Below, piece by piece: positions 1-64,000 of a DNA stretch of 64,000 nt (the first letter of the stretch is position 1; each line of letters begins with the position of its first letter). The stretch is from the NCBI GenBank assembly GCA_963809485.1, contig CAWEJX010000016.1, forward strand, positions 64,001 through 128,000, written 5' to 3'. The position numbers and the translations under genes are program-made. The stretch is from an uncultured Acidobacteriota bacterium (GTDB taxonomy: Bacteria > Acidobacteriota > UBA6911). Below the pieces are notes generated by a model that saw only the letters and a program-made list of their open reading frames with translations, had not been told where the DNA came from and did not search any database.

Positions 1-99
1 GTGGTTATGAAACGCGGGACGGCAACGGTAACGCGGGACGAACTGTGCGGCGCCCTGGCCAAGGATACATCCAAAAGCGTTCCCCGGCGCCAGGGTTGA
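1..99 (+). CDS. 3' end of heptose-7-phosphate kinase (RfaE domain I/HldA, PfkB family), partial
   Basis: Frame 1 reads [15 protein letters not shown]...* (TGA 97-99), a typical RfaE kinase C-terminus; directly upstream of the adenylyltransferase. Confidence 0.7.
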
Positions 100-122
100 A
101 TCTCCAGTCTCTAATCAAAAAC

Positions 123-617
123 ATGTGGTCCGATCCCAAGCAAAAGATCAAAAAACTCGAAGAGCTCGAAATTCTGGCTGCGGATTTGCGCGCAAAAGGC
201 AAAAAGGTGATATTTGCCAACGGCTGCTTCGATCTTCTCCATGTCGGTCATATTCGATATCTGCAGGCGGCCCGTGCCCTGGGGGACGTGCTGATACTGG
301 GAGTCAACGGGGATGCCGGCGTAGGTGCGCTGAAGGGAAAAGGGCGCCCGCTGCAATCCGAAGCTGAGCGCGCCGAGGTTTTGGCCTCCCTGGAATGCGT
401 GGATTACGTGCTGGTATTTGACGCGCCCACGGTGGATGGTATCCTGAAAGAGTTGCGGCCCGATGTTCATGCCAAGGGGACGGATTATACGGAAGAAAGC
501 GTCCCCGAACGCGAGACGGTACGATCCTACGGCGGGCAGGTAGCGATTGCCGGAGATCCCAAAGATCATTCAACACGGGACCTGATCGAAATTATTTTGG
601 CCAAGTTTGCCTCATGA
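123..617 (+). CDS. rfaE2: D-glycero-beta-D-manno-heptose-1-phosphate adenylyltransferase (RfaE domain II)
   Basis: [11 protein letters not shown] (HxGH) and KGTDY motifs; start taken at ATG 123. Confidence 0.9.
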
Positions 618-1652
618 ACGATTCCCCCGGGATTCTGATCATCCGTCTCAGCTCGCTGGGAGATATTCTGCACACTCTGCCGGCGTTTTCAGGCCTGCGC
701 GCGTCCTTTCCGGGCGCAAAAATCGATTGGCTGTCAGCCAAAAAGTCCGTTTCGCTCCTGTCGGCCGTGCGGGGGATCGACGAGATCCATGTGCTGGACA
801 CAGGCTCTTTGCAGAAATTTCCGCCTGATTGGCCCGCGTGGAGTTCCACGAAGGAACTTGTCCGTAAGCTGAGGGCGAGGAACTACGACTATGCGATCGA
901 CTTTCAGGGGCTGCTGAAAACCGGTTTCCTGGCTTTCCTGAGCGGCTCGCGAACACGCCTGGGATTTTCCCGCGACCTTGTGCGGGAGCGGCCCGCCCAC
1001 TGGTTCTACAACCGAACGCTCAGCAAGCCGGATACACAATTTCATGTCCTTGAGCTCAACCGGAAGCTGGCAGGTCTGACCGGAGGGCACATCGGTCCGA
1101 CGTCGCTGGATTTTGCCGTTCGCGAAGAGGATGCGGCACGGATCGATTCCCTTCTGGCGAAAGAAGGCCTGACGGATTTTGTGATCATAAATCCAGGAGG
1201 CGGCTGGCCAACCAAGAGATGGAACCTCGAGCGGTATGGCGACTCTGGCCGCAAGAATACAGGGCAATCTGGGATTGCGCGTTGCCGTGACGACAGGTCC
1301 TGGCGAGGAAAGCTATTATGGCTCGATCGCCGAAAACTGCAGCGGATCGCCTTTGTCCCATCTGCCCGTATCTTTTCTTCAGTTGATCCCGTTGCTGCAA
1401 AAAGCGCGCATGATGATCGGCGGCGATACCGGGCCTTTTCATCTCGCTTGCGCCGTGGGAACACCGGCAGTCGGCATTTTCGGCCCCACGTCACCCATCA
1501 GAAACGGACCCTGGAACGCAATGGACGAGGTGGTGGTGCATACGCTGCCCTGCAGCTACTGCTATGGCAGGAGTTGCCCGACGAAAAATGAATGTATGGA
1601 CATCGGAGTCGATGAGGTATTTGAGGCTGTGGTTCGCCGGCTGGGGAAATAA
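614..1652 (+). pseudogene. GT9 LPS heptosyltransferase (WaaC/WaaF-like) split by one frameshift
   Basis: RLSSLGD, DFQGLLK and NPGGGWPTKRW in ORF 614..; GGDTGPFHLA..GIFGPT in ORF 1236..1652; frames join if one G is removed at ~1238. Confidence 0.85.
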
Positions 1653-2512
1653 TGGAGACACGCTGCATGCACGCTCGCAGGTTTTCACTGCTGACCGTTT
1701 TCCTTGTCACGGTCATGCTGGCCGGCGCCATTCCCTGCCAGGAAGTTGCCAGGCATGCCGGCACCCCCGATCTGCCATTCTCCGGCGGCGAGCGGTTAGT
1801 CTACTCCGTCAAATGGGATCCCCCCTGGTATCTCTTCTTTCTTCCTTCCATGGAAGCGGGCGAAGCCGAACTCCATCTTGCAGGGGAAACCGAGAATCAA
1901 GGGAAAAAGGCGATGCGGATGGTCTTTACTGCGCGTTCCAGCGGCTCGTTGGCATCGATGGCCGATATGAAGATCGAGGATGAGTTCGTTTTTCTTGCGG
2001 AATCGGGGACATTCTGCACTCTTGCTGTTTCCAAAAAAATCCGGGAAGGAAAACGCAAGCGCCAGGTGGACGTCGAATATCTGCGCGGCAGCGGCAGGCT
2101 GCATATCCATGAACTGGATGAGGCCGTCGCGCCTCCTGTCGTAAAAAAAAGCGAGTACAAAGAAAATATCCCTGATTGCGTCCAGGACCCGTTTTCCGCC
2201 CTTTACTTTTTCAGAATGTCGCCGCTGCAAAAGGGATTCACTCAGGACCTGACTCTGGCCAACGACGACCAGATCAAGAAAATCCGCTGCAAGGTGGAGA
2301 AACTGGAAATTGTGAATACTCCGGTGGGGAAATTCACGGCCTGGAAGGTAAATACGGAAGCGCTGCTGGGGGGGCTTTTTAAAGAAGGAGGCCAGTTCAA
2401 AATATGGTTTTCCGCCGACAACAGGAAGCTTCCGCTCCAGTTTGAAGTGAAAGTGAAGCTCGGCCATGTTTTAGGGAAACTGAAATCCGCCACAAATTCA
2501 GTGAATCCGTAA
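1652..2512 (+). CDS. Exported DUF3108-like protein
   Basis: Signal-like N-terminus, PFSGGERLVY, DPFSALY, TPVGKF, IWFSAD..LP motifs. Confidence 0.7.
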   Translation: METRCMHARRFSLLTVFLVTVMLAGAIPCQEVARHAGTPDLPFSGGERLVYSVKWDPPWYLFFLPSMEAGEAELHLAGETENQGKKAMRMVFTARSSGSLASMADMKIEDEFVFLAESGTFCTLAVSKKIREGKRKRQVDVEYLRGSGRLHIHELDEAVAPPVVKKSEYKENIPDCVQDPFSALYFFRMSPLQKGFTQDLTLANDDQIKKIRCKVEKLEIVNTPVGKFTAWKVNTEALLGGLFKEGGQFKIWFSADNRKLPLQFEVKVKLGHVLGKLKSATNSVNP

Positions 2513-2561
2513 TTCGCAGTCCCTAGCCAAGCTTTGATTTTCTTTTTCACCAGATTTTAGC

Positions 2562-2911
2562 AGTCAGGTACCTCCGGCAAAGCCGGAGGCTTGAAAGATT
2601 TGTACCGCTCAAAGCGGTTGGAGGAGTTACGCCGGTCTTGAACGCTGACTTACGCGGGCAAAAGCCGATGAGGCGCTTCCGATCCCCGCAGGGGCCAGCG
2701 CTCCGCGCTGGACAGTTTTCTGCGGCGGCACTGTGGCAAGCGCCGTGCGGCAAGGAGATGAAGGGTATGAGAAACCGGGCGTTTGCCACAGTGCCGCCGC
2801 AGAAAACTCCATCGGAAGCGCCTCATCGGCTTTTGCTCGCCGACCCTCGCCGAATAAATCGGCGTTTGTCAGCGCTTTTATCAGCGTTTCTCAGCGTTTC
2901 AAAATACGGAG
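2562..2911 (-). mobile_element. Family A non-autonomous IS200/IS605-like element, copy A1 (lacks the distal hairpin end; contains nested palindrome)
   Basis: AGTCAGGTA-CCTCCGGCAAAGCCGGAGG hairpin, ACCGCTCAAAGCGGT hairpin, 26-bp stems 2658-2683/2811-2836 and 2714-2739/2783-2808; near-identical to other copies. Confidence 0.75.
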
Positions 2912-3150
2912 AATGATCGATTTATGGCAGCAACAAGTCCCGGTAGAGACGACTGAGTCGGTGAAAAACTCAGCCGTCCCTGCCAGGACGGCTATTGCAC
3001 ATTCGCTTCAGATTGACGTGCAGGAACGAAGCGGCTGAGTCACAGGGCGGCGCCTAATTGGCCTAGGGGCGTATTCATTTACGGTGCTCCTAGATCCTCG
3101 CCACCACTTTTGAGACAGTCTCTGGAGAGACGTCCTCGGTAGTTTCAGGC

Positions 3151-3520
3151 CGGAGTCCGCCGTAAGCCGAATTCTGTTTCTCCGCAAAGCGGAGACGGCA
3201 ATCATTCATCTTGTCCCCGGATCACTCCGGAGATCCAGCGGTCTACCCAAAAGCATCGGGCGGGCAGCCCTTATCCTTTTCAGGATGGCTTTTCTATTTG
3301 ACCTTGCTCCGTGTGGGGTTTGCCCTGCCGTCCCTGTTACCAGGGACGCGGTGCGCTCTTACCGCACCTTTTCACCCTTACCTCGCCATGCGAGGCGGTA
3401 TGTTTTCTGTGGCACTTTCCGTAGGGTTGCCCCTCCCTCGCGTTACGAGGCACACTGCCCTGTGGAGTTCGGACTTTCCTCGACCCTTGTTAAAGGGCCG
3501 CGATTGCCTGGCGGACTCCC
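3151..3520 (-). ncRNA. rnpB: RNase P RNA (type A)
   Basis: Minus strand has GAGGAAAGTCCG, GTGCCACAGAAA and ACAGAATTCGGCTTA; the ends pair as P1 (GGAGTCCGCC/GGCGGACTCC). Confidence 0.95.
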
Positions 3521-3586
3521 GCACAGCAATTTTATGCCATAACGCAGGAGAATGAAACAGGATACAGGAGGCAGGCGGGGCCCGGC

Positions 3587-4630
3587 CTAGCCGGCCTTGT
3601 TCTTCTCGGCGGGCGCCGGAACCGGCTTGATAAGTCCCAGCATTTCGCGAAGCTTTACAGCGAGCGTGCCGGCTACTTCCGGGTGCTCCCGGATGAATTG
3701 TTTGGCGTTTTCGCGCCCCTGCCCAAGCCTCTCTCCCTGGTAGGAGAACCAGGCGCCGCTTTTCTCAATCAGCTTTCGCTCCACGGCCTGATCTACGAGG
3801 TCTCCCTCGTAGGATATTCCCTGGTTGTAAAGGATGTCGAATTCTGCTTCGCGGAAAGGAGGCGCAAGTTTGTTTTTGACGATTTTGACGCGCGTCCTGC
3901 TTCCAACGACCAGGTCCCCTTCCTTTATGGAACCTATCCGGCGGATATCCACGCGGATCGATGAATAAAACTTCAGAGCACGGCCCCCGGTGGTCGTTTC
4001 AGGATTGCCGAACATGACGCCGATTTTCTCGCGCATCTGGTTGATGAAAACCATGCACGTATTGGATTTTGAGACGATGGCCGTCAACTTGCGCAACGCC
4101 TGCGACATTAGCCGGGCCTGCAGCCCCGGCAGAGAGTCGCCCATCTCCCCCTCCAGTTCGGCCCTTGGAACCAGAGCCGCCACCGAATCGACGACAAGGA
4201 TATCGATGGCGCCGCTTCGCACGAGCACCTCGGCGATTTCCAGCGCCTGTTCCCCGCTGTCCGGCTGGGACACCAGCAGTTCATCGGTATTGACGCCGAG
4301 CATTTTGGCATAACCGGCATCCATCGCATGTTCGGCATCGATAAAAGCAGCGGATCCTCCGGCTTTCTGCGCCTGAGCGATGGCATGCAGCGCAATAGTG
4401 GTTTTGCCGCTGGATTCGGGCCCGAAGATTTCCACAACGCGCCCCTTGGGAAAACCGCCCACGCCCAAGGCGGCGTCGAAGGATATCGATCCCGTGGAAA
4501 TGGACTGAACGCCCGCAGTATCGATGCGGTCTCCGAGGCGCATAATGGATCCTTTGCCGAATTGCTTTTCAATCTGCGTCAGAGCCATATCGATTGCTTT
4601 GTTTTTATTGATCCGCTCGTCTGCCATCAC
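3587..4630 (-). CDS. recA: Recombinase RecA
   Basis: GPESSGKTT Walker [20 protein letters not shown]. Confidence 0.99.
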
Positions 4631-4899
4631 ATCATCCCTTCCATAGTGGGTTGAATCTCCAAACGACTCTCTACCTATCTAATATGAGAACGAAGATTTG
4701 AGCCATGAAATTTTGCGTCCGGCGCCGCCGGAGAGAACATCCTACCACGACTCGACCCGATATGAAACGGACCGGTACACGCCATGGAAAATACGCCGCA
4801 ACCTGGCATAGAACAGGGTATCGAATGCGACGTCGCTTCCGACGAAGAGACAAAAACATGATAGACTCTTCTCCGGCTTCATTTCGGGAGAGGATCATC

Positions 4900-5703
4900 A
4901 TGGCCGAAGACAGATCACAAAAATGGGCTCTGATTCTGGGTGCTTCCAGCGGGTTCGGCGCGGCCTGCAGCCTCGCGCTGGCTCGCAAGGGCTTCAGCAT
5001 TGTCGGCGTTCACCTGGATCGGAGGGCGACTGCGGCAAATGCCGGGACGGTCGTTTCAGAAATAGAGCGGCTCGGGCAGCAGGCATTGTTCTTCAACGTT
5101 AACGCAGCGGACCCCGAACGGCGCCTCGAGGTAATAGCGAAATGCCGGGAGGTGATCGAGGCGGACCCCTCCTGCCAGGGCATCCGCTGTGTCTTGCACT
5201 CGCTGGCTTTTGGCACCCTGAAGCCCTTTGTCTCCGCAGGGCCGTCGGAACGTATCCGGCCGGCCGATATGAATATGACGCTGGATGTGATGGCTCATAG
5301 CCTTGTGTACTGGATTCAGGATTTGTTTGACGCGGGATTGCTCAAGGCAGGGGCCAGGATTTTTGCGATGACGAGTGCGGGCGGGCGAAGAGTGTGGCCT
5401 GCTTATGGAGCGGTTTCGGCCGCCAAGGCCGCCCTGGAATCCCATGTCCGGCAGCTGGCAGTTGAGCTGGCATCCTACGGCATATCGGTCAATGCCCTTC
5501 AGGCCGGAGTTACGGATACTCCGGCCGCAAGAAAGATTCCCGACAGTGAGCGGATGTTCGCCCGGGCCTTGCAGTCGAATCCCGGCAGGCGCCTGACGAC
5601 TCCCGAGGATGTGGCTGAGCTCCTGGTTGCTCTCACCCTTTGCGAAACAGCCTGGACGACAGGCAACATTATACGCGTCGATGGCGGCGAAGACCTGGTA
5701 TAG
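4900..5703 (+). CDS. SDR oxidoreductase, FabL/enoyl-ACP reductase-like
   Basis: GASSGFG and YGAVSAAKAALES (Yx6K); SD GGAGAGG before ATG 4900. Confidence 0.8.
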   Translation: MAEDRSQKWALILGASSGFGAACSLALARKGFSIVGVHLDRRATAANAGTVVSEIERLGQQALFFNVNAADPERRLEVIAKCREVIEADPSCQGIRCVLHSLAFGTLKPFVSAGPSERIRPADMNMTLDVMAHSLVYWIQDLFDAGLLKAGARIFAMTSAGGRRVWPAYGAVSAAKAALESHVRQLAVELASYGISVNALQAGVTDTPAARKIPDSERMFARALQSNPGRRLTTPEDVAELLVALTLCETAWTTGNIIRVDGGEDLV

Positions 5704-5737
5704 CCATGATGGCGGCCAAGGCGCCAACTGAATTACG

Positions 5738-6131
5738 AGTCAGGCACCTCCGGCAAATCCGGAGGTAAGATTTGAACCGCTCAAAGCGGTTGGAGGAGTT
5801 ACCCGGTCTTGAACGCTGACTTACGCGGGCAAAAGCCGATGAGGCGCTTCCGATCCCCGCAGGGGCCAGCGCTCCGCGCTGCACAGTTTTCTGCGGCGGC
5901 ACTGTGGCAAACACCCGGTTTCCCATACCCTCCTTCTCCCTGCAGCACGGCGCTTGCCACAGTGCCGCCGCAGAAAACTCCATCGGAAGCGCCTCATCGG
6001 CTTTTGCTCGCCGACCCTCGCCGAACAAATCGGTGTTTGTCAGCGCTCTTGTCAGCGTATCTCAGCGTTTCAAATTTCGGAGCGGTCAAACTCTATGAGT
6101 CCGCCGGCAGAGCCGGGGATTTACCAATAGA
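5738..6131 (-). mobile_element. Family A element, copy A2 (complete; central 43-nt loop inverted)
   Basis: Both terminal hairpins and both nested stems are present; loop 5911-5953 is the reverse complement of the loop in A1/A5/A7. Confidence 0.8.
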
Positions 6132-6234
6132 ATGACGAATAACGAAATAAATCACACAGCCCGGTAGGGCGATTCCACGGTTTCACCCGATCATAAATCC
6201 TGTCCAGGCAGTGTGTTTCAATTCGTAATTCGTC

Positions 6235-6263
6235 TTGACTCTATAGCCTGTGATTGGTAACAT
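6235..6263 (+). promoter_or_regulatory. sigma70-like promoter of rpmB
   Basis: TTGACT-17 nt-TAACAT with extended -10 TG. Confidence 0.55.
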
Positions 6264-6288
6264 TTGCCGCTCTGAGGGGAGTAGGAAA

Positions 6289-6480
6289 ATGCCGATGCAG
6301 TGTTATGTTTGTGCCAAAAGCCCGATCTTCGGTCATACTGTTTCCCACGCTCACAATGTTCGTTCGCGGAAGTTTTATCCGAACCTCCAGAGCGTACGCA
6401 TCCTCGAAAACGGCACCGTAAAGCGTGTACGGGTCTGCACCCGTTGTCTGAGGTCCGGAAAAGTCCGGAAAGCCATCTAA
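6289..6480 (+). CDS. rpmB: 50S ribosomal protein L28 (Zn-ribbon type)
   Basis: CYVC..GHTVSHAHN..PNLQ..VCTRCLRSG. Confidence 0.95.
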   Translation: MPMQCYVCAKSPIFGHTVSHAHNVRSRKFYPNLQSVRILENGTVKRVRVCTRCLRSGKVRKAI

Positions 6481-6854
6481 GCGACTGCAACCGCCTCGAT
6501 CTCCAGCAAAACTCCCATGGGCAGGCGTGCCACCTGAACGGTGGATCGCGCCGGCTGAGCCTCGGGGAAATATCCCGCATAGATCCGGTTAAACTCTGGG
6601 AAATCATCAAGATTGGACAGGAAAACTGTGGTTTTGACGACCTTTGACAGTTTGCTTCCCGCCGCGTCGAGGATGGCGGAAAGGTTGCGCATCACCTGGT
6701 GAGTCTGCGCCGCGATTCCGCCTTCGGCAATTTGCGTGCTCTCCGGCCGGACGGGGATCTGACCTGAAACAAACACAAAGCCATTAGCCCGGACAGCCTG
6801 AGAATACGGACCAATCGGCCCCGGCGCATTCTTGGTTTCAATAATCTCCCGCAT
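6477..6854 (-). CDS. ridA: RidA/YjgF family enamine/imine deaminase
   Basis: APGPIGPYSQA, SGQI, PARSTVQVARLP, EIEAVA; SD GGAG before ATG 6854. Confidence 0.9.
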   Translation of the reverse strand: MREIIETKNAPGPIGPYSQAVRANGFVFVSGQIPVRPESTQIAEGGIAAQTHQVMRNLSAILDAAGSKLSKVVKTTVFLSNLDDFPEFNRIYAGYFPEAQPARSTVQVARLPMGVLLEIEAVAVA

Positions 6855-6894
6855 ATATGGCTCCCACGAGTCGAATCGATATTGGATCTTTAAC

Positions 6895-7175
6895 AACCTC
6901 CGCGAAGCCGGTCGCTTTAAGGTTGCCGCTCCTCAAAGAGGCCTGTCCGCAACCGACAAAAGCTAAAAACGGTTTCACACGCAATAAGCATCTCTAAATC
7001 ATTCTTGAACCGCAGAATATCGAATAATGAATGTAGAATTTCGAAGTTCTTCTGCGGTTCGATATTCGGCATCCCGCAGTGCTTATGCTCTCGGTTGTTG
7101 TCGGAACCCCGGGGGAAAGGCATGCTTCAGTATTTGTCAAACCGAGGCTGCTCACCGGCAGAGCCTGAGAATCTC
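6895..7175 (-). mobile_element. Family B IS200-like non-autonomous element, copy B1
   Basis: Collinear with 19476-19722: CCTCAAAGAGG, TCACACGCAATAA, GAACCGCAGAAT..TTCTGCGGTTC, GGGAAAGGC.TGCTTCAGTATT.GTCAAAC, CACCGGCAGAGCC. Confidence 0.65.
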
Positions 7176-7250
7176 GCAACCGATGAATACTCCACCCGCA
7201 GAGCGGGTGGTATCAGGAAGCCCCCAGGACGGGGGCAGCGAGATCAACAC

Positions 7251-7369
7251 GAATGTCGAATAATGAATTTCGAATTATGAAGTATTGGAACGCTTGCATA
7301 TTTTGCGATGCCCGCCTCTCCAGACATCTAGTTCGACATTCGACATTCATCATTCGATATTCATCATTC
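7251..7369. repeat. Inverted heptamer tandem repeats (GAATRTC-type / ATTCGAC-type)
   Basis: GAATGTC GAATAAT GAATTTC GAATTAT ... TTCGAC ATTCGAC ATTCATC ATTCGAT ATTCATC. Confidence 0.8.
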
Positions 7370-7456
7370 TCTTTTCTGTTTCTTCAGGACGCACCCCGGA
7401 ACGGTAGAGAGTTTTCGAGTTACGCCGCCATAGGCGGCGGTTTACCATAATGCGAA

Positions 7457-9622
7457 TTAGGGCAGCTGGGCCACCCGCTCGACTTCCTGGATCCCGCGGA
7501 TGGTTTTCAGTCCCTGGATGACTTTCTGCAGATGTTTTACATCCGCTATGTCGACAGTGATCTCGACGACACCCTTGCCGGAATTGGCATCGCTGAATGA
7601 GCGGGATTCCCGGATGTTGGTTTTAAGGTTTGAGATGGCCGAAGTGATATCCGCAAGAATCCCCTGCCTGTCCTCTACCGAAATGGAGAGGCGCACGCCA
7701 AAAACCTCGTCGCCCGGCGCGTCGACCCATTCCACATCCGTGATACGATCCGAACCGAAAAAACTGGCGAGGTTCGGGCACGTGGTAGTGTGAACGGAAA
7801 TTCCCTTCCCCCGGGTTATATACCCGACGATCTCGTCCCCGCGTATGGGATTGCAGCATTTTGCGCGATAAACCAGCAAGCCGTCCTGGCCTTTGACAGT
7901 TATGGCGGAATCCCCCTGGCCTAAGACTCTGCGGACCACCGACGGCAGGCCGGAGGGTTTGGGCCTTTCTTCGGACGGCGGAGTGAGATCCGGGAATAGC
8001 GGGGAGAGGATTTCACGGGGCGAGATTTTGCCGAAACCGACTGCAGGGTAAATGTCTTCCGGCCGCTGCAGCCCATTCTGCGCAAGGACATTCGGAAGCT
8101 GAGTCATGAGCAGCACCTTTTTCCAGGTGGTTTTGAATTTCCTCGATTCCTTCTCCATCAGCTTCTTGCCCAGCTCCGCTGCGTCTTCCTTCTCTTTCTG
8201 ATTGATCCAGTGCTTGATTTTCCCGCGGGCACGAGCTGTTTTTACGAAAGATAGCCAGTCGCGGCTTGGAGATGCATCCTTGGCGGTGACAACCTCAACG
8301 ACCTCGCCGTTTTTGACCTTGTGCCGCAAAGGCACGATCCTCGTGTTAACCTTGGCTGCGACGCAGTGGTGCCCGACTTCGGTGTGAATGGCATATGCGA
8401 AGTCGATTGGGGTGGCATCGCGCGGAAGCGTGATTACCTCGCCCTTGGGGGTGAAACAATACACTTCGTCCGGATACAGGTCGATTTTCAGGTTGCTGAG
8501 GAACTCCCTCGGATCGCTGATTTCCTCCTGGGACATGATGAGCTGCCGCAGCCGCCGGAATTGCTCCTCTCCCTCCACCGTGCCGAGTTTTCCTTCCTTG
8601 TACTTCCAGTGGGCGGCGATGCCCTCCTCGGCGATGCGGTGCATTTCGTCGGTACGGATCTGAATCTCGAAAGGCTGTCCATTGCGGCCGATTACGGAGG
8701 TATGCAGCGACTGGTACAGGTTGGGACGCGGGATCGCGATGTAGTCCTTGATGCGGCCCGGCACGGGCTTCCAGAGGTTATGAAGAATGCCCAGGATCGT
8801 GTAGCAGTTCCTCACGGAATCAGTGATCACCCGTATGGCGATGAAATCAAAGACCTCATCGATCGTAATCTTTTGCCGCTTCATCTTGCTGTAGACGCCG
8901 TAAATGCGCTTGGTGCGGCTTTCCAGCCGGGCGGGGATTTTGTGCTCTCCGAGTTCTTTCGCGATGATACGCTCCGCCTCGTGGATGAAATCCTGCTTCA
9001 CGGCCCGGCGCGATTCAATTTGGGAAACGGTATTCTGGTATGCGACGGCATCCAGGAAGCTGAAGGCGAGGTCCTCGAGTTCTCCGCGGATTTTGGCCAT
9101 TCCTAACCGATGGGCCAGCGGCGCGTAGATTTCCATGGTTTCCAGCGAAATTCTTTCCCGCCGGTCGGGTGGAAGGTACTGCAGGGTGCGCATATTGTGC
9201 AGGCGGTCCGCGAGTTTAACAAAGAGCACGCGGACGTCTTTGACCATGGCGAGAAGCATCTTCCGGAAGTTCTCGGCCTGCTTCTGATGCCGGGAGGCCA
9301 ACTGAACCTGTGCGATTTTGGTCACGCCGTCGACCAGCAGGTAGACCTCATCGCCGAACTGCCTTCGGAGCTCCTCCGGCGACATGAGGGTATCTTCCAG
9401 GACGTCGTGCAGCAAACCCGCGGTAACGGTCACAACATCCAGTTTAAGCTCGGCAAGAATATTGGCGACCTCGAGCGGATGCGTGAGATACGGCTCCCCG
9501 TTCATCCGGACCTGCCCCTTGTGATATTTGGCCGAAACCACATATCCCCGCTGGATCATCTCCATGGGGGCATCCGGATGATACCGTCCTATCTTCTCCG
9601 CAAGGTCCTCATACCGTATCAT
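7457..9622 (-). CDS. relA: Bifunctional (p)ppGpp synthetase/hydrolase RelA/SpoT
   Basis: HD motif LHDVLEDT, synthetase YQSLHT/EIQIRT, TGS, CCNPIRGD and ACT domains. Confidence 0.97.
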   Translation of the reverse strand: MIRYEDLAEKIGRYHPDAPMEMIQRGYVVSAKYHKGQVRMNGEPYLTHPLEVANILAELKLDVVTVTAGLLHDVLEDTLMSPEELRRQFGDEVYLLVDGVTKIAQVQLASRHQKQAENFRKMLLAMVKDVRVLFVKLADRLHNMRTLQYLPPDRRERISLETMEIYAPLAHRLGMAKIRGELEDLAFSFLDAVAYQNTVSQIESRRAVKQDFIHEAERIIAKELGEHKIPARLESRTKRIYGVYSKMKRQKITIDEVFDFIAIRVITDSVRNCYTILGILHNLWKPVPGRIKDYIAIPRPNLYQSLHTSVIGRNGQPFEIQIRTDEMHRIAEEGIAAHWKYKEGKLGTVEGEEQFRRLRQLIMSQEEISDPREFLSNLKIDLYPDEVYCFTPKGEVITLPRDATPIDFAYAIHTEVGHHCVAAKVNTRIVPLRHKVKNGEVVEVVTAKDASPSRDWLSFVKTARARGKIKHWINQKEKEDAAELGKKLMEKESRKFKTTWKKVLLMTQLPNVLAQNGLQRPEDIYPAVGFGKISPREILSPLFPDLTPPSEERPKPSGLPSVVRRVLGQGDSAITVKGQDGLLVYRAKCCNPIRGDEIVGYITRGKGISVHTTTCPNLASFFGSDRITDVEWVDAPGDEVFGVRLSISVEDRQGILADITSAISNLKTNIRESRSFSDANSGKGVVEITVDIADVKHLQKVIQGLKTIRGIQEVERVAQLP

Positions 9623-9779
9623 GGGTTAATCGTTACTCTTGAATGATTATAGAATACGGAATGACTGCCATGTAAGCTTGCTTTTGGCCCCAGCCTGCAT
9701 TCCTTGCAGGCTTTCGGCCGCCGCCGCCTATCCGTGCAAACCCGCCGGGACATTCGACTTGCACTAGACAGTACCCCTG

Positions 9780-9945
9780 AGTCACGAATATCGAATTTCG
9801 AATGTCGAATGCCGAACCGCAGAAGCGCTTCGAAATTCATCATTCATTATTCGACATTCTGCGGCTCAGCAATAGGCAAAGAATATTTATTGCGCATGAC
9901 ACTTCATTAGTCTTTCCCCGATTGCGATCAGGCCCCTTTGAGCGG
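9780..9945 (+). mobile_element. Family B element, partial copy B3 in opposite orientation, with heptamer hairpin
   Basis: Reverse complement reads CCGCTCAAAGGGGCCTGATCGCAATCG..TCATGCGCAATAAA..GAGCCGCAGAATGTCGAATAATGAAT..TTCTGCGGTTCG. Confidence 0.6.
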
Positions 9946-9973
9946 AGACGAGGGACCACATGTCCGCAGGCAC

Positions 9974-10006
9974 AAAAAAAGGGACGGAAATCTCCGTCCC
10001 TTTTTT
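9974..10006. terminator. Intrinsic (bidirectional) terminator downstream of the TPR gene
   Basis: AAAAAAAGGGACGGA-AATC-TCCGTCCCTTTTTT. Confidence 0.8.
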
Positions 10007-10091
10007 ATTGTTCGGGCGCTTCCAAATATTATTCAGCGTTGCTTTTCCATCGGTGCGGAATATTTCCGGGAAACTCAGCAACTAAAGGCAC

Positions 10092-10907
10092 TTAGTTTCC
10101 GCCGGTCAAACCGCCCAACTTTTTCGGCTTCTTGGCTTCCTCTTCCTGAGCCTTCAGCTTGAGGGCAAGAGCCTTTTGGGATACGAGGTCCGCCTGGCGA
10201 ATGAGTTCAGCCTTTTTCGCTTCATCCTTTTCGAATTTGGCTTTCTCTCTCCAGAGCAGGTTCTGGTACTCCATAGCGTCGAAATAGTTTGGGCGAATCT
10301 CCAGGGCCTTGTTGAGAGCAGTCAGCGCTTCGTCGATGTTGGCCTGGGTCCCGGCCTTTTCTTCGGGGCTCATGAACTCGACATTCTCCCCCTGGACGCC
10401 GGTTTTCTCCAGAGCATCGTCAAAGTCTATTACTGCAATCCGGTAATAGGCTTCTGCATTCTGTGGGTCAACTTTCAGCACTTTGTTGCACCACTCTTTG
10501 GATTCATTATACTTCTTCAGCTGATAATACAGGCTGGCTATACTCAGCATGGCATTTCTGTTCGGATTGGCCGGATCCTTGGCCCCCTCCACCACCTGCT
10601 TGAAGGTTTCGATGCCTTTGCTCGCCATTTCTTCGCTCTTGGGATCGGTAGAACCAGGAACGAATTGGGACGTGTAAGCCGTGGCCAGATACATGCGAGC
10701 GACTTCAAAATCCGGATCCTGTTGAATTGATTTCTCAAAAAATTGCGCGGCCGCATCATACTTCTGTTCGGTGAACGCCTTAACCCCTTTATTCAGGTTG
10801 TCACGAGCGCGCAGCTTTTGAACGAAGTTGCAGCCGGACAGGGGTATGACCGCCAGAAGAAGTAAGACGGCTAGCCACTTGTTATTGACCCTCATTGTGG
10901 CCTCCAA
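10092..10907 (-). CDS. TPR-repeat lipoprotein of the TonB/Exb operon
   Basis: Lipobox LSGC, TPR-like helical repeats. Confidence 0.8.
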   Translation of the reverse strand: MEATMRVNNKWLAVLLLLAVIPLSGCNFVQKLRARDNLNKGVKAFTEQKYDAAAQFFEKSIQQDPDFEVARMYLATAYTSQFVPGSTDPKSEEMASKGIETFKQVVEGAKDPANPNRNAMLSIASLYYQLKKYNESKEWCNKVLKVDPQNAEAYYRIAVIDFDDALEKTGVQGENVEFMSPEEKAGTQANIDEALTALNKALEIRPNYFDAMEYQNLLWREKAKFEKDEAKKAELIRQADLVSQKALALKLKAQEEEAKKPKKLGGLTGGN

Positions 10908-10941
10908 ACTATTAGTTGAACTAGGTGCGAGTCCGAGGTTC

Positions 10942-11355
10942 CTAACGGATCTCTTCCGTTAACAGACCGATATCTCCCACGCCCGCCCCTTTGGCAATGT
11001 CGATAACCTTGACCACGTCGCCGTAGGGCAGCTTGGCACTGGCGCTGACGAACATGTTTTTATTTGCCCGAGCGCTATAAATCTCCTGAAGCTTCGATCC
11101 CAGGTTTCCGATGCTCGTCTGCTCCTGATTGATCGCTATCTGTGCGGATTCGCTGATGGAGACGACGATGACATTCGGATCGGGCGTTGCGTTCTCTACA
11201 TCCTGAGAAGTCTGCGGCACTTTGACATCCAAGTCCATCTGGCGTACAGGAGTGATGACCATGAAGATGATGAGGAGCACCAGAAGGATATCAATGTACG
11301 GGGTGATGTTGATATCCGCAATGGAACCCTTCTTTTTGCCGACATTCATTGACAT
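10942..11355 (-). CDS. exbD: Biopolymer transporter ExbD/TolR
   Basis: INITPYIDILLVLLIIFM, PYGDVVKVID. Confidence 0.9.
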   Translation of the reverse strand: MSMNVGKKKGSIADINITPYIDILLVLLIIFMVITPVRQMDLDVKVPQTSQDVENATPDPNVIVVSISESAQIAINQEQTSIGNLGSKLQEIYSARANKNMFVSASAKLPYGDVVKVIDIAKGAGVGDIGLLTEEIR

Positions 11356-11647
11356 AATAAATTCCCTTTCTTTCCGTGCGACGCTGGGGTAGGGCTTGCG
11401 ACCATATCCCAGGCTCAGCCGTCAAAACCGTTATTTCTGCGGGCATGAGGGCGGATCATCAGGAACAACCCGCCCTTCATCCACACGGCCTTGGGTGATC
11501 GCCGTGCCGTGTCCCAATCAACCGGATCCCGGCTGCTTGAACAGCCGCCAAGACGTCCGCATGGCTTCCGTTCGGCGGAGCAGTAGGGTCCTGACTATGC
11601 TGATACCCTGGCGGACAACCCTGACGGGATTCAAGGCTGTCCCCAAT

Positions 11648-12070
11648 CTATTCCTTTTCCTTCTCAGCCATCAAGCCGATACGTTCTACGCCCGACCTCC
11701 GGCAGCCGTTAACGACTTCCACAACACGGCCATAGGCCAATGAGGTGTCCGCCTTCAGGAAGATGGTCCTGTTGATCTCTCCGCCAGAAAACTTCTGCAA
11801 CAGGAAATCATAGAGATCCTGATCTACAATCTGTTTTTTGGCCAGAAAGAGCTTCCCCTCCCGGTTCAAGGCGACAACTACAGCTTCTTTGCTGTCTGCT
11901 TCCGGCGCATCCAGCGGATTTTTCGCCTTGGGGAGGTTCACGGTGATACCGCTCTGCAAAAGGGGCGTGGTAATCATGAAGATGATCAGCAACACGAGCA
12001 TGACATCGGCCATCGGCGTGACGTTGATGTCCGCAACGACGTTGCTTTTCCCTAATCCTCGCTTAGCCAC
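11648..12070 (-). CDS. exbD: Biopolymer transporter ExbD/TolR
   Basis: INVTPMADVMLVLLIIFM, FLKAD..YG. Confidence 0.9.
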   Translation of the reverse strand: MAKRGLGKSNVVADINVTPMADVMLVLLIIFMITTPLLQSGITVNLPKAKNPLDAPEADSKEAVVVALNREGKLFLAKKQIVDQDLYDFLLQKFSGGEINRTIFLKADTSLAYGRVVEVVNGCRRSGVERIGLMAEKEKE

Positions 12071-12743
12071 GGTTATCGCTCCGTCTCTTTATGAAGTAAT
12101 CAATCAGCTCCGAAGAAGAGTTGTCCATTTCCACGGTGAAGGTTTCGATTTTGTTTGTGAAAATGTTGAACATCCACACGGCCGGAACGGCGACGAACAG
12201 ACCGAAGGCCGTCGTAACCAGCGCTTCTGCAATACCGCCGGCGACTGCCGCGATGCCCGCCGTCTCTTCGGTCTTCATCCCCTGGAACGCGTTGATGATA
12301 CCGATGGTCGTACCGAACAGCCCTACAAAGGGAGCCGTAGAACCGATGGTGGCCAGGCTGCTGAGGCCCCTCTTCAGATCCTCGATGCTGATGGCAGTGG
12401 CTCTTTCAAGCGCGCGCCGCGAAGCTTCTATCATCTCGCCGGGGATTTCTTTGCTCTTTGTGTGCGCCTGGAGTTCCTGCAGGCCCGATGTGAGCACCTT
12501 CGCCAGGTGGCTCTTGTTGTACTGTTCACCCAGCGCAATCGCCTCGTCAATCTTCCCGTCCTTCAGGCATTCGGCTACCGCAGGAGTAAAAAGCCGGGAC
12601 TGTTTGCGGGCTTGACGATAGGTGAGCCACCTTTCAATCATCACGCTAATTGAGTAGGCCGACATGATTGCCAGGATGACAACGACACCCTTGGCGATCC
12701 CGCCCATTGAATTCCATAGTTCTACGATATTGATTTGTCCCAT
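12063..12743 (-). CDS. exbB: MotA/TolQ/ExbB proton channel
   Basis: APFVGLFGT, GGIAEALVTTAFGLFVAVPA. Confidence 0.9.
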   Translation of the reverse strand: MGQINIVELWNSMGGIAKGVVVILAIMSAYSISVMIERWLTYRQARKQSRLFTPAVAECLKDGKIDEAIALGEQYNKSHLAKVLTSGLQELQAHTKSKEIPGEMIEASRRALERATAISIEDLKRGLSSLATIGSTAPFVGLFGTTIGIINAFQGMKTEETAGIAAVAGGIAEALVTTAFGLFVAVPAVWMFNIFTNKIETFTVEMDNSSSELIDYFIKRRSDNRG

Positions 12744-12776
12744 CGAATTTCTAACCTCCGATTGATATTTGGGAAA

Positions 12777-13529
12777 CTATTTCAAGTTAAAGATTACAGT
12801 CACGGTAGCGATCACCGGTACCGGCTCTCCGTTCAACAATGTCGGAGAGTATTTCCACTGTCTGACGGCGGAGAGTGCCGCCTCATCCAGAAGAGGATGA
12901 CCGCTTGTAACGCGAATATCAGCAACATTGCCTTCTTCATCAACAGTCACAACGAGAACGACCTTTCCCTGGACTCGCGCGCGTTTCGCCAGTTCAGGAT
13001 ACGACGGTTCGACTCTCCGGATAAGCTTGGATTCCTGCACATTGCCGCCCACCCTTATCGGTTCACGCTTCACCGGCTTCGGTGGCGGGGGCGGCGCTAC
13101 CGGTGCAACGTTTGAAAGTAGTCCTCCGACAACTCCACCGGGTACACCTCCAGCGCCTCCACCCGCAACGCCTCCCGGGATGCCGCCCACGATGTTGCTC
13201 ACTCCGATTACCGGAGCTTCATCAACGGGCGGGGGGATCTCCTTGGGGATTTCAGTGGGCGCCACAAACTGGTTCGGGTCGACAACCGAAGCCTTGGGCT
13301 GTGTCTGAACGTTTGTTGGCGGCGGCGGCGGCGGTGGCGGCGGCGGGGGCGGCGGCGGCGGAGCGATCAGGAATGTCAGTAGCTCGCTCTCCGGCAACAC
13401 ATTAAAAAACACGAGCGGCACGATCACCACAGTGATGATCAGCACGACGTGTATTATGATCGAAACGACCAAGCCGATCAGCCGCTTGACCAGATCCGAT
13501 TTGCCTATTTCCTGTACGTCTTCAAACAT
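12777..13529 (-). CDS. tonB: Energy transducer TonB
   Basis: SxxxH transmembrane motif, poly-Pro, PSYPELAKRARVQG, VRQWKYSP. Confidence 0.92.
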   Translation of the reverse strand: MFEDVQEIGKSDLVKRLIGLVVSIIIHVVLIITVVIVPLVFFNVLPESELLTFLIAPPPPPPPPPPPPPPPTNVQTQPKASVVDPNQFVAPTEIPKEIPPPVDEAPVIGVSNIVGGIPGGVAGGGAGGVPGGVVGGLLSNVAPVAPPPPPKPVKREPIRVGGNVQESKLIRRVEPSYPELAKRARVQGKVVLVVTVDEEGNVADIRVTSGHPLLDEAALSAVRQWKYSPTLLNGEPVPVIATVTVIFNLK

Positions 13530-13713
13530 GTGTCCCCCTCGTAAACTGCCCGTGGGCCTTATAAATCGGCTGAGCTTTGCTGCGGTGCCATTTTTTTAGG
13601 CCCCGATCTTAATATCGCGTCCAAAAAACTGTCAAGAAATATTTCGCCTGCATTTCAGTGATTTTCATAACTTTTTGGCTATTCACACATGAAATGCTTT
13701 CATTGCATGAAAA

Positions 13714-14913
13714 CTAGGCGCTTTTGCGTTTCGGCTTCTGCTCAACCGAGCGATACCACCACTCCACAACCGTGGAGGCCAGCGCGATGGTGGAATATGA
13801 GCCAAGGATGATCCCGACGGTCAGCGCGAACGAGAATCCATTGAGCACCTCTCCGCCGAATAGGAACAGCGACAAAACGGCCAGAAAAGTAAAGCCCGAG
13901 GTCATGATGGTGCGCGAGAGCGTCTGGTTTATGCTGAGGTTCAGAACCTGGAAGAGCGACTCCTTGCGCATCAGCCTGAGATTTTCTCGAACCCTGTCGA
14001 ATATGACAATCGTGTCGTTTACCGAATATCCCACAAGGGTCAATAACGCAGCGATCACCGTCAGTGATATTTCCTTCTGAGTTAGAGCGAACAGCCCGAG
14101 CGTGATCAACACGTCATGAAACAGCGCCAGAATGGCGGCAACGCCATAAATCGGCTTGAAACGGAAGCCGATGTACACGAGCATCGCCAGGAATGAAAGC
14201 CCTACCGCCAGCGTTGCCCTCCGCCTCAAGTCCGAGCCCACAATCGCGCCAATGCTTTCCAGACCTTTAACGGCAAAGGGCCCGGCGTAGTAGTTCTTTT
14301 TCAGGCCCTCGACTGCGACAGCGGAAACACCCGATGCGCCCTTGAGTTCATCCAGAGAGTTCACCAGCCCTTCGCGGTCCTTGTTGCGGTAATCCAGCAT
14401 GGACTGGGCCAGCGTCCTGTAATGGCCGTCGATTTCCTGGGTGGTCTTGTTCTGGCTCTTCATATTGTCGGGATCGGCACTCAGAAGGTATTTGTTCAGG
14501 GTATCCAGTCCCACGTTGTTGAAATCGACCAGCGGGCTGCCGACGTGTTCGGGATCAAACGACTTGCGCAGCTGGGCCACCAGCTGATCCTGGCTCGAGG
14601 CCATGTCATCCTGCTCGGCGCCGAGGGCTGTCTGCATGCGCACTTGAACAGTGTTCTTGCCCGGGAGATCGTACCGCTGGATCGTAGGCGGCGTCACGGA
14701 TGACGATTTCAGCGAATCCCGTATGCGATCCAGGTTCGGTGTCTGGTTGAACTTGATGTTGATAATGGTTCCGCCCGTGAAGTCAATCCCGAAGGCGAAA
14801 CCGCCGCGCAGGAAGTAGGCAGCTACGCCGATCAGCAAAAGGGCGACAGATATGGAAAGAAACCACCATTTCTTTCCCAGCCAGTTGATTGAAGTCTGCT
14901 TAAAGAGTTCCAC
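13714..14913 (-). CDS. secF: Protein translocase subunit SecF (with periplasmic insertion)
   Basis: GIDFTGG, GYSVNDTIVIFDRVREN, TLSRT. Confidence 0.96.
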   Translation of the reverse strand: MELFKQTSINWLGKKWWFLSISVALLLIGVAAYFLRGGFAFGIDFTGGTIINIKFNQTPNLDRIRDSLKSSSVTPPTIQRYDLPGKNTVQVRMQTALGAEQDDMASSQDQLVAQLRKSFDPEHVGSPLVDFNNVGLDTLNKYLLSADPDNMKSQNKTTQEIDGHYRTLAQSMLDYRNKDREGLVNSLDELKGASGVSAVAVEGLKKNYYAGPFAVKGLESIGAIVGSDLRRRATLAVGLSFLAMLVYIGFRFKPIYGVAAILALFHDVLITLGLFALTQKEISLTVIAALLTLVGYSVNDTIVIFDRVRENLRLMRKESLFQVLNLSINQTLSRTIMTSGFTFLAVLSLFLFGGEVLNGFSFALTVGIILGSYSTIALASTVVEWWYRSVEQKPKRKSA

Positions 14914-14988
14914 AAACTATCCCTCGGATGACCTTACTGGTATTCGCCGGACATATGGACACCGTCCGGCACCCCAAAGTTCCTCTAT

Positions 14989-16599
14989 CTAGATTGATAA
15001 AGCCTCGACCCGCCGGCTTCCCAGCACCCAGTCAAAAAGACGGTGCGAAAAATAAATTGCCGTAAACATATTGGCCAGCAGTCCCACGGTAAGGGTCACG
15101 GCGAAGCCTCGTATCGGTCCGGTCCCGAACTGGAACAAGAAAACCGCCGCGATCAGTGTGGTGACGTTCGAGTCGAAAATGGTCCAGAAGACCTTGCTGA
15201 AAGCCGAATCGATGGCAGCCCTTACAGTCTTGCCGGCTCTCAGCTCCTCGCGGATTCTTTCAAAAATGAGGATATTGGCATCCACGGCCATGCCGATCGT
15301 CAGGATGATTCCCGCGATGCCCGGCAACGTCAGCGTTGCCCTGATCGATCCCATGAATCCCATCAGGATGATCAGGTTTGCCACCAGGCAGATGATGGCG
15401 TTCACAGCGGACTGTTTGTAATAAATGAGCATGCCGATCACGATCAGGCCGAACCCGATCAGGGAAGCATAGATCCCGGATTTGATCGAGTCGTTGCCCA
15501 GCGATGCGCCGACGCTGCGCTCCGATAGGACACGGAGGGAGGCAGGAAGGGCGCCTGAACGCAACAGCAGGGCAAGGTCCTCCGCCTGCTGTACCGTGAA
15601 CCGCCCGTGGATAATGCCTTCGGCCCCGATGCGCTCGTTGATGACGGGAGCCGAACTCACGACATTGTCCAGCACAATCGCGAGCTGTTCTCCCACGTGC
15701 TGCTCTGTAGCCCGCGAAAAAAGCTCGGCGCCATCGGCAGTTAAAAAGAACGACACCGCCGGCCCGCCGTTGGAATCGGTGCCCCGGCGCGCTGTTTTCA
15801 AGTCCTTCCCGGTAATTACGGGGATTTTGCTGACCACCAGGTATTCCAGCTGGCTCTGATCGCCCCGGTCTTCCCGGTAGGGCAGAATCTCATATTCTTC
15901 CGGCAGGTTGCCGCCGAGCGCCTCCAGGGCAGACTCGATACTGGAAAAGGGGCCTCGTTTATCCTTATTTACCAGACGGAGCTCCAGCTGGGCCGTGTTT
16001 GCAATCAGGCTCTTGATCCGGTCGGGATCGTCGATTCCCGGAAGCTCCACAATAATCTGGTCCTGAATGTCCTGCCCGCTTCCGCCATAAATCTGAAGAG
16101 TGGGTTCCGTAACGCCCAGCGCATCCACACGCCGCCGGATGGTCTCCAGCGCCTGCCGCACCGTTGATTCCCGCATCTCCCGGGTATAGGTTCCCATGAG
16201 CGAGAGGCTATAATTCGTACTCTCGCCCACCACCGTGCTGCGCACATCATATTTCCGGGCGAAAGCCGTCTCAAAGTAAGCGCGGGCTTCATTGCTCCTG
16301 GCCGGGTCCACGCCCGCAACTTCCACGGAATAACCGTTGCCCTTCTTGGAGGTTTCGAAGGCTATATTCTTCGACTTGAGTTCCTGGGAGATCCGGTCCG
16401 CATCCTGGACAAGCTCCTGATTCAAAGCATCGTCTGTGACAACCTGCAATACAAGATGAATGCCCCCCTTGAGATCCAGCCCCAGGTTGAGCCTGGACAT
16501 CCAGGGCGCTCCCTTGGCTCTGGGACTGATCCAGTAAAAGAGGCAGACTGCCAGAAAGGCAAAGATGAGGATGAGCTTCCACCGCAAGTTCTTCTGCAT
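14989..16599 (-). CDS. secD: Protein translocase subunit SecD
   Basis: LGLDLKGG, GMAVDANILIFERIREE, GTGPIRGFA. Confidence 0.97.
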   Translation of the reverse strand: MQKNLRWKLILIFAFLAVCLFYWISPRAKGAPWMSRLNLGLDLKGGIHLVLQVVTDDALNQELVQDADRISQELKSKNIAFETSKKGNGYSVEVAGVDPARSNEARAYFETAFARKYDVRSTVVGESTNYSLSLMGTYTREMRESTVRQALETIRRRVDALGVTEPTLQIYGGSGQDIQDQIIVELPGIDDPDRIKSLIANTAQLELRLVNKDKRGPFSSIESALEALGGNLPEEYEILPYREDRGDQSQLEYLVVSKIPVITGKDLKTARRGTDSNGGPAVSFFLTADGAELFSRATEQHVGEQLAIVLDNVVSSAPVINERIGAEGIIHGRFTVQQAEDLALLLRSGALPASLRVLSERSVGASLGNDSIKSGIYASLIGFGLIVIGMLIYYKQSAVNAIICLVANLIILMGFMGSIRATLTLPGIAGIILTIGMAVDANILIFERIREELRAGKTVRAAIDSAFSKVFWTIFDSNVTTLIAAVFLFQFGTGPIRGFAVTLTVGLLANMFTAIYFSHRLFDWVLGSRRVEALSI

Positions 16600-16665
16600 A
16601 AGCCACCTGCACGGTTATTTGCGCTATTGCGTTAATCATCGCGTTAATAATGGTTCCTGGCCGAA

Positions 16666-16740
16666 ACAGGAAGCCAGAAACCGAAAGCTACCAGGCGCCT
16701 CAGCGCCCTTTTCAAATGGTTTCCGGCTTCTGGCTTTTCC
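16666..16740. repeat. Inverted ~7-mer repeats (AAGCCAG/AAACCGA vs GGTTTCC/GGCTTCT)
   Basis: Visible in the yajC-secD spacer. Confidence 0.55.
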
Positions 16741-16742
16741 AA

Positions 16743-17054
16743 TCACTGCTGAGGTTCTTCAGGTCCCTGCAATCCTGCAACGGCGCTTTTGGAAATTTCT
16801 ATCTTGACCTGATCGGCGATCTTGACGATGAACGTCCTGTCCTTTACGCCGGCAATAACGCCGTAAATCCCCGAGCTGGTAATAACCCTGTCGCCATTCT
16901 TGAGGGCGGCAATCATAGCCTCCACCTTTTTCTGCTTTTTTCGCATAGGCATGAAGATCAGGAGGTAAAAGATGACGCCGATGATCACAATGGGCGCAAA
17001 TTGGAGCAACAGGTCGGGAGATGCAGCCTGCATTATAAACGTGGGCTGTTCCAT
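16743..17054 (-). CDS. yajC: Preprotein translocase subunit YajC
   Basis: FYLLIFMP..LKNGDRVITSSGIYG; tgt-yajC-secD synteny. Confidence 0.95.
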   Translation of the reverse strand: MEQPTFIMQAASPDLLLQFAPIVIIGVIFYLLIFMPMRKKQKKVEAMIAALKNGDRVITSSGIYGVIAGVKDRTFIVKIADQVKIEISKSAVAGLQGPEEPQQ

Positions 17055-17153
17055 TTAGGTTTCAGTACCCTTTTCTGTCCCTTGGTTCATTCAGGGGGAA
17101 AACATCACACAGGGTTGGACATACAAACTTGTCACCAGGTGAAGACCGGGAGA

Positions 17154-18281
17154 TCAGCCGCTTCCCTTCTCCACTTGTTCATACAATTTGCCAAAATTAT
17201 CAAGCTCGATAGCGTCTCTTATTTTGCGCATCATGTCAAGATAAAAGGTCAGGTTGTGTAGCGTGTTATAGACAGCCGAAAGGTGTTCTCCCGAAAGAAA
17301 AAGATGCCTCAGGTAGGCCCGGGAATATTTTTTGCATATCCTGCAGGAACAGTTGGGATCCGGCGGATCCTGGTCTTCGGCATAGATTGAATTTTTGATC
17401 AGCAGACGCCCCTGACTGGTAAACAGGCACCCGTTGCGGGCATTGCGCGTCGGCAGGACGCAGTCGAACATATCAATCCCCATCGCAACACTCCGGATCA
17501 GGTCTTCGGGCGTCCCTACACCCATAAGGTAGCGCGGCCGGTCCCAGGGCAAGAGAGGGGCAGTCGCATCGACGATCTCATGCATCAGGTCCTTGGGTTC
17601 GCCGACGCTCAATCCGCCTATGGCCAAACCGGGAAAATCAAGATCCAGAAGGGCTTCCACTGAGCGTTTTCTCAGCTCAGGGTAGACGCCGCCCTGGACG
17701 ATGCCGAAAAGTCCCCTGCTTCCGTCTTCCGTTTTGCGCCACTGTTCCCGGCACTTTTGCGCCCATCGCATCGACCGCTCCATGGAGGCCTCGGCGTCCA
17801 CATACCCGCAAGGGTAAGGGGTGCAGTCGTCGAAAACCATGGCTATGTCGGATCCAAGTGCGCGCTGAATATCGATAACCGATTCCGGGGTGAAGAAATT
17901 GCTGCTGCCGTCGATGTGAGACCGGAACTGAACCCCTTCTTCGCGAATGCTGCGAAGCTCGCGATGGCTAAAAACCTGATAACCGCCGCTGTCCGTTAGA
18001 ATTGCACCGTTCCAGGACATGAATTTATGCAGCCCGCCAAGCCTTTCAATCCTTTCATGACCCGGGCGCAAGTATAAATGATACGTATTTGCCAAAATGA
18101 TCCGGGCATCGAGCCCCTCAAGGAATTCGCCCGGCATAGCCTTGACTGCGCCTGCCGTGCCCACCGGCATGAAAACAGGCGTGGCGACATCCCCATGCGC
18201 CGTGTGGATCACACCCCGCCTCGCGCCGGTCCCGGAATCCCTGTGAAGAACCTCAAAACCGAATTTTGACGCCATCACCAT
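17154..18281 (-). CDS. tgt: tRNA-guanine transglycosylase
   Basis: TPVFMPVGT, DSGGYQ, DMFDCVLPTR, CSCRIC Zn site. Confidence 0.97.
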   Translation of the reverse strand: MVMASKFGFEVLHRDSGTGARRGVIHTAHGDVATPVFMPVGTAGAVKAMPGEFLEGLDARIILANTYHLYLRPGHERIERLGGLHKFMSWNGAILTDSGGYQVFSHRELRSIREEGVQFRSHIDGSSNFFTPESVIDIQRALGSDIAMVFDDCTPYPCGYVDAEASMERSMRWAQKCREQWRKTEDGSRGLFGIVQGGVYPELRKRSVEALLDLDFPGLAIGGLSVGEPKDLMHEIVDATAPLLPWDRPRYLMGVGTPEDLIRSVAMGIDMFDCVLPTRNARNGCLFTSQGRLLIKNSIYAEDQDPPDPNCSCRICKKYSRAYLRHLFLSGEHLSAVYNTLHNLTFYLDMMRKIRDAIELDNFGKLYEQVEKGSG

Positions 18282-18343
18282 CCTTCATTACGGTGCCGAA
18301 GCAAGATACCGACGATAGGCGCGAGATGCAAGGCGTACGGCAC

Positions 18344-18385
18344 CAACGTTGCACGTTGAACGTTCAAACGTTTCAACGTTCAACG
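18344..18385. repeat. Tandem AACGTT-core repeats (7-8 nt period)
   Basis: CAACGTTGCACGTTGAACGTTCAAACGTTTCAACGTTCAACG; same family at 24131-24194. Confidence 0.75.
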
Positions 18386-18389
18386 GTTT

Positions 18390-19403
18390 TCAGTTGACGG
18401 CGGCTTGTCCGGAAAGCTGGAGATGGTAGATGGAATTGCTGCTGGCAAGATACATGCTCTCCCCGGCCACTGCGAGACCGGCCATAACAGGAGCAGCCAC
18501 GCAATGCTGCATCGAGCCGCTTCGCGGCGAATATCTGAAGATCCCCTTTTTGCCCATGAAGGCCGCGGCAACCAGCAAATCTCCATCAGGGAGAAATGCC
18601 ATCCCCTGAGGCCGGGCCAATCCCTTTACAAGGGTTTCAACCGCCCCGTCGCCGGAAAAACGAAACAGGCCGTCACGCAGGGAAATGGTCGGGCCGGTCA
18701 AATAAAGCCGATCTTCGGAATCCATCGCCAGGTGATAGGCGGAAATGCTGGGCTCCATGCGGGCAAACAGCTCCTTGTTGCCCGAGGCATCGATACGGAA
18801 AATTCGGCCGGTACGGTCGCCCACATACAGCCTCCCCTTCGAATCGAACGCCAGGCCACAGGGTATTCCCAGATCATCCGCCACCACCTCAAGCTGCTCG
18901 TAATCCGTATAGCGCAGGACAGTTCCGTCGCTGCGGCTGGAAATATAAAGCTGGCGCTCCTTTGAGAATGCCAGCCCGGTGGGATTCATGATTTCACAGG
19001 GGAAGGGTATCTTATCTCCGTGCTTTGTCACACGAATCAGGGGCTGCGCCACCTGCTGTCCGCGGCTGCCGCTGATGGTCGTGATGATGGTCCCGTCGGG
19101 CGCCACTACCGGGCTGGCCACCGGATGCAGGTTGGAGGCCAGGCACTTTGCGAGACTGAAAGGAAAAAGCTCCGATAACGCATTCTCAATTTCCAGGACC
19201 AGGCCAAGGCATTTGGGGCTCTCGGGGAGTCTTGCAATGACCTTGCTCTCAGAGGCCGAAACAATAGAGGCGGCAACATCCCCGAAAAGCACCTTGGAAA
19301 ACAAACCGGGAATGAAACCTTTGCATTCCAGGACAATCTCGCCGCCCGGGACTCCCAGGGATGGGTTCGCGCTTACAATTGCAGGTTTTTTCGTCGTTTT
19401 CAT
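18390..19403 (-). CDS. IPT/TIG domain plus beta-propeller (SMP-30/gluconolactonase/NHL-like) protein
   Basis: Ig-like N-terminus, repeated PxGLAF/GxLYV blades. Confidence 0.7.
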   Translation of the reverse strand: MKTTKKPAIVSANPSLGVPGGEIVLECKGFIPGLFSKVLFGDVAASIVSASESKVIARLPESPKCLGLVLEIENALSELFPFSLAKCLASNLHPVASPVVAPDGTIITTISGSRGQQVAQPLIRVTKHGDKIPFPCEIMNPTGLAFSKERQLYISSRSDGTVLRYTDYEQLEVVADDLGIPCGLAFDSKGRLYVGDRTGRIFRIDASGNKELFARMEPSISAYHLAMDSEDRLYLTGPTISLRDGLFRFSGDGAVETLVKGLARPQGMAFLPDGDLLVAAAFMGKKGIFRYSPRSGSMQHCVAAPVMAGLAVAGESMYLASSNSIYHLQLSGQAAVN

Positions 19404-19475
19404 CGCACCGAATTATTGCATCCCGCGATAACCCCATCAATGCCAAAAACACCATGGGTTACGCGGCCATTAAGA

Positions 19476-19722
19476 ATCTTCCGGCAAGAGCTGGAGGCTT
19501 GACGGTTGCCGGCCCCTCAAACAGGCCTGATCGCAATCGATAAGATTAACACCTGTTTCACGCGCAATAAACATCCCTAAGGCTTTTTGAACCGCAGAAT
19601 GTCGAAGTCAGGCCCAACTTCTGCGGTTCGACATCCCATATTCAGCATTCCATATTCGGGAAAGGCCTGCTTCAGTATTGGTCAAACTGAGGCTGCCTCA
19701 CCGGCAGAGCCGGTGGATCTCC
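19476..19722 (-). mobile_element. Family B element, copy B2
   Basis: CTTCCGGCAAGAGCTGGAGG and CACCGGCAGAGCCGGTG hairpins; collinear with B1. Confidence 0.65.
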
Positions 19723-19761
19723 CGTCGGACTGGGCTGCTGTCCGGCTGTCCGGCGGGGCCG

Positions 19762-19790
19762 TTGACAAGGCCGAAGGCCCTCAATATTAT
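19762..19790 (+). promoter_or_regulatory. sigma70-like promoter of uvrA
   Basis: TTGACA-17 nt-TATTAT. Confidence 0.65.
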
Positions 19791-19823
19791 TGCTTGTTTG
19801 CCTGCCTGGAGGAATTCCCCGCT

Positions 19824-22736
19824 GTGAGCTTTGAACAGAAAGATGCGATCATTGTCAGGGGTGCGAGGGTTCACAACCTGAAAAATATCACCGTCCCAAT
19901 TCCTCTCAATTCCCTGACAGTGGTGACCGGAGTGTCGGGCAGCGGAAAAAGCAGCCTCGCTTTTGACACCCTTTACGCCGAAGGTCAGCGCCGCTACATC
20001 GCCTCTCTCTCCGCATATGCCAGACAGTTTTTGGAGCGCATTGACCGGCCGGATGTGGACGATATCGAGGGGATTTGCCCCGCGCTGGCCATCCGCCAAA
20101 AAAATTATTCCCGGAATCCCAGGTCTACGGTCGGCACCGTCACCGAGATCAACGACTACCTGCGCCTGCTGTATGCGCGCATCGGAACAACCTACTGTCA
20201 TCGGTGCGGACGGGTTGTCGAGAAGGACACGCCCCAAAAAATTGCCGACTTCGTGATGTCCTTGCCGCGAGGCCAGCGAGTCTATCTTTGCATGCGTCTC
20301 GCACTCGATTCCCCCGGGCCGCTGCAGGCGGGGCGCGCCGCTCGAAAGGGAGCCAAAACACAGCCTTCAGCTTTTCGGCCGGAGGATCGCCTGTCGGTGA
20401 TGCTTCCAGGCCTCCGGCAACAGGGTTATGTCCGGCTGCTGATCGGCCGGGAAACCGTCGACCTGAACGAGGCGGTGGACGCTTTGCGCAAAAGCGCCGG
20501 CAAGGAAGCTCATGTCGTCGTCGACCGTCTGGTCGTCGAAGACGACATACGCAAACGGCTTGTGGATTCCATCGAGATCTGCAGCCGGGATGCCGAAGGC
20601 CATGTGGAGATGCTGCTGCTGTCCGATACGCCGGGCGCAATCGAGCAGATGCTGCGGACCGCGCATCCCGATATCCGGTGGATCGATCACCCGGCAGGCG
20701 TTCTGGTCAAGTTCAGCGAGGCATTCGAATGCCAGCTTTGTCATGTCTCCTATCAGGAGCCTGAACCCAGGCTGTTTTCTTTTAATAATCCCTTCGGGGC
20801 GTGTCCGGAATGCCAGGGTTTCGGAAATACTCTGACCATCGATTTCGAACGGGTCATCCCCGATAAATCCAGAAGCCTGGCCGAAGGCGCCCTTGATCCG
20901 TGGACCAAACCCCGCTATCGAGGATTCCAAAGCCGCATGCTGCAATTTGCCGAGCGGGAGGGCATTCCCGTTCACGAGCCCTGGAATGAACTGCCGGAAA
21001 GAGATAAGGATAGAATTATCAAAGGACACGGCAGCTTCCCGGGGGTCCTGGGGTTTTTCAAATACCTGGAACAGAAGAAGTACAAGATGCACGTCCGCAT
21101 ATTTATCAGCCGCTACAGGGGCTATGCAACCTGCCTTGCCTGCCATGGAGAGAGGCTGCGCCAGGAAGCGAGGGATGTTTTGATTGGGGGCCAGTCGATC
21201 ACCGGGGTGGCAGGCATGACCATTGAACAGGCCGCCGGCTTTTTCTCGGGCCTCGAACTGTCTCAGCAGCAGGCTGCGATAGCCGACAGGATTCTGGCCG
21301 AGATTCGTCAACGGCTGGATCTGCTCTTGCGCGTGGGGCTGGGCTACATTACTCTGGACCGGCTCTCTTCCACGCTTTCGGGCGGGGAATCCCAAAGAAT
21401 CCAGCTGGCCACATCACTCGGATCCACTCTGGTCGGCGCCCTCTATGTTCTGGACGAACCGAGCATAGGGCTTCACCCCAGGGACAGCCAGCGGCTGGTG
21501 GAAATTCTTAAGAGCCTCAAACTGCTTGGCAATACGGTGCTTGTCGTGGAGCACGACCCGGGGATCATGAGGGCGGCGGACCATATTGTCGATCTGGGGC
21601 CCGGCGCAGGGGAACATGGCGGAGAGGTGGTTTACCAGGGCGACCTCCCTTCGCTGCTGCAGGACTCCAAATCGCTGACCGCCCGGTATTTGAGCGGAGA
21701 CCTCAGGATCCCCGTTCCCCTCTTCCGACGCAAGAACGTCGGCAAAGCCATCGAACTCGTCAATGCCTTCAAACACAACCTGAAGCATCTGAACATGCGG
21801 ATCCCGCTCGGCTTGCTCGTGTGCATCACAGGTGTCAGCGGAAGCGGAAAATCCACCCTGGTTCAGGATGTGCTTTATGCAGCCCTGAAGAAAGCCAAGG
21901 GCGAAATGAAGGAATCCCCGCCGGGGCTGGAAACGATCCGCGGCGCTGAGCGCGTTTCCGATGTCATCCTGGTGGACCAGTCCCCGATAGGGAGAACTCC
22001 GCGCTCCAATCCCGCGACCTATACCAAGGCGTTCGATGAAATACGCCACCTTTTCGCCTCCACGCGGGACGCCTATGGGAGGGGCTTTGGACCCGGGCAT
22101 TTTTCATTCAATCTCGACGCGGGGCGCTGCGAAACCTGTCAGGGCAACGGCACGGTTACCATCGAGATGCAGTTCCTGGCCGACGTCGAACTGACCTGTG
22201 AAGACTGCAAAGGCAAGCGGTTCAAAAGCGCCGTTCTGGAGGTCCGGTACAAATCCAAAAATATTGCCGATGTTCTGGATATGACGGTGCACGAAGCTAT
22301 CGAGTTTTTTGCCGGGCGGCAGGGGATTGTCCGCAAACTGCGCGTGCTCGAGGAAATAGGATTGGGATATCTGCGTCTGGGCCAATCCGCTACTTCGCTT
22401 TCCGGCGGCGAGGCGCAAAGAATCAAGCTGGCCTCCTATATCTCCCAAACGCGAACGGGCAATATTCTGTATGTTTTTGACGAGCCGACCACCGGCCTGC
22501 ATTTTGACGATATCAGGAAGCTGCTCGCAGCCTTCGACAGACTCATCAGCGCAGGGAACTCCATAGTCGTCATTGAGCACAACCTTGACGTGATCAAAAC
22601 GGCGGACTGGATCATCGACCTGGGGCCGGAGGGTGGAGACGCCGGCGGCCAAATCGTGTTCGAGGGAATCCCGGAAGACATCGTAAACTGCACCGAATCG
22701 CATACCGGCCGCATGCTCCGGCCTTATCTCGACTGA
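19824..22736 (+). CDS. uvrA: Excinuclease ABC subunit A
   Basis: GARVHNLKN, two GVSGSGKS, two LSGGE, Zn fingers; GTG 19824 after GGAGG. Confidence 0.97.
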   Translation: MSFEQKDAIIVRGARVHNLKNITVPIPLNSLTVVTGVSGSGKSSLAFDTLYAEGQRRYIASLSAYARQFLERIDRPDVDDIEGICPALAIRQKNYSRNPRSTVGTVTEINDYLRLLYARIGTTYCHRCGRVVEKDTPQKIADFVMSLPRGQRVYLCMRLALDSPGPLQAGRAARKGAKTQPSAFRPEDRLSVMLPGLRQQGYVRLLIGRETVDLNEAVDALRKSAGKEAHVVVDRLVVEDDIRKRLVDSIEICSRDAEGHVEMLLLSDTPGAIEQMLRTAHPDIRWIDHPAGVLVKFSEAFECQLCHVSYQEPEPRLFSFNNPFGACPECQGFGNTLTIDFERVIPDKSRSLAEGALDPWTKPRYRGFQSRMLQFAEREGIPVHEPWNELPERDKDRIIKGHGSFPGVLGFFKYLEQKKYKMHVRIFISRYRGYATCLACHGERLRQEARDVLIGGQSITGVAGMTIEQAAGFFSGLELSQQQAAIADRILAEIRQRLDLLLRVGLGYITLDRLSSTLSGGESQRIQLATSLGSTLVGALYVLDEPSIGLHPRDSQRLVEILKSLKLLGNTVLVVEHDPGIMRAADHIVDLGPGAGEHGGEVVYQGDLPSLLQDSKSLTARYLSGDLRIPVPLFRRKNVGKAIELVNAFKHNLKHLNMRIPLGLLVCITGVSGSGKSTLVQDVLYAALKKAKGEMKESPPGLETIRGAERVSDVILVDQSPIGRTPRSNPATYTKAFDEIRHLFASTRDAYGRGFGPGHFSFNLDAGRCETCQGNGTVTIEMQFLADVELTCEDCKGKRFKSAVLEVRYKSKNIADVLDMTVHEAIEFFAGRQGIVRKLRVLEEIGLGYLRLGQSATSLSGGEAQRIKLASYISQTRTGNILYVFDEPTTGLHFDDIRKLLAAFDRLISAGNSIVVIEHNLDVIKTADWIIDLGPEGGDAGGQIVFEGIPEDIVNCTESHTGRMLRPYLD

Positions 22737-22749
22737 AAAAATGCCGCAT

Positions 22750-22966
22750 GTCAGGCACCTCCGGCAAAGACGGAGGCTTGAAAGATTGGAACCGCTCAAA
22801 GCGGTTGGAGGAGTTACGCTGGTCTTGAACGCTGACTTACGCGGCAGATTCGCCGACAAATCGACGTTAGTCAGCGCGTTTGTCAGCGTATCTCAGCGTT
22901 TCAAAATACGGAGCTGTCAAACGCTATGAGTCCCCCGGCAGAGCCAGGGTTTTACCAATAGAATTA
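22750..22966 (-). mobile_element. Family A element, copy A3 (both ends, no nested palindrome)
   Basis: Same ends as A2 but TTACGCGG-CAGAT-TCGCCGAC replaces the ~180-bp insert. Confidence 0.8.
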
Positions 22967-23084
22967 AACGGGACTCATTGGGAGACAATGGTAATTTCAC
23001 GCGGAGGCGCGTGTGCTTATTGTGAGTTGCGGCATGCTGTACCATGGATTTCACAGCCTTTTGGGTGCTTTCAGGCCGGGTGGC

Positions 23085-23114
23085 TTGACCCCGGGCATTT
23101 GCTGCAGGTATGAT
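23085..23114 (+). promoter_or_regulatory. sigma70-like promoter of 6S RNA
   Basis: TTGACC-18 nt-TATGAT, ~7 nt before the predicted 5' end. Confidence 0.6.
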
Positions 23115-23120
23115 GTGGGT

Positions 23121-23300
23121 AGCCCCTGCAATGTTGGTGATGGCAAACATTATTTGAGCCAACATTCTATTTGATGGGAGCCCGTATCATGCTGCCGTGT
23201 GCGAGCTTTTCCTTCGGGAACTTGATTGCCTGACGCAGCCTGTAGGACACCCCCTTGGTAACAAGGTTCAAATAGATATGCCACACGGCGGCGCGGGGGC
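23121..23300 (+). ncRNA. ssrS: 6S RNA
   Basis: ~180-nt rod: GCCCCTGC/GCGGGGGC closing stem, ATTTGAGCC/GGTTCAAAT pairing, central bubble, U-tract after; adjacent to ymdB and zapA. Confidence 0.8.
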
Positions 23301-23336
23301 ACTTTTTTTTGCGCTTCCTTGGAAAAACGGAGCGAA

Positions 23337-24122
23337 ATGCGAACTCTCTTCCTGGGTGATATATTCGGAAAACCGGGCAGGAAACTGATACAGGAAAAAC
23401 TGCGTGGGCTTATTCACGAGTACCGTATCGATTTGTGTATCGCCAATATTGAAAATGCCGCCGGCGGATTCGGCGTCACCCAGCCGATCGCCGAGGAACT
23501 CCTGAAATGCGGGATAGATCTCCTCACGTCCGGCAACCACATCTGGGACAAGCGCGCTATCACTCCCTACCTCTCGGAACAGCCCAGGCTTCTGCGCCCT
23601 CATAACTATCCGAAGGGAGTCCCGGGCTCGGGCATCTATATCGGGGACACCACATGCGGCGTGCGGGTCGGCGTGCTTAACCTGCAGGGGCGCGTGTTCA
23701 TGGCAAGCATCGACTGTCCTTTCACCACAGGCCTGGCGGCCGTGGAATCGATGCGCAAGCAGACTCCGGTCATCATTGTGGACTTTCACGCGGAGGCGAC
23801 TTCGGAGAAACAGGCGATGGGCTGGTTTCTTGACGGGCAGGTCAGCGCGGTTCTGGGCACGCACACGCACGTCCAGACTGCGGATGAACGGATCCTGCCG
23901 CGCGGCACCGCCTTTATTACCGATCTCGGGATGACGGGCCCTCACGATTCCGTAATCGGGTCTGTTCAGGATCTGGCGCTGGACCGCTTTCTCCGGCAAA
24001 TACCTGTCCGGCTGGAGCCGGCTTCGGGGAATTTAAGGGTTTGCGGAGCGGTGATCGAAATCGACGAAGCGAGCGGCCGGGCAACCTCCATCGAGCGGCT
24101 CAACCTCCCCTACTCTCTCTAA
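23337..24122 (+). CDS. ymdB: YmdB/TIGR00282 metallophosphoesterase
   Basis: GDIFG, NIENAAGG, GNH, DFHAEATSEK, GTHTH. Confidence 0.93.
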   Translation: MRTLFLGDIFGKPGRKLIQEKLRGLIHEYRIDLCIANIENAAGGFGVTQPIAEELLKCGIDLLTSGNHIWDKRAITPYLSEQPRLLRPHNYPKGVPGSGIYIGDTTCGVRVGVLNLQGRVFMASIDCPFTTGLAAVESMRKQTPVIIVDFHAEATSEKQAMGWFLDGQVSAVLGTHTHVQTADERILPRGTAFITDLGMTGPHDSVIGSVQDLALDRFLRQIPVRLEPASGNLRVCGAVIEIDEASGRATSIERLNLPYSL

Positions 24123-24130
24123 AGTATGAT

Positions 24131-24194
24131 CGTTGGAACGTAAGTTCGAACGTTGAACGTTGCAACGTTCTAACGTTTGAACGTTCAGCGTTCG
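24131..24194. repeat. Tandem AACGTT-core repeats between convergent ymdB and zapA
   Basis: GAACGTT GAACGTT GCAACGTT CTAACGTT TGAACGTT C. Confidence 0.75.
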
Positions 24195-24487
24195 ATGATG
24201 ATGCGGTCGAGCATGGAGACGCAGGCCTGGGAACGCCGGCCGACGGAATCATCCAGCCGCTGAAGCTCTTCCCTGGACCGCTGCAGATCGTCGACCAGGT
24301 TGAGAGCCGCCAGGATCGCAACTTTCAGCGTATCCACAGATCCCGTGGAAGCGGTAACCTCGCGCATCTTCTTGTCGAGGCTGGCGCACAAAATCTTAAG
24401 GCGTTCCGGATCCCCGGTGGTCAGCAGCGTATATTCCCGATCATAAATCTTGACTCGGACAGATCTAGGTTCCGGCTGTTCGCTCAT
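24185..24487 (-). CDS. zapA: Cell division protein ZapA
   Basis: VKIYDREY, KVAILAALN plus coiled coil; start could be 24508. Confidence 0.88.
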   Translation of the reverse strand: MSEQPEPRSVRVKIYDREYTLLTTGDPERLKILCASLDKKMREVTASTGSVDTLKVAILAALNLVDDLQRSREELQRLDDSVGRRSQACVSMLDRIIIER

Positions 24488-24527
24488 GGGCCTGTCCTCG
24501 CGCCCCATCAGGGATCATCCGGTCCCT

Positions 24528-24806
24528 TCAGCGCGCCTCTAAAGTGGCGAGAAGAGACAGAGCCTTTTCCACCCGCTCCCGCAGCTCTTCGCGCTCCTTC
24601 TGGTACTGTGCCAGATTGTCATGAACCATGGATTCGTTTTTGCGCAGAGACCCGATCTCCTCCTTCAACTGCTGGTTCTCGGCTTTGAGGATTTCGTTGT
24701 CTCTGCGAATGGATTTGTATTCCTCCACCATGCGGAAGATCTTGTCCTCAAGTTGGCCGAAGCGTTCAAGACCTGTGAGTTCCCGCTGAGGTTTGTTCTC
24801 GTTCAT
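24528..24806 (-). CDS. Coiled-coil ZapB-like protein
   Basis: All-helical heptad pattern; pheT-zapB-zapA synteny. Confidence 0.7.
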   Translation of the reverse strand: MNENKPQRELTGLERFGQLEDKIFRMVEEYKSIRRDNEILKAENQQLKEEIGSLRKNESMVHDNLAQYQKEREELRERVEKALSLLATLEAR

Positions 24807-26857
24807 AAGGATCTGAGCCCCGCTTTAAAAGTATTGGATAGATATGATAAGACAGTATCAATGAAACCCTGCACCCGGTCAACTGTAAGGGTCTTTTCGC
24901 GATCCTGAAAAGTGAACCTCAAAGTCATGCTGAGCTTGCCGGCCGGGATTTTTTCGCCTTCATAAATATCGATCAGATCCAGTTCGGTCAACTCCGGAAT
25001 CGCCAGTTCCAGGATGCCCTGCCGGATTTTTTGATATGTCAGGTCCCGGTCCACGACAATCGACATATCCCGTTTCACCGATGGGTATTTGGCGAGAGGT
25101 TCGTAGGATATCGGGGAAAAGGCGACGGGCAACAGGCGCTCGACGTTGATTTCCGCCACGTAAACGGGCTGTCTGAGTTTGTACTTTTCATCAAGAGGCA
25201 CGGATACGGCCCCAAGCACCCCGACCGCTTCCCCGCCGATTTTCAAAACCGCGCTCTCCGCGGGATTCAGCCAGCCGACTTCATCCGTCGGCACGATCTC
25301 GAAGGAGCGGATGCGGATTCCGTTCAAAAGCGCCGCAAGTACGCCCTTTAGATGAAAGAAGTTGTACTCTGCGGCTGGATTCACCCAATTCTGATCCGTG
25401 AATCCTCCCGTTCCCAGGATGCCCAGCACCGTGTGTTCCACGGGGGACCCATCCGGACCCGATTCATAAACTCTGCCGATTTCGAACAGCCGGACCAGGC
25501 GCTGGTCATAGTTAAAGTTCCGTTTTGCCGATCGGACCAGCCCTGGGGCCAACGCAGTGCGCATGTATTGGGTATCCTCAGTCAAGGGGTTTTTTATCGC
25601 GATGCGCTCGCCATGCAGAGGAGCGAAATCGGCGTGATCCGGTTCCAGGGCAAAGCTGAGATTTACGGCTTCGCTGTATCCCTGCCCGATCAGTATTTCC
25701 CGCACAGCCTGTTCGAGGCCGTAAACCGGGGAGTGCGACCCCACTCCCTTGCTGGGCGGCAGAGTCGCCGGTATGTTCTGGTAGCCGTAAAAACGTACCA
25801 GTTCCTCAATCAGATCGGCTTCCAGTTCCATGTCCGCGCGGTAGGTCGGGCACGTGACGTTCCACGAACCCTCTCCGCCCGCCTCAACCCCGAATTCCAG
25901 GCGCCGTAAGGTGGATTCGATAAATTCGCCTGACAACTCAACTCCCAGCAGCGCGGATGCGTTTTTTTGCCGCAACAGAATCTTTACAGGCTCCTTCCGC
26001 CCCGGGTAGACATCCTGGAGGCTCCCGGCGATGCTGCCGCCGGCAAGCTGCTCGATCAGGTAGCAGGAACGCGCAATCGCCGACACGGTGTTCTCCCAAT
26101 CCGCGCCCCGCTCGAAACGGTAGCTGGCCTCTGTCGAGAGGCCGAGTTTCTTGGAGGTGCGCCGAACCGAGGTCGGGTTGAAATAAGCGGACTCCAGAAG
26201 CACACGGGTTGTCGACAATGAGATCTCCGAGTTCAGTCCGCCCATGACACCCGCTATGCCGACAGACCCCTCGCCGTCGTTGATCAGCAGCATCTCTCCA
26301 TCCAATTCCCGCTGAACTCCGTCAAGAGTCTGCATGAGTTCGCCCGGATGGGCCCTTGCCACGACGATCTTTCCCCCGCGCAGCAGGTCGAAATCGAAGG
26401 CGTGAAGCGGGTGGCCCATCTCCAGGAGGACATAATTGGTGATGTCGACGATGTTGTTCACAGGCCTCATCCCAGCGGCCTCGAGGCGCCGCTGCATCCA
26501 GGCAGGGGAAGCCCCCACGCGAATGCCGTCGAGCACCAGCGCCACGTAACGCGGGCACAGATCCTCATCCCGCACCTCAATTATGTATGGAATTCTTTCG
26601 GAGGCAGCCTGGAGATGCTCCTCCTGCGGCGGCCGCTTCAGCGGCCGCCGGTAGAGGGCAGACACTTCCCGCGCGATTCCTATGTAGCTCAGGCAGTCCG
26701 GCCGGTTTGAAGTTACTTCGACCTCCAGAACAGAGGTCTCCGGAGCTTCCGCTATGGTTTCCACCAGAAGCCCGATCATGGAAAGGTCTTCTTTCAGTCT
26801 TTCCGGACTTTCCCTTATTTCGACATATTCCTGAAGCCACTCAAGGCTGACTTTCAT
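24803..26857 (-). CDS. pheT: Phenylalanine--tRNA ligase beta subunit (short, lacks B2 OB domain)
   Basis: NRPDCLS, NNIVDITNY, RFERG, DLIEE, FDX-ACB. Confidence 0.96.
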   Translation of the reverse strand: MKVSLEWLQEYVEIRESPERLKEDLSMIGLLVETIAEAPETSVLEVEVTSNRPDCLSYIGIAREVSALYRRPLKRPPQEEHLQAASERIPYIIEVRDEDLCPRYVALVLDGIRVGASPAWMQRRLEAAGMRPVNNIVDITNYVLLEMGHPLHAFDFDLLRGGKIVVARAHPGELMQTLDGVQRELDGEMLLINDGEGSVGIAGVMGGLNSEISLSTTRVLLESAYFNPTSVRRTSKKLGLSTEASYRFERGADWENTVSAIARSCYLIEQLAGGSIAGSLQDVYPGRKEPVKILLRQKNASALLGVELSGEFIESTLRRLEFGVEAGGEGSWNVTCPTYRADMELEADLIEELVRFYGYQNIPATLPPSKGVGSHSPVYGLEQAVREILIGQGYSEAVNLSFALEPDHADFAPLHGERIAIKNPLTEDTQYMRTALAPGLVRSAKRNFNYDQRLVRLFEIGRVYESGPDGSPVEHTVLGILGTGGFTDQNWVNPAAEYNFFHLKGVLAALLNGIRIRSFEIVPTDEVGWLNPAESAVLKIGGEAVGVLGAVSVPLDEKYKLRQPVYVAEINVERLLPVAFSPISYEPLAKYPSVKRDMSIVVDRDLTYQKIRQGILELAIPELTELDLIDIYEGEKIPAGKLSMTLRFTFQDREKTLTVDRVQGFIDTVLSYLSNTFKAGLRSL

Positions 26858-26912
26858 AAAAGAACTCCTGATAAATGCCTGCGCGCATCCACTATTTGTT
26901 ATGCATCCTGTA

Positions 26913-27929
26913 TCAAAACTGCTTTAAAAACCTGAGATCGTTTTCGAAGAAGAGCCGTATATCGTCCACGCCGTATTTGAGAATGGCAACCCGGTCAATG
27001 CCGAGGCCCCAGGCAAATCCGGAATAACGCGAGTCGTCCAAACCCGACATGCGCAGCACCTTGGGATGAACCATTCCCGCGCCGAGGATTTCAATCCAGC
27101 CGCTCTGTTTGCATTTGGGACATCCCTTGCCGGAGCAGAAGATGCAGCTGATGTCGACTTCAGCGCCCGGTTCCACGAACGGGAAAAAACCCGGCCTGAG
27201 GCGCATTTGAATGTTGGGATGAAAAATCTGCTTGAGAAATGCTTCGAGCATCCCTTTCATGTCTCCCATTGTAATTCCCTCTTCCACGACCACGACATCC
27301 ACCTGGTGAAACATCGGGGAGTGTGTCGCGTCGGCAGGATCCCGCCGGTAGACCTTGCCCGTGGTGACGGCGCGGATGGGAGGCCGGATTGTCTCCATGG
27401 CGTGCACGTCGACCGATGTACAGTGCGAGCGCAGCAGCATCGTTTCGTCCAGGTAAAAGGTGTCCTGGGCATCCCGCGCGGGATGGTTGCGGGGCATATT
27501 CAGAGCTTCAAAATTGTAGTACTCCTTCTCAATCTCGTGCAGGTTCATGACCTGGAAACCCAGTTTCACGAACACCTGCTCGATTTCAGCCTGCAGCCTC
27601 TTGATGGGATGAGCACTGCCCAGGGCGAAAGGATAACCGGGCCTCGTCACATCGATGTGCTGCTGTTTCGCCGTAAGTTCCGCGGCTTTGGCAGTGGCAT
27701 ATTTCTCCTGGAGTCTTTCCTCGGCCAGCGCCCGCAGCTGATTCATTGCCTGCCCGAATGCCGGGCGCTGGTCCTTGGGCAGATCGCGGAGTCTTTTCAG
27801 TTCCGTAGTGATCACTCCGCTGTCCCGGGCCAGGTATTTATCCCTCACAGCTTTCCAGCTCTCCATTCCCGTAATGCTGGCGAAATCCTCTTCAAAACGC
27901 TGCCGCAACTTTTCTATGAGATCATTCAT
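26913..27929 (-). CDS. pheS: Phenylalanine--tRNA ligase alpha subunit
   Basis: HPARDAQDTF, FPFVEP, GAGMVHP. Confidence 0.97.
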   Translation of the reverse strand: MNDLIEKLRQRFEEDFASITGMESWKAVRDKYLARDSGVITTELKRLRDLPKDQRPAFGQAMNQLRALAEERLQEKYATAKAAELTAKQQHIDVTRPGYPFALGSAHPIKRLQAEIEQVFVKLGFQVMNLHEIEKEYYNFEALNMPRNHPARDAQDTFYLDETMLLRSHCTSVDVHAMETIRPPIRAVTTGKVYRRDPADATHSPMFHQVDVVVVEEGITMGDMKGMLEAFLKQIFHPNIQMRLRPGFFPFVEPGAEVDISCIFCSGKGCPKCKQSGWIEILGAGMVHPKVLRMSGLDDSRYSGFAWGLGIDRVAILKYGVDDIRLFFENDLRFLKQF

Positions 27930-27949
27930 GGCCTACCTCTGCAGTTTAT

Positions 27950-28029
27950 GGGTTTCCGGTTCCCGGTTTCCCGTTCCATCGTTCTCCAGGACCTTCGAAC
28001 GGGTAACGGGAAACTGGGGACGGGAAACC
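27950..28029. repeat. Inverted heptamer repeats (GGTTTCC)n / (GGAAACC)n
   Basis: GGTTTCC GGTTCCC GGTTTCC CGTTCC ... GGTAACG GGAAACT GGGGACG GGAAACC. Confidence 0.75.
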
Positions 28030-28099
28030 TTAAAAGGAAACGCCCGGCGTGGCAGGACACCCGGGCGCTCTCGAATCCGAGTCTGTAAGACGGAAAATC

Positions 28100-28462
28100 T
28101 TAGGCAGCCGCCAGTGCCGCTTTGGCACTTTCGGTCAGTTGAGTAAAGGTCTCGGGATCTTTAATGGCGATCTCGGCAAGGACCCGGCGGTCGAGGGCAA
28201 TGCTTGCCTTTTTCAGGCCGCTCATAAATCGGCTGTAGGAAATGTTGTTCTTACGGGCTGCAGCGCCGATCCGCAGGATAAACAGGCCTCTGAAATCCCG
28301 CTTCTTGGCCCGCCGGTCACGGTAGGCAAACTGGAGCGCACGATCGACAGATTCCTTTGCGGACCTGTGAAGCTTGCTCTTGGTCAGGCGATAGCCCTTG
28401 GCCAGCCCCAGGATTTTTTTCCGGCGCTGGATACGTTTGTTACCTCTTTTTACTCTTGGCAT
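28100..28462 (-). CDS. rplT: 50S ribosomal protein L20
   Basis: MPRVKRG, AKGY, AYRDR..KRDFR. Confidence 0.98.
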
Positions 28463-28490
28463 CTCTTTACTCCGAATTCCGGTCAGAAAA

Positions 28491-28682
28491 TCAGATGTTC
28501 AGCATCTTCTTGACGCGCTTATGGTCCGCTTTGCTCACTATTGCGCTGTCCACTAGTTTTCTCACGCGCTTGCGGGATTTTTTGGTCAATATGTGACGGG
28601 CGTGGCTATGGCGGCGCATGATTTTGCCCGTCCCGGTTACTTTGAATCGTTTTGCCGCACTTTTTGATGTCTTGCGCTTCAC
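28491..28682 (-). CDS. rpmI: 50S ribosomal protein L35
   Basis: [19 protein letters not shown]; GTG start 7 nt after GGAG. Confidence 0.96.
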
Positions 28683-28781
28683 AGGCGTTCTCCCAGCATA
28701 TAATTAATACATGAAACCAATCACACTTTGCCCTTTTGGGCGGATGATACAGGAAGCGGGAAATTCAGGCGACAGTAAAAC

Positions 28782-29306
28782 CTATCGCTTTTTCGGCAAA
28801 AATATGCCGACCAGGGCGTATCCTTCCATCTTTGGGGGCCGCTCGACCTCAGCGATCTCTTCCAGTTCGGCTACCAGCTTTTCCATCAATTTGCGGCCCA
28901 ATTCCTGGTGCGTCATCTCCCGTCCGCGGAAGACGATGCTTGCCTTGGCCTTGTTCCCCTCCGTCAGGAACCGCACGATGTTGTTCTTCTTGAACTGAAA
29001 ATCGTGCTCCTCGGTCTTAGGCCGGAATTTGATTTCCTTAAGGACCACCTGCTTCTGGTGTTTTTTCGCCTCGTGGGCTCGCTTGCTTTTCTGGTACTGA
29101 AACTTGCCGTAGTTCATAATCCTGCAAACGGGGGGATTTGCCCCGGGCGCCACTTCCACGAGGTCCAGTTCCCGGGACCGTGCGATAGCCAGCGCCTGTT
29201 CGGGAGTCATGATTCCCAACTGTCCCGCATCTTCGTCCACAACCCGGATTTCTTTTGCCCGGATCAATTCATTAACACGAACCCTGACTTGTTTGGCTGT
29301 TGTGAT
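28782..29306 (-). CDS. infC: Translation initiation factor IF-3 (probable ATC start)
   Basis: DLVEVAP..PPVCRIMNYGK, KEIKFRP, FRGRE; AAAGGAGG-6 nt-ATC. Confidence 0.96.
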   Translation of the reverse strand: MTTAKQVRVRVNELIRAKEIRVVDEDAGQLGIMTPEQALAIARSRELDLVEVAPGANPPVCRIMNYGKFQYQKSKRAHEAKKHQKQVVLKEIKFRPKTEEHDFQFKKNNIVRFLTEGNKAKASIVFRGREMTHQELGRKLMEKLVAELEEIAEVERPPKMEGYALVGIFLPKKR

Positions 29307-29350
29307 TGGCAACCTCCTTTTGTTTTGAGGGAAAAACCGGGTGCCCGCAT

Positions 29351-31147
29351 CTACGGACGGACGGCCCGGGATTTGATGAATCCCTCAATTTTCTCCAAAA
29401 AGCCTCCCAGGGGCTGAGATCCTTCGTCTCCCAGGAAGCGGTTACGCACCGAAACCTCTCCCGATTGCGACTCCTTATCCCCGACGACGAGCATGTAGGG
29501 GATTTTTTGGTTCTGGGCCTCCCGGATCTTGAAGCCCATTTTTTCATTCCTGCAGTCAATCTCGACCCGGAGGTCCGCGCCCACCAGCCGGCGCATCACC
29601 TGGCGGGCATATTCCTGATGACGCTCGGAAATAGGTATTATAACCGCTTGAACCGGCGCCAGCCATATCGGGAACGCTCCTGCGTAATGCTCGATGAGAA
29701 CACCAAGGAATCGTTCGACCGAACCGAGCAGCGCTCGGTGCACCATTACGGGCTGATGGGCAAGCCCGTCGGAAGCCACATACGACAAATCGAAGCGCTT
29801 CGGCAGGGTGAAGTCAAACTGGATGGTCGAAAGCTGCCAGGGCCTGCCGATGGCGTCGATCAGCTTGACGTCGATCTTCGGCCCGTAGAATACAGCCTCA
29901 CCCTCCATGCGCTTCCATCCGATCCCCCGGGAGCGCAGTGCTTCGGTTAAAGCCTCCTCGGCCAGCTTCCAGTCCTCTTCCGTGCCAGCGTAGTCTCCTT
30001 TTTTGGATTCGTCCCGAACCGAAAGCTCCACCTTGTACTGATCGAATCCGAAACTTTGCATTATAAATAAAACCAAATCCATCGTATCGGATATTTCGCC
30101 GTAAACCTGATCGCGGGTACAGAAGATGTGGCCGTCATCCTGGGTGAAGCCCCGGACGCGCAGCATGCCGTGAAGGACGCCGCTCTTTTCATAGCGGTAG
30201 ACCGTTCCGAATTCGGCATAGCGAATGGGCAGGTCCCGATAGCTGCGCATGTGCGATTTATAAATCTGGATGTGCCCGGGGCAGTTCATCGGTTTGATGA
30301 CAAATTCATCGTCATCGATGTTGAACACGTACATGTTCTGCCGGTAGTAATCGTAATGCCCCGATATTCTCCACAAAACGTCGCGCGCCACGTGGGGCGT
30401 TGTCACGAATTCATATCCCCGCCGATACAGCTCTTTGCGCAGAAAATCCTCGATGATCAGCCGCACCCGGGTGCCCTTCGGGTGCCAGAATGCCAGCCCG
30501 GGGCCGGCCTCTTCCGAAATGCTGAAAAGGTCCAGATCTTTCCCCAGTTTGCGGTGGTCGCGCTTTTTGGCTTCTTCGATCTGCTTCAGGTACTCCGAGA
30601 GCGCTTCAGGCGTCAAAAACGCAGTCCCGTAAATTCGCTGCAGCTGCTGGTTGTGCTCGTCACCCCGCCAGTAGGAACCGGCAATGCTGAGGACGTGGAA
30701 GCTTTCGGGATGAATCTGCGCTGTGGAGCAGAGGTGCGGGCCGGTGCAGAAATCCACCAGGCCGCCCAGACGGTAGCATGATAAGCGGTCGCCGGCTTTT
30801 TCCCGGATCAGCTCGACCTTGAGGTGCTCTCCCTGCCCCTGGAAATAATCGATCGCCTCGTCTTTGGACATCATCGACGGTTCATACAGGAGGCCCTGGA
30901 TGGCAATTTCCCGCATCTTGTTTTCGATTTTTGCCAGATCCTCTTCCGCAAAGCCCTCCGGGCGCTCGAAATCGTAATAAAAGCCGTCGCTGATGGCCGG
31001 ACCGATCCCCAGGTGAGTCCCCGGAAAAAGCTTGTTTACCGCCGCAGCCATAAGATGAGAAATACTGTGGCGGTAAACCTCAAGCGCCGCATTTTCATCT
31101 GCTATCTCACCGATGGAGCCGTCTGCGCATTTGATTTTCAACGACAT
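29351..31147 (-). CDS. thrS: Threonine--tRNA ligase (TGS domain largely absent)
   Basis: RDHRKLG, KPMNCPGH, RVRGFTQDD, FYGPKID. Confidence 0.97.
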   Translation of the reverse strand: MSLKIKCADGSIGEIADENAALEVYRHSISHLMAAAVNKLFPGTHLGIGPAISDGFYYDFERPEGFAEEDLAKIENKMREIAIQGLLYEPSMMSKDEAIDYFQGQGEHLKVELIREKAGDRLSCYRLGGLVDFCTGPHLCSTAQIHPESFHVLSIAGSYWRGDEHNQQLQRIYGTAFLTPEALSEYLKQIEEAKKRDHRKLGKDLDLFSISEEAGPGLAFWHPKGTRVRLIIEDFLRKELYRRGYEFVTTPHVARDVLWRISGHYDYYRQNMYVFNIDDDEFVIKPMNCPGHIQIYKSHMRSYRDLPIRYAEFGTVYRYEKSGVLHGMLRVRGFTQDDGHIFCTRDQVYGEISDTMDLVLFIMQSFGFDQYKVELSVRDESKKGDYAGTEEDWKLAEEALTEALRSRGIGWKRMEGEAVFYGPKIDVKLIDAIGRPWQLSTIQFDFTLPKRFDLSYVASDGLAHQPVMVHRALLGSVERFLGVLIEHYAGAFPIWLAPVQAVIIPISERHQEYARQVMRRLVGADLRVEIDCRNEKMGFKIREAQNQKIPYMLVVGDKESQSGEVSVRNRFLGDEGSQPLGGFLEKIEGFIKSRAVRP

Positions 31148-31382
31148 ATTCTATAAACCAACTCTTGCCCGATTCAATCGAAAGGACAGAAAAAGAAATC
31201 CTTTTTGTGTGCTAGTCTGTAAACCTGGCAGGAAAAGCAACTCGACGGGTAACTTTCATCAGACTCATTCATCCAAGGAGGAGCGCTCGTTCCAAGCTTC
31301 TTTCCGCATTTTTAGCGGCATCTGGCTGCGCCAGCGGCATCGGATCCGTCCGCCGCCGCCCAAATCCGCATGGCAAAAAATT

Positions 31383-31457
31383 TGGTAGGCGCGAGCGGAT
31401 TTGAACCGCTGACCCCTTCCGCGTCAAGGAAGTGCTCTCCCCCTGAGCTACGCGCCT
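31383..31457 (-). tRNA. tRNA-Val (GAC)
   Basis: AGGCGCGTAGCTCAG..CTTCC-TTGACGC-GGAAG..GGTTCAAATCC..CGCGCCTACCA; 75 nt with encoded CCA. Confidence 0.97.
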
Positions 31458-31514
31458 AAAAAATAAGGACTTAAACTACCAGAAAGGCCGAAATAGTGTC
31501 AATACCATTTGCCG

Positions 31515-32765
31515 TCAGGCAGCCTTTTTGGCTCTCTCGCCGGCCAGAATCTCCAGCGCCTTGTCTATTTGAATCTTGTCGATCTTTTCCTGCATCAAGC
31601 GGAATTTGCCCGCGTCATCCTGGTCGTCATAGTACGATTCGACCGCCAGGTCCTGGCGCTTATCGTCATCCGGAGCTTGAATATCCGGCAAAATGCCCGC
31701 TTTGCGCACCACCTCATCCTGGATGACTTTCCCTCCCGGCGTGCAGTACTTGGCCGTAGACAAAATGAGCACAGCGCCGCTTTTCAACGGTATCGTCCGC
31801 TGGGCTGAACCGACCCCAAACGATTTTTCGCCCACGATGGTCGCCCGCCCCCTGTCTTTCATTGCTCCGGCTACCAGTTCAGCCGCGCCCGCTGTGGAGC
31901 CGTTGACCAGTACAACCACAGGAAGACCCGTGACGAAATTTTCAGCCTTTGCTTCAACGACCTGAACTTTTTCGCCTTGCCGGTTCTGGCTATAGTAGAG
32001 GATGCCGTCGCGCAAAAAGTAGTTTGCCAGCTCGGCGCCGCTTGAGGGCTCGCCATCCGCGCAGTCGCGCAGATCCAGCAGGATCTGTTCCGCGCCTGCG
32101 GAGATCAGCGTCTTCAGCCGGATCTTGACCTGTTCCAGCGACGCGCCGGCCAAGGACGAAACATCCAGGAACCCGACATTTCCATCCAAGATTTTGGAGC
32201 TGACCGGAGTCGCGGACCGGGATTTGAAGGTCATCTCGATATCCATCGGCTTTGTTCTGGTGCCTCTGAATATCGTAACTTTGACCTGGGACCCCGGAGC
32301 GCCGCGCAGCAGGCTGTCGACTTCCGGGATGCTTTTGTCCTCGACGCTTTGCCCTCCCACGGCGAGGAGATAATCTCCAGGGCGAACGCCCGCTTCCGCG
32401 GCAGGGCCATCGTGCTCACAGGACACCACGTATATCACATCGGATCGTTTGGAAAGGACCATCCCGAGGTTTACATTCCCGTTTGCATTACGCTTTTGAA
32501 GAGCATCGTATTGCTCCCTGGTGAGGAAGCTGCAATAGGGATCCAGGGCGTCAATCAACCCTCTCATGGCGCCTTCCTGAACTTTATTCATGTTCGGAGC
32601 CTCAACATAGTCATCATTGATTTTTTTGAGGACATCCATGAAAACGGAGAGTTCCTTGTAAGCGTCATCTCTGGCCACAACCTTGCCGTAGAAAAGCGCC
32701 GAAAGCCCATACAGCACGATGATTAAGGATCCAAGGAAGACAATCGATTTGCCCTTGTTGAACAT
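31515..32765 (-). CDS. S41 carboxyl-terminal protease family protein (PDZ)
   Basis: LDPY, PDZ, LDLR, TAGAAE, GEKSFGVG; catalytic Ser/Lys appear substituted. Confidence 0.85.
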   Translation of the reverse strand: MFNKGKSIVFLGSLIIVLYGLSALFYGKVVARDDAYKELSVFMDVLKKINDDYVEAPNMNKVQEGAMRGLIDALDPYCSFLTREQYDALQKRNANGNVNLGMVLSKRSDVIYVVSCEHDGPAAEAGVRPGDYLLAVGGQSVEDKSIPEVDSLLRGAPGSQVKVTIFRGTRTKPMDIEMTFKSRSATPVSSKILDGNVGFLDVSSLAGASLEQVKIRLKTLISAGAEQILLDLRDCADGEPSSGAELANYFLRDGILYYSQNRQGEKVQVVEAKAENFVTGLPVVVLVNGSTAGAAELVAGAMKDRGRATIVGEKSFGVGSAQRTIPLKSGAVLILSTAKYCTPGGKVIQDEVVRKAGILPDIQAPDDDKRQDLAVESYYDDQDDAGKFRLMQEKIDKIQIDKALEILAGERAKKAA

Positions 32766-32893
32766 CTTACCTCCCAGCCGGGTAGGGACTTAAACTTATG
32801 AATATTATAGCAACTGCACCGGCCATTCAAATGCGATTTCCTCCTGGCTTTCGTGAGGGTGTCTCTCCAGCCCCGTCCGATTAAATGTAAACA

Positions 32894-33137
32894 AGTCAGG
32901 TACCTCCGGCAAAGCCGGAGGCTTGTAAGATTTGAACCGCTCAAAGCGGTTGGAGGAGTTACGCCGATCCTAAACACCGACGCACGCTGAACGGACGCCG
33001 ACCCACGCCGAAAAAAAATTAATATATTTTTTTCAGCGTATGTCAGCGTCATGTCAGCGTACGTCAGCGTTTCAAAATACGGAGCTGTCAAACTCTTTGA
33101 GTGCTCCGGCAGAGCCGGGGGTTTACCCATGCAATTA
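32894..33137 (-). mobile_element. Family A element, copy A4 (both ends; ACGCYGA/TCAGCGT repeat cargo with AT-rich loop)
   Basis: Both terminal hairpins; the interior differs from A1/A2. Confidence 0.8.
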
Positions 33138-33242
33138 TCGCCCGGCGGGCGGCTCCGCTGGGATAAAAGCGCAAACCGGGTTCCGCCTAAAGCATCTGTG
33201 GAACGGGTTGACCGGCTGATGCGTGTATGTTCCAATGATTGA

Positions 33243-33662
33243 GTGGACTCGACAGGGAAAGTTCTGGCTGTGGACTACGGCGCAAGAAACATTGGGCTGG
33301 CTTATTGCGATGAGTTGGGCATGACGGTGCAACCTCTGGCGTCGATCCCCAACGCCGGGTGGAAGGATTTTATTCAAAGGATCAGAACCGCAATCGGAAC
33401 CTTTGATATCCGGAAGCTTGTGATTGGAATTCCCCTGAATATGGACGGCACGCGCGGCGACCCGGCGGCCAGGATGGAGCGGCTGATGAAGGCGCTCCAG
33501 ACTGCTCTGGAAATTCCAGTGGCCGGCGTGGACGAAAGGCTATCATCGGTTGACGCCGAAGAAATCTGGCGGAATATGAACGCGAAGCAGAGAAAGAAGT
33601 ATCGCACGGCGGATTCTCTCGCCGCGGCACTGATTCTCGAAAGATACCTGAAGGAGAAATAG
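33243..33662 (+). CDS. ruvX: YqgF/RuvX pre-16S rRNA nuclease
   Basis: LAVDYG..IGLA, GIPLNMDG, DERLSS, DSLAA. Confidence 0.93.
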   Translation: MDSTGKVLAVDYGARNIGLAYCDELGMTVQPLASIPNAGWKDFIQRIRTAIGTFDIRKLVIGIPLNMDGTRGDPAARMERLMKALQTALEIPVAGVDERLSSVDAEEIWRNMNAKQRKKYRTADSLAAALILERYLKEK

Positions 33663-33664
33663 CT

Positions 33665-34717
33665 TTGCGACGCCTTTTATTCCTCCTTGTTGCCGCATTT
33701 TCCGCCGCCGTCCTCGGGCTGCTCCTTGCGATGGCCTGGCTTCGCTCGGAGCTCGAAAACGCCTACTACAGTGGGACCGCCGAAGGCACCTTTGTAAACA
33801 TACCGGCTGGCTCGAGCACCAATGAAGTCGCCCGGCTTCTGGCAAATGCCAAGGTTCTTCACACCGAGCTGCCTTTCAGACTTTACATGCGATTCACAGG
33901 GGACAGCCGCCGCATCCAGGCCGGAGAATACAGGTTTTCCGAACCCGCCACGCCGCGGCATGTCGCTCAGAGGCTGGTTCACGGGGACGTATATTACCGG
34001 TCCGTCACCATTCCGGAAGGATTGACTGCCCTAGAGACGGTGGAACTGCTGGCCGAGAAAGGATTGGGAAACCGGGCGGAACTGGAGCAGGCCCTGCTGC
34101 GGACCGAATGGATACGGGATCTGGACCCCGGCGCCAAAAATCTGGAGGGGTACCTTTTTCCCGAAACCTATCGTTTCGGCCGCAAAACCGAGCCCGAAGA
34201 TGTTATCCAAGCCATGGTGCAACAGTTTCGCTCAAGATACTCGAGGATAGCGGCGCAATCGCCGGCACACGCCCGCTTGAGCGTCCCGCAAATCGTCATT
34301 CTCGCATCCCTGATCGAGAAAGAGGTCAAGGATCCGGAAGAAGGTCCGCTGGTTGCATCGGTTCTGGTCAACCGGCTGGAGAGGAAAATTCCGCTGGCGT
34401 GCGATGCAACCATCATTTATGCGATGAAGCTGGCAGGCGCCTATCGCGGCCGGCTGGGCAAGGCGGATCTGCAAATGGCATCACCCTATAACTCCTATTT
34501 GCATAACGGCCTGCCCCCCGGGCCGATCGCCAACCCGGGTGCCCGCTCCATCCGCGACGCCCTGAATCCCGCCGAAACCAATTATCTATATTACGTGTCG
34601 CGGAATGACGGGACGCACCAGTTTTCCACCAATTACACATCCCATATCAATGCCGTGAACCGGTATCAGAAGTCTCTGGCAGTCCGTCGGATAATGCAGG
34701 GCAAATCGGCACGGTAG
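33665..34717 (+). CDS. mltG: Endolytic transglycosylase MltG
   Basis: TIPEG, LEGYLFPETY, ASLIEKE, SPYNSY..GLPPGPIANPG. Confidence 0.95.
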   Translation: MRRLLFLLVAAFSAAVLGLLLAMAWLRSELENAYYSGTAEGTFVNIPAGSSTNEVARLLANAKVLHTELPFRLYMRFTGDSRRIQAGEYRFSEPATPRHVAQRLVHGDVYYRSVTIPEGLTALETVELLAEKGLGNRAELEQALLRTEWIRDLDPGAKNLEGYLFPETYRFGRKTEPEDVIQAMVQQFRSRYSRIAAQSPAHARLSVPQIVILASLIEKEVKDPEEGPLVASVLVNRLERKIPLACDATIIYAMKLAGAYRGRLGKADLQMASPYNSYLHNGLPPGPIANPGARSIRDALNPAETNYLYYVSRNDGTHQFSTNYTSHINAVNRYQKSLAVRRIMQGKSAR

Positions 34718-34742
34718 CGCGGACGGCTTTCGGTCGCCCGCA

Positions 34743-35132
34743 TTACTCTTGCAGCGGTTCCTGAGGCTTTTTGAGCTCTTCCGGGAGAAGCTCATGGACC
34801 TTCTGCGCAAACTTCAGGAAGCACTCCAGAGTGCTTTCTGTTCCCCATTGTTTGGCGGCTTCCGGGTCCAGGGGTTCATCCTCGTTCATGTCCAGCATGT
34901 GAAGAAGATGCTCATGCTCTGAGCGATTGAGGGGGCAATCCAGAGCCAGGCAATGCTCCGCGGTATGGCAGGACTCGTCGTTGACGAAGACATGGGCTAT
35001 GAACTGGCGGCGCACCGGGTCGTTGCCAATGTACATGTGGCGAACTTTCCCGGTATATCCGCAGATTGCCACGGAAAACTCCTGCCCGGTCGGCAGGTTG
35101 TAGTCGACCCAATTGGTGGAATATTTGGCCAT
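34743..35132 (-). CDS. Hypothetical protein with Cys/His cluster
   Basis: Clean 129-aa ORF filling the gap; CHTAEHCLALDC. Confidence 0.65.
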   Translation of the reverse strand: MAKYSTNWVDYNLPTGQEFSVAICGYTGKVRHMYIGNDPVRRQFIAHVFVNDESCHTAEHCLALDCPLNRSEHEHLLHMLDMNEDEPLDPEAAKQWGTESTLECFLKFAQKVHELLPEELKKPQEPLQE

Positions 35133-35347
35133 AAAAAGTTCAGCTTTCTCCGATTTCGCAGGTGAATATCCATCGGCGAACAATACGGCTACTTTCCACC
35201 CAAGGATACAGATATCAGCCGGCATATGCAACAAACCATTGATAATCCGGCCGATGCACCCCAGTTGTCAGCCTTTGTCCGCGCTATTCAAACCCGGAGA
35301 TTCGGCTCTCAATCAGCTCGATCCGCTCTGCTCCTCGAAAGATTGAC

Positions 35348-35992
35348 TTGAACCGAGGCCGGTGTTACATTCTCTGCGTGCGCTTACATTTACCGGAATT
35401 ATATCGCCTTGGGGGCAAGTTGTTGGTGTTTGCGGAGTTATTGCTGTGCGGACTCGGCACCGTCATGCTGTACGCGCAGACGCAAAAGCCCAACCTGCCG
35501 GACCCGGTCAAGTTTGTAAATAAAATCGACATTGTTGCCAATGTGGTTCGAGACGTATTTGAGGATATGGACCTCAAAATAGAGCTCGAAGACCGGAAAG
35601 GCGGAATTATTACCACCCGCCCCTCTGAATTCATCACGGGCTCTTTGACCTCGAGCGAGGTCGATAAGGTTGCCATCAAAAAAGATACGGTCACGGGCAG
35701 CTGGCTCAAAGCGCGCTATTCGGCCGAAGCCCTTATGGAGATAATCTCTCCGACCGAGACCATGCTCACGATCCGCACAAAAATGGAGGCGTTGAACCGG
35801 GATGTTGACGGGACCGAAAAATGGTTGCCGCTCGATTCCCTGGGTACCTATGAAAAACGCATCCTCGGGAAAATAAGCATGAAATTGCTGGGCAATGAAG
35901 CGCCCGCGAGTCAAAAAAAGGGATTCTGGGGCAAAAGCCCGCAGCCGGTCGATCCCAGGCAGCCCAGATTTCCCACAGGCCCATCCAGGTAA
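35348..35992 (+). CDS. Hypothetical exported protein (start uncertain)
   Basis: Signal-like segment then globular domain. Confidence 0.65.
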   Translation: MNRGRCYILCVRLHLPELYRLGGKLLVFAELLLCGLGTVMLYAQTQKPNLPDPVKFVNKIDIVANVVRDVFEDMDLKIELEDRKGGIITTRPSEFITGSLTSSEVDKVAIKKDTVTGSWLKARYSAEALMEIISPTETMLTIRTKMEALNRDVDGTEKWLPLDSLGTYEKRILGKISMKLLGNEAPASQKKGFWGKSPQPVDPRQPRFPTGPSR

Positions 35993-35996
35993 CTTA

Positions 35997-36803
35997 TTGA
36001 TCTCGATATTTTCGGACCCCAGAGTTTATCGAATCTTCTTCATAGCGCTTGCTGTCCTGATTGTCGCAGTCTTTTATCTCGTCTATCGAAACAAAGACAA
36101 GGGATTGAAGAAGGCAAAAGGGCGTGTTTTGCTTCTGAAGCTCGACAATGGGAAAACGCCGAAGGTCTCAAGCGCTGCTCCACAAGTCGAAAGCGAAGCC
36201 GTTAGCAAAGCCGTAAGCGAAGCCTTAAGCGAAGCCGTAAGCGCTGCCCCGCCGGAGGCTCCGGCGGATAGCGAAGCAACCTCGCAAGCGCCGGAAGAAC
36301 CGGCGTTTATAACTCTGGATCGACATTCCAGGATGACGGCCGATCTGTTTCGCGCGCTCCTGGCACTGCTAAGCCTGGTAGTGGCGGCAGGACTAGTCCT
36401 GGTCCTGCTGCCGCAGCCCGCCGTCGATCGCGTGGCGGACCGCCTGCGGGCTCGGCATGGGATTGCTCCGCCCGAGAAAATCGAATTTCTTTACCTGGGC
36501 GACGAAGTGAAGGGTACGGGCTTTTTGATCCGGGGAGTTGTGAGAAATATCTCCCCTGTTCCCATCGAGAAATTGGATGCGGCCGTGCGTTTCTACGCCC
36601 ACGACGGCACGATGCTGGAAACAACCGTGGTCCGCATGAGCACAGAAACCATCGATCCGGGCAAGATAGCCCGTTTCGAATTGCTCTATCCAAACTACAG
36701 CGGGGAATTTGGAAGCTATTCGGTCGAGTTCAAGTTGCGCCAGGGCTCCCTCGTGCCTTATAAAGATATGCGTGCAACCAGGGCAGAACCGGTTAAGGAC
36801 TAG
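35997..36803 (+). CDS. Hypothetical membrane protein with C-terminal FxLYD-like Ig domain
   Basis: Two TM segments; IRGVVRN..VRFYAHDG..PGKIARF; 12-bp tandem repeat at 36195-36242. Confidence 0.6.
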   Translation: MISIFSDPRVYRIFFIALAVLIVAVFYLVYRNKDKGLKKAKGRVLLLKLDNGKTPKVSSAAPQVESEAVSKAVSEALSEAVSAAPPEAPADSEATSQAPEEPAFITLDRHSRMTADLFRALLALLSLVVAAGLVLVLLPQPAVDRVADRLRARHGIAPPEKIEFLYLGDEVKGTGFLIRGVVRNISPVPIEKLDAAVRFYAHDGTMLETTVVRMSTETIDPGKIARFELLYPNYSGEFGSYSVEFKLRQGSLVPYKDMRATRAEPVKD

Positions 36804-36915
36804 AGTCGTGGAGTTTCCGGTTGCATGCGGACAATCCCCTCCTAGACTCAATAACACAGAGAGCTAAGGACCATCAGGCACAAATTCCAGCCAGGCCGGC
36901 GGATTCATCTCTTCC

Positions 36916-38673
36916 ATGACCGATAAGAAATACCCTCTTCTTTTTTTGCTGCCCTATCTGGGCAGATACCGCCTCAAGATAGCCTTGGGCTCTCTCATGG
37001 TGGTCATGACGGTCGTTGCCAGCATGTTTTCGCCCTGGGTGCTGAAATATGTCGTGGATGGGCTCAAGCAGGATATTTCCAGGGACAAACTGCCCTACTA
37101 CGCGGCGCTGATCCTGGGAATTTCGGTGGTGGAAGGTTTTTTCCGCTTCTGGATGAGGAGGATCCTGATCGGAGTGAGCCGGCTGGTCGAATTCGACCTT
37201 CGCAACGATTTCCTGGCTCATGTTCAGAAAATGTCCCTGTCCTTCCTGCAGTCGCGCAGCACGGGAGACATTATGTCCAGGGCCACCAACGACCTCAACG
37301 CAGTTCGATCGGTTCTCGGGCCGGGCATCATGTATTCCATGAACACCATTGCCCTGGTGATCATCAGCACGACCATCCTGTTGAACCTGAACTGGCAGTT
37401 GACGCTGATGGCTTACGTCCCGCTGGCCCTCGTATCGCTCACGGTCAAGAAAATCGGGAACCAGATTCACGATCGATTCGAGAGCATTCAGGAACAGTTC
37501 TCGAACCTGAGCACCAAAGCCCAGGAAAATATATCGGGAATTCGCGTCGTTAAGGCGTTTGCCAGGGAACAATCCGAAATGGATGAATTCGGGAGGCTCA
37601 ATACCGAATATATCCGCCGGAATATATCGCTGATACGCCTCTGGGGGATTTTTTATCCCCTCATGACCGCGCTGATAGGAATGTCCTCGGTGGCGCTGCT
37701 CTGGTACGGCGGGCGCCAGGTTATCCAGGGCCGGCTGACCCTGGGTGAGTTTGTGGCTTTTATGGGCTACCTCGCCATGCTGAGCTGGCCCACCATAGCC
37801 GTGGGCTGGGTCATCAATATCTTTCAGCGCGGCGCCGCGTCCATGGGAAGGATGCTGGAAGTTATGCACGCGAAGCCGGAGATCCGGGATGAGGAGGGGG
37901 CCTCCGCCCCCGAGCCGGTTCAGGGCGCCTTGGAGATACGAAACCTGACCTTTCAATACCCGAACTCCACAGGTCCGGCTCTTCGCGCCGTCAGCCTCTC
38001 GGCGCCGGCCGGGACGACTCTGGCCATCGTGGGGCACACCGGCAGCGGTAAGTCGACTCTTGTCAATCTGATCCCGAGGCTTTTCGATCCCCCGCCGGGG
38101 ACGGTTTTTGTCGATGGCAAGGACATACGGCAGTGGCCCGTGTCGGAGCTGCGCAGGAACATCGGCCATGTTCCCCAGGAAACGTTCCTGTTCTCGGATA
38201 CCATCCGGGAAAACATCTCCTTTGGAGGCCGCTCGGGAATGACGGACACCGAGGTGGGGCAGGCGGCCAAAGCATCTCAGATCGCGGAGGACATCGAAAC
38301 CTTCTCCAACCAGATGCAGACTTACGTGGGCGAACGGGGAATAACCCTTTCGGGGGGACAGAAGCAGCGAGTAGCCATAAGCCGGGCGGTGGCAACCCTG
38401 CCCAAGATCCTGATCTTCGACGATTCTCTGTCGAATGTCGACACGTACACGGAAGAAAAAATTCTCGAACAGCTGACACGGATCATGCGGGACCGGACCA
38501 CGATCCTGGTATCCCACCGGATCTCCACGGTCCGCAACGCGCATCAGATCGTGGTGCTGAAGGACGGCGCCATCGTGGAGCGCGGAACTCACGATTCGCT
38601 GATGGAATTGCAGGGCACATACGCGGAACTCTACAGAAAGCAGCTCCTCGAAGAGGAGCTGGCGACGACCTGA
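36916..38673 (+). CDS. ABC exporter ATP-binding/permease subunit
   Basis: GHTGSGKS, LSGGQ, non-canonical Walker B FDD (degenerate site). Confidence 0.93.
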   Translation: MTDKKYPLLFLLPYLGRYRLKIALGSLMVVMTVVASMFSPWVLKYVVDGLKQDISRDKLPYYAALILGISVVEGFFRFWMRRILIGVSRLVEFDLRNDFLAHVQKMSLSFLQSRSTGDIMSRATNDLNAVRSVLGPGIMYSMNTIALVIISTTILLNLNWQLTLMAYVPLALVSLTVKKIGNQIHDRFESIQEQFSNLSTKAQENISGIRVVKAFAREQSEMDEFGRLNTEYIRRNISLIRLWGIFYPLMTALIGMSSVALLWYGGRQVIQGRLTLGEFVAFMGYLAMLSWPTIAVGWVINIFQRGAASMGRMLEVMHAKPEIRDEEGASAPEPVQGALEIRNLTFQYPNSTGPALRAVSLSAPAGTTLAIVGHTGSGKSTLVNLIPRLFDPPPGTVFVDGKDIRQWPVSELRRNIGHVPQETFLFSDTIRENISFGGRSGMTDTEVGQAAKASQIAEDIETFSNQMQTYVGERGITLSGGQKQRVAISRAVATLPKILIFDDSLSNVDTYTEEKILEQLTRIMRDRTTILVSHRISTVRNAHQIVVLKDGAIVERGTHDSLMELQGTYAELYRKQLLEEELATT

Positions 38674-38675
38674 AT

Positions 38676-40484
38676 ATGGCAGCGGATATTCATGAAGATC
38701 AGGTTTTGGGCAAAGCCTACGATGCGCGGCTGATGCGGCGGCTTCTCGCCTATATCCGGCCCTATCGGGGATCGGCTTATCTTGCGATCCTTTGCCTGCT
38801 GGCCGGTTCGGCTTTTTCGGTCGTTCAGCCCTACCTCACAAAGGTCGCCATCGACCGGTATATTCGCGAAAACAACATGCATGGACTCAGCCAGGTGGCG
38901 GTCCTGTATGTGCTGACCCTTGTTCTGGTCTTTGGGCTGAGTTTCGGTCAGACATGGCTCATCAACCTCATGGGTCAGAAAATCATGCGCGACCTGCGCA
39001 TGGAGCTCTTCCGTCACCTGCAGGTCATGGACGTAGCCTTCTTCGACAAAAATCCCGTCGGGCGGCTGATGACGCGCGTCACTACGGATGTAGATGCCCT
39101 GAACGAGCTGTTCACATCGGGCGTCATATCCGTTTTCGAAGACCTATTCATGCTTTCCGGGATCATCATTTCTCTCTTCCTGCTCAACTACAAGCTTGCA
39201 CTCGCCATTTTCGCCATCCTTCCCTTCCTTGTCCTGGCCACGCTGATTTTCAAAATAAAGGTTCGCGACTCCTACCGGAATGTCCGGACGGCTATTGCGC
39301 GCATCAATGCCTTTCTGCAGGAGAACATAACCGGCGCAGCGGTCGTTCAGCTTTTCGGCCGCGAGCAGAAGCAGTACCAGCGGTTCACCCTGATCAACAA
39401 GGACCACCTCGACGCCAATTTGCAGTCCATATTCTACTATGCAATTTTCTATCCTATCCTTGAGGTGATCTCCGCTTCGGCCATAGCTCTCATCGTATGG
39501 TATGGCGGCCTCCAGGTGCTCGCCGGAGCCTTAACCCTGGGGACCCTCGTGGCATTTATCCAGTATTCGGACCGGTTTTTCAGGCCGATCTCCGACATCA
39601 GCGAAAAATACACGATCCTTCAGTCCGCAATGGCCGCCTCCGAGCGCATTTTCAAGCTCCTGGACACAAAACCTGCCGTCGTTTCACCCGAAGCGCCCCG
39701 GGCTGCCGAGGTGAAAAACGGCAGCATCGAATTCCGCAACGTCCATTTCCATTACAATCCCGGAGAACCGGTGCTCCGCGACATATCCTTCAGAGTGGCC
39801 CCGGGAGAAAAGGTCGCGGTCGTCGGCGCGACAGGCGCCGGCAAATCTACGATCATTGCCCTGCTGAACCGTTTCTATGACGTTCAGCAGGGGGATATCC
39901 TGGTGGATGGCGTAAGCATCAAGGACTTTGATCTCCAGGGTTTGAGGCGATCGATCGGCATCGTGCTCCAGGACGTTTTTCTGTTCTCCGGAAGCGTGTC
40001 TGAAAACATACGGCTCGGGAACCCGGACATCGACGATGCCCGGGTTCAGCATGCTGCCGAGACGGTTCACGCGGCCGGCTTCATAAGCAGGCTCGACCGG
40101 CAGTTCGCGTCAAAGGTCGGAGAGCGGGGATCGTCCCTTTCGGTGGGACAAAAGCAGTTGCTCGCGTTTGCGCGCGCCCTGGCCTACGATCCCAGGATAC
40201 TGGTGCTGGATGAAGCGACCTCGAGCATCGACACGGAAACGGAGCTGTTGATACGGGACGCACTGGAAAAACTCCTGGCAGGCAGGACCTCGATCATCAT
40301 CGCCCACAGGCTCTCCACGGTTCAAAACGCCGACCGCATCATAGTTCTTCATCGCGGCCGTATCCGGGAAACCGGCACGCATCAGGAGCTGCTGCATCTG
40401 AGGGGAATCTACTGGAAGCTTTATCAGCTCCAGTACAAGGACCAGCCCGAATCCATCCTGCAATCCGCTCACCGCCTATCGTAA
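38676..40484 (+). CDS. ABC exporter ATP-binding/permease subunit (heterodimer partner)
   Basis: GATGAGKS, LSVGQ, LDEATS; ATG 38676. Confidence 0.93.
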   Translation: MAADIHEDQVLGKAYDARLMRRLLAYIRPYRGSAYLAILCLLAGSAFSVVQPYLTKVAIDRYIRENNMHGLSQVAVLYVLTLVLVFGLSFGQTWLINLMGQKIMRDLRMELFRHLQVMDVAFFDKNPVGRLMTRVTTDVDALNELFTSGVISVFEDLFMLSGIIISLFLLNYKLALAIFAILPFLVLATLIFKIKVRDSYRNVRTAIARINAFLQENITGAAVVQLFGREQKQYQRFTLINKDHLDANLQSIFYYAIFYPILEVISASAIALIVWYGGLQVLAGALTLGTLVAFIQYSDRFFRPISDISEKYTILQSAMAASERIFKLLDTKPAVVSPEAPRAAEVKNGSIEFRNVHFHYNPGEPVLRDISFRVAPGEKVAVVGATGAGKSTIIALLNRFYDVQQGDILVDGVSIKDFDLQGLRRSIGIVLQDVFLFSGSVSENIRLGNPDIDDARVQHAAETVHAAGFISRLDRQFASKVGERGSSLSVGQKQLLAFARALAYDPRILVLDEATSSIDTETELLIRDALEKLLAGRTSIIIAHRLSTVQNADRIIVLHRGRIRETGTHQELLHLRGIYWKLYQLQYKDQPESILQSAHRLS

Positions 40485-40686
40485 ATGTAACGTGCCTGTT
40501 TGGATGGTCCAGGAATCAGGTGGGGCCTACCCAGGCTGAAAAAACGCCGACGTACGCTGATTATTTTATGCTTTGAAGCTCAGGTCAAAAAACCGCCCAA
40601 GCTCTTCCGACGGAAAGGCAATGGAAGATAAAACAGGAACCGAATGGCTGAATAGCGGCTATTTGTTTCTTTCTCCGCAATCATCC

Positions 40687-40719
40687 AATTCGTAATTCGT
40701 CATTCTTAATTCGTAATTC
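40687..40719. repeat. (AATTCGT)n heptamer tract
   Basis: AATTCGT AATTCGT CATTCTT AATTCGT AATTC; same unit at 6220-6234. Confidence 0.7.
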
Positions 40720-42159
40720 CTACCTAGCTCCTTTCCCGAACAATACCACCGGGAAAGTGCGCAGCAGTATTTTGAAGTCCAGCATCAAGGACCAGTTGTC
40801 GATGTAGTGGAGATCGAGTTTCATCCACTCGTGGAAATCGATTTCGTTGCGGCCGGAAACCTGCCACAGGCAGGTGATCCCGGGCCGAACGGAGAGCCGC
40901 CGGCGCTGCCACCGTGTGTACTCCCGAACTTCCTCCGGAAGCGGCGCCCGGGGGCCGACGAGGCTCATATCTCCCTTGAGCACATTCCAGAACTGCGGCC
41001 ACTCGTCGATGGAACTCTTCCTCAGGAAGCGCCCCAGCGGAGTGACGCGAGGGTCATTGCGCATCTTAAAGACCGGGCCATCCATTTCGTTGAGATGCTT
41101 GATTTCCCAAAGCACGTCCTCCGCGCCATCGCGCATGCTCCGGATCTTGTACAGGACGAATTTGCGCCCATACAATCCGCACCGGACCTGGCGGTATATG
41201 GCAGGACCCCTCGATGTGACTTTCACCAGCAGGCAGATCAGGAAAATGAACGGAATCAGCACAATCAGCAGCGTTGCGGAGATGATTACGTCCATCACGC
41301 GCTTGATCCATAGCGAAGGAGCATGTTCGGGCGCAGAGCCGAAGGTGATCAGCGGAATATTCTCGAGGAACTCCATGGAAAGGCTGGTAACTTTTGCCGG
41401 GAAGAAATCCGCTGCCAGGCGCGCGCGGATTCCCTGCTCTTTGCACACTTCGAGAATTCCGTTCAGTCGATCCAGGTTCAGCCGGTCCCCGATGAATATG
41501 ACCTCGTCGACGATATTGTTTTCTATGATCTGCGGCAGATCCTGTTCGCCTCCGAGAATATCCCCCTCCGGCTTGACAGTGCCGGCGCTGCACACATCAA
41601 CATATCCCAGGATCTTGAAGCCCCAATCGGAATACCGCGAAATGAGATCGCCCATTTCCCGGGCTTTCGCACCCGTCCCCAGGATGACGATATTTCGAAA
41701 ATGCCTCGACGGGAAGAAAAGCCCTTTTCTCTTCGCATGCAGAAAAACAAGAAAACGGGCCAGAACGAGGAGCGCCGCCTGGTAAAAGACAAAAAGACCT
41801 ATCAGCGGGCGGCTGAGGTTCAATTTCAAGGCGAAGGAGAGGAAGCCGAGGAAAAGCCACAGGATCAGCGAACTTTCAAGGGCGATGCGCACCTTCTCCC
41901 AGCCGGAACGCCTTATCGAAATCCGGTAGAGCCCCAGCGAATAAGCGGCGGCCGACCAGCAGCCGGCCGCCAATATCACAATCCACAGATACCCGGCCGC
42001 CGGGAGCAGTTCGGGATTCAGCAAACGGTCCAGATCCTGGGGAAGAGCCCTGGACAGATGGAGCCGGCTGAAATAAGCCAGGGGAAATGCCGCGCATGTC
42101 AGCAGCAAATCGGCGAAAAACTGAATCCTGTTATAAAATTTTGCGCGCTCTCGGAACAT
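40720..42159 (-). CDS. Undecaprenyl-phosphate sugar phosphotransferase (WcaJ/EpsA type)
   Basis: KRVMD, DPRVT..GRFLRKSSIDEWPQ, GDMSLVGPR, PGITCLWQVSGR. Confidence 0.92.
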   Translation of the reverse strand: MFRERAKFYNRIQFFADLLLTCAAFPLAYFSRLHLSRALPQDLDRLLNPELLPAAGYLWIVILAAGCWSAAAYSLGLYRISIRRSGWEKVRIALESSLILWLFLGFLSFALKLNLSRPLIGLFVFYQAALLVLARFLVFLHAKRKGLFFPSRHFRNIVILGTGAKAREMGDLISRYSDWGFKILGYVDVCSAGTVKPEGDILGGEQDLPQIIENNIVDEVIFIGDRLNLDRLNGILEVCKEQGIRARLAADFFPAKVTSLSMEFLENIPLITFGSAPEHAPSLWIKRVMDVIISATLLIVLIPFIFLICLLVKVTSRGPAIYRQVRCGLYGRKFVLYKIRSMRDGAEDVLWEIKHLNEMDGPVFKMRNDPRVTPLGRFLRKSSIDEWPQFWNVLKGDMSLVGPRAPLPEEVREYTRWQRRRLSVRPGITCLWQVSGRNEIDFHEWMKLDLHYIDNWSLMLDFKILLRTFPVVLFGKGAR

Positions 42160-42252
42160 ACTTTAATTCTTTCAGGACCGATGATTATAGCATAGCCAGG
42201 CTGATGCGGCCTCCATCGGCGCAAAGCATCGAATGCCGGCCAAAGCGCCTGT

Positions 42253-42653
42253 GTCAGCTGCTTCCGGCAAAGCCGGAGGCTTGAAAGATTTGAACCCCTC
42301 AAAGCGGTTGGAGGAACTACGACGGTCTTGAACGCTGACTTACGCGGGCAAAAGCCGATGAGGCGCTTCCGATCCCCGCAGGGGCCAGCGCTCCGCGCTG
42401 GACAGTTTTCTGCGGCGGCACTGTGGCAAGCGCCGTGCGGCAAGGGGATGAAGGGTATGAGAAACCGGGCGTTTGCCACAATGCCGCCGCAGAAAACTTC
42501 ATCGGAAGCGCCTCATCGGCTTTTGCTCGCCGACCCACGCCGAACAAATCCGCGTTTGTCAGCGCTTTTGTCAGCGTTTCTCAGCGTTTCAAAATACCGA
42601 ACCGTCAAACTCTTTGTGTCGCCCGGCAGAGCCGGGATTTACCAATGTAATTA
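42253..42653 (-). mobile_element. Family A element, copy A5 (complete with nested palindrome)
   Basis: Near-identical to A1 plus the distal end hairpin. Confidence 0.8.
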
Positions 42654-42681
42654 TCTCCCGCTTCAACCGATTGCCTTCGGT

Positions 42682-42785
42682 ATCGGCGTTCGTCGGCGTT
42701 TTTCAGCGCCTGTCAGCGTCAAAGGATCCTGGAGCTGCCAGACTCTGCCGGTCCCCGGCGAAGCTGAGGGATTACCGATGGATTT
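42682..42785 (-). mobile_element. Degenerate family A distal end in tandem with A5
   Basis: TCGGCGT repeats, GGAGCTGCCAGACTCT, CCCCGGCGAAGCTGAGG, TTACCGATG. Confidence 0.5.
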
Positions 42786-43488
42786 ATCTGAAATGCAGGA
42801 CCGGATCCTTGATTTCCAGGATTCCCTTGATGTGGAAAGCTTCTCCCTTTTTCTTCCCGATGAGAGTTCCATAAAACGAATGGATGGTTTCCACGTGAGC
42901 CAGAAAGTCGGGCTGGCTCAGGGTTGTGGACGGCTCGCGGCTTGAAGGATCGAACAGCTGGGAACGATGCGCAGCGATGGCGGCAGTGCGCTGCTCGATG
43001 TGATCCGAAACATCGACAATAAAGCTGGGGATCGTGTGAGGGGGGACCTTGAAGTACAGGATGGCCCTGGGCCGATGGCGCTCCTGTCCCGTTTTGATCT
43101 TCGCCAGCCCGGAATGATGGACGGCCTCCGCAACCAGCCTGCTCGTGTGGGCATGATCCGGATGCCTGTCATCCCAATAATGCGTCAACACCAGGTGAGG
43201 CCGGTATTTTCTCAACAGCCGGATAACCTTAAGCCTTGCCTGGGGTGTCACGGAGACCTCGCCATCGGATAATCCGAGGTTTTCCCGCACTTTCACCCTG
43301 AGTATTTCCGCGGCCTTGGCCGCCTCCTGCCTGCGCAGCGCAGCCGTCCCCCGAGTGCCCAGTTCTCCGCGTGTCATGTCTACAATGCCGGTCGAGTAGC
43401 CGAGGGCGGCCATTTTGGCCATGGTTCCGCCGGCAAAAAGCTCCACATCGTCAGGGTGCGCTCCAAAAGCCAATACATCCAGTTGCAT
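42784..43488 (-). CDS. bshB1: Bacillithiol biosynthesis deacetylase BshB1
   Basis: AHPDDVE, GELGTRG, RHPDH, HRSQ. Confidence 0.9.
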   Translation of the reverse strand: MQLDVLAFGAHPDDVELFAGGTMAKMAALGYSTGIVDMTRGELGTRGTAALRRQEAAKAAEILRVKVRENLGLSDGEVSVTPQARLKVIRLLRKYRPHLVLTHYWDDRHPDHAHTSRLVAEAVHHSGLAKIKTGQERHRPRAILYFKVPPHTIPSFIVDVSDHIEQRTAAIAAHRSQLFDPSSREPSTTLSQPDFLAHVETIHSFYGTLIGKKKGEAFHIKGILEIKDPVLHFR

Positions 43489-43491
43489 ATG

Positions 43492-44925
43492 TCAGTCCAT
43501 GGGAATGAGCTGATGCTCAAATTTCAAAATATCCAGTTTGTCATAAAAAAGCTGAAGCACCGGCATGGAATATCGCAGGAGAAATTGAATGCCCGCCAGC
43601 CCCTGTTCCTGAGTGCACCCGTCAGGTGCAAGAAAGTTGCGGGCTTTTCGTGTCTGGCGGACTGCCGCCTGCTGTTTTATTTCGCCGGCAGATTCATAGC
43701 GTTTCCCCAGCTTCTCGATCTGATAAACGATTTTTTTTCTGCAGGAATCTCTTGTCTTTGTAATTTTATCCCCGTCAGAGATCGGCAGTCCGGACAGTCT
43801 CCGGTCGGCTTCCACTGCAAGGTCTCGCAGCCTTTCATGCGCCGAATGGAGCGTTGAATGCCTGGCTTTTTCCATGAGGCCCGATTCGCCCGAGAAAAGC
43901 TCCTCGATCCCGATGCGGTACCTGTCAAGCGTCCTCCGGCTCCTCGAATCCATGACCGTGACGCCCGGATAGGGCCATGCCGCCGGACGGGAGACGCCCA
44001 TTTCATCAAACACCGGAAGTGCCCTGAGAAAGTCGCGGAAATCGAGAGGCCCCACCACCGAAGCGAATGCTGGAAAAATACAGCCCTGCAGCACAATTTC
44101 GGGGCAGACGGTCTCAGGAGGCGGTTCCGGATAGCCTGCCTGATTCAGGCGTGCATTCTGCTCCTCGAGCAGAATGCCTATTCGCTCCGCCCGAACGCCA
44201 GAAACTGTCTGCGTTTCCTCTATCAGCGGCTTGCATTCCGGAGACTGCGGGTTCACAACGATCATTCCCCAATCTTCCATGAGCGCCGAAAATAGATGCG
44301 CCGTCGCAGCTCGCAGATTCGAGCAATTACAGGCGGCCCGGAGCATTTCCATAATCCCGGCGTCATACATTCCCTGCCCGATTTCCTCAATTTTGGCGAG
44401 CAGGTCCAAGATCTGCCCGGACGGCGATGCGGGATCTGATGGGGCCATCTCTTCAGGTTGAAGCCGGAGCGTGCAAGGCTCTCCTTGATAATCCAGAAGA
44501 CTCAGAGCCCATCGAGAGGGATCGCCTGCAGGCGCAGAGCTGATCCAGCACACGGGCACGGCGGCAATTCCATTCATCCCCAGTTCCCGGCATACCTTGA
44601 CTGCAACCAGGCACTTCAAAATTTGAACGGCGGGTCCCCCGAACAGGCTTTCGCGGATTGTTGCAATGACCGCGACAGCGCCTTGCCGGCGGAGTCTGTC
44701 GAGGCTCTCCAGCGTGCGCCCGGAATCCGGTGCCGATCGATTATCGGAGAACTGGGACAGGGATTGGGTTCGAAATCCTTGATTTTGGGTGTCCGCCGGC
44801 CGCCTCCTGAGCACCGACAGGTCCTGCGTAGCCGGGGGCAGGAATCGTTCAGGAAGCGACCCTGAGGCATAATCGGACCAGATTCTGGGGATTCCCGGCA
44901 GTTTATCGTACCTCAAAGTATCCAT
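43492..44925 (-). CDS. Divergent BshC-like protein
   Basis: LFGGP, VPVCW and C-terminal layout resemble BshC; next to bshB1; conserved motifs altered. Confidence 0.7.
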   Translation of the reverse strand: MDTLRYDKLPGIPRIWSDYASGSLPERFLPPATQDLSVLRRRPADTQNQGFRTQSLSQFSDNRSAPDSGRTLESLDRLRRQGAVAVIATIRESLFGGPAVQILKCLVAVKVCRELGMNGIAAVPVCWISSAPAGDPSRWALSLLDYQGEPCTLRLQPEEMAPSDPASPSGQILDLLAKIEEIGQGMYDAGIMEMLRAACNCSNLRAATAHLFSALMEDWGMIVVNPQSPECKPLIEETQTVSGVRAERIGILLEEQNARLNQAGYPEPPPETVCPEIVLQGCIFPAFASVVGPLDFRDFLRALPVFDEMGVSRPAAWPYPGVTVMDSRSRRTLDRYRIGIEELFSGESGLMEKARHSTLHSAHERLRDLAVEADRRLSGLPISDGDKITKTRDSCRKKIVYQIEKLGKRYESAGEIKQQAAVRQTRKARNFLAPDGCTQEQGLAGIQFLLRYSMPVLQLFYDKLDILKFEHQLIPMD

Positions 44926-44929
44926 TCGG

Positions 44930-45436
44930 TTATTTCTTTTTAAGGCTTCCCGGTCCGGACTTCCGGGCTACCGGTTGCCTGTATAGGGGCTCAGTCACGC
45001 GCAAAAGCCGCAGATCGTCCCCGGCATCCTCAATCTCAATTTCAGTGGCCTGATCGAGAGGGGTACTCAGTTTTTCACTCCACTCTATGACTGTTATCCC
45101 ATCCTTGCCCAGAAAATCATCAAGACCGATCGAGTACAGGTCCCTTTGTCCTTCGAGCCTGTAAAGGTCGACGTGATAAATAGGGCAAATGCCATGGTAA
45201 ATATTCACCAGCGTGAATGAAGGGCTGTTGACCAGACTCGAGTCGTCGATCCCCAATCCCTGGGCAATCCCGCAGGTCAATGTTGTCTTGCCGGCACCCA
45301 GAGATCCCCTCAGCAAAATCACGCCGGGAATCTGAATGGATCGCGCAATCATTGCGCCGAATCTCTTCGTCTCTTCGGGAGACCTGCTTCTAAAAAATGA
45401 AGTTTTCGGATTCTGCCCGGTTTTGCGCGCTTTCAT
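44930..45436 (-). CDS. tsaE: t6A biosynthesis ATPase TsaE
   Basis: GSLGAGKTT, SPSFTL, HVDLYRL, IEW. Confidence 0.95.
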   Translation of the reverse strand: MKARKTGQNPKTSFFRSRSPEETKRFGAMIARSIQIPGVILLRGSLGAGKTTLTCGIAQGLGIDDSSLVNSPSFTLVNIYHGICPIYHVDLYRLEGQRDLYSIGLDDFLGKDGITVIEWSEKLSTPLDQATEIEIEDAGDDLRLLRVTEPLYRQPVARKSGPGSLKKK

Positions 45437-47025
45437 GAATTCGTTAAGCTTTTAAACGCCGTTGGAAGATATTTGAGAATATCGGTCGCGATCAAAGACT
45501 CCATGCCTTCTTCCTTTGCAGCCAGATCTCCAGCCAAGCCGTGCAAATAAACGGCTGCAGAAAGATAATCGCACAGATTCGGCGGATTCTCGCTGTTCCT
45601 CTGACGGTTCCAGTATCCGACAAATCTGCCCACCATGCCCGCCAGGATATCTCCCGTTCCGCCCGTCGCCATTCCGGGATTGCCAGTGCAGTTGATGTAA
45701 AGATCACCGTTCGGCGCGGCGATGACGGTTTGAAATCCCTTCAGGATGACAAAGCAGCGGTGTCTGGCCGCGCAATCGCGCGCCGTTTCCAGGCGGTTCC
45801 GCTGAACCTCCGGTATCCGCTTGCCCAGCAGACGCGCCATTTCACCTGGATGAGGCGTAATAATCACAGGCTGGTCTTCCTCATTGCGGAGGGGTTCTGC
45901 CGGCGGCACGAAGGCGTTGATGCCGTCGGCATCCAAAACAAGCGGAACTCGAGAGTTTCGGACAAGCTCCCAAACCAGCTTTCTGGTCGATGGTTGCGTC
46001 GTGATTCCCGGGCCAAGGACCAGGACATCCGCCTTGCCTAGGTGTTCGAGCACCTTTCCGGCTCCTGATCGGTCGGAAGTCTCTTCTTCGGTTTCGGGCA
46101 GAAATTCGGTCATCAGCTCCGGATATTTGCCGGCGACATCCCTCCGAACGCTCTTGGGCAGCCAGAGCGTGACCAACCCTGCGCCTGAACGGAGAGCGGC
46201 CAGGCCCGTCATCAGGGCGGCACCGCTTTTCCCTCTGGATCCGGCGACGACATACACATGGCCGAAGGTGCCTTTATGGCTGTCCCGCGCTCTCAGGGGC
46301 AATACCTTTTGAATCTGGTTCAGGTCGATCAGGTTCAGCCGGTATTCCGTATTATTATAAAGTGCAGGCGGCGAACCGATCGGTACTAGCACAACCTTTC
46401 CCGAATAGTCGGAAGCAGGCGGGACTACATGGGCGAGCTTCAAAGCGGAAAAAGTCACCGTGAGGTGGGATTTGACGGCCGGGCCTGGAATTGCGGGTGA
46501 ATCCGCAAAAAGGCCTGAAGGTATATCGACGGAAGCCACAAATGCCCGCTGAGCAGTACGGTTGACCCAATCGACGATGGGGCGGAAATCGGGCCCAATC
46601 GGTTTTGACAGTCCTGTTCCGAAAAGAGCGTCGACGATGATATCAGGGGGCGGCTGTTTTTTCAGGTATGGCTTGGCATCGGCCGGAGTGGGCAAAATTT
46701 GCATTTGAAGCCCCATGGCACGCACAATTTCCCAATTGCTCAGGGCATCCCCCTTGAGAGTTCCGGGGTCGGCGAACAGAATGACCGATGGGTTAGCGCC
46801 GCGCAGGGAGAGATAGCGGGCTGTTACAAATCCGTCTCCTCCGTTGTTTCCCCTTCCGCAAAGTATCAGAATTTGCTTGCCTTCGAGTCCCGGACAAGCC
46901 TTTTCGAGCTCGTCTGCAACCGAGCGGCCTGCATTTTCCATTAATATGATGGATGGCACGAGATACCGCTCTGATGTCAGCCTGTCCACCTCAGCCATTT
47001 GCAGTGCCGTCAGTATCTTCATCAC
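45433..47025 (-). CDS. nnr: Bifunctional NAD(P)H-hydrate epimerase/dehydratase
   Basis: LMENAG, GNNGGDG, DALFGTG, HKGTFG, TPHPGE, GGTGD. Confidence 0.95.
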   Translation of the reverse strand: MMKILTALQMAEVDRLTSERYLVPSIILMENAGRSVADELEKACPGLEGKQILILCGRGNNGGDGFVTARYLSLRGANPSVILFADPGTLKGDALSNWEIVRAMGLQMQILPTPADAKPYLKKQPPPDIIVDALFGTGLSKPIGPDFRPIVDWVNRTAQRAFVASVDIPSGLFADSPAIPGPAVKSHLTVTFSALKLAHVVPPASDYSGKVVLVPIGSPPALYNNTEYRLNLIDLNQIQKVLPLRARDSHKGTFGHVYVVAGSRGKSGAALMTGLAALRSGAGLVTLWLPKSVRRDVAGKYPELMTEFLPETEEETSDRSGAGKVLEHLGKADVLVLGPGITTQPSTRKLVWELVRNSRVPLVLDADGINAFVPPAEPLRNEEDQPVIITPHPGEMARLLGKRIPEVQRNRLETARDCAARHRCFVILKGFQTVIAAPNGDLYINCTGNPGMATGGTGDILAGMVGRFVGYWNRQRNSENPPNLCDYLSAAVYLHGLAGDLAAKEEGMESLIATDILKYLPTAFKSLTNS

Positions 47026-47032
47026 AATCTCC

Positions 47033-47207
47033 TTAGGGATTAGGGATTAGGGATTAGGGATTAGGGATTAGGGATTAGGGATTAGGAAACCTCATGCAGT
47101 TTTTTTATTCGGCACTTTAGCCGTGTTGTGGCCATTCATTCACTGCCTGTTCCCCAATCTCAAATCCCTAATCCCTAATAACTACTCCCTAATAACTAAT
47201 AACTAAC
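47033..47207. repeat. (TTAGGGA)7 perfect tandem repeat with degenerate inverted partner
   Basis: 7 exact units 47033-47081; TCCCTAA/TAACTAA units at 47152-47207. Confidence 0.9.
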
Positions 47208-47375
47208 GCTATTTGACTCTCCTTCAGGATGATCCTACAATCATATTGAAACATCCGGAAGCCCGGGACGTCTAAATATTAGTAAACGTTGGTGGCAAGG
47301 CCAACAGGTTTCGCGCTGATTTTGGGCGAAAGGGGCTTTGCCGGAGATGACAATCGCTCCCAGGGGGAGGGTCCT

Positions 47376-48422
47376 ATGAAGCGACTGTATATGAGAGTAC
47401 TGACAGCCGGGCTGGCGATGATCCTGATATCGTCAGGGGTTTACGCCGACAGGAAGCATGGCGATGTCGAGAATATAGGCAATCGCAATGTCAGCGGGCG
47501 CATTTTCGGAATTTTGCCGAACTTTGTATCCATGGAAAAGGAGGTCGCCCTGGGTAGCCAGCTTGCATCGGAGTTTGAACAAACGGCCCGTTTGGTCGAG
47601 GATCCTGTCGTCAACGAGTTCGTAGACCGAGTTGGCCAGAACATTGTCAAACACTCCGATGCCAAACTCCCTTTCCATATAAAAGTAGTGGATACGGACG
47701 AGGTTAATGCGTTCGCCTTCCCAGGCGGCTATTTTTACGTCAACAAAGGACTCATACTGGCGGCGGAAAATGAAGCGGAACTGGCCGGGGTCATGGCACA
47801 TGAAATTTCGCACGTCATCGCGCGCCACGCAACGGAGCGCATGTCGAAGGGGCAATACCTTCAGTTGGCCTCTATTCCCGCTCTTTTCGTCGGCGGTTAC
47901 TGGGCTCAGATGGGCATCCAGCAAGCGTTGGGCCTGGGCCTTAATCTAGAGATGATGGGAATCACGCGGGAATCCGAAAGCGAAGCCGATCAACTTGGCA
48001 TTCAATACATGTGGAACTCGGGCTATGACCCGAATTCGTTCGTTTCGTTTTTTGAAAAAATGCAGCAGGACGAAAAGAGCAAGCCGGGACGGCTGGCCGG
48101 CTGGTTCCGGACCCATCCCTCCACAGACGATCGCATCGTGGCTTCATTGGACGAACAAAGATACCTGCCTGAAAAGGACAACTACATCATCAATACTTCG
48201 GAATTCGACCGCGTGAAGGCGCGCCTGCTGGCCATCGACAATGCCCAGAAATCGGAGGAAGCATCCGGCACCCAGGAACAGAAAAGACCGACTCTGAAGC
48301 GCCGGACGACCGACGACGGCGGACAGGCGCCCGAAGGCACTGATGACGACGGCCAGCCGAAGAAAACCAGGCCAACCCTGAAGCGTCCCACCGATCCCGA
48401 GCCGGAGCCGAACGATCAGTAG
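47376..48422 (+). CDS. M48 family metallopeptidase (BepA-like)
   Basis: NAFAFPGG, AHEISH (HExxH), ESEAD, THP. Confidence 0.9.
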   Translation: MKRLYMRVLTAGLAMILISSGVYADRKHGDVENIGNRNVSGRIFGILPNFVSMEKEVALGSQLASEFEQTARLVEDPVVNEFVDRVGQNIVKHSDAKLPFHIKVVDTDEVNAFAFPGGYFYVNKGLILAAENEAELAGVMAHEISHVIARHATERMSKGQYLQLASIPALFVGGYWAQMGIQQALGLGLNLEMMGITRESESEADQLGIQYMWNSGYDPNSFVSFFEKMQQDEKSKPGRLAGWFRTHPSTDDRIVASLDEQRYLPEKDNYIINTSEFDRVKARLLAIDNAQKSEEASGTQEQKRPTLKRRTTDDGGQAPEGTDDDGQPKKTRPTLKRPTDPEPEPNDQ

Positions 48423-48704
48423 AGCCGAACCGCATTTTTTGAGCCCCGGAGATTTTCCGGGGCTTCCGGCCGAATTTCCACCCCTGATTTGGGTTGATTT
48501 GAGCAGGCCTCTCCGCTATCTATTGATTGCTTTGCCGCTATCAAGCCGATGGTGTTGTCTGCGCAAGACTGTGCGCAGGCCGGAGAATTGATGGATTGCC
48601 CGAAACTGTTCACAATCGAAGCTTTTTGAAACAGTTTTCTTCCGCACATCGTATTGATAGGTGATACGCAGGTTTGGCTGTTATCAATATTAAGGAGTCT
48701 TGGT

Positions 48705-50453
48705 ATGAGAGAACGTTTGCTTTGGCCTCGGTGGATTTTTTCGGCTTTCGGAATTTTCAGCCTGGTGTTCGCATTGACCGCAATTTCATCGCCCTTTATC
48801 CACGCACAGCAGGCTGCTCCGGCGAGCGAACAGACGGCGGCGCAGCCGTCTTCCGCAGCGGATTTGCCGCCCCTGCCGATGAGTCCTACAGAGAAGGCCG
48901 AGAAGGACGGAACAGCGCTACGGCTTTCCTTGAAAGACATCACGAAACTGGCGCTGCAGTCCAATCTCGACATTGCAATCCAGGACACGAACGAGCAGCT
49001 GTATCAGCAAAAGATCTTCCAGGTCTACGGCGACTACGATCCAAAACTGACGGGCCAACTGGGAGTGAACCTGCGAAGGACAGCCAACACGAACCTGGCC
49101 AGTCAATCCACTTCATCCTACAGCTCCAACGACACTGCGCTCTGGAATTTCGAGTTTTCTCAACCTCTCAAAACGGGCGGGACCATCAAGCTAGGCTGGA
49201 ATTCCCAGCGGTTGAACAGCAATACAACATTCTCGCTGTTTAATCCGCAGTACCAGGTGGGTGGAACCTTGACTTTCACTCAGCCGTTGTGGCGCAACCG
49301 AAGCATCGATTCGACCCGCTCCAATATCAAGCTCTACAACCTGGATCTGAAAAACTCCGACAGCCAATTCAAGCAGAAGGTAACCGAGACTATTTCGAGC
49401 ATTCAGTCCCAATACTGGGACCTGGTCGCGGCCATCCGCAACTACCAGATCAAGCGGGATTCCGTAAGGCTGGCCCAGATTACCCTCAGGGATAACAAAA
49501 AGAAGGTTGAAGTCGGCACGCTGGCGCCGATAGAGGTCACGGATGCCCAGGCCAACGTGGCGCAGCGCGAGGTCGAGCTATGGTCGGCCGAAGAAATCAT
49601 CCTCAGCCAGGAAAACAACTTGCGGGCATTGATTTCCAACGATCGCAAGGCCGATATCTGGAGCAGGGTTATAGTGCCGACAGACACTCCCGACTTCAAG
49701 GAATACAAGGTTGACCTGGAAACGGCGATAAATACCGCGCTGGCAAACAGGCCGGAGCTTGAGCAGTACGACATCAAATTAAACCAGCTGGATATCAATA
49801 CCAGGCTATATGAGAACAATCGCAGGTGGCAAGTCGACCTTACGGCCGCACTTGGTAGCACTGGCAATGCGGGTCCCCAGTCGTGCCAAAAAAATGCCTA
49901 CACCGGCGAGTGTCTAACGGATGACCAAGGAAATCCGATACAGGCAACTCCTCCAGCCCTGGTCGGGGGAATCGGTAATGCCTACAAAACTGTGTTTACC
50001 GAAGGTTTTTACAACTGGCAGGTTGCCGTTCAGCTAACCATCCCGCTTCGGAGCCGGAGTCTGGATGCGCAGATTGCGCAACAGAATATCCAAAAGCGGC
50101 AGCAGCTCATGCAGCGAAGGAACAGCGAGCAGTCCATTCAGGTAGATATACGCAACGCCGTCCAGAAACTCGAGACCACCCGCAAACAGGTGGAAACTGC
50201 CGGCGTGTCCCGCACATTTTCCAAAGAGCGGCTGGACGGAGAGACGAAGCGCTTTGAAGCAGGACTCAGCCAGAATTACCTGGTCCTGCAGAGGCAGAAT
50301 GAGCTTTCCTCGGCCGAGTATACGGAACTGCAGGCCCTGATCAGTTACAGGAAGGCCATCATCAACCTTCAGAAGGCCATGTACACACTTCTCGAATTGA
50401 ACGAATTCGAGATTGCAAAAGGCAGCTCCAGCAAAGTCCCCGACCTGAGATAA
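48705..50453 (+). CDS. TolC-family outer membrane protein
   Basis: Signal peptide, ALQSNLDI, ALANRPEL, duplicated OEP repeats. Confidence 0.85.
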   Translation: MRERLLWPRWIFSAFGIFSLVFALTAISSPFIHAQQAAPASEQTAAQPSSAADLPPLPMSPTEKAEKDGTALRLSLKDITKLALQSNLDIAIQDTNEQLYQQKIFQVYGDYDPKLTGQLGVNLRRTANTNLASQSTSSYSSNDTALWNFEFSQPLKTGGTIKLGWNSQRLNSNTTFSLFNPQYQVGGTLTFTQPLWRNRSIDSTRSNIKLYNLDLKNSDSQFKQKVTETISSIQSQYWDLVAAIRNYQIKRDSVRLAQITLRDNKKKVEVGTLAPIEVTDAQANVAQREVELWSAEEIILSQENNLRALISNDRKADIWSRVIVPTDTPDFKEYKVDLETAINTALANRPELEQYDIKLNQLDINTRLYENNRRWQVDLTAALGSTGNAGPQSCQKNAYTGECLTDDQGNPIQATPPALVGGIGNAYKTVFTEGFYNWQVAVQLTIPLRSRSLDAQIAQQNIQKRQQLMQRRNSEQSIQVDIRNAVQKLETTRKQVETAGVSRTFSKERLDGETKRFEAGLSQNYLVLQRQNELSSAEYTELQALISYRKAIINLQKAMYTLLELNEFEIAKGSSSKVPDLR

Positions 50454-50454
50454 G

Positions 50455-50514
50455 AATTACCGATTGACGATTGAAATGCTTTTAGTCAGGCTTTTCAATC
50501 GTCAATCGAAAATC
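50455..50514. repeat. Inverted heptamer repeats (CGATTGA)n / (TCAATCG)n
   Basis: CGATTGACGATTGAAA..TTTCAATCGTCAATCG. Confidence 0.7.
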
Positions 50515-50563
50515 TTTCATATTTCCTTCCGGAAATTTCCCGCTCTTCGTTTAAGATAATGCC

Positions 50564-51400
50564 ATGCTTATAAATCCATGGGCATATGCGCTGTTCGGAC
50601 TTGTGATCGGGAGTTTCCTCAATGTTTGCATCTGCCGGATCCCTTTGAGGCAATCGGTGGCGCTCCCGGGTTCGCACTGCCCCCATTGCGGAAAGCCGAT
50701 AAAATATTACGATAATGTGCCTGTAGTTTCGTTCCTCCTGCTGCGGGGAAAGTGCCGTTCCTGCGGCGCGCGGATCTCGTTCCAGTATCCGCTGGTAGAA
50801 CTGCTGACCGCCCTGGCCTTCCTGGCCTGTGCGCTGGAATGGAATTTTTCGCCGCCGACGTTCGTAAACACCCTGCTGCTCTCCGTAGTGATAATTCTCA
50901 TTTTCGTGGACTTCCATCACCGGATCCTTCCGAACATTTTGACTCTGCCCGGCGCGGCAGCCGGAATACTTCTGAGCCCTTTCCAGGCGCAGTATTTTTA
51001 CGGCGACCTGCTATCGCTGAAAACGGCTTCGCTGATCTGGCCGGGAAATCCCGAACGGATCCTTCCCTGGACGGGTTCGGTGCTGGGGGCGCTTGTCGGC
51101 GGCGGGTCCCTGCTGGTTGTGGCCTTTTTTTACGAGAAGGTCCGCAAGAAACAGGGACTGGGGATGGGGGATGTCAAGATGATGGCAATGGTGGGCGCCT
51201 TCCTCGGCTGGGGTTTCGCCCTGCTGACGATTTTTGTCGGGTCCTTGCTGGGAAGCCTGGTCGGGATTTTCCTCATGCTCTTCCGCAAAATGTCCCTTCA
51301 AACCAAGCTTGCCTTCGGCGTTTTTCTCGGCATCGGCACTGCATTCTGCCTCTTTTACGGCCTGCCGGTTCTCCAATGGTGGCTGAGCCCCACCCGATAA
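50564..51400 (+). CDS. pilD: Type IV prepilin peptidase/methyltransferase
   Basis: GSFLNVCI.RIP, SHCPHC, CRSC, GMGDVKM, AFGVFL. Confidence 0.92.
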   Translation: MLINPWAYALFGLVIGSFLNVCICRIPLRQSVALPGSHCPHCGKPIKYYDNVPVVSFLLLRGKCRSCGARISFQYPLVELLTALAFLACALEWNFSPPTFVNTLLLSVVIILIFVDFHHRILPNILTLPGAAAGILLSPFQAQYFYGDLLSLKTASLIWPGNPERILPWTGSVLGALVGGGSLLVVAFFYEKVRKKQGLGMGDVKMMAMVGAFLGWGFALLTIFVGSLLGSLVGIFLMLFRKMSLQTKLAFGVFLGIGTAFCLFYGLPVLQWWLSPTR

Positions 51401-51623
51401 AAACCCACTGCGAATTCCAGGAATCCGGCCCGGTTGGCTCCCGGGACTGGCGGCGTTGTATCAGTCGGATGAAGGCAGCGGCCTCGGCTCCTGCACTTTC
51501 ATCTCTTTTTCACAACAAACGAAAACGCCCTCACCGGCCTTGGTGCACAGGACCTCTGTGCCGCAAATTTCGCACTTATATCTCTTTCCAAGCTGACTCA
51601 TAGCGTTCCACCTTCCGAAAAAG

Positions 51624-51743
51624 CTATTTTTTCAGTTCCATCGGCTGGCCGCAGCAGTGAACCGTTCCGTTTCCGGCACGGGTAACTATCACTTCGGCCC
51701 CGCACTTCGTGCATTTGTACCGCTTGCCTACCTGGTTCGCCAT
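51624..51743 (-). CDS. Desulforedoxin-like 39-aa iron-binding protein (absent from ORF track)
   Basis: MANQVGKRYKCTKCGAEVIVTRAGNGTVHCCGQPMELKK; CxxC..CC motif; SD AGAGGA. Confidence 0.85.
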   Translation of the reverse strand: MANQVGKRYKCTKCGAEVIVTRAGNGTVHCCGQPMELKK

Positions 51744-51794
51744 CTGTAATTCCTCTTTCTGATAATCGGGTGATTGCGCCGATCCACAACTATC

Positions 51795-52475
51795 TCACAG
51801 CTCGATCTCCCTCAGATCCGGGGCGACAATAAGCCTGGGTTCTGTTACCGACTGAACATCCTCGGCGGTGAGGCCGGGATAAATTTCCTTCAACAACAAT
51901 CCCCTATCGGTCACCTCGATCACAGCGAGGTCCGTAAAAATCATGTTCACCTTTTTTCTTGCCGTTGCAGGATAGGTCAGCTGTCGGACTATTTTGGGCG
52001 CGCCGTCGTTCGTGGTATGTTCCATTGCGATGAAAAGCTTCTTGGCACCCACCGCAAGATCCATCGATCCACCGATGTTGCCGACGCCATTCAATCCCCT
52101 GGAGGGATTCAGCCACGAAGCGAAATCGCCCGATTCATTGACCTGGAATGCTCCCATGACCGTAACATCCACATGCCCTCCCCGGATCATGGCGAAAGAC
52201 TCGCAGATGTCGAAATAAACCGTGCCGTTCGCTTCCAGGACAGGCTGGCAACTGGCGTTAATGAGATCCTGATCGATGGCATCTCCCTCCGCAAGGCTTC
52301 CGGTCTTCAGCATCCCGATTTCCGATTGCAGAATAACGTCTCTGCCTTCCAGCCAGTTACTTACAAGAGTGGGAATCCCGATGCCCAGATTCACGTAGGA
52401 ATTGTCCTCGATTTCCTTGCTCACTCTTAATGCAATAATTTCCCGGGGAAGCCCCTCATATTTCTTCAACTTCAT
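51795..52475 (-). CDS. 3-oxoacid CoA-transferase subunit B
   Basis: NLGIGIPT, QSE(I)G, GGSMDL. Confidence 0.9.
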   Translation of the reverse strand: MKLKKYEGLPREIIALRVSKEIEDNSYVNLGIGIPTLVSNWLEGRDVILQSEIGMLKTGSLAEGDAIDQDLINASCQPVLEANGTVYFDICESFAMIRGGHVDVTVMGAFQVNESGDFASWLNPSRGLNGVGNIGGSMDLAVGAKKLFIAMEHTTNDGAPKIVRQLTYPATARKKVNMIFTDLAVIEVTDRGLLLKEIYPGLTAEDVQSVTEPRLIVAPDLREIEL

Positions 52476-52490
52476 TCTCCTTGTGGAATA

Positions 52491-53231
52491 TCAGAGATTC
52501 GTGATGTCAAACGTGATCCGGGGCACTTTGACCACCTTTTGGACAAAAATGCCTGGAGTGTGGACCGTCTCCGGGTCAAGATCCCCTGCGGGCACGAGGT
52601 TTTCAACCTCGGCAATTGTCTCCCGGGCAGCCATCGCCATGACGTGATTAAAATTTCGGGCGGTTTTGCGATAGCGGAGGTTTCCTTCTTCGTCGCCCAT
52701 ATGCGCGTGAACAAGAGCAAAATCAGGCTTCAGGGGATATTCGAGAATACAGGTCTGCCCGTCAAAAACACGCGTCTCCCTCTTTTTGCGGTTTCCCTCG
52801 ATGTTGGTGATGGTGGTTTCCTCCACCATGGCACCCGCGCCCACAGGAACAAAAAACGCAGGGATTCCGGCACCCGCCATACGGTATTTTTCACAGAGCG
52901 TGCCCATGGGGTACACCTCCAGCTCGATCTCCCCCGCACGAACCTTTTGCTCCAGAAGGTGCTGGCCGCCTTTGGTGGCGGAGCGGAACAACCCATAGGA
53001 ATCGATAAGTTTCCTGATTTGATTGTTCTCCAGCAAAGTGTTCAATTCGTCTTTGGCGCCCAGCAACGGGCCCGACCCGCAGGCCAGGGTCAGGTCCTTT
53101 ACGCCTTTCCGGACCAGTGCCCGGAGCAGCGTTCGGGGCACGCCGGCAGCAAAAAATCCGCCGATCGCAATCATCGCCCCGTCCCTGATTCCCGCCAGGG
53201 CTTCTTCCATATCTTCGGCTACTTTATTCAT
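52491..53231 (-). CDS. 3-oxoacid CoA-transferase subunit A
   Basis: GGF..GVP, GTL.E..GAGIPAF, NFN, VHTPGIFV. Confidence 0.9.
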   Translation of the reverse strand: MNKVAEDMEEALAGIRDGAMIAIGGFFAAGVPRTLLRALVRKGVKDLTLACGSGPLLGAKDELNTLLENNQIRKLIDSYGLFRSATKGGQHLLEQKVRAGEIELEVYPMGTLCEKYRMAGAGIPAFFVPVGAGAMVEETTITNIEGNRKKRETRVFDGQTCILEYPLKPDFALVHAHMGDEEGNLRYRKTARNFNHVMAMAARETIAEVENLVPAGDLDPETVHTPGIFVQKVVKVPRITFDITNL

Positions 53232-53276
53232 GCGTTCGATTCCCCTCGATAAATCTGCCGCGTATTATGAAAAAAA

Positions 53277-54005
53277 TCAAACTTCCCTTCGTGTCTTCGC
53301 CGCAAGCCTCGATTCCAGCGCCAAACCCTGGTCGAGCGGCATGTCCATCCCTCGACGGACCGCTAGCTTTGCATTTCTTACCGCAACCGGATCCAGCGAG
53401 GCTATTCTACATGCGATTTCCCCGGCCACGGCGAGAAGCCGTTCCCGGGGCACGACCTGATTGACCATTCCTGTTTCCAGAGCCTCGCGGCTATCCAGAC
53501 GGCGCCCGGTCAGGAGCATGTCAAAAGCCACGGCCGGTCCGACGGTCCGCGGGAGCGTCTGGGTCCCCCCCGCGGCGGGCAGGATGCCCAACCCGACTTC
53601 CGGCAGTCCAAAAACAACATCCTCGGAGGCAATACGAAGATCGCAGTATAGGGCAATCTCTATTCCCGAGCCGAGCACATATCCGTGCAGGGCCGCAATC
53701 AGGGGCTGCGGCATACCTAAAAATAGCCCCCAAAGATTCCGCAGAGCACGGATGTTTCGTGCCTTGGTTGCGGAAGGCGCCGTCAGAAATTCCTTCAGAT
53801 CGGCGCCGGCGCAAAACGCCTTGTCGCCCGCCCCCTTGAATACAACAGCGTGAACTTCATCATCAATCCTTATGGCGCTCAGAACCTCATACAGATCATC
53901 GCGCATTTGAATGTTGTAGGCATTCAAAGCCTTCGGACGGTTTAGCGTCACATACGCGACGGCGCCGCTTTTCTCAAATAGAATGGTCTCAAATCCGTCG
54001 GCCAT
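53277..54005 (-). CDS. Enoyl-CoA hydratase/isomerase
   Basis: LNRP..LNA, AFCAGADL, GSGIE, FGLPE. Confidence 0.9.
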   Translation of the reverse strand: MADGFETILFEKSGAVAYVTLNRPKALNAYNIQMRDDLYEVLSAIRIDDEVHAVVFKGAGDKAFCAGADLKEFLTAPSATKARNIRALRNLWGLFLGMPQPLIAALHGYVLGSGIEIALYCDLRIASEDVVFGLPEVGLGILPAAGGTQTLPRTVGPAVAFDMLLTGRRLDSREALETGMVNQVVPRERLLAVAGEIACRIASLDPVAVRNAKLAVRRGMDMPLDQGLALESRLAAKTRREV

Positions 54006-54010
54006 GGCGT

Positions 54011-54715
54011 TCAGTTTCCATCAAAAACAGGATTTCGTTTTTCCTTGAATGCCGTAATTCCCTCAACACGGTCGCGGGTGCTGAACAAAATCAGGTAAAG
54101 ATCCATCTCCAGGTTCACACCCTGATCCAGGGTAAGGTCCATACCGCTGTAAACGGCTTCCTTGGCAAAGCGCAGAGAGAGGGGCGACTTCAGCGCCATT
54201 TCCGCGGCCATCTCCATGGCGGTGTTGAGCAATGCATCGGGGGCGACGACCCTGTGAAGCAGTCCAATCCTGTGAGCTTCCCCGGCATCGATGGCATCCC
54301 CGGTAAGAATCATCTCCAGCGCCTTCCCAAGCCCTATTAGGCGCGGAAGCCGCTGGGTACCGCCGTCGCCAGGCAGATGGCCGGACCGTATCTGCGAAAG
54401 TCCAAAACGGGCGTTTTCAGTTCCGATCCTGAGGTCGCACGCAAGGGCCAGTTCGAGAGCGGGACCGATTGCATCGCCCCGGATGGCCGCGATCACCGGC
54501 TGCTTGAGCCCCGCAACGGGCCCAGCCAGGCGACCGGGAAGTTCGCCACCGAAGATAAGCACAACCACGCGTGTATCCTCATCCCATGAAACGAGATCGC
54601 ATAGTTCGGCCAGGTCGGCTGCCGCCGTTTCATAGTCCGCGCCGGCCTGCAAATCAACAACCATGCAGTTCGCCGTTTTCCTGTAGGCCCAGACGCCGCG
54701 CTTCTGTTCTTCCAT
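54011..54715 (-). CDS. Degenerate enoyl-CoA hydratase/isomerase
   Basis: ELALACDLR, GGTQRLPRLIG, AFKEKR; AFCAGAD segment missing; start uncertain. Confidence 0.75.
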   Translation of the reverse strand: MEEQKRGVWAYRKTANCMVVDLQAGADYETAAADLAELCDLVSWDEDTRVVVLIFGGELPGRLAGPVAGLKQPVIAAIRGDAIGPALELALACDLRIGTENARFGLSQIRSGHLPGDGGTQRLPRLIGLGKALEMILTGDAIDAGEAHRIGLLHRVVAPDALLNTAMEMAAEMALKSPLSLRFAKEAVYSGMDLTLDQGVNLEMDLYLILFSTRDRVEGITAFKEKRNPVFDGN

Positions 54716-55149
54716 CCCGATTCGATCCCCCCTGTAATCCGTAATCGCTATAACGCAACCGCCAGGCTCCTGCATGGCAGCAGCTTTCGGCAGAACTTTC
54801 ATTAAGTCCCGGTGAATACAGCTATCCAGAGCCGCCGGGAAGCCCGGCTGTGCGGCGGAAACACCGATACAGCCGCGGAGACTTTATCATAACGATTACG
54901 GAGACGGACATGGCTAATTTCCGGTCGGGCCGGAGACGCTGTCCATCGCATCCGGCCCGCCATGCGGATGCGTTTGCAGCATCTTTCCCATCACGGCCCG
55001 ATCCAAATGCGGCATAGCAAGAAACAGAAGTTATATTGGATAACGCCCGGGATTGGGGGCTCCAAAGGCGTCCGGAAGGTTTCCAGCCCGCACCGCATGC
55101 TTCCGGCAATTACCGCCCCGGGGAATCCCCCCGGGAGGCAACCGCGCTG

Positions 55150-55521
55150 TCACTTCCTCCCCGGAATGATTTCGATCCAATATCCGTCGGGATCCTCGAT
55201 GAAGTAGATGCCCATCCCCGGATTTTCATGGCAGACGCAGCCCATTTCCTTGTGACGGGCAAAGGCGGCGTTGTAGTCATCGACGGCCAGCGCAAGGTGG
55301 AATTCGTTATCTCCCAGGTTATAGGGCTCCTTTCGGTCCCTGAGCCAGGTCAGCTCCAGCCTGTGTGCAGTCTTTTCGTCGCCGAGAAATACGAGTGTGA
55401 AGCTCTTGTCGGCAGCGTCCCTGCGCCGCGTTTCGACGAGGCCCAGCGCGTTGCGATAGAACTCCAGGCTTTTTTCAAGGTCCAGGACGTTAATGCTGTT
55501 GTGGTTAAACTCAAATTTCAT
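55150..55521 (-). CDS. VOC family / lactoylglutathione lyase-like
   Basis: H..DLEKSLEFY, LELT, HLA, FIEDPDGYWIE. Confidence 0.88.
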   Translation of the reverse strand: MKFEFNHNSINVLDLEKSLEFYRNALGLVETRRRDAADKSFTLVFLGDEKTAHRLELTWLRDRKEPYNLGDNEFHLALAVDDYNAAFARHKEMGCVCHENPGMGIYFIEDPDGYWIEIIPGRK

Positions 55522-55740
55522 ATTTCCTTCTCCGCGCTCATCTTGAGCAGGTCGGCATCCCAGCCAGTCCGGGATTTGCCTATGGAACAAAACCATTCTC
55601 CGTATTCCGACAGACTCAATCAAGGCACGGATGCATTTTAGATTGCACGCTTCAAAGGTCACCCCATTTTGCCAAAAAAAGATTTCTTCCACCCATTCCG
55701 GCGTTAAAATAGACAGGAACCTATACTGGGGCGTCTTCCT

Positions 55741-55914
55741 ATGATCGTTCAAACCCTTGTGGAGTACGGCGCGCTTCAATCGATTTCTGCGGCGTTCGCC
55801 AGCGCTTATTATCGCGCTGAGAGTTTTCTGGTATCGGTCAATCCCAGATACTATCTTATCCTGGCGCTCGCGGTTCTGGCATGGATCATTCTGACCCGCC
55901 GACGCGCGCATTAA
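55741..55914 (+). CDS. Small 57-aa membrane protein (absent from ORF track)
   Basis: MIVQTLVEYGALQSIS..YYLILALAVLAWIILTRRRAH; C-terminal TM helix plus Arg tail. Confidence 0.55.
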   Translation: MIVQTLVEYGALQSISAAFASAYYRAESFLVSVNPRYYLILALAVLAWIILTRRRAH

Positions 55915-55994
55915 GATCCGGGAAAGGCTCGCGAAAACAATCGGGCGTGATGAAGTTGTTTTCCCGGGATTGCACTGCCGGGCTTGGGGAACAT

Positions 55995-56630
55995 ATGCAG
56001 GATTTGACCGGTTTGCGCGAATCGATTCTTACGGGAAATTCCGCACGGGCCATAGAAGAGGCACAAAAAGCACTGTGCGATGGCGCGAATCCGGCCGACA
56101 TCGTCAGCCGGGGCATCGGCCCGGCAATGGGTGAGGTGGGAAGGCTGTTCGAAGCCGGCGAGTGCTTCGTCCCCGAACTGCTCATGGCGGCAAAATGCAC
56201 GAAGGAAGTCTTCCGCATCCTGCGCCCCCTGCTCGCGCAAACGGGAGCCAAACCCAACGGCTGCGTGGTGATGGGAACCGTGCGCGGCGACCTGCACGAC
56301 ATCGGCAAGAACCTCGTGGCGGCAATGCTCGAGGGAGGCGGATTTGAGGTCACGGATCTCGGCGTCGATGTCCCAGCCGAGAGGTTCGTTGCCGCCGTGC
56401 GGGACCGACAGGCTCATATCGTGGGCCTTTCGGCTTTGCTCACCTCGACCTTGCCTGCCATGAAAGCAGTAGTCGAAGCCTTCCGCGCATCAGGGATGCG
56501 CGATAGCATCAAAATAATGGTAGGAGGGGCGCCGGTAACGCAAGAATACGCAAACGCAATCGGCGCCGATGGGTATGGGGAAAGCGCTGCCGCGTCCGTG
56601 GATCTGGCGCGCCGCCTGATTGGCGGATGA
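55995..56630 (+). CDS. Corrinoid (cobalamin-binding) methyltransferase protein
   Basis: FVPE cap domain, GDLHDIGKN (DxHxxG), SALL, VGGA. Confidence 0.93.
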   Translation: MQDLTGLRESILTGNSARAIEEAQKALCDGANPADIVSRGIGPAMGEVGRLFEAGECFVPELLMAAKCTKEVFRILRPLLAQTGAKPNGCVVMGTVRGDLHDIGKNLVAAMLEGGGFEVTDLGVDVPAERFVAAVRDRQAHIVGLSALLTSTLPAMKAVVEAFRASGMRDSIKIMVGGAPVTQEYANAIGADGYGESAAASVDLARRLIGG

Positions 56631-56640
56631 CACACCAAAA

Positions 56641-56685
56641 AGTCAGGTGCCTCCGGCAAAGCCGGAGGCTTACCGATGTAATTAT
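56641..56685 (-). mobile_element. Family A collapsed mini-copy A6 (single hairpin with both outer tails)
   Basis: AGTCAGGTG-CCTCCGGCAAAGCCGGAGG-CTTACCGATGTAATTA. Confidence 0.75.
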
Positions 56686-56700
56686 GGGATTGAGCCTGCG

Positions 56701-57732
56701 ATGGATGATCTGCAGTGGAGCACCCTGATTTCTGTGGTTCACGGCGAACGGCTCGCCGCGCCGCCTGCCGGTTTCATAATCGACAGCCCCTGGCTCCCCA
56801 ATTGGGCCGGTCACACAATCCTGGATTATTTTACCGACGAGCGGATCTTCCTGGAGGACAACCTGAAGGCCATACGGGCCTTTCCTCAGGCCCTCATTCT
56901 GCCGGGCTTCTGGTCCGAATACGGGATGTGCACCGAACCCTCCGCTTTTGGTTCCGTATCCACCTGGGAGGAGAACGAATTTCCCTTCGCCCAAAAAGTG
57001 CTTCAGTCGGCGGCGGACGTGGAATACTTACGCCAACCCGATCCACGAAAGGACGGCCTGCTCCCTTTTGTCATCAAGCGCCTCAAACACCTGCAGCCTG
57101 AAATCGAAAAGGCCGGTCACAAAATCCGTTTTGCGGTCGCGCGCGGCCCGCTGAACATCGCAACGTTTTTGATGGGGGCGACCGAATTCCTGACTGCGCT
57201 AAAAACGAATCCCGAATGCATGCATCGCCTGCTGACCGTCATCACGGACTTTCTCGTGGATTGGGTCCGATGGCAGCGCCAGTGCTTTCCCTCGATTGAC
57301 GGCATCCTTCTGCTGGACGACATCGTGGGTTTCGTGAGCCGGCAGGATTTCGAGGTTTTCGGTTTCCCCCACCTGAAAAGGATTTTCAGCGCGGATGTAA
57401 CCCTTAAATTCTTCCATAACGACGCCCCGTGCAAAGCTTGCGCGCCCCTGCTGCCGGAAGCCGGCGTCAACTTGCTGAATTTCGGTTTTCAGCACACCAT
57501 TGCGGACATGAGAGTGTGGACCGGGAACAGGGTTGCCCTGATGGGCAACATACCACCCCGCGATGTCCTGGCCGCCGGAACGCCGGCGGACGTGGAGCGG
57601 TCGGTTGCAGGCATGCTCAATGCCCTGGAAGATCGATCGCGCCTGATTGTTTCATGCGGCGGCGGCATGCCCCCCGGCGCACCGGCGGAAAACATACGGG
57701 CTTTGATAGCAGCATCGGCGCAATCGAGGTAG
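56701..57732 (+). CDS. UroD/MtaA-CmuA family corrinoid-dependent methyltransferase
   Basis: EPSAFG, GPLNIA, FHND, GNIPP, SCGGG; follows the corrinoid gene. Confidence 0.8.
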   Translation: MDDLQWSTLISVVHGERLAAPPAGFIIDSPWLPNWAGHTILDYFTDERIFLEDNLKAIRAFPQALILPGFWSEYGMCTEPSAFGSVSTWEENEFPFAQKVLQSAADVEYLRQPDPRKDGLLPFVIKRLKHLQPEIEKAGHKIRFAVARGPLNIATFLMGATEFLTALKTNPECMHRLLTVITDFLVDWVRWQRQCFPSIDGILLLDDIVGFVSRQDFEVFGFPHLKRIFSADVTLKFFHNDAPCKACAPLLPEAGVNLLNFGFQHTIADMRVWTGNRVALMGNIPPRDVLAAGTPADVERSVAGMLNALEDRSRLIVSCGGGMPPGAPAENIRALIAASAQSR

Positions 57733-58230
57733 CGTTATTCCGAAAGATACGGGTTGGTGCAGAACTCCGCCAAATTATTTCCATCGGGATCCGCGCAAAA
57801 TAACAATTTCCAGCTTGTGCGGGAAAAATCACCGGGGTAAAAACTTTGTTGTGTCCGCGCTCCCTTCCCGGGTGTAGAATCCTGCCGGCGCAGCCCAATC
57901 ATTCGTTCTCGCACCTCATGAAGCTGGGCTGCACGCTCCATTAAGCACCTGAACATGTTGCCCAAATGTGAGGAATCATCCTGATTCCCGCACGGATGGG
58001 TCGAGCGGACGGCAGAACGCGGCGATGCCGATGAAATCTAAATCATTTATAAAATGCTCATGAAGATACGGGGAGAGAATCCATGCGAAAACTGTTGGCA
58101 CCAAGGTGCCTTATGGCTTGGGCGATCCCTGGGCAGGTCCCCTGTTCAAGCAGCTGTGCATCAGCTGGATTCAATGCTGAAACTCATACGGCTTCTGTGA
58201 AAAAGCGCTACCTTTAAAGGAGGAATAATA

Positions 58231-58665
58231 ATGGCGACATCAAAGTTTGCAAAATACGTCCGGAAAGGGGTGATGACCAACCCGACTCCGCATCCCGAGG
58301 TTTCGGCGCCGCGTCTGGGACTAAAGAGCGGAGAAGGTTTCGGCAACGTCCCGTTCTCGATGAGTTGGTGGGCTATCACCGAACCTTTTGTAATGGTGAC
58401 GGATTGTCACAAACACGATTTTGACCAGTTCATCATATTCGCCGGAGGGGACATCACCAATATGCCCAGTATAGGCGGTGTGGTGGAGTTTGGCTTGAGT
58501 GAAGACGGCAAGGACATAGAGACTCAGGTCATCACGGAAGCCACGATGATTTTCCTCCCTGCCGGCATGTTTCACGGACCGCTGAATTTCAAGAAGATCA
58601 ATGATCCTAAAAAGCCCATCCTGTTCCACGATCTCTTCTTCTCGCCCGAATACAAGCGGGTATAG
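58231..58665 (+). CDS. Cupin-like hypothetical protein
   Basis: HKHDFDQ..PAGMFHGP; SD AGGAGG. Confidence 0.7.
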   Translation: MATSKFAKYVRKGVMTNPTPHPEVSAPRLGLKSGEGFGNVPFSMSWWAITEPFVMVTDCHKHDFDQFIIFAGGDITNMPSIGGVVEFGLSEDGKDIETQVITEATMIFLPAGMFHGPLNFKKINDPKKPILFHDLFFSPEYKRV

Positions 58666-58728
58666 AATTTGCGCGAGCCGCAATGCTTCGGGCTGCAGGG
58701 AGCTTGAACCGCTGAACCGCTGCAAACA

Positions 58729-58834
58729 ACGGATGCGGTGACAGATCAGGGCCGCTGACGAACGCCGGCGGGCGCTTTAGGACCAGCGTTCGTCAGGGCT
58801 TTGATCCGTGCATCCCAGCACCCCCGGATCCGTC
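58729..58834. repeat. Imperfect long hairpin (ACGGAT/ATCCGT; CTGACGAACGC/GCGTTCGTCAG)
   Basis: Inverted repeats between convergent genes. Confidence 0.5.
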
Positions 58835-58921
58835 AAAAATCCCCAATCGCCGGCCCCGGCGGGTCCTCTGCAACCCCGGGGGTAGCCGTTGTTGCGGTGG
58901 ACACCGAACCCGCTCAACCGT

Positions 58922-59120
58922 TCACGGCTTTTGGTTTACGCCATGGTCCATGAACTCTGCCCAGAATCCATCCGGGTTGGCCATAAAAAATGACCGGGTC
59001 GCCGGACCGATGAATACCGGACCTCCGGTTGCGCTCAGGGTATGCAGGCCGGCCTCCTTCATGCGCGGCATAACGATATCCACATCCCTGGACATGAACA
59101 AAATGTTCGTGGTTCCTTTA
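58922..59120 (-). pseudogene. C-terminal fragment of a VOC-family gene
   Basis: RDVD..RMKEAG..RSFFMANPDGFWAEF with no N-terminal half. Confidence 0.55.
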
Positions 59121-59129
59121 TAGAAATTC

Positions 59130-60770
59130 CTATCCTTCTCCAGCGATGCTTTTTCCAACCAGATACCCGAAGGTAACGCAGTTGGCCCCCAGGTTCTGGC
59201 CGGGCTCCAGGAATGTGTAGATGTTGGCATACATGTCGCCGACGATGGTACCGACAGCGTACAAGCCTGGAATCACTTGCTCGTTTTTATCGAGCACCTG
59301 CATTTTGAGGTTCGTGCGCAGCCCGCCTGAAATAAAAAGCAGCCACGGCAATTTGCTCGACGCCCCATAAAATGGAGGCGTGTCGACAGGAATGAGCAGA
59401 TCCTTTCTTTTGTAGTATTCGGTGTCGATCCCCGTCCTGCAGAAGCCATTGTACTTTTCGACGGTCGCCTTCAGCGGGGCAGCCGGCAAACCCAGCTTCC
59501 CGGCGAGTGCGTCGAGGGTGTCGGCCTTTACCATCGTGCCCGACTTCACATTCGTTTCCCATTCCTCGATAACCGTCTGGATGGGGATTTGAGGAGGACC
59601 GCCGTAGTAGCTTCCGAAAGGAGTCCAGGGAGCGGCTCGTTCGGCATACGCGCGATCCCAGAGGGCGAATATTGTTGTATCGGGCTGCTGCATCTGCGCG
59701 ATCCCGGCAAAGGGCCCCAGCCTGTCCTCGTTGCCGTATCGAACGGCGTTCCTGTTCACGAGCAAACCTGTAAAGGCTCGATAGGGCTGCGTTTCGGGGC
59801 CAACCTGTGCCAATACGTTCGGCGCATTGGGTACTGTCTTCTGCCACGCCGCGCCCACCCATAAAGCCATCTTGTGCCCGTCGCCCTTATAAACGCCTCC
59901 GCCTCCCTTCACCAAAGGCAGCACCCAGGGGCAGTATTTCTCTACCATCTCCTCGTCCGTGAAGTCTCCGGTGGCGAGGACGACGGCTTTTGTGCCGATG
60001 TATTTCGTGTAAGTTCCTCCGGGTGTTTTTGCAATGACGGCGCTCACCCGCCCGGTGTTGTTGTCTTCGCGTACGAGCTGCACGGCGGTTGTGCTGTAAT
60101 GGATTTTCACTCCCCGATCCTGGGCGGTTTTGGCCAGGGTGTTCACGACAAGCTGCTGGCCGCGGCCCGCGGCTTTGATATCGCCCCCGAGCCAAGAGTG
60201 CGAACCCGGATACATCGTCATGGGGCCCTCCGGGTCAGTGTTGCCCAGCTCGATGACAGTCTGATAGCCCGTCGCCTCCATTTTGTCTATCAGCCAGTCC
60301 ATGGCCTCGCCACTCCTGTTGGCCCAGAGCAGCCATTTGTCCTGGTCAACCCTGAATGAGTGGCATTTCATTTCTTCTTTGAATTCCCTGCCCACGTCGG
60401 ATTTGATCCCCAGTTTGCGGGTTGCTTTTGTATTGAAGGCGTGGTTGGATCCGCCACGCGCTACAGGGGCTGAACTGGCGGCGATAACCACAACTTTGGC
60501 CCCGCCTTCAACCGCGGCATTGGCACAAACCAAACCTGAGGTCCCCGCACCGATTACCACAATCTCGGCAGTAATGGTTTCTTTGATATCGCCGGCGGGT
60601 ATCGGCGGTGGGGGGACTTCAAAAGAATATGTCCTGGACTGAGCTGCCGGCGAAGCAGCGGGGCTTGTGCCAATCCATGGGCTGCCCGCCGCGGCAACCA
60701 TACCCGCGCCTGCCGTTGCGTTTTTCACAAACCTTCTGCGAGTCATCCCTCTTCCGGTTTTATTTGGCAT
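59130..60770 (-). CDS. Tat-exported FAD-binding oxidoreductase (flavocytochrome c/fumarate reductase flavoprotein-like)
   Basis: TRRRFVK Tat motif, GAGTSG, VLATGDF, GDG, IPGLYAVG. Confidence 0.85.
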   Translation of the reverse strand: MPNKTGRGMTRRRFVKNATAGAGMVAAAGSPWIGTSPAASPAAQSRTYSFEVPPPPIPAGDIKETITAEIVVIGAGTSGLVCANAAVEGGAKVVVIAASSAPVARGGSNHAFNTKATRKLGIKSDVGREFKEEMKCHSFRVDQDKWLLWANRSGEAMDWLIDKMEATGYQTVIELGNTDPEGPMTMYPGSHSWLGGDIKAAGRGQQLVVNTLAKTAQDRGVKIHYSTTAVQLVREDNNTGRVSAVIAKTPGGTYTKYIGTKAVVLATGDFTDEEMVEKYCPWVLPLVKGGGGVYKGDGHKMALWVGAAWQKTVPNAPNVLAQVGPETQPYRAFTGLLVNRNAVRYGNEDRLGPFAGIAQMQQPDTTIFALWDRAYAERAAPWTPFGSYYGGPPQIPIQTVIEEWETNVKSGTMVKADTLDALAGKLGLPAAPLKATVEKYNGFCRTGIDTEYYKRKDLLIPVDTPPFYGASSKLPWLLFISGGLRTNLKMQVLDKNEQVIPGLYAVGTIVGDMYANIYTFLEPGQNLGANCVTFGYLVGKSIAGEG

Positions 60771-60929
60771 ATATCCTCTCAACTGGGATATTGGTAATTG
60801 TTTGGAAAGAAACGCTGCAACACAAACACATTACCTACGGTCCTATATTGGCTAGGAACCTATCAGCCGCTCCAGGAACTGTCGATAGCAAACATAGTTC
60901 TCGAAAGGCATATCCTTGCGCACTCGGGC

Positions 60930-61169
60930 ATCATTGCCACCAGATTTTTCCCAATATCGTGCGGGTCGCCCTGAACCGTCCCGATGACTACGCAGCCCTG
61001 AGGCCGAATCTCCGCGTTCTCCAGATGTGGGCGAAGTGCGGACAGCCCCGCCTTCATGGCGTGGCCGGCCATCAGTATTTCGGGAACGAAGAAAGTCCCC
61101 TGCGCATACAGCCGGCCCACCTCGTCCATAGCCGCTATGAGGCCGTTGGGGAGAATGTCCCGGGCATCC
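60930..61169 (-). pseudogene. Internal fragment of a corrinoid-protein gene
   Basis: GLIAAMDEVG..FVPE..GTVQGDPHDIGKNLVAMM, truncated at both ends; abuts A7. Confidence 0.8.
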
Positions 61170-61387
61170 GCGGCACTGTGGCAAGCGCCGTGCGGCAAGG
61201 AGATGAAGGGTATGAGAAACCGGGCGTTTGCCACAGTGCCGCCGCAGAAAACTCCATCGGAAGCGCCTCATCGGCTTTTGCTCGCCGAACAAATCGGTGA
61301 TCAGCGCTTTTATCAGCGTTTCAAAATACGGAGCTGTCAAACTCTTTGAGTCCCCCGGCAGAGCTGGGGATTTACCAATGTAATTAT
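61170..61387 (-). mobile_element. Family A element, copy A7 (truncated inside the inner stem)
   Basis: Starts at GCGGCACTGTGGCAA, loop identical to A1, ends CCCCCGGCAGAGCTGGGG-ATTTACCAATGTAATTA. Confidence 0.8.
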
Positions 61388-61412
61388 ATCAGATGAAGTA
61401 GTAGCGATTCAT

Positions 61413-63152
61413 TTAAGAGGTGCCGGAGAGAAGCGCTGCTCTAAGTTTCCCCGTTTCCATCGCATCGATTTCGAAGGTATCGGGATTGATGGCGACACCA
61501 TACTCCAGCCTGGCATTCTCTATGGAAACATACCCATCGATGACATCTTCAAGGACTCTTTCCGGATTCCTTTGTGCCGGATTGTCGTACCCGCCTCCGC
61601 CTCCGGCCGTTACCGTCACCCTGTCGCCTTCGGCTAATTGCACGCCGGATGTTTTCATGACCTCGAAGGTCCCCTGCTCTTTGGATTCAATCAGCGCAAA
61701 GTTCCTCAAACCCGCCTTCCCGCCGTCCATGCCCCAATGCGGGCTTTTCCCTTTTTCGATAAAACCATAGAACGTCGCCGGGGCGAGCAGCCGGAGGCGG
61801 ATCCTGGACGCCAGTCCTCCTCTTTGCCTGCCGGCGCCTCCACTGTCCGGGATCAGTTCGACTTTTTCCACAAACATGGGGAACGCCGATTCCAGCACTT
61901 CACTGGGTATATTCTGGCTGGCTCCTGCGGACTGGAACATGCTGTAGCTGTCGCCGTCCGCAGTACAGCTCGCTCCCTGACCGATAATGCTGGGCGTGAT
62001 TGTGCCCCAGTATTTTCCGGTTTCGGGATCCTGCCCGAAAAAGCCTTCGCCGACCACATCCCCTCCGGAGCATGCAGGGATTCTGTCCGGCAGCACTTTG
62101 CTGAGTGCCCGGTTCACGAGTTCCAGAATTGTCTGCGCCACGTTTGCGCACAGGAAGGAAGGGACTTCGGGTCCGGCGTTGTAGACACAGCCGCGCGGGG
62201 CGATCACCTCGATCGGCCGGTTGAAACCCTCGTTTGCCGGCATATCCGGATTCGTCAGCGCCTTGACTGCGGCCCTTGCGGCGGAAAGCGTCGTCACCCA
62301 AAGGCCGTTCGTGGGCCCCTGCTGCTGGGGATCCGATCCGGAGAGATCGATGGTAATGCTGCTGCCGCGGATGGTCACAGCAACCTTGGTGAGGATGGGC
62401 TTTTCAAGATCGAGACCATTGCTGTCTATGGAATCCTCGGCGGTCCATGTTCCGTCGGGGATCGCTTCCAGGGCAAGCCGGGTAACGCGTTCGCTGTAGT
62501 CGTACATTTCACGGACCACGGCTTTCACCGTGTCAAATCCGTACTTGTTCAACAGCTCGACGACATGGTTTTCGGCAAAGCGGCATCCGGCGATTTGAGC
62601 CTGCATGTCTCCCCAGACCTGCTCCGGGGCTCTCGAGTTCCATCGGATGATGTCCCATACCTCGGATTGCAGGTTCCCGTTCCTATAGAGTTTCAGGGGC
62701 GGCACACGCAGACCCTCTTCGAATATGTTTGTGGCATCGGAAGGGTAGGTGCCTTTCGCGCCCAGGTCTATCCAGTGAGCCTTGGTCGCAGCGTATCCGA
62801 ATATTTTGCCATCGAAAAAAATCGGCGAGAAAAGCACGGCGTCGGAAGTGTGCGAGCCGGTGATTTCCGGCACGGTCGAAACAATCACATCTCCAGGCTC
62901 GACCTTCCCGCTGCCGAGGTAATCGAGGCAGTTGCGAACGCCGGGCCCAAGGCTGCCCAGGAACAGGAGCATCCCGTGCGACTGGGCGATCACTCCCGCC
63001 TCGGCGTCAAGGATTGCGAACGAGCAGTCCATGATCTCATACATGAATGTTGTCACCCCGGTCCGGAACGCCGTCTCCTGCATCCCGTTGGCAATGGAAA
63101 TCAGGTTGTTTCGGACTACCGCCAGCGTTATCGGGTCAACCTTATTGACCAT
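61413..63152 (-). CDS. Hydantoinase B/oxoprolinase family protein
   Basis: DPITL, DCSFA, HTSD, HWIDLG, EEGL, DSGGAG, GGGGY. Confidence 0.92.
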   Translation of the reverse strand: MVNKVDPITLAVVRNNLISIANGMQETAFRTGVTTFMYEIMDCSFAILDAEAGVIAQSHGMLLFLGSLGPGVRNCLDYLGSGKVEPGDVIVSTVPEITGSHTSDAVLFSPIFFDGKIFGYAATKAHWIDLGAKGTYPSDATNIFEEGLRVPPLKLYRNGNLQSEVWDIIRWNSRAPEQVWGDMQAQIAGCRFAENHVVELLNKYGFDTVKAVVREMYDYSERVTRLALEAIPDGTWTAEDSIDSNGLDLEKPILTKVAVTIRGSSITIDLSGSDPQQQGPTNGLWVTTLSAARAAVKALTNPDMPANEGFNRPIEVIAPRGCVYNAGPEVPSFLCANVAQTILELVNRALSKVLPDRIPACSGGDVVGEGFFGQDPETGKYWGTITPSIIGQGASCTADGDSYSMFQSAGASQNIPSEVLESAFPMFVEKVELIPDSGGAGRQRGGLASRIRLRLLAPATFYGFIEKGKSPHWGMDGGKAGLRNFALIESKEQGTFEVMKTSGVQLAEGDRVTVTAGGGGGYDNPAQRNPERVLEDVIDGYVSIENARLEYGVAINPDTFEIDAMETGKLRAALLSGTS

Positions 63153-63176
63153 TGGCTTTCCCTTCCGTCCAGTCAT

Positions 63177-63332
63177 GCCTCAAAGCGGTTGGATGAGTTC
63201 CTTCGGCTTTGGCCGCTGGCCTTTCACCTTGAAGATCAGCGTTCGTCGGCGGTTTTGTCGGTGTTCGTCGGCGTTACCTGATCCTGGAGTAGTTTAACTC
63301 TGTAAATCATCAGCAAAGCTGGAGGCTTGCCT
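63177..63332 (-). mobile_element. Highly degenerate family A-like copy between hydantoinase genes
   Basis: CTCAAAGCGGTTGGATGAGTT, TCAGCGT/TCGGCGT repeats, GATCCTGGAG, CAGCAAAGCTGGAGGCTT. Confidence 0.5.
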
Positions 63333-63340
63333 CTACCTTT

Positions 63341-63397
63341 GCCCCGGGTTGCAGGTTGCGTCTTTTGACCTGCGGCCCGGGACCTGCAGCCCGGGGC
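63341..63397. repeat. Hairpin with ~7-mer units (GGTTGCA/ACCTGCA)
   Basis: GCCCCGGGTTGCAGGT..ACCTGCAGCCCGGGGC. Confidence 0.6.
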
Positions 63398-64000
63398 TAA
63401 ATATCAATGATCAGGTTCAGAAACGCATCGACCCTTATCTTCTGGCCCGGCCAGACAACAGTTGTGTGATGCGGCTCCTCGACGATAACCGGGCCGTCCA
63501 AAGCATTCCCCGCTAGAAGACGGCTGCGCTCCAGGACTCTCCATGGAGTGAACCTTCCCTCAAAATACACATCTCTATCCGGCTTGAATGCATCCTCAGA
63601 AATCGCGGGGATTTCAGGATACGGTTTCAATGGCGCCTTTACAATTTTACCGATTGCCCTGGCTCTGGCATTAATGGTTTTGGGTGCGCGATCCATCCGA
63701 TGGCCGTAACGAACCTGGTGCAGATCGTGAAACCGGCCCGTAATTTCGGCTTTCGAGCTTTCTTCCAGATTGCCTTCCGGCACGGGCACTTCAACATAGT
63801 GGCCCTGTCCTTCATAACACATGTCGAGCGAGCGGTGGTATTCGATCGCGTCGTCAGGGATACCTTCCTTTCTCAGCATTTCCAGGCCACGATTTTCCAT
63901 CTGTTGATATATGTCGTTCAATTCCCTGACATCGAGCACGGCCATCGACCGGGCATGTGTTTGGGCATAAGTATGAACGATGTCCATGGAAAGCATTCCC
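63397..64000 (-). CDS. Hydantoinase A/oxoprolinase family protein, C-terminal part (runs off window)
   Basis: LDMCYEGQ, FHDLH..YG, GPVIVEE..TTVVWPG. Confidence 0.88.
   Translation of the reverse strand, partial: GMLSMDIVHTYAQTHARSMAVLDVRELNDIYQQMENRGLEMLRKEGIPDDAIEYHRSLDMCYEGQGHYVEVPVPEGNLEESSKAEITGRFHDLHQVRYGHRMDRAPKTINARARAIGKIVKAPLKPYPEIPAISEDAFKPDRDVYFEGRFTPWRVLERSRLLAGNALDGPVIVEEPHHTTVVWPGQKIRVDAFLNLIIDI

Follow-up and report, generated by a model that had tools for sequence, protein, structure and literature searches.

Between the genes of a 64,000-nt stretch of DNA from an uncultured Acidobacteriota bacterium of the UBA6911 lineage (hereafter the window) lies a recurring hairpin-rich repeat, which raises the question of what these repeats are and how they spread. 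An earlier note, made from the sequence alone, had listed seven copies (2562, 5738, 22750, 32894, 42253, 56641, and 61170) and two relics, and had taken them for non-autonomous IS200/IS605 elements. We recovered all seven, each on the + strand in the sense of that note, and both degenerate relics, which on reading the sequence occupy about 42676–42786 and 63177–63340; the G of GTCAGG at 5739, 32895, and 56642 lies one base to the right of the starts listed. The left-end hairpin motif CCTCCGGCAAAGCCGGAGG (left and right refer to the strand as displayed), allowing up to three mismatches, matched 10 times in the window compared with 0.05 expected from shuffles. Six of these matches fall at the listed left ends (2571, 5747, 22758, 32903, 42261, and 56650), and the others are three palindromic minus-strand echoes and one match on the right-end hairpin. 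The second hairpin, ACCGCTCAAAGCGGT, matched five times (0.14 expected) and the right-end hairpin 19 times (3.5 expected).

A blastn-short search of the whole genome returned about 320 loci, together 78 kb or 1.3% of the 6.04-Mb genome, and within the window it returned the same seven copies. Copies that are nearest neighbours are 95.7% identical at the median and 99.5% at most. The boundaries are sharp: across 239 left and 241 right ends, conservation runs from GTCAGG to AAT(T/C)A and the sequence outside is random. Neither a terminal inverted repeat nor a target duplication was found at these ends, in agreement with the earlier description. The loci in the window are collected in Table 1.

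Table 1. Members of the repeat family in the window, with strand given for the element.
Feature	Coordinates	Strand	Composition and remarks
PATE without IS left end	2562..2911	-	RE (two hairpins), full foldback, TCAGCG repeats; stops after ..CAAAATACGGAG; class ABC
Full-length PATE	5739..6131	-	RE, foldback (loop orientation 2), TCAGCG repeats, LE; adjacent target tetranucleotide ATGA, 6132-6135
PATE without foldback tip	22750..22962	-	Target ATTA 22963-22966; site empty in G006 and one metagenome contig
PATE, alternative-interior subfamily	32895..33133	-	Target ATTA 33134-33137
Full-length PATE, loop orientation 1	42253..42649	-	Target ATTA 42650-42653; G006 orthologue has a ~0.94-kb ORF-less insertion in the RE hairpin loop
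Degenerate relic	42676..42786	-	TCAGCG repeats and LE-like end; directly downstream of the 42253 copy; relic also in G006
Short single-hairpin form	56642..56680	-	RE linker, RE-type hairpin, LE linker; 43 nt counting target ATTA 56681-56684; between two co-oriented genes
PATE truncated on RE side	61170..61382	-	Target ATTA 61383-61386, found in the empty G006 site; truncation also took about 130 bp of flank still kept in G006
Old, strongly diverged relic	63177..63340	-	Second hairpin, TCGGCG/TCAGCG repeats, LE-like hairpin

The functional strand of the element is the complement of the strand displayed, such that what is displayed on the right corresponds to the left end of the IS (LE) and what is displayed on the left to its right end (RE); the 'proximal' and 'distal' labels used previously are reversed relative to the IS. 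Read on the functional strand, the target TAAT precedes LE, which consists of a 12-nt linker, the hairpin CCCCCGGC-TCT-GCCGGGGG, and then ACTCAAAGAGTTTGAC. LE is followed by a self-folding interior of ~300 nt, whose base bears three CGCTGA repeats (TCAGCG as displayed) in phase, and by RE, which comprises the hairpin ACCGCTTTGAGCGGT, the hairpin CCTCCGGC-TTT-GCCGGAGG, and an 8-nt linker, TACCTGAC, with TGAC as the terminus of the element. The LE hairpin (CCCCCGGC/GCCGGGGG) and the RE hairpin (CCTCCGGC/GCCGGAGG) are subterminal and in direct orientation on the same strand. The linkers measure 12–13 nt in LE (16–17 nt with the target) and 8 nt in RE, in keeping with the IS200/IS605 rule, as given in PMC3597680, that the left linker exceeds the right one, which is 8 nt. 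Other small elements nest within the family.

The earlier note had suggested looking for a transposase gene between the same two ends, and the search succeeded in a relative but not in the home assembly. G133, a member of a sister genus in the same family, carries three IS200 copies in which these ends enclose a 155-aa Y1 TnpA, with the open reading frame on the minus strand relative to the display. TnpA is 100% identical across the three copies, the ends are identical over the stretches read, and they match the left and right modules of our repeats at 88%. The protein matches PF01797 (E 2e-37) and the IS200/IS605 transposase model NF033573 (139 bits, cut-off 55), and its translation shows an HVH motif and a GYYVST tyrosine. 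An HUH transposase with these ends thus exists, since a Y1 gene bounded by the same ends is present in a relative; its absence was part of the outcome that the earlier note had named as telling against its reading. The TnpA relatives listed from other species are at most 72% identical and serve here only to show conservation of LE: the same LE (TAAT, ~12 nt, GGTAAA, the CCCCCGGC hairpin, and ACTC..GTTTGAC) lies 5' of tnpA in 9 of 63 IS200 loci from other taxa.

No cognate tnpA with the family ends was found in the home assembly (95.7% complete, 21 contigs) or in the sister species G006. None of the four Y1 genes of the home genome is flanked by these ends, and pairing every set of neighbouring partial loci up to 8 kb apart and reading five of the gaps revealed no autonomous copy there; the only pair of ends enclosing a long ORF proved to hold an unrelated IS4-like insertion. 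The ~1-kb interior of the G006 copy at 42253 was considered as a tnpA and rejected, being the ORF-less hairpin-loop insertion of Table 1. The only IS200 in the home genome and G006 is 49–51% identical to the G133 TnpA and is damaged in both. At home it has 51% identity, different hairpin stems, and an in-frame TAG; in G006 its RE hairpin is interrupted. TnpB had no match in the home genome. A search of sequencing runs returned no run of the organism itself, and the best runs, from soil and wetland metagenome relatives, held 0.22 of the query words.

Among 250 genomic right ends, the terminal tetranucleotide was ATTA in 163, ATCA in 39, and ATTG in 9. The three G133 copies end in ATTA, ATTA, and ATCA, their only difference over the stretches read, and these four bases are therefore flank rather than element, contrary to the earlier delimitation, which had included ATTA in the element. 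Empty sites in relatives, which the earlier note had proposed to seek, bear on the same point: of 12 informative sites between the host and G006, 7 have ATTA at the junction, 1 has ATTCA, 3 are ambiguous, and 1 is contrary (L033 compared with C19:47205, with GTCA where ATTA is expected). One metagenome contig joins 22740 to 22966, keeping ATAA. The terminal ATTA is the target, and insertion takes place 3' of TAAT on the IS-sense strand without duplication. The minus-strand cleavage motifs guessed previously, TAAT and TGAC, match both the empty sites and the G133 copies. Comparing TAAT and TGAC with the TAAA and TCAA found 5' of the hairpins gave no simple complementarity, the known network including non-canonical contacts invisible in sequence, and variation between TAAT and TGAT did not covary with any internal position of the element.

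The family has moved after the two species separated, insertions being polymorphic between the host and G006: some 17 of the G006 loci carry the element in both genomes, and some 8 lack it in the host. G006 has no element at 2562, 5738, or 32894, where the intergenic DNA is too diverged or has been replaced for the junction to be read.

The orientation of the copies follows replication. On the contig carrying dnaA (C7:454563), 28 of 32 copies place their IS-sense strand on the template of the lagging strand, and orientation flips at dnaA, which lies between the last '+' copy (440 kb) and the first '-' copy (483 kb). Other contigs are strongly one-sided (64:3 on C20, 0:19 on C6, and 19:1 on C1), and orientation agrees with the sign of local GC skew at 240 of 319 loci. 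Contig C8 is mixed (23:14), mostly within a 0–200 kb stretch of flat skew. The neighbouring genes, which occupy both strands, do not account for this pattern.

We conclude, with a probability of roughly 0.9, that the repeats are palindrome-associated transposable elements (PATEs), which have no genes and descend from an IS200-group insertion sequence within the IS200/IS605 family. They retain LE and RE, carry no transposase gene, occupy 320 loci, and have ends homologous to those of the G133 IS; together with the subterminal hairpins, the lack of duplication, and the insertion polymorphism, this supports the non-autonomous reading proposed previously. Mobilisation in trans, the core of that proposal, probably holds as well, judging from the Y1 gene between the same ends in G133. 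The mechanism of the IS200/IS605 family was worked out for IS608 and ISDra2. For the present family, a Y1 HUH TnpA acting in trans would bind both hairpins on single-stranded lagging-strand template DNA and cut after TAAT and after TGAC; the single-stranded circle freed in this way would enter a new site 3' of a TAAT, again with no duplication, in a 'peel and paste' fashion. Some such TnpA would have moved the copies in the home genome, and the family may still be mobile.

PATEs were reportedly named in Haloquadratum walsbyi. With IS200-group insertion sequences, the family shares the Y1 HUH TnpA (in its autonomous relative), direct-orientation subterminal hairpins on one strand with neither inverted repeats nor duplication, an LE abutting a fixed tetranucleotide target, and an active strand biased to the lagging-strand template, a bias that PMC5027513 describes for IS200/IS605. 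It differs in that the home-genome copies carry no tnpA and in its target, TAAT(T) rather than the TTAC of IS608. PMC10055086 and PMC7290912 describe PATEs as short elements that encode no protein, have retained LE and RE from IS200/IS605, and are presumably moved in trans; the PATE-like sequences of Geobacillus stearothermophilus and Halanaerobium hydrogeniformans, as presented there, likewise lack proteins and have both ends. The copy number here, ~320 loci, is much higher than in those accounts, which give a single one for H. hydrogeniformans and, for G. stearothermophilus, a total of nearly 50 elements without tnpA. Unlike the PATEs described there, the family has as its interior a ~300-nt foldback, conserved and with TCAGCG repeats in phase, rather than remnants of tnpB or omega-RNA, and the host assembly has no cognate tnpA left. 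These repeats are a known kind of bacterial mobile DNA, unusual in abundance and unusually clear in orientation bias relative to replication.

The 'interchangeable cargo' of the earlier description turns out to be mostly nested-deletion variants of this one foldback, although an alternative interior does exist at 13 of 319 loci genome-wide, as does the 43-nt single-hairpin form, with five copies sharing an identical junction (5/5 loci). Could the long palindrome instead be a separate foldback MITE that landed in an ends-only PATE, making the cargo a nested second transposon? The loop that joins the arms is found either way round (~72 loci in orientation 1, ~30 in orientation 2), copies without the palindrome are common (55 in class ACD), and nesting is otherwise seen in the family. 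The palindrome is nevertheless essentially confined to the family (a single locus of the 320 consists of the palindrome alone) and always sits at the same internal position; the partial forms resemble products of deletion between short direct repeats, for instance GCCGA; and G127, from another genus, has the same architecture and the same arms. Pairing also runs outward from the palindrome into the TCAGCG-repeat and RE-proximal regions, and we regard a composite origin as quite unlikely.

This folding is itself what would recommend reading the repeats as structured non-coding RNA genes, or as cis-regulatory or terminator elements, whose spread is incidental to their function. The interior folds at -132 kcal/mol (z = -17), 98.9% of cells are paired over 100 predicted pairs in 73 full copies, with changes on both sides at 9 pairs, and all nine window loci lie, on reading the sequence, between flanking long ORFs or at their edge. 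Yet no Rfam family matches the element: at gathering thresholds the window gave only RNase P, 6S, and one tRNA, all elsewhere, and a permissive scan of one copy gave only chance matches far below threshold. Orientation tracks replication while neighbouring genes lie on both strands, and no T runs follow the hairpins, leaving this reading barely credible. A REP/RAYT-type system, in which the hairpins are REPs that owe both their spread and their maintenance to a domesticated REP-associated tyrosine transposase present in single copy rather than to an IS200, is very improbable too. Like REP/BIME repeats and REPINs, ours are hundreds of intergenic hairpin repeats linked to a Y1 HUH enzyme, RAYTs being enzymes of that type, and the home genome has a RAYT-like gene (C15:225627) flanked by hairpin repeats of its own. 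Those repeats are a different family, of 47–48 nt. The enzyme between the PATE ends reaches 39.8 bits with the RAYT model (cut-off 80) against 139 bits with the IS200 model, making it an IS200 TnpA by NCBIfam cut-offs, and occurs three times over in G133 with TnpA identical throughout, as for an active IS. The PATE units are also asymmetric, running LE...RE with a target motif, rather than inverted REP doublets. An integron attC, a Xer/dif-type site, and a group II intron were dropped because no repeated core sequence is common to both ends.

We offer a speculative reading of the foldback, which we consider rather doubtful: the conserved ~300-nt foldback with its three phased TCAGCG repeats may be an adaptation that brings LE and RE together on single-stranded DNA, so that a TnpA that is scarce, acts in trans, and is possibly non-cognate could excise and paste a gene-less element with much greater efficiency than an ordinary IS. 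If true, this would account for the ~320 copies and for the family outliving its own transposase, and the same folding would have the 43-nt single-hairpin form as its minimal end product. The conserved interior provides a testable idea on what makes a PATE successful.

As regards annotation, a single IS200-derived family accounts for ~1.3% of this genome, as well as for much of the repeat content between its genes, and the hairpins of this family should not be read as terminators, sRNAs, or REP elements. For the study of transposons, it offers a large natural sample of IS200-group insertions, with a clear TAAT motif and an orientation switch that brackets dnaA, and a case of a non-autonomous family that persists and moves once its cognate transposase can no longer be detected in the assembly of its host.

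By all the sequence-level criteria that we tested, the gene-less elements of the window belong to a non-autonomous PATE (palindrome-associated transposable element) family of the IS200 group of IS200/IS605. Three hairpin motifs exceeded expectation in the window: the left-end motif (10 matches vs 0.05 expected), a second motif (5 vs 0.14) and the right-end motif (19 vs 3.5). Reading the sequence bore out the seven copies proposed in the earlier note, all on the + strand, and its two relics, which are degenerate. Throughout the host assembly (G000; 6.04 Mb, 21 contigs), blastn-short returned about 280 left and 249 right ends, and the matches group into 320 loci with a combined length of 78 kb (1.3% of the genome). 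With module queries cut from the copy at 5738-6134 (A, left end; B, large palindrome; C, TCAGCG-repeat stretch; D, right end), the most frequent architectures were ABCD (144 loci), ACD (55), ABC (24), CD (13) and AD (10); many of the loci scored without D in fact carry a diverged or insertion-bearing D. Both boundaries are sharp. Conservation starts at GTCAGG in 239 left ends, after an A in 195 of them and a T in 31, and ceases past TTACCAAT[GT/AG]AAT[T/C]A in 241 right ends. The flanks outside these boundaries hold at most about 0.1 bit of information at every position, and the same ends have neither a terminal inverted repeat nor a target duplication, as had been claimed. Two window copies have an RNA gene no more than about 240 bp away, RNase P RNA in one case and 6S RNA in the other.

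An IS with ends of this type and a transposase gene is present in G133, a genome from a second genus of the same taxonomic family. There, about 570 bp separate a left-end from a right-end match at two places, and another copy is marked by a third left-end match. Between the ends, on the minus strand relative to the strand on which the elements were first read (the reading strand), lies a 155-aa ORF that matches PF01797 (Y1_Tnp; E 2e-37) and NF033573 (IS200/IS605 family transposase; 139 bits, cut-off 55) and falls under the cut-off of the RAYT (REP-associated tyrosine transposase) model (39.8 bits vs 80). This Y1 transposase, TnpA, is 100% identical in 3/3 copies, the ends of which are identical over the stretches printed. 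On the reading strand the IS runs from an A and the boundary through GTCAGTGACCTCCGGCAAAGCCGGAGGCTTGAA..ACCGCTCAAAGCGGT.., antisense tnpA and ..GTCAAACTCTGTGAGTCCCCCGGCAGAGCCGGGGGTTTACCTCATTAA to ATTA, ATTA or ATCA. Since tnpA is antisense, the IS-sense strand is the complement, and the right end on the reading strand is the IS left end (LE) and the left end the IS right end (RE). We assign the last four bases to the flank because copies that are otherwise alike differ there. Among 63 full-length IS200 loci examined from other taxa, 9 have the same LE ahead of tnpA. The taxa include Desulfobacterales MAGs, a Desulforhabdus, an Ignavibacteriota MAG and a Nannocystaceae MAG; the shared LE consists of TAAT, about 12 nt, GGTAAA, a CCCCCGGC hairpin and ACTC..GTTTGAC.

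To define the target, we compared the flanks of 40 element-bearing loci of the sister species (G006) with the G000 genome, and the window copies with G006; the two species share about 90% identity in syntenic DNA. The element was present in both species at about 17 of the surveyed G006 loci. Ten loci were empty in G000, two of them by paralogy only, and the sites of window copies 22750 and 61170 were empty in G006. Junctions of the 12 informative empty sites are given in the table. A single metagenome contig joins window 22740 to 22966 as left flank, ATAA and right flank (depth 5; shorter side 24 letters). The tetranucleotide at 250 genomic right ends is ATTA in 163, ATCA in 39 and ATTG in 9. 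Together with the empty sites, these counts make TAAT (TRAT) the target on the IS-sense strand and TGAC the element terminus, the two minus-strand motifs that the earlier note had guessed. In 82% of copies the following base is T, which leaves the cut equally readable one base on, as TAATT and TGACT.

Features located in the window, the source genome (contigs C) and numbered loci (L)
Feature	Location	Details
PATE copies	window, starts 2562, 5738, 22750, 32894, 42253, 56641, 61170	
PATE relics	window, near 42676-42786 and 63177-63340	
RNase P RNA (class A)	window 3148-3519 (-)	
6S RNA	window 23120-23303 (+)	
tRNA	window 31386-31457 (-)	
Second PATE family	window 7183-7459	LE hairpin CGCCGCC..GGCGGCG, then GTTTACCATAATGCGA, then ATTA; RE hairpin CCACCCGC..GCGGGTGG
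Third repeat family	window 6985-7182 and 19585-19725	
Heptamer-like arrays	window 6135-6160, 7250-7370	
IS200	C6:298499	51% identical to G133 TnpA; in-frame TAG at conserved PKY position
RAYT-like Y1 gene, 153-aa	C15:225627-225971 (L002)	own repeats on both flanks
Truncated Y1 copy	C20:492361	
Distant Y1_Tnp protein, 293-aa	C20:1133001-1133330 (L004)	E 3.5e-10; bracketed by direct repeats
DruA/Tn5-domain IS	C4:338403-340790 (L036), C7:51364, C7:2386, C20:242056	
Empty site, ATTA directly after left flank (7/12)	window 22750, window 61170, L045, L050, L029, L027 and L049	L027 and L049 both vs C9:29257
Empty site, ATTCA (1/12)	L052	
Empty site, AT-rich or shifted (3/12)	L023, L035 at 690, L054	ambiguous
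Empty site, GTCA (1/12)	L033	contrary

The LE linker measures 12-13 nt and the RE linker 8 nt. In the literature, insertion of IS200/IS605 elements invariably places the left end 3' of a target of four or five nucleotides (PMC5027513), and the left linker is the longer one, the right being 8 nt (PMC3597680); the PATE family is alike in inserting 3' of a fixed target and in both linkers. An excised copy would be expected to form a circle junction in which RE ..CCTGAC is joined to LE TACATTGG... No guide-to-cleavage-site pairing could be derived from the PATE sequences, and the TAAT/TGAT variation did not covary with any internal position. Heptamer-like repeat arrays (TGACGAA, TTACGAA, ACGAATG) often adjoin PATEs in the window and in many other flanks, and include the TAAT/ATTA target; they may be insertion hot spots.

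Each contig is strongly skewed in element orientation, with + and - left ends numbering 64:3 on C20, 0:19 on C6, 19:1 on C1, 14:1 on C12 and 9:0 on C16, of which positions 64001-128000 are the window. On C7 the switch falls between 440 and 483 kb, an interval that contains dnaA (454.6 kb). To the left of dnaA there are 16 '+' and 2 '-' copies and to the right 12 '-' and 2 '+', which places the IS-sense strand on the template of the lagging strand for 28/32 copies. Orientation matches the sign of GC skew (±50 kb) in 240 of 319 loci, the skew being weak and the test noisy. Contig C8 carries both orientations (23:14), chiefly within 0-200 kb, a possible terminus region or rearranged segment where GC skew is flat and '+' and '-' elements number 11 each. 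Strand bias of IS200/IS605 was reportedly first described in a 2010 Cell paper. The replication bias of the PATEs is what has been published for IS608, ISDra2 and, in silico, other family members, namely a preference for the lagging-strand template (PMC5027513).

On the IS-sense strand, the interior of the elements forms one long imperfect hairpin, in which three phased CGCTGA repeats near the LE pair with GTCAGCG..TTCAAG near the RE and a 184-bp palindrome makes the tip. A full copy folded as single-stranded DNA reaches -132 kcal/mol (z = -17), and the consensus fold of 73 near-full copies (RNA energy parameters) has 100 pairs, with 98.9% of cells paired and changes on both sides in 9 pairs. 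Sorting 319 loci by markers gave about 72 with the full palindrome in loop orientation 1, about 30 in loop orientation 2, about 63 that keep the outer arms alone, 53 that lack the palindrome and keep the repeats and both ends (more palindrome-less loci lack one end), 13 with an alternative interior and 5 reduced to a 43-nt single hairpin. The single-hairpin forms have the junction GGAGG-CTTACC in 5/5, and the one at C20:734862 must have arisen in place, since G006 has a full element at the same site. The interior is thus, in the main, a single conserved foldback that deletions have eroded, rather than a collection of exchangeable parts, and the interchangeable cargo proposed earlier is only partly borne out.

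Within the genus (30 species genomes), only G000 and its sister G006 carry the family in abundance, at 84-95% identity, and a few others have single short left-end matches. Some match occurs in 13 of 137 genomes of the class, including three of the second genus (G127, G130 and G133). In G127 the A-B-C-D architecture is the same, with conserved arms, a different loop and one arm change compensated on the opposite arm.

Where does the transposase come from? No cognate tnpA for the PATE ends was seen in the G000 or G006 assemblies, and G000 has no TnpB. Its four Y1 matches are listed in the table. The IS200 on C6 has the LE layout of the PATE family with a different stem (CGCCGCC) and a diverged RE; its G006 orthologue has an open frame and an interrupted RE hairpin. 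Among PATE copies, nearest-neighbour identity runs to 99.5% (median 95.7%), and insertions differ between the two species; the family therefore moved after their split. It may have been moved by a cognate IS, since lost or left unassembled, or cross-mobilised by the related IS200.

The C15 Y1 gene is flanked on both sides by triple-hairpin repeat arrays (GGCCGCGTAGCGGCC, GCCCGGCCTTTCAAGGCCGGG, CCCGTCGCGTGAGCGACGG) distinct from the PATE family, a 47-48-nt piece of which has dozens of sites genome-wide; gene and repeats together look RAYT/REP-like in layout. The direct repeats around the distant C20 gene read CTAAAGATTTATCG[C/T]GGTCCGACCCCAAT, and three paralogous 2.4-kb neighbourhoods of this gene, diverged to 75-81% identity, lie elsewhere in G000.

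In 4/4 copies found in G000, an IS whose 767-aa transposase has DruA, Tn5 DNA-binding and Tn5 dimerisation domains starts, at its left end, within the loop of a PATE LE hairpin; a 9-bp duplication, GGCAGAGCC, accompanies the single copy for which both ends were read. G006 has short derivatives with similar ends (CCTGACTGCGGGACAC...) and no ORF (L024, L033, L040, L074): three PATE copies have them in hairpin loops, and the resident IS200 has one in its RE hairpin. It looks as though one transposon here specifically targets another's hairpins. A second PATE family, of low copy number (3 near-full copies in G000, 4 or more in G006), has ends that match the resident IS200 type rather than the main family, and is oriented as the main family is. 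A third repeat family, with 60 matches in total (22 spanning at least 70% of the query), has a related hairpin at its end, GTCAAAC..CACCGGCAGAGCCGGTG; its per-contig strand bias is the same as that of the main family (e.g. 6:1 on C20).

PATE-like elements have reportedly been described in print for Haloquadratum. Two further reports record one PATE-like copy in Halanaerobium and several among nearly 50 tnpA-less elements in Geobacillus (PMC7290912, PMC10055086). The family in G000 stands out for its scale, the absence of a resident cognate transposase, its clear replication-linked orientation and its conserved foldback.
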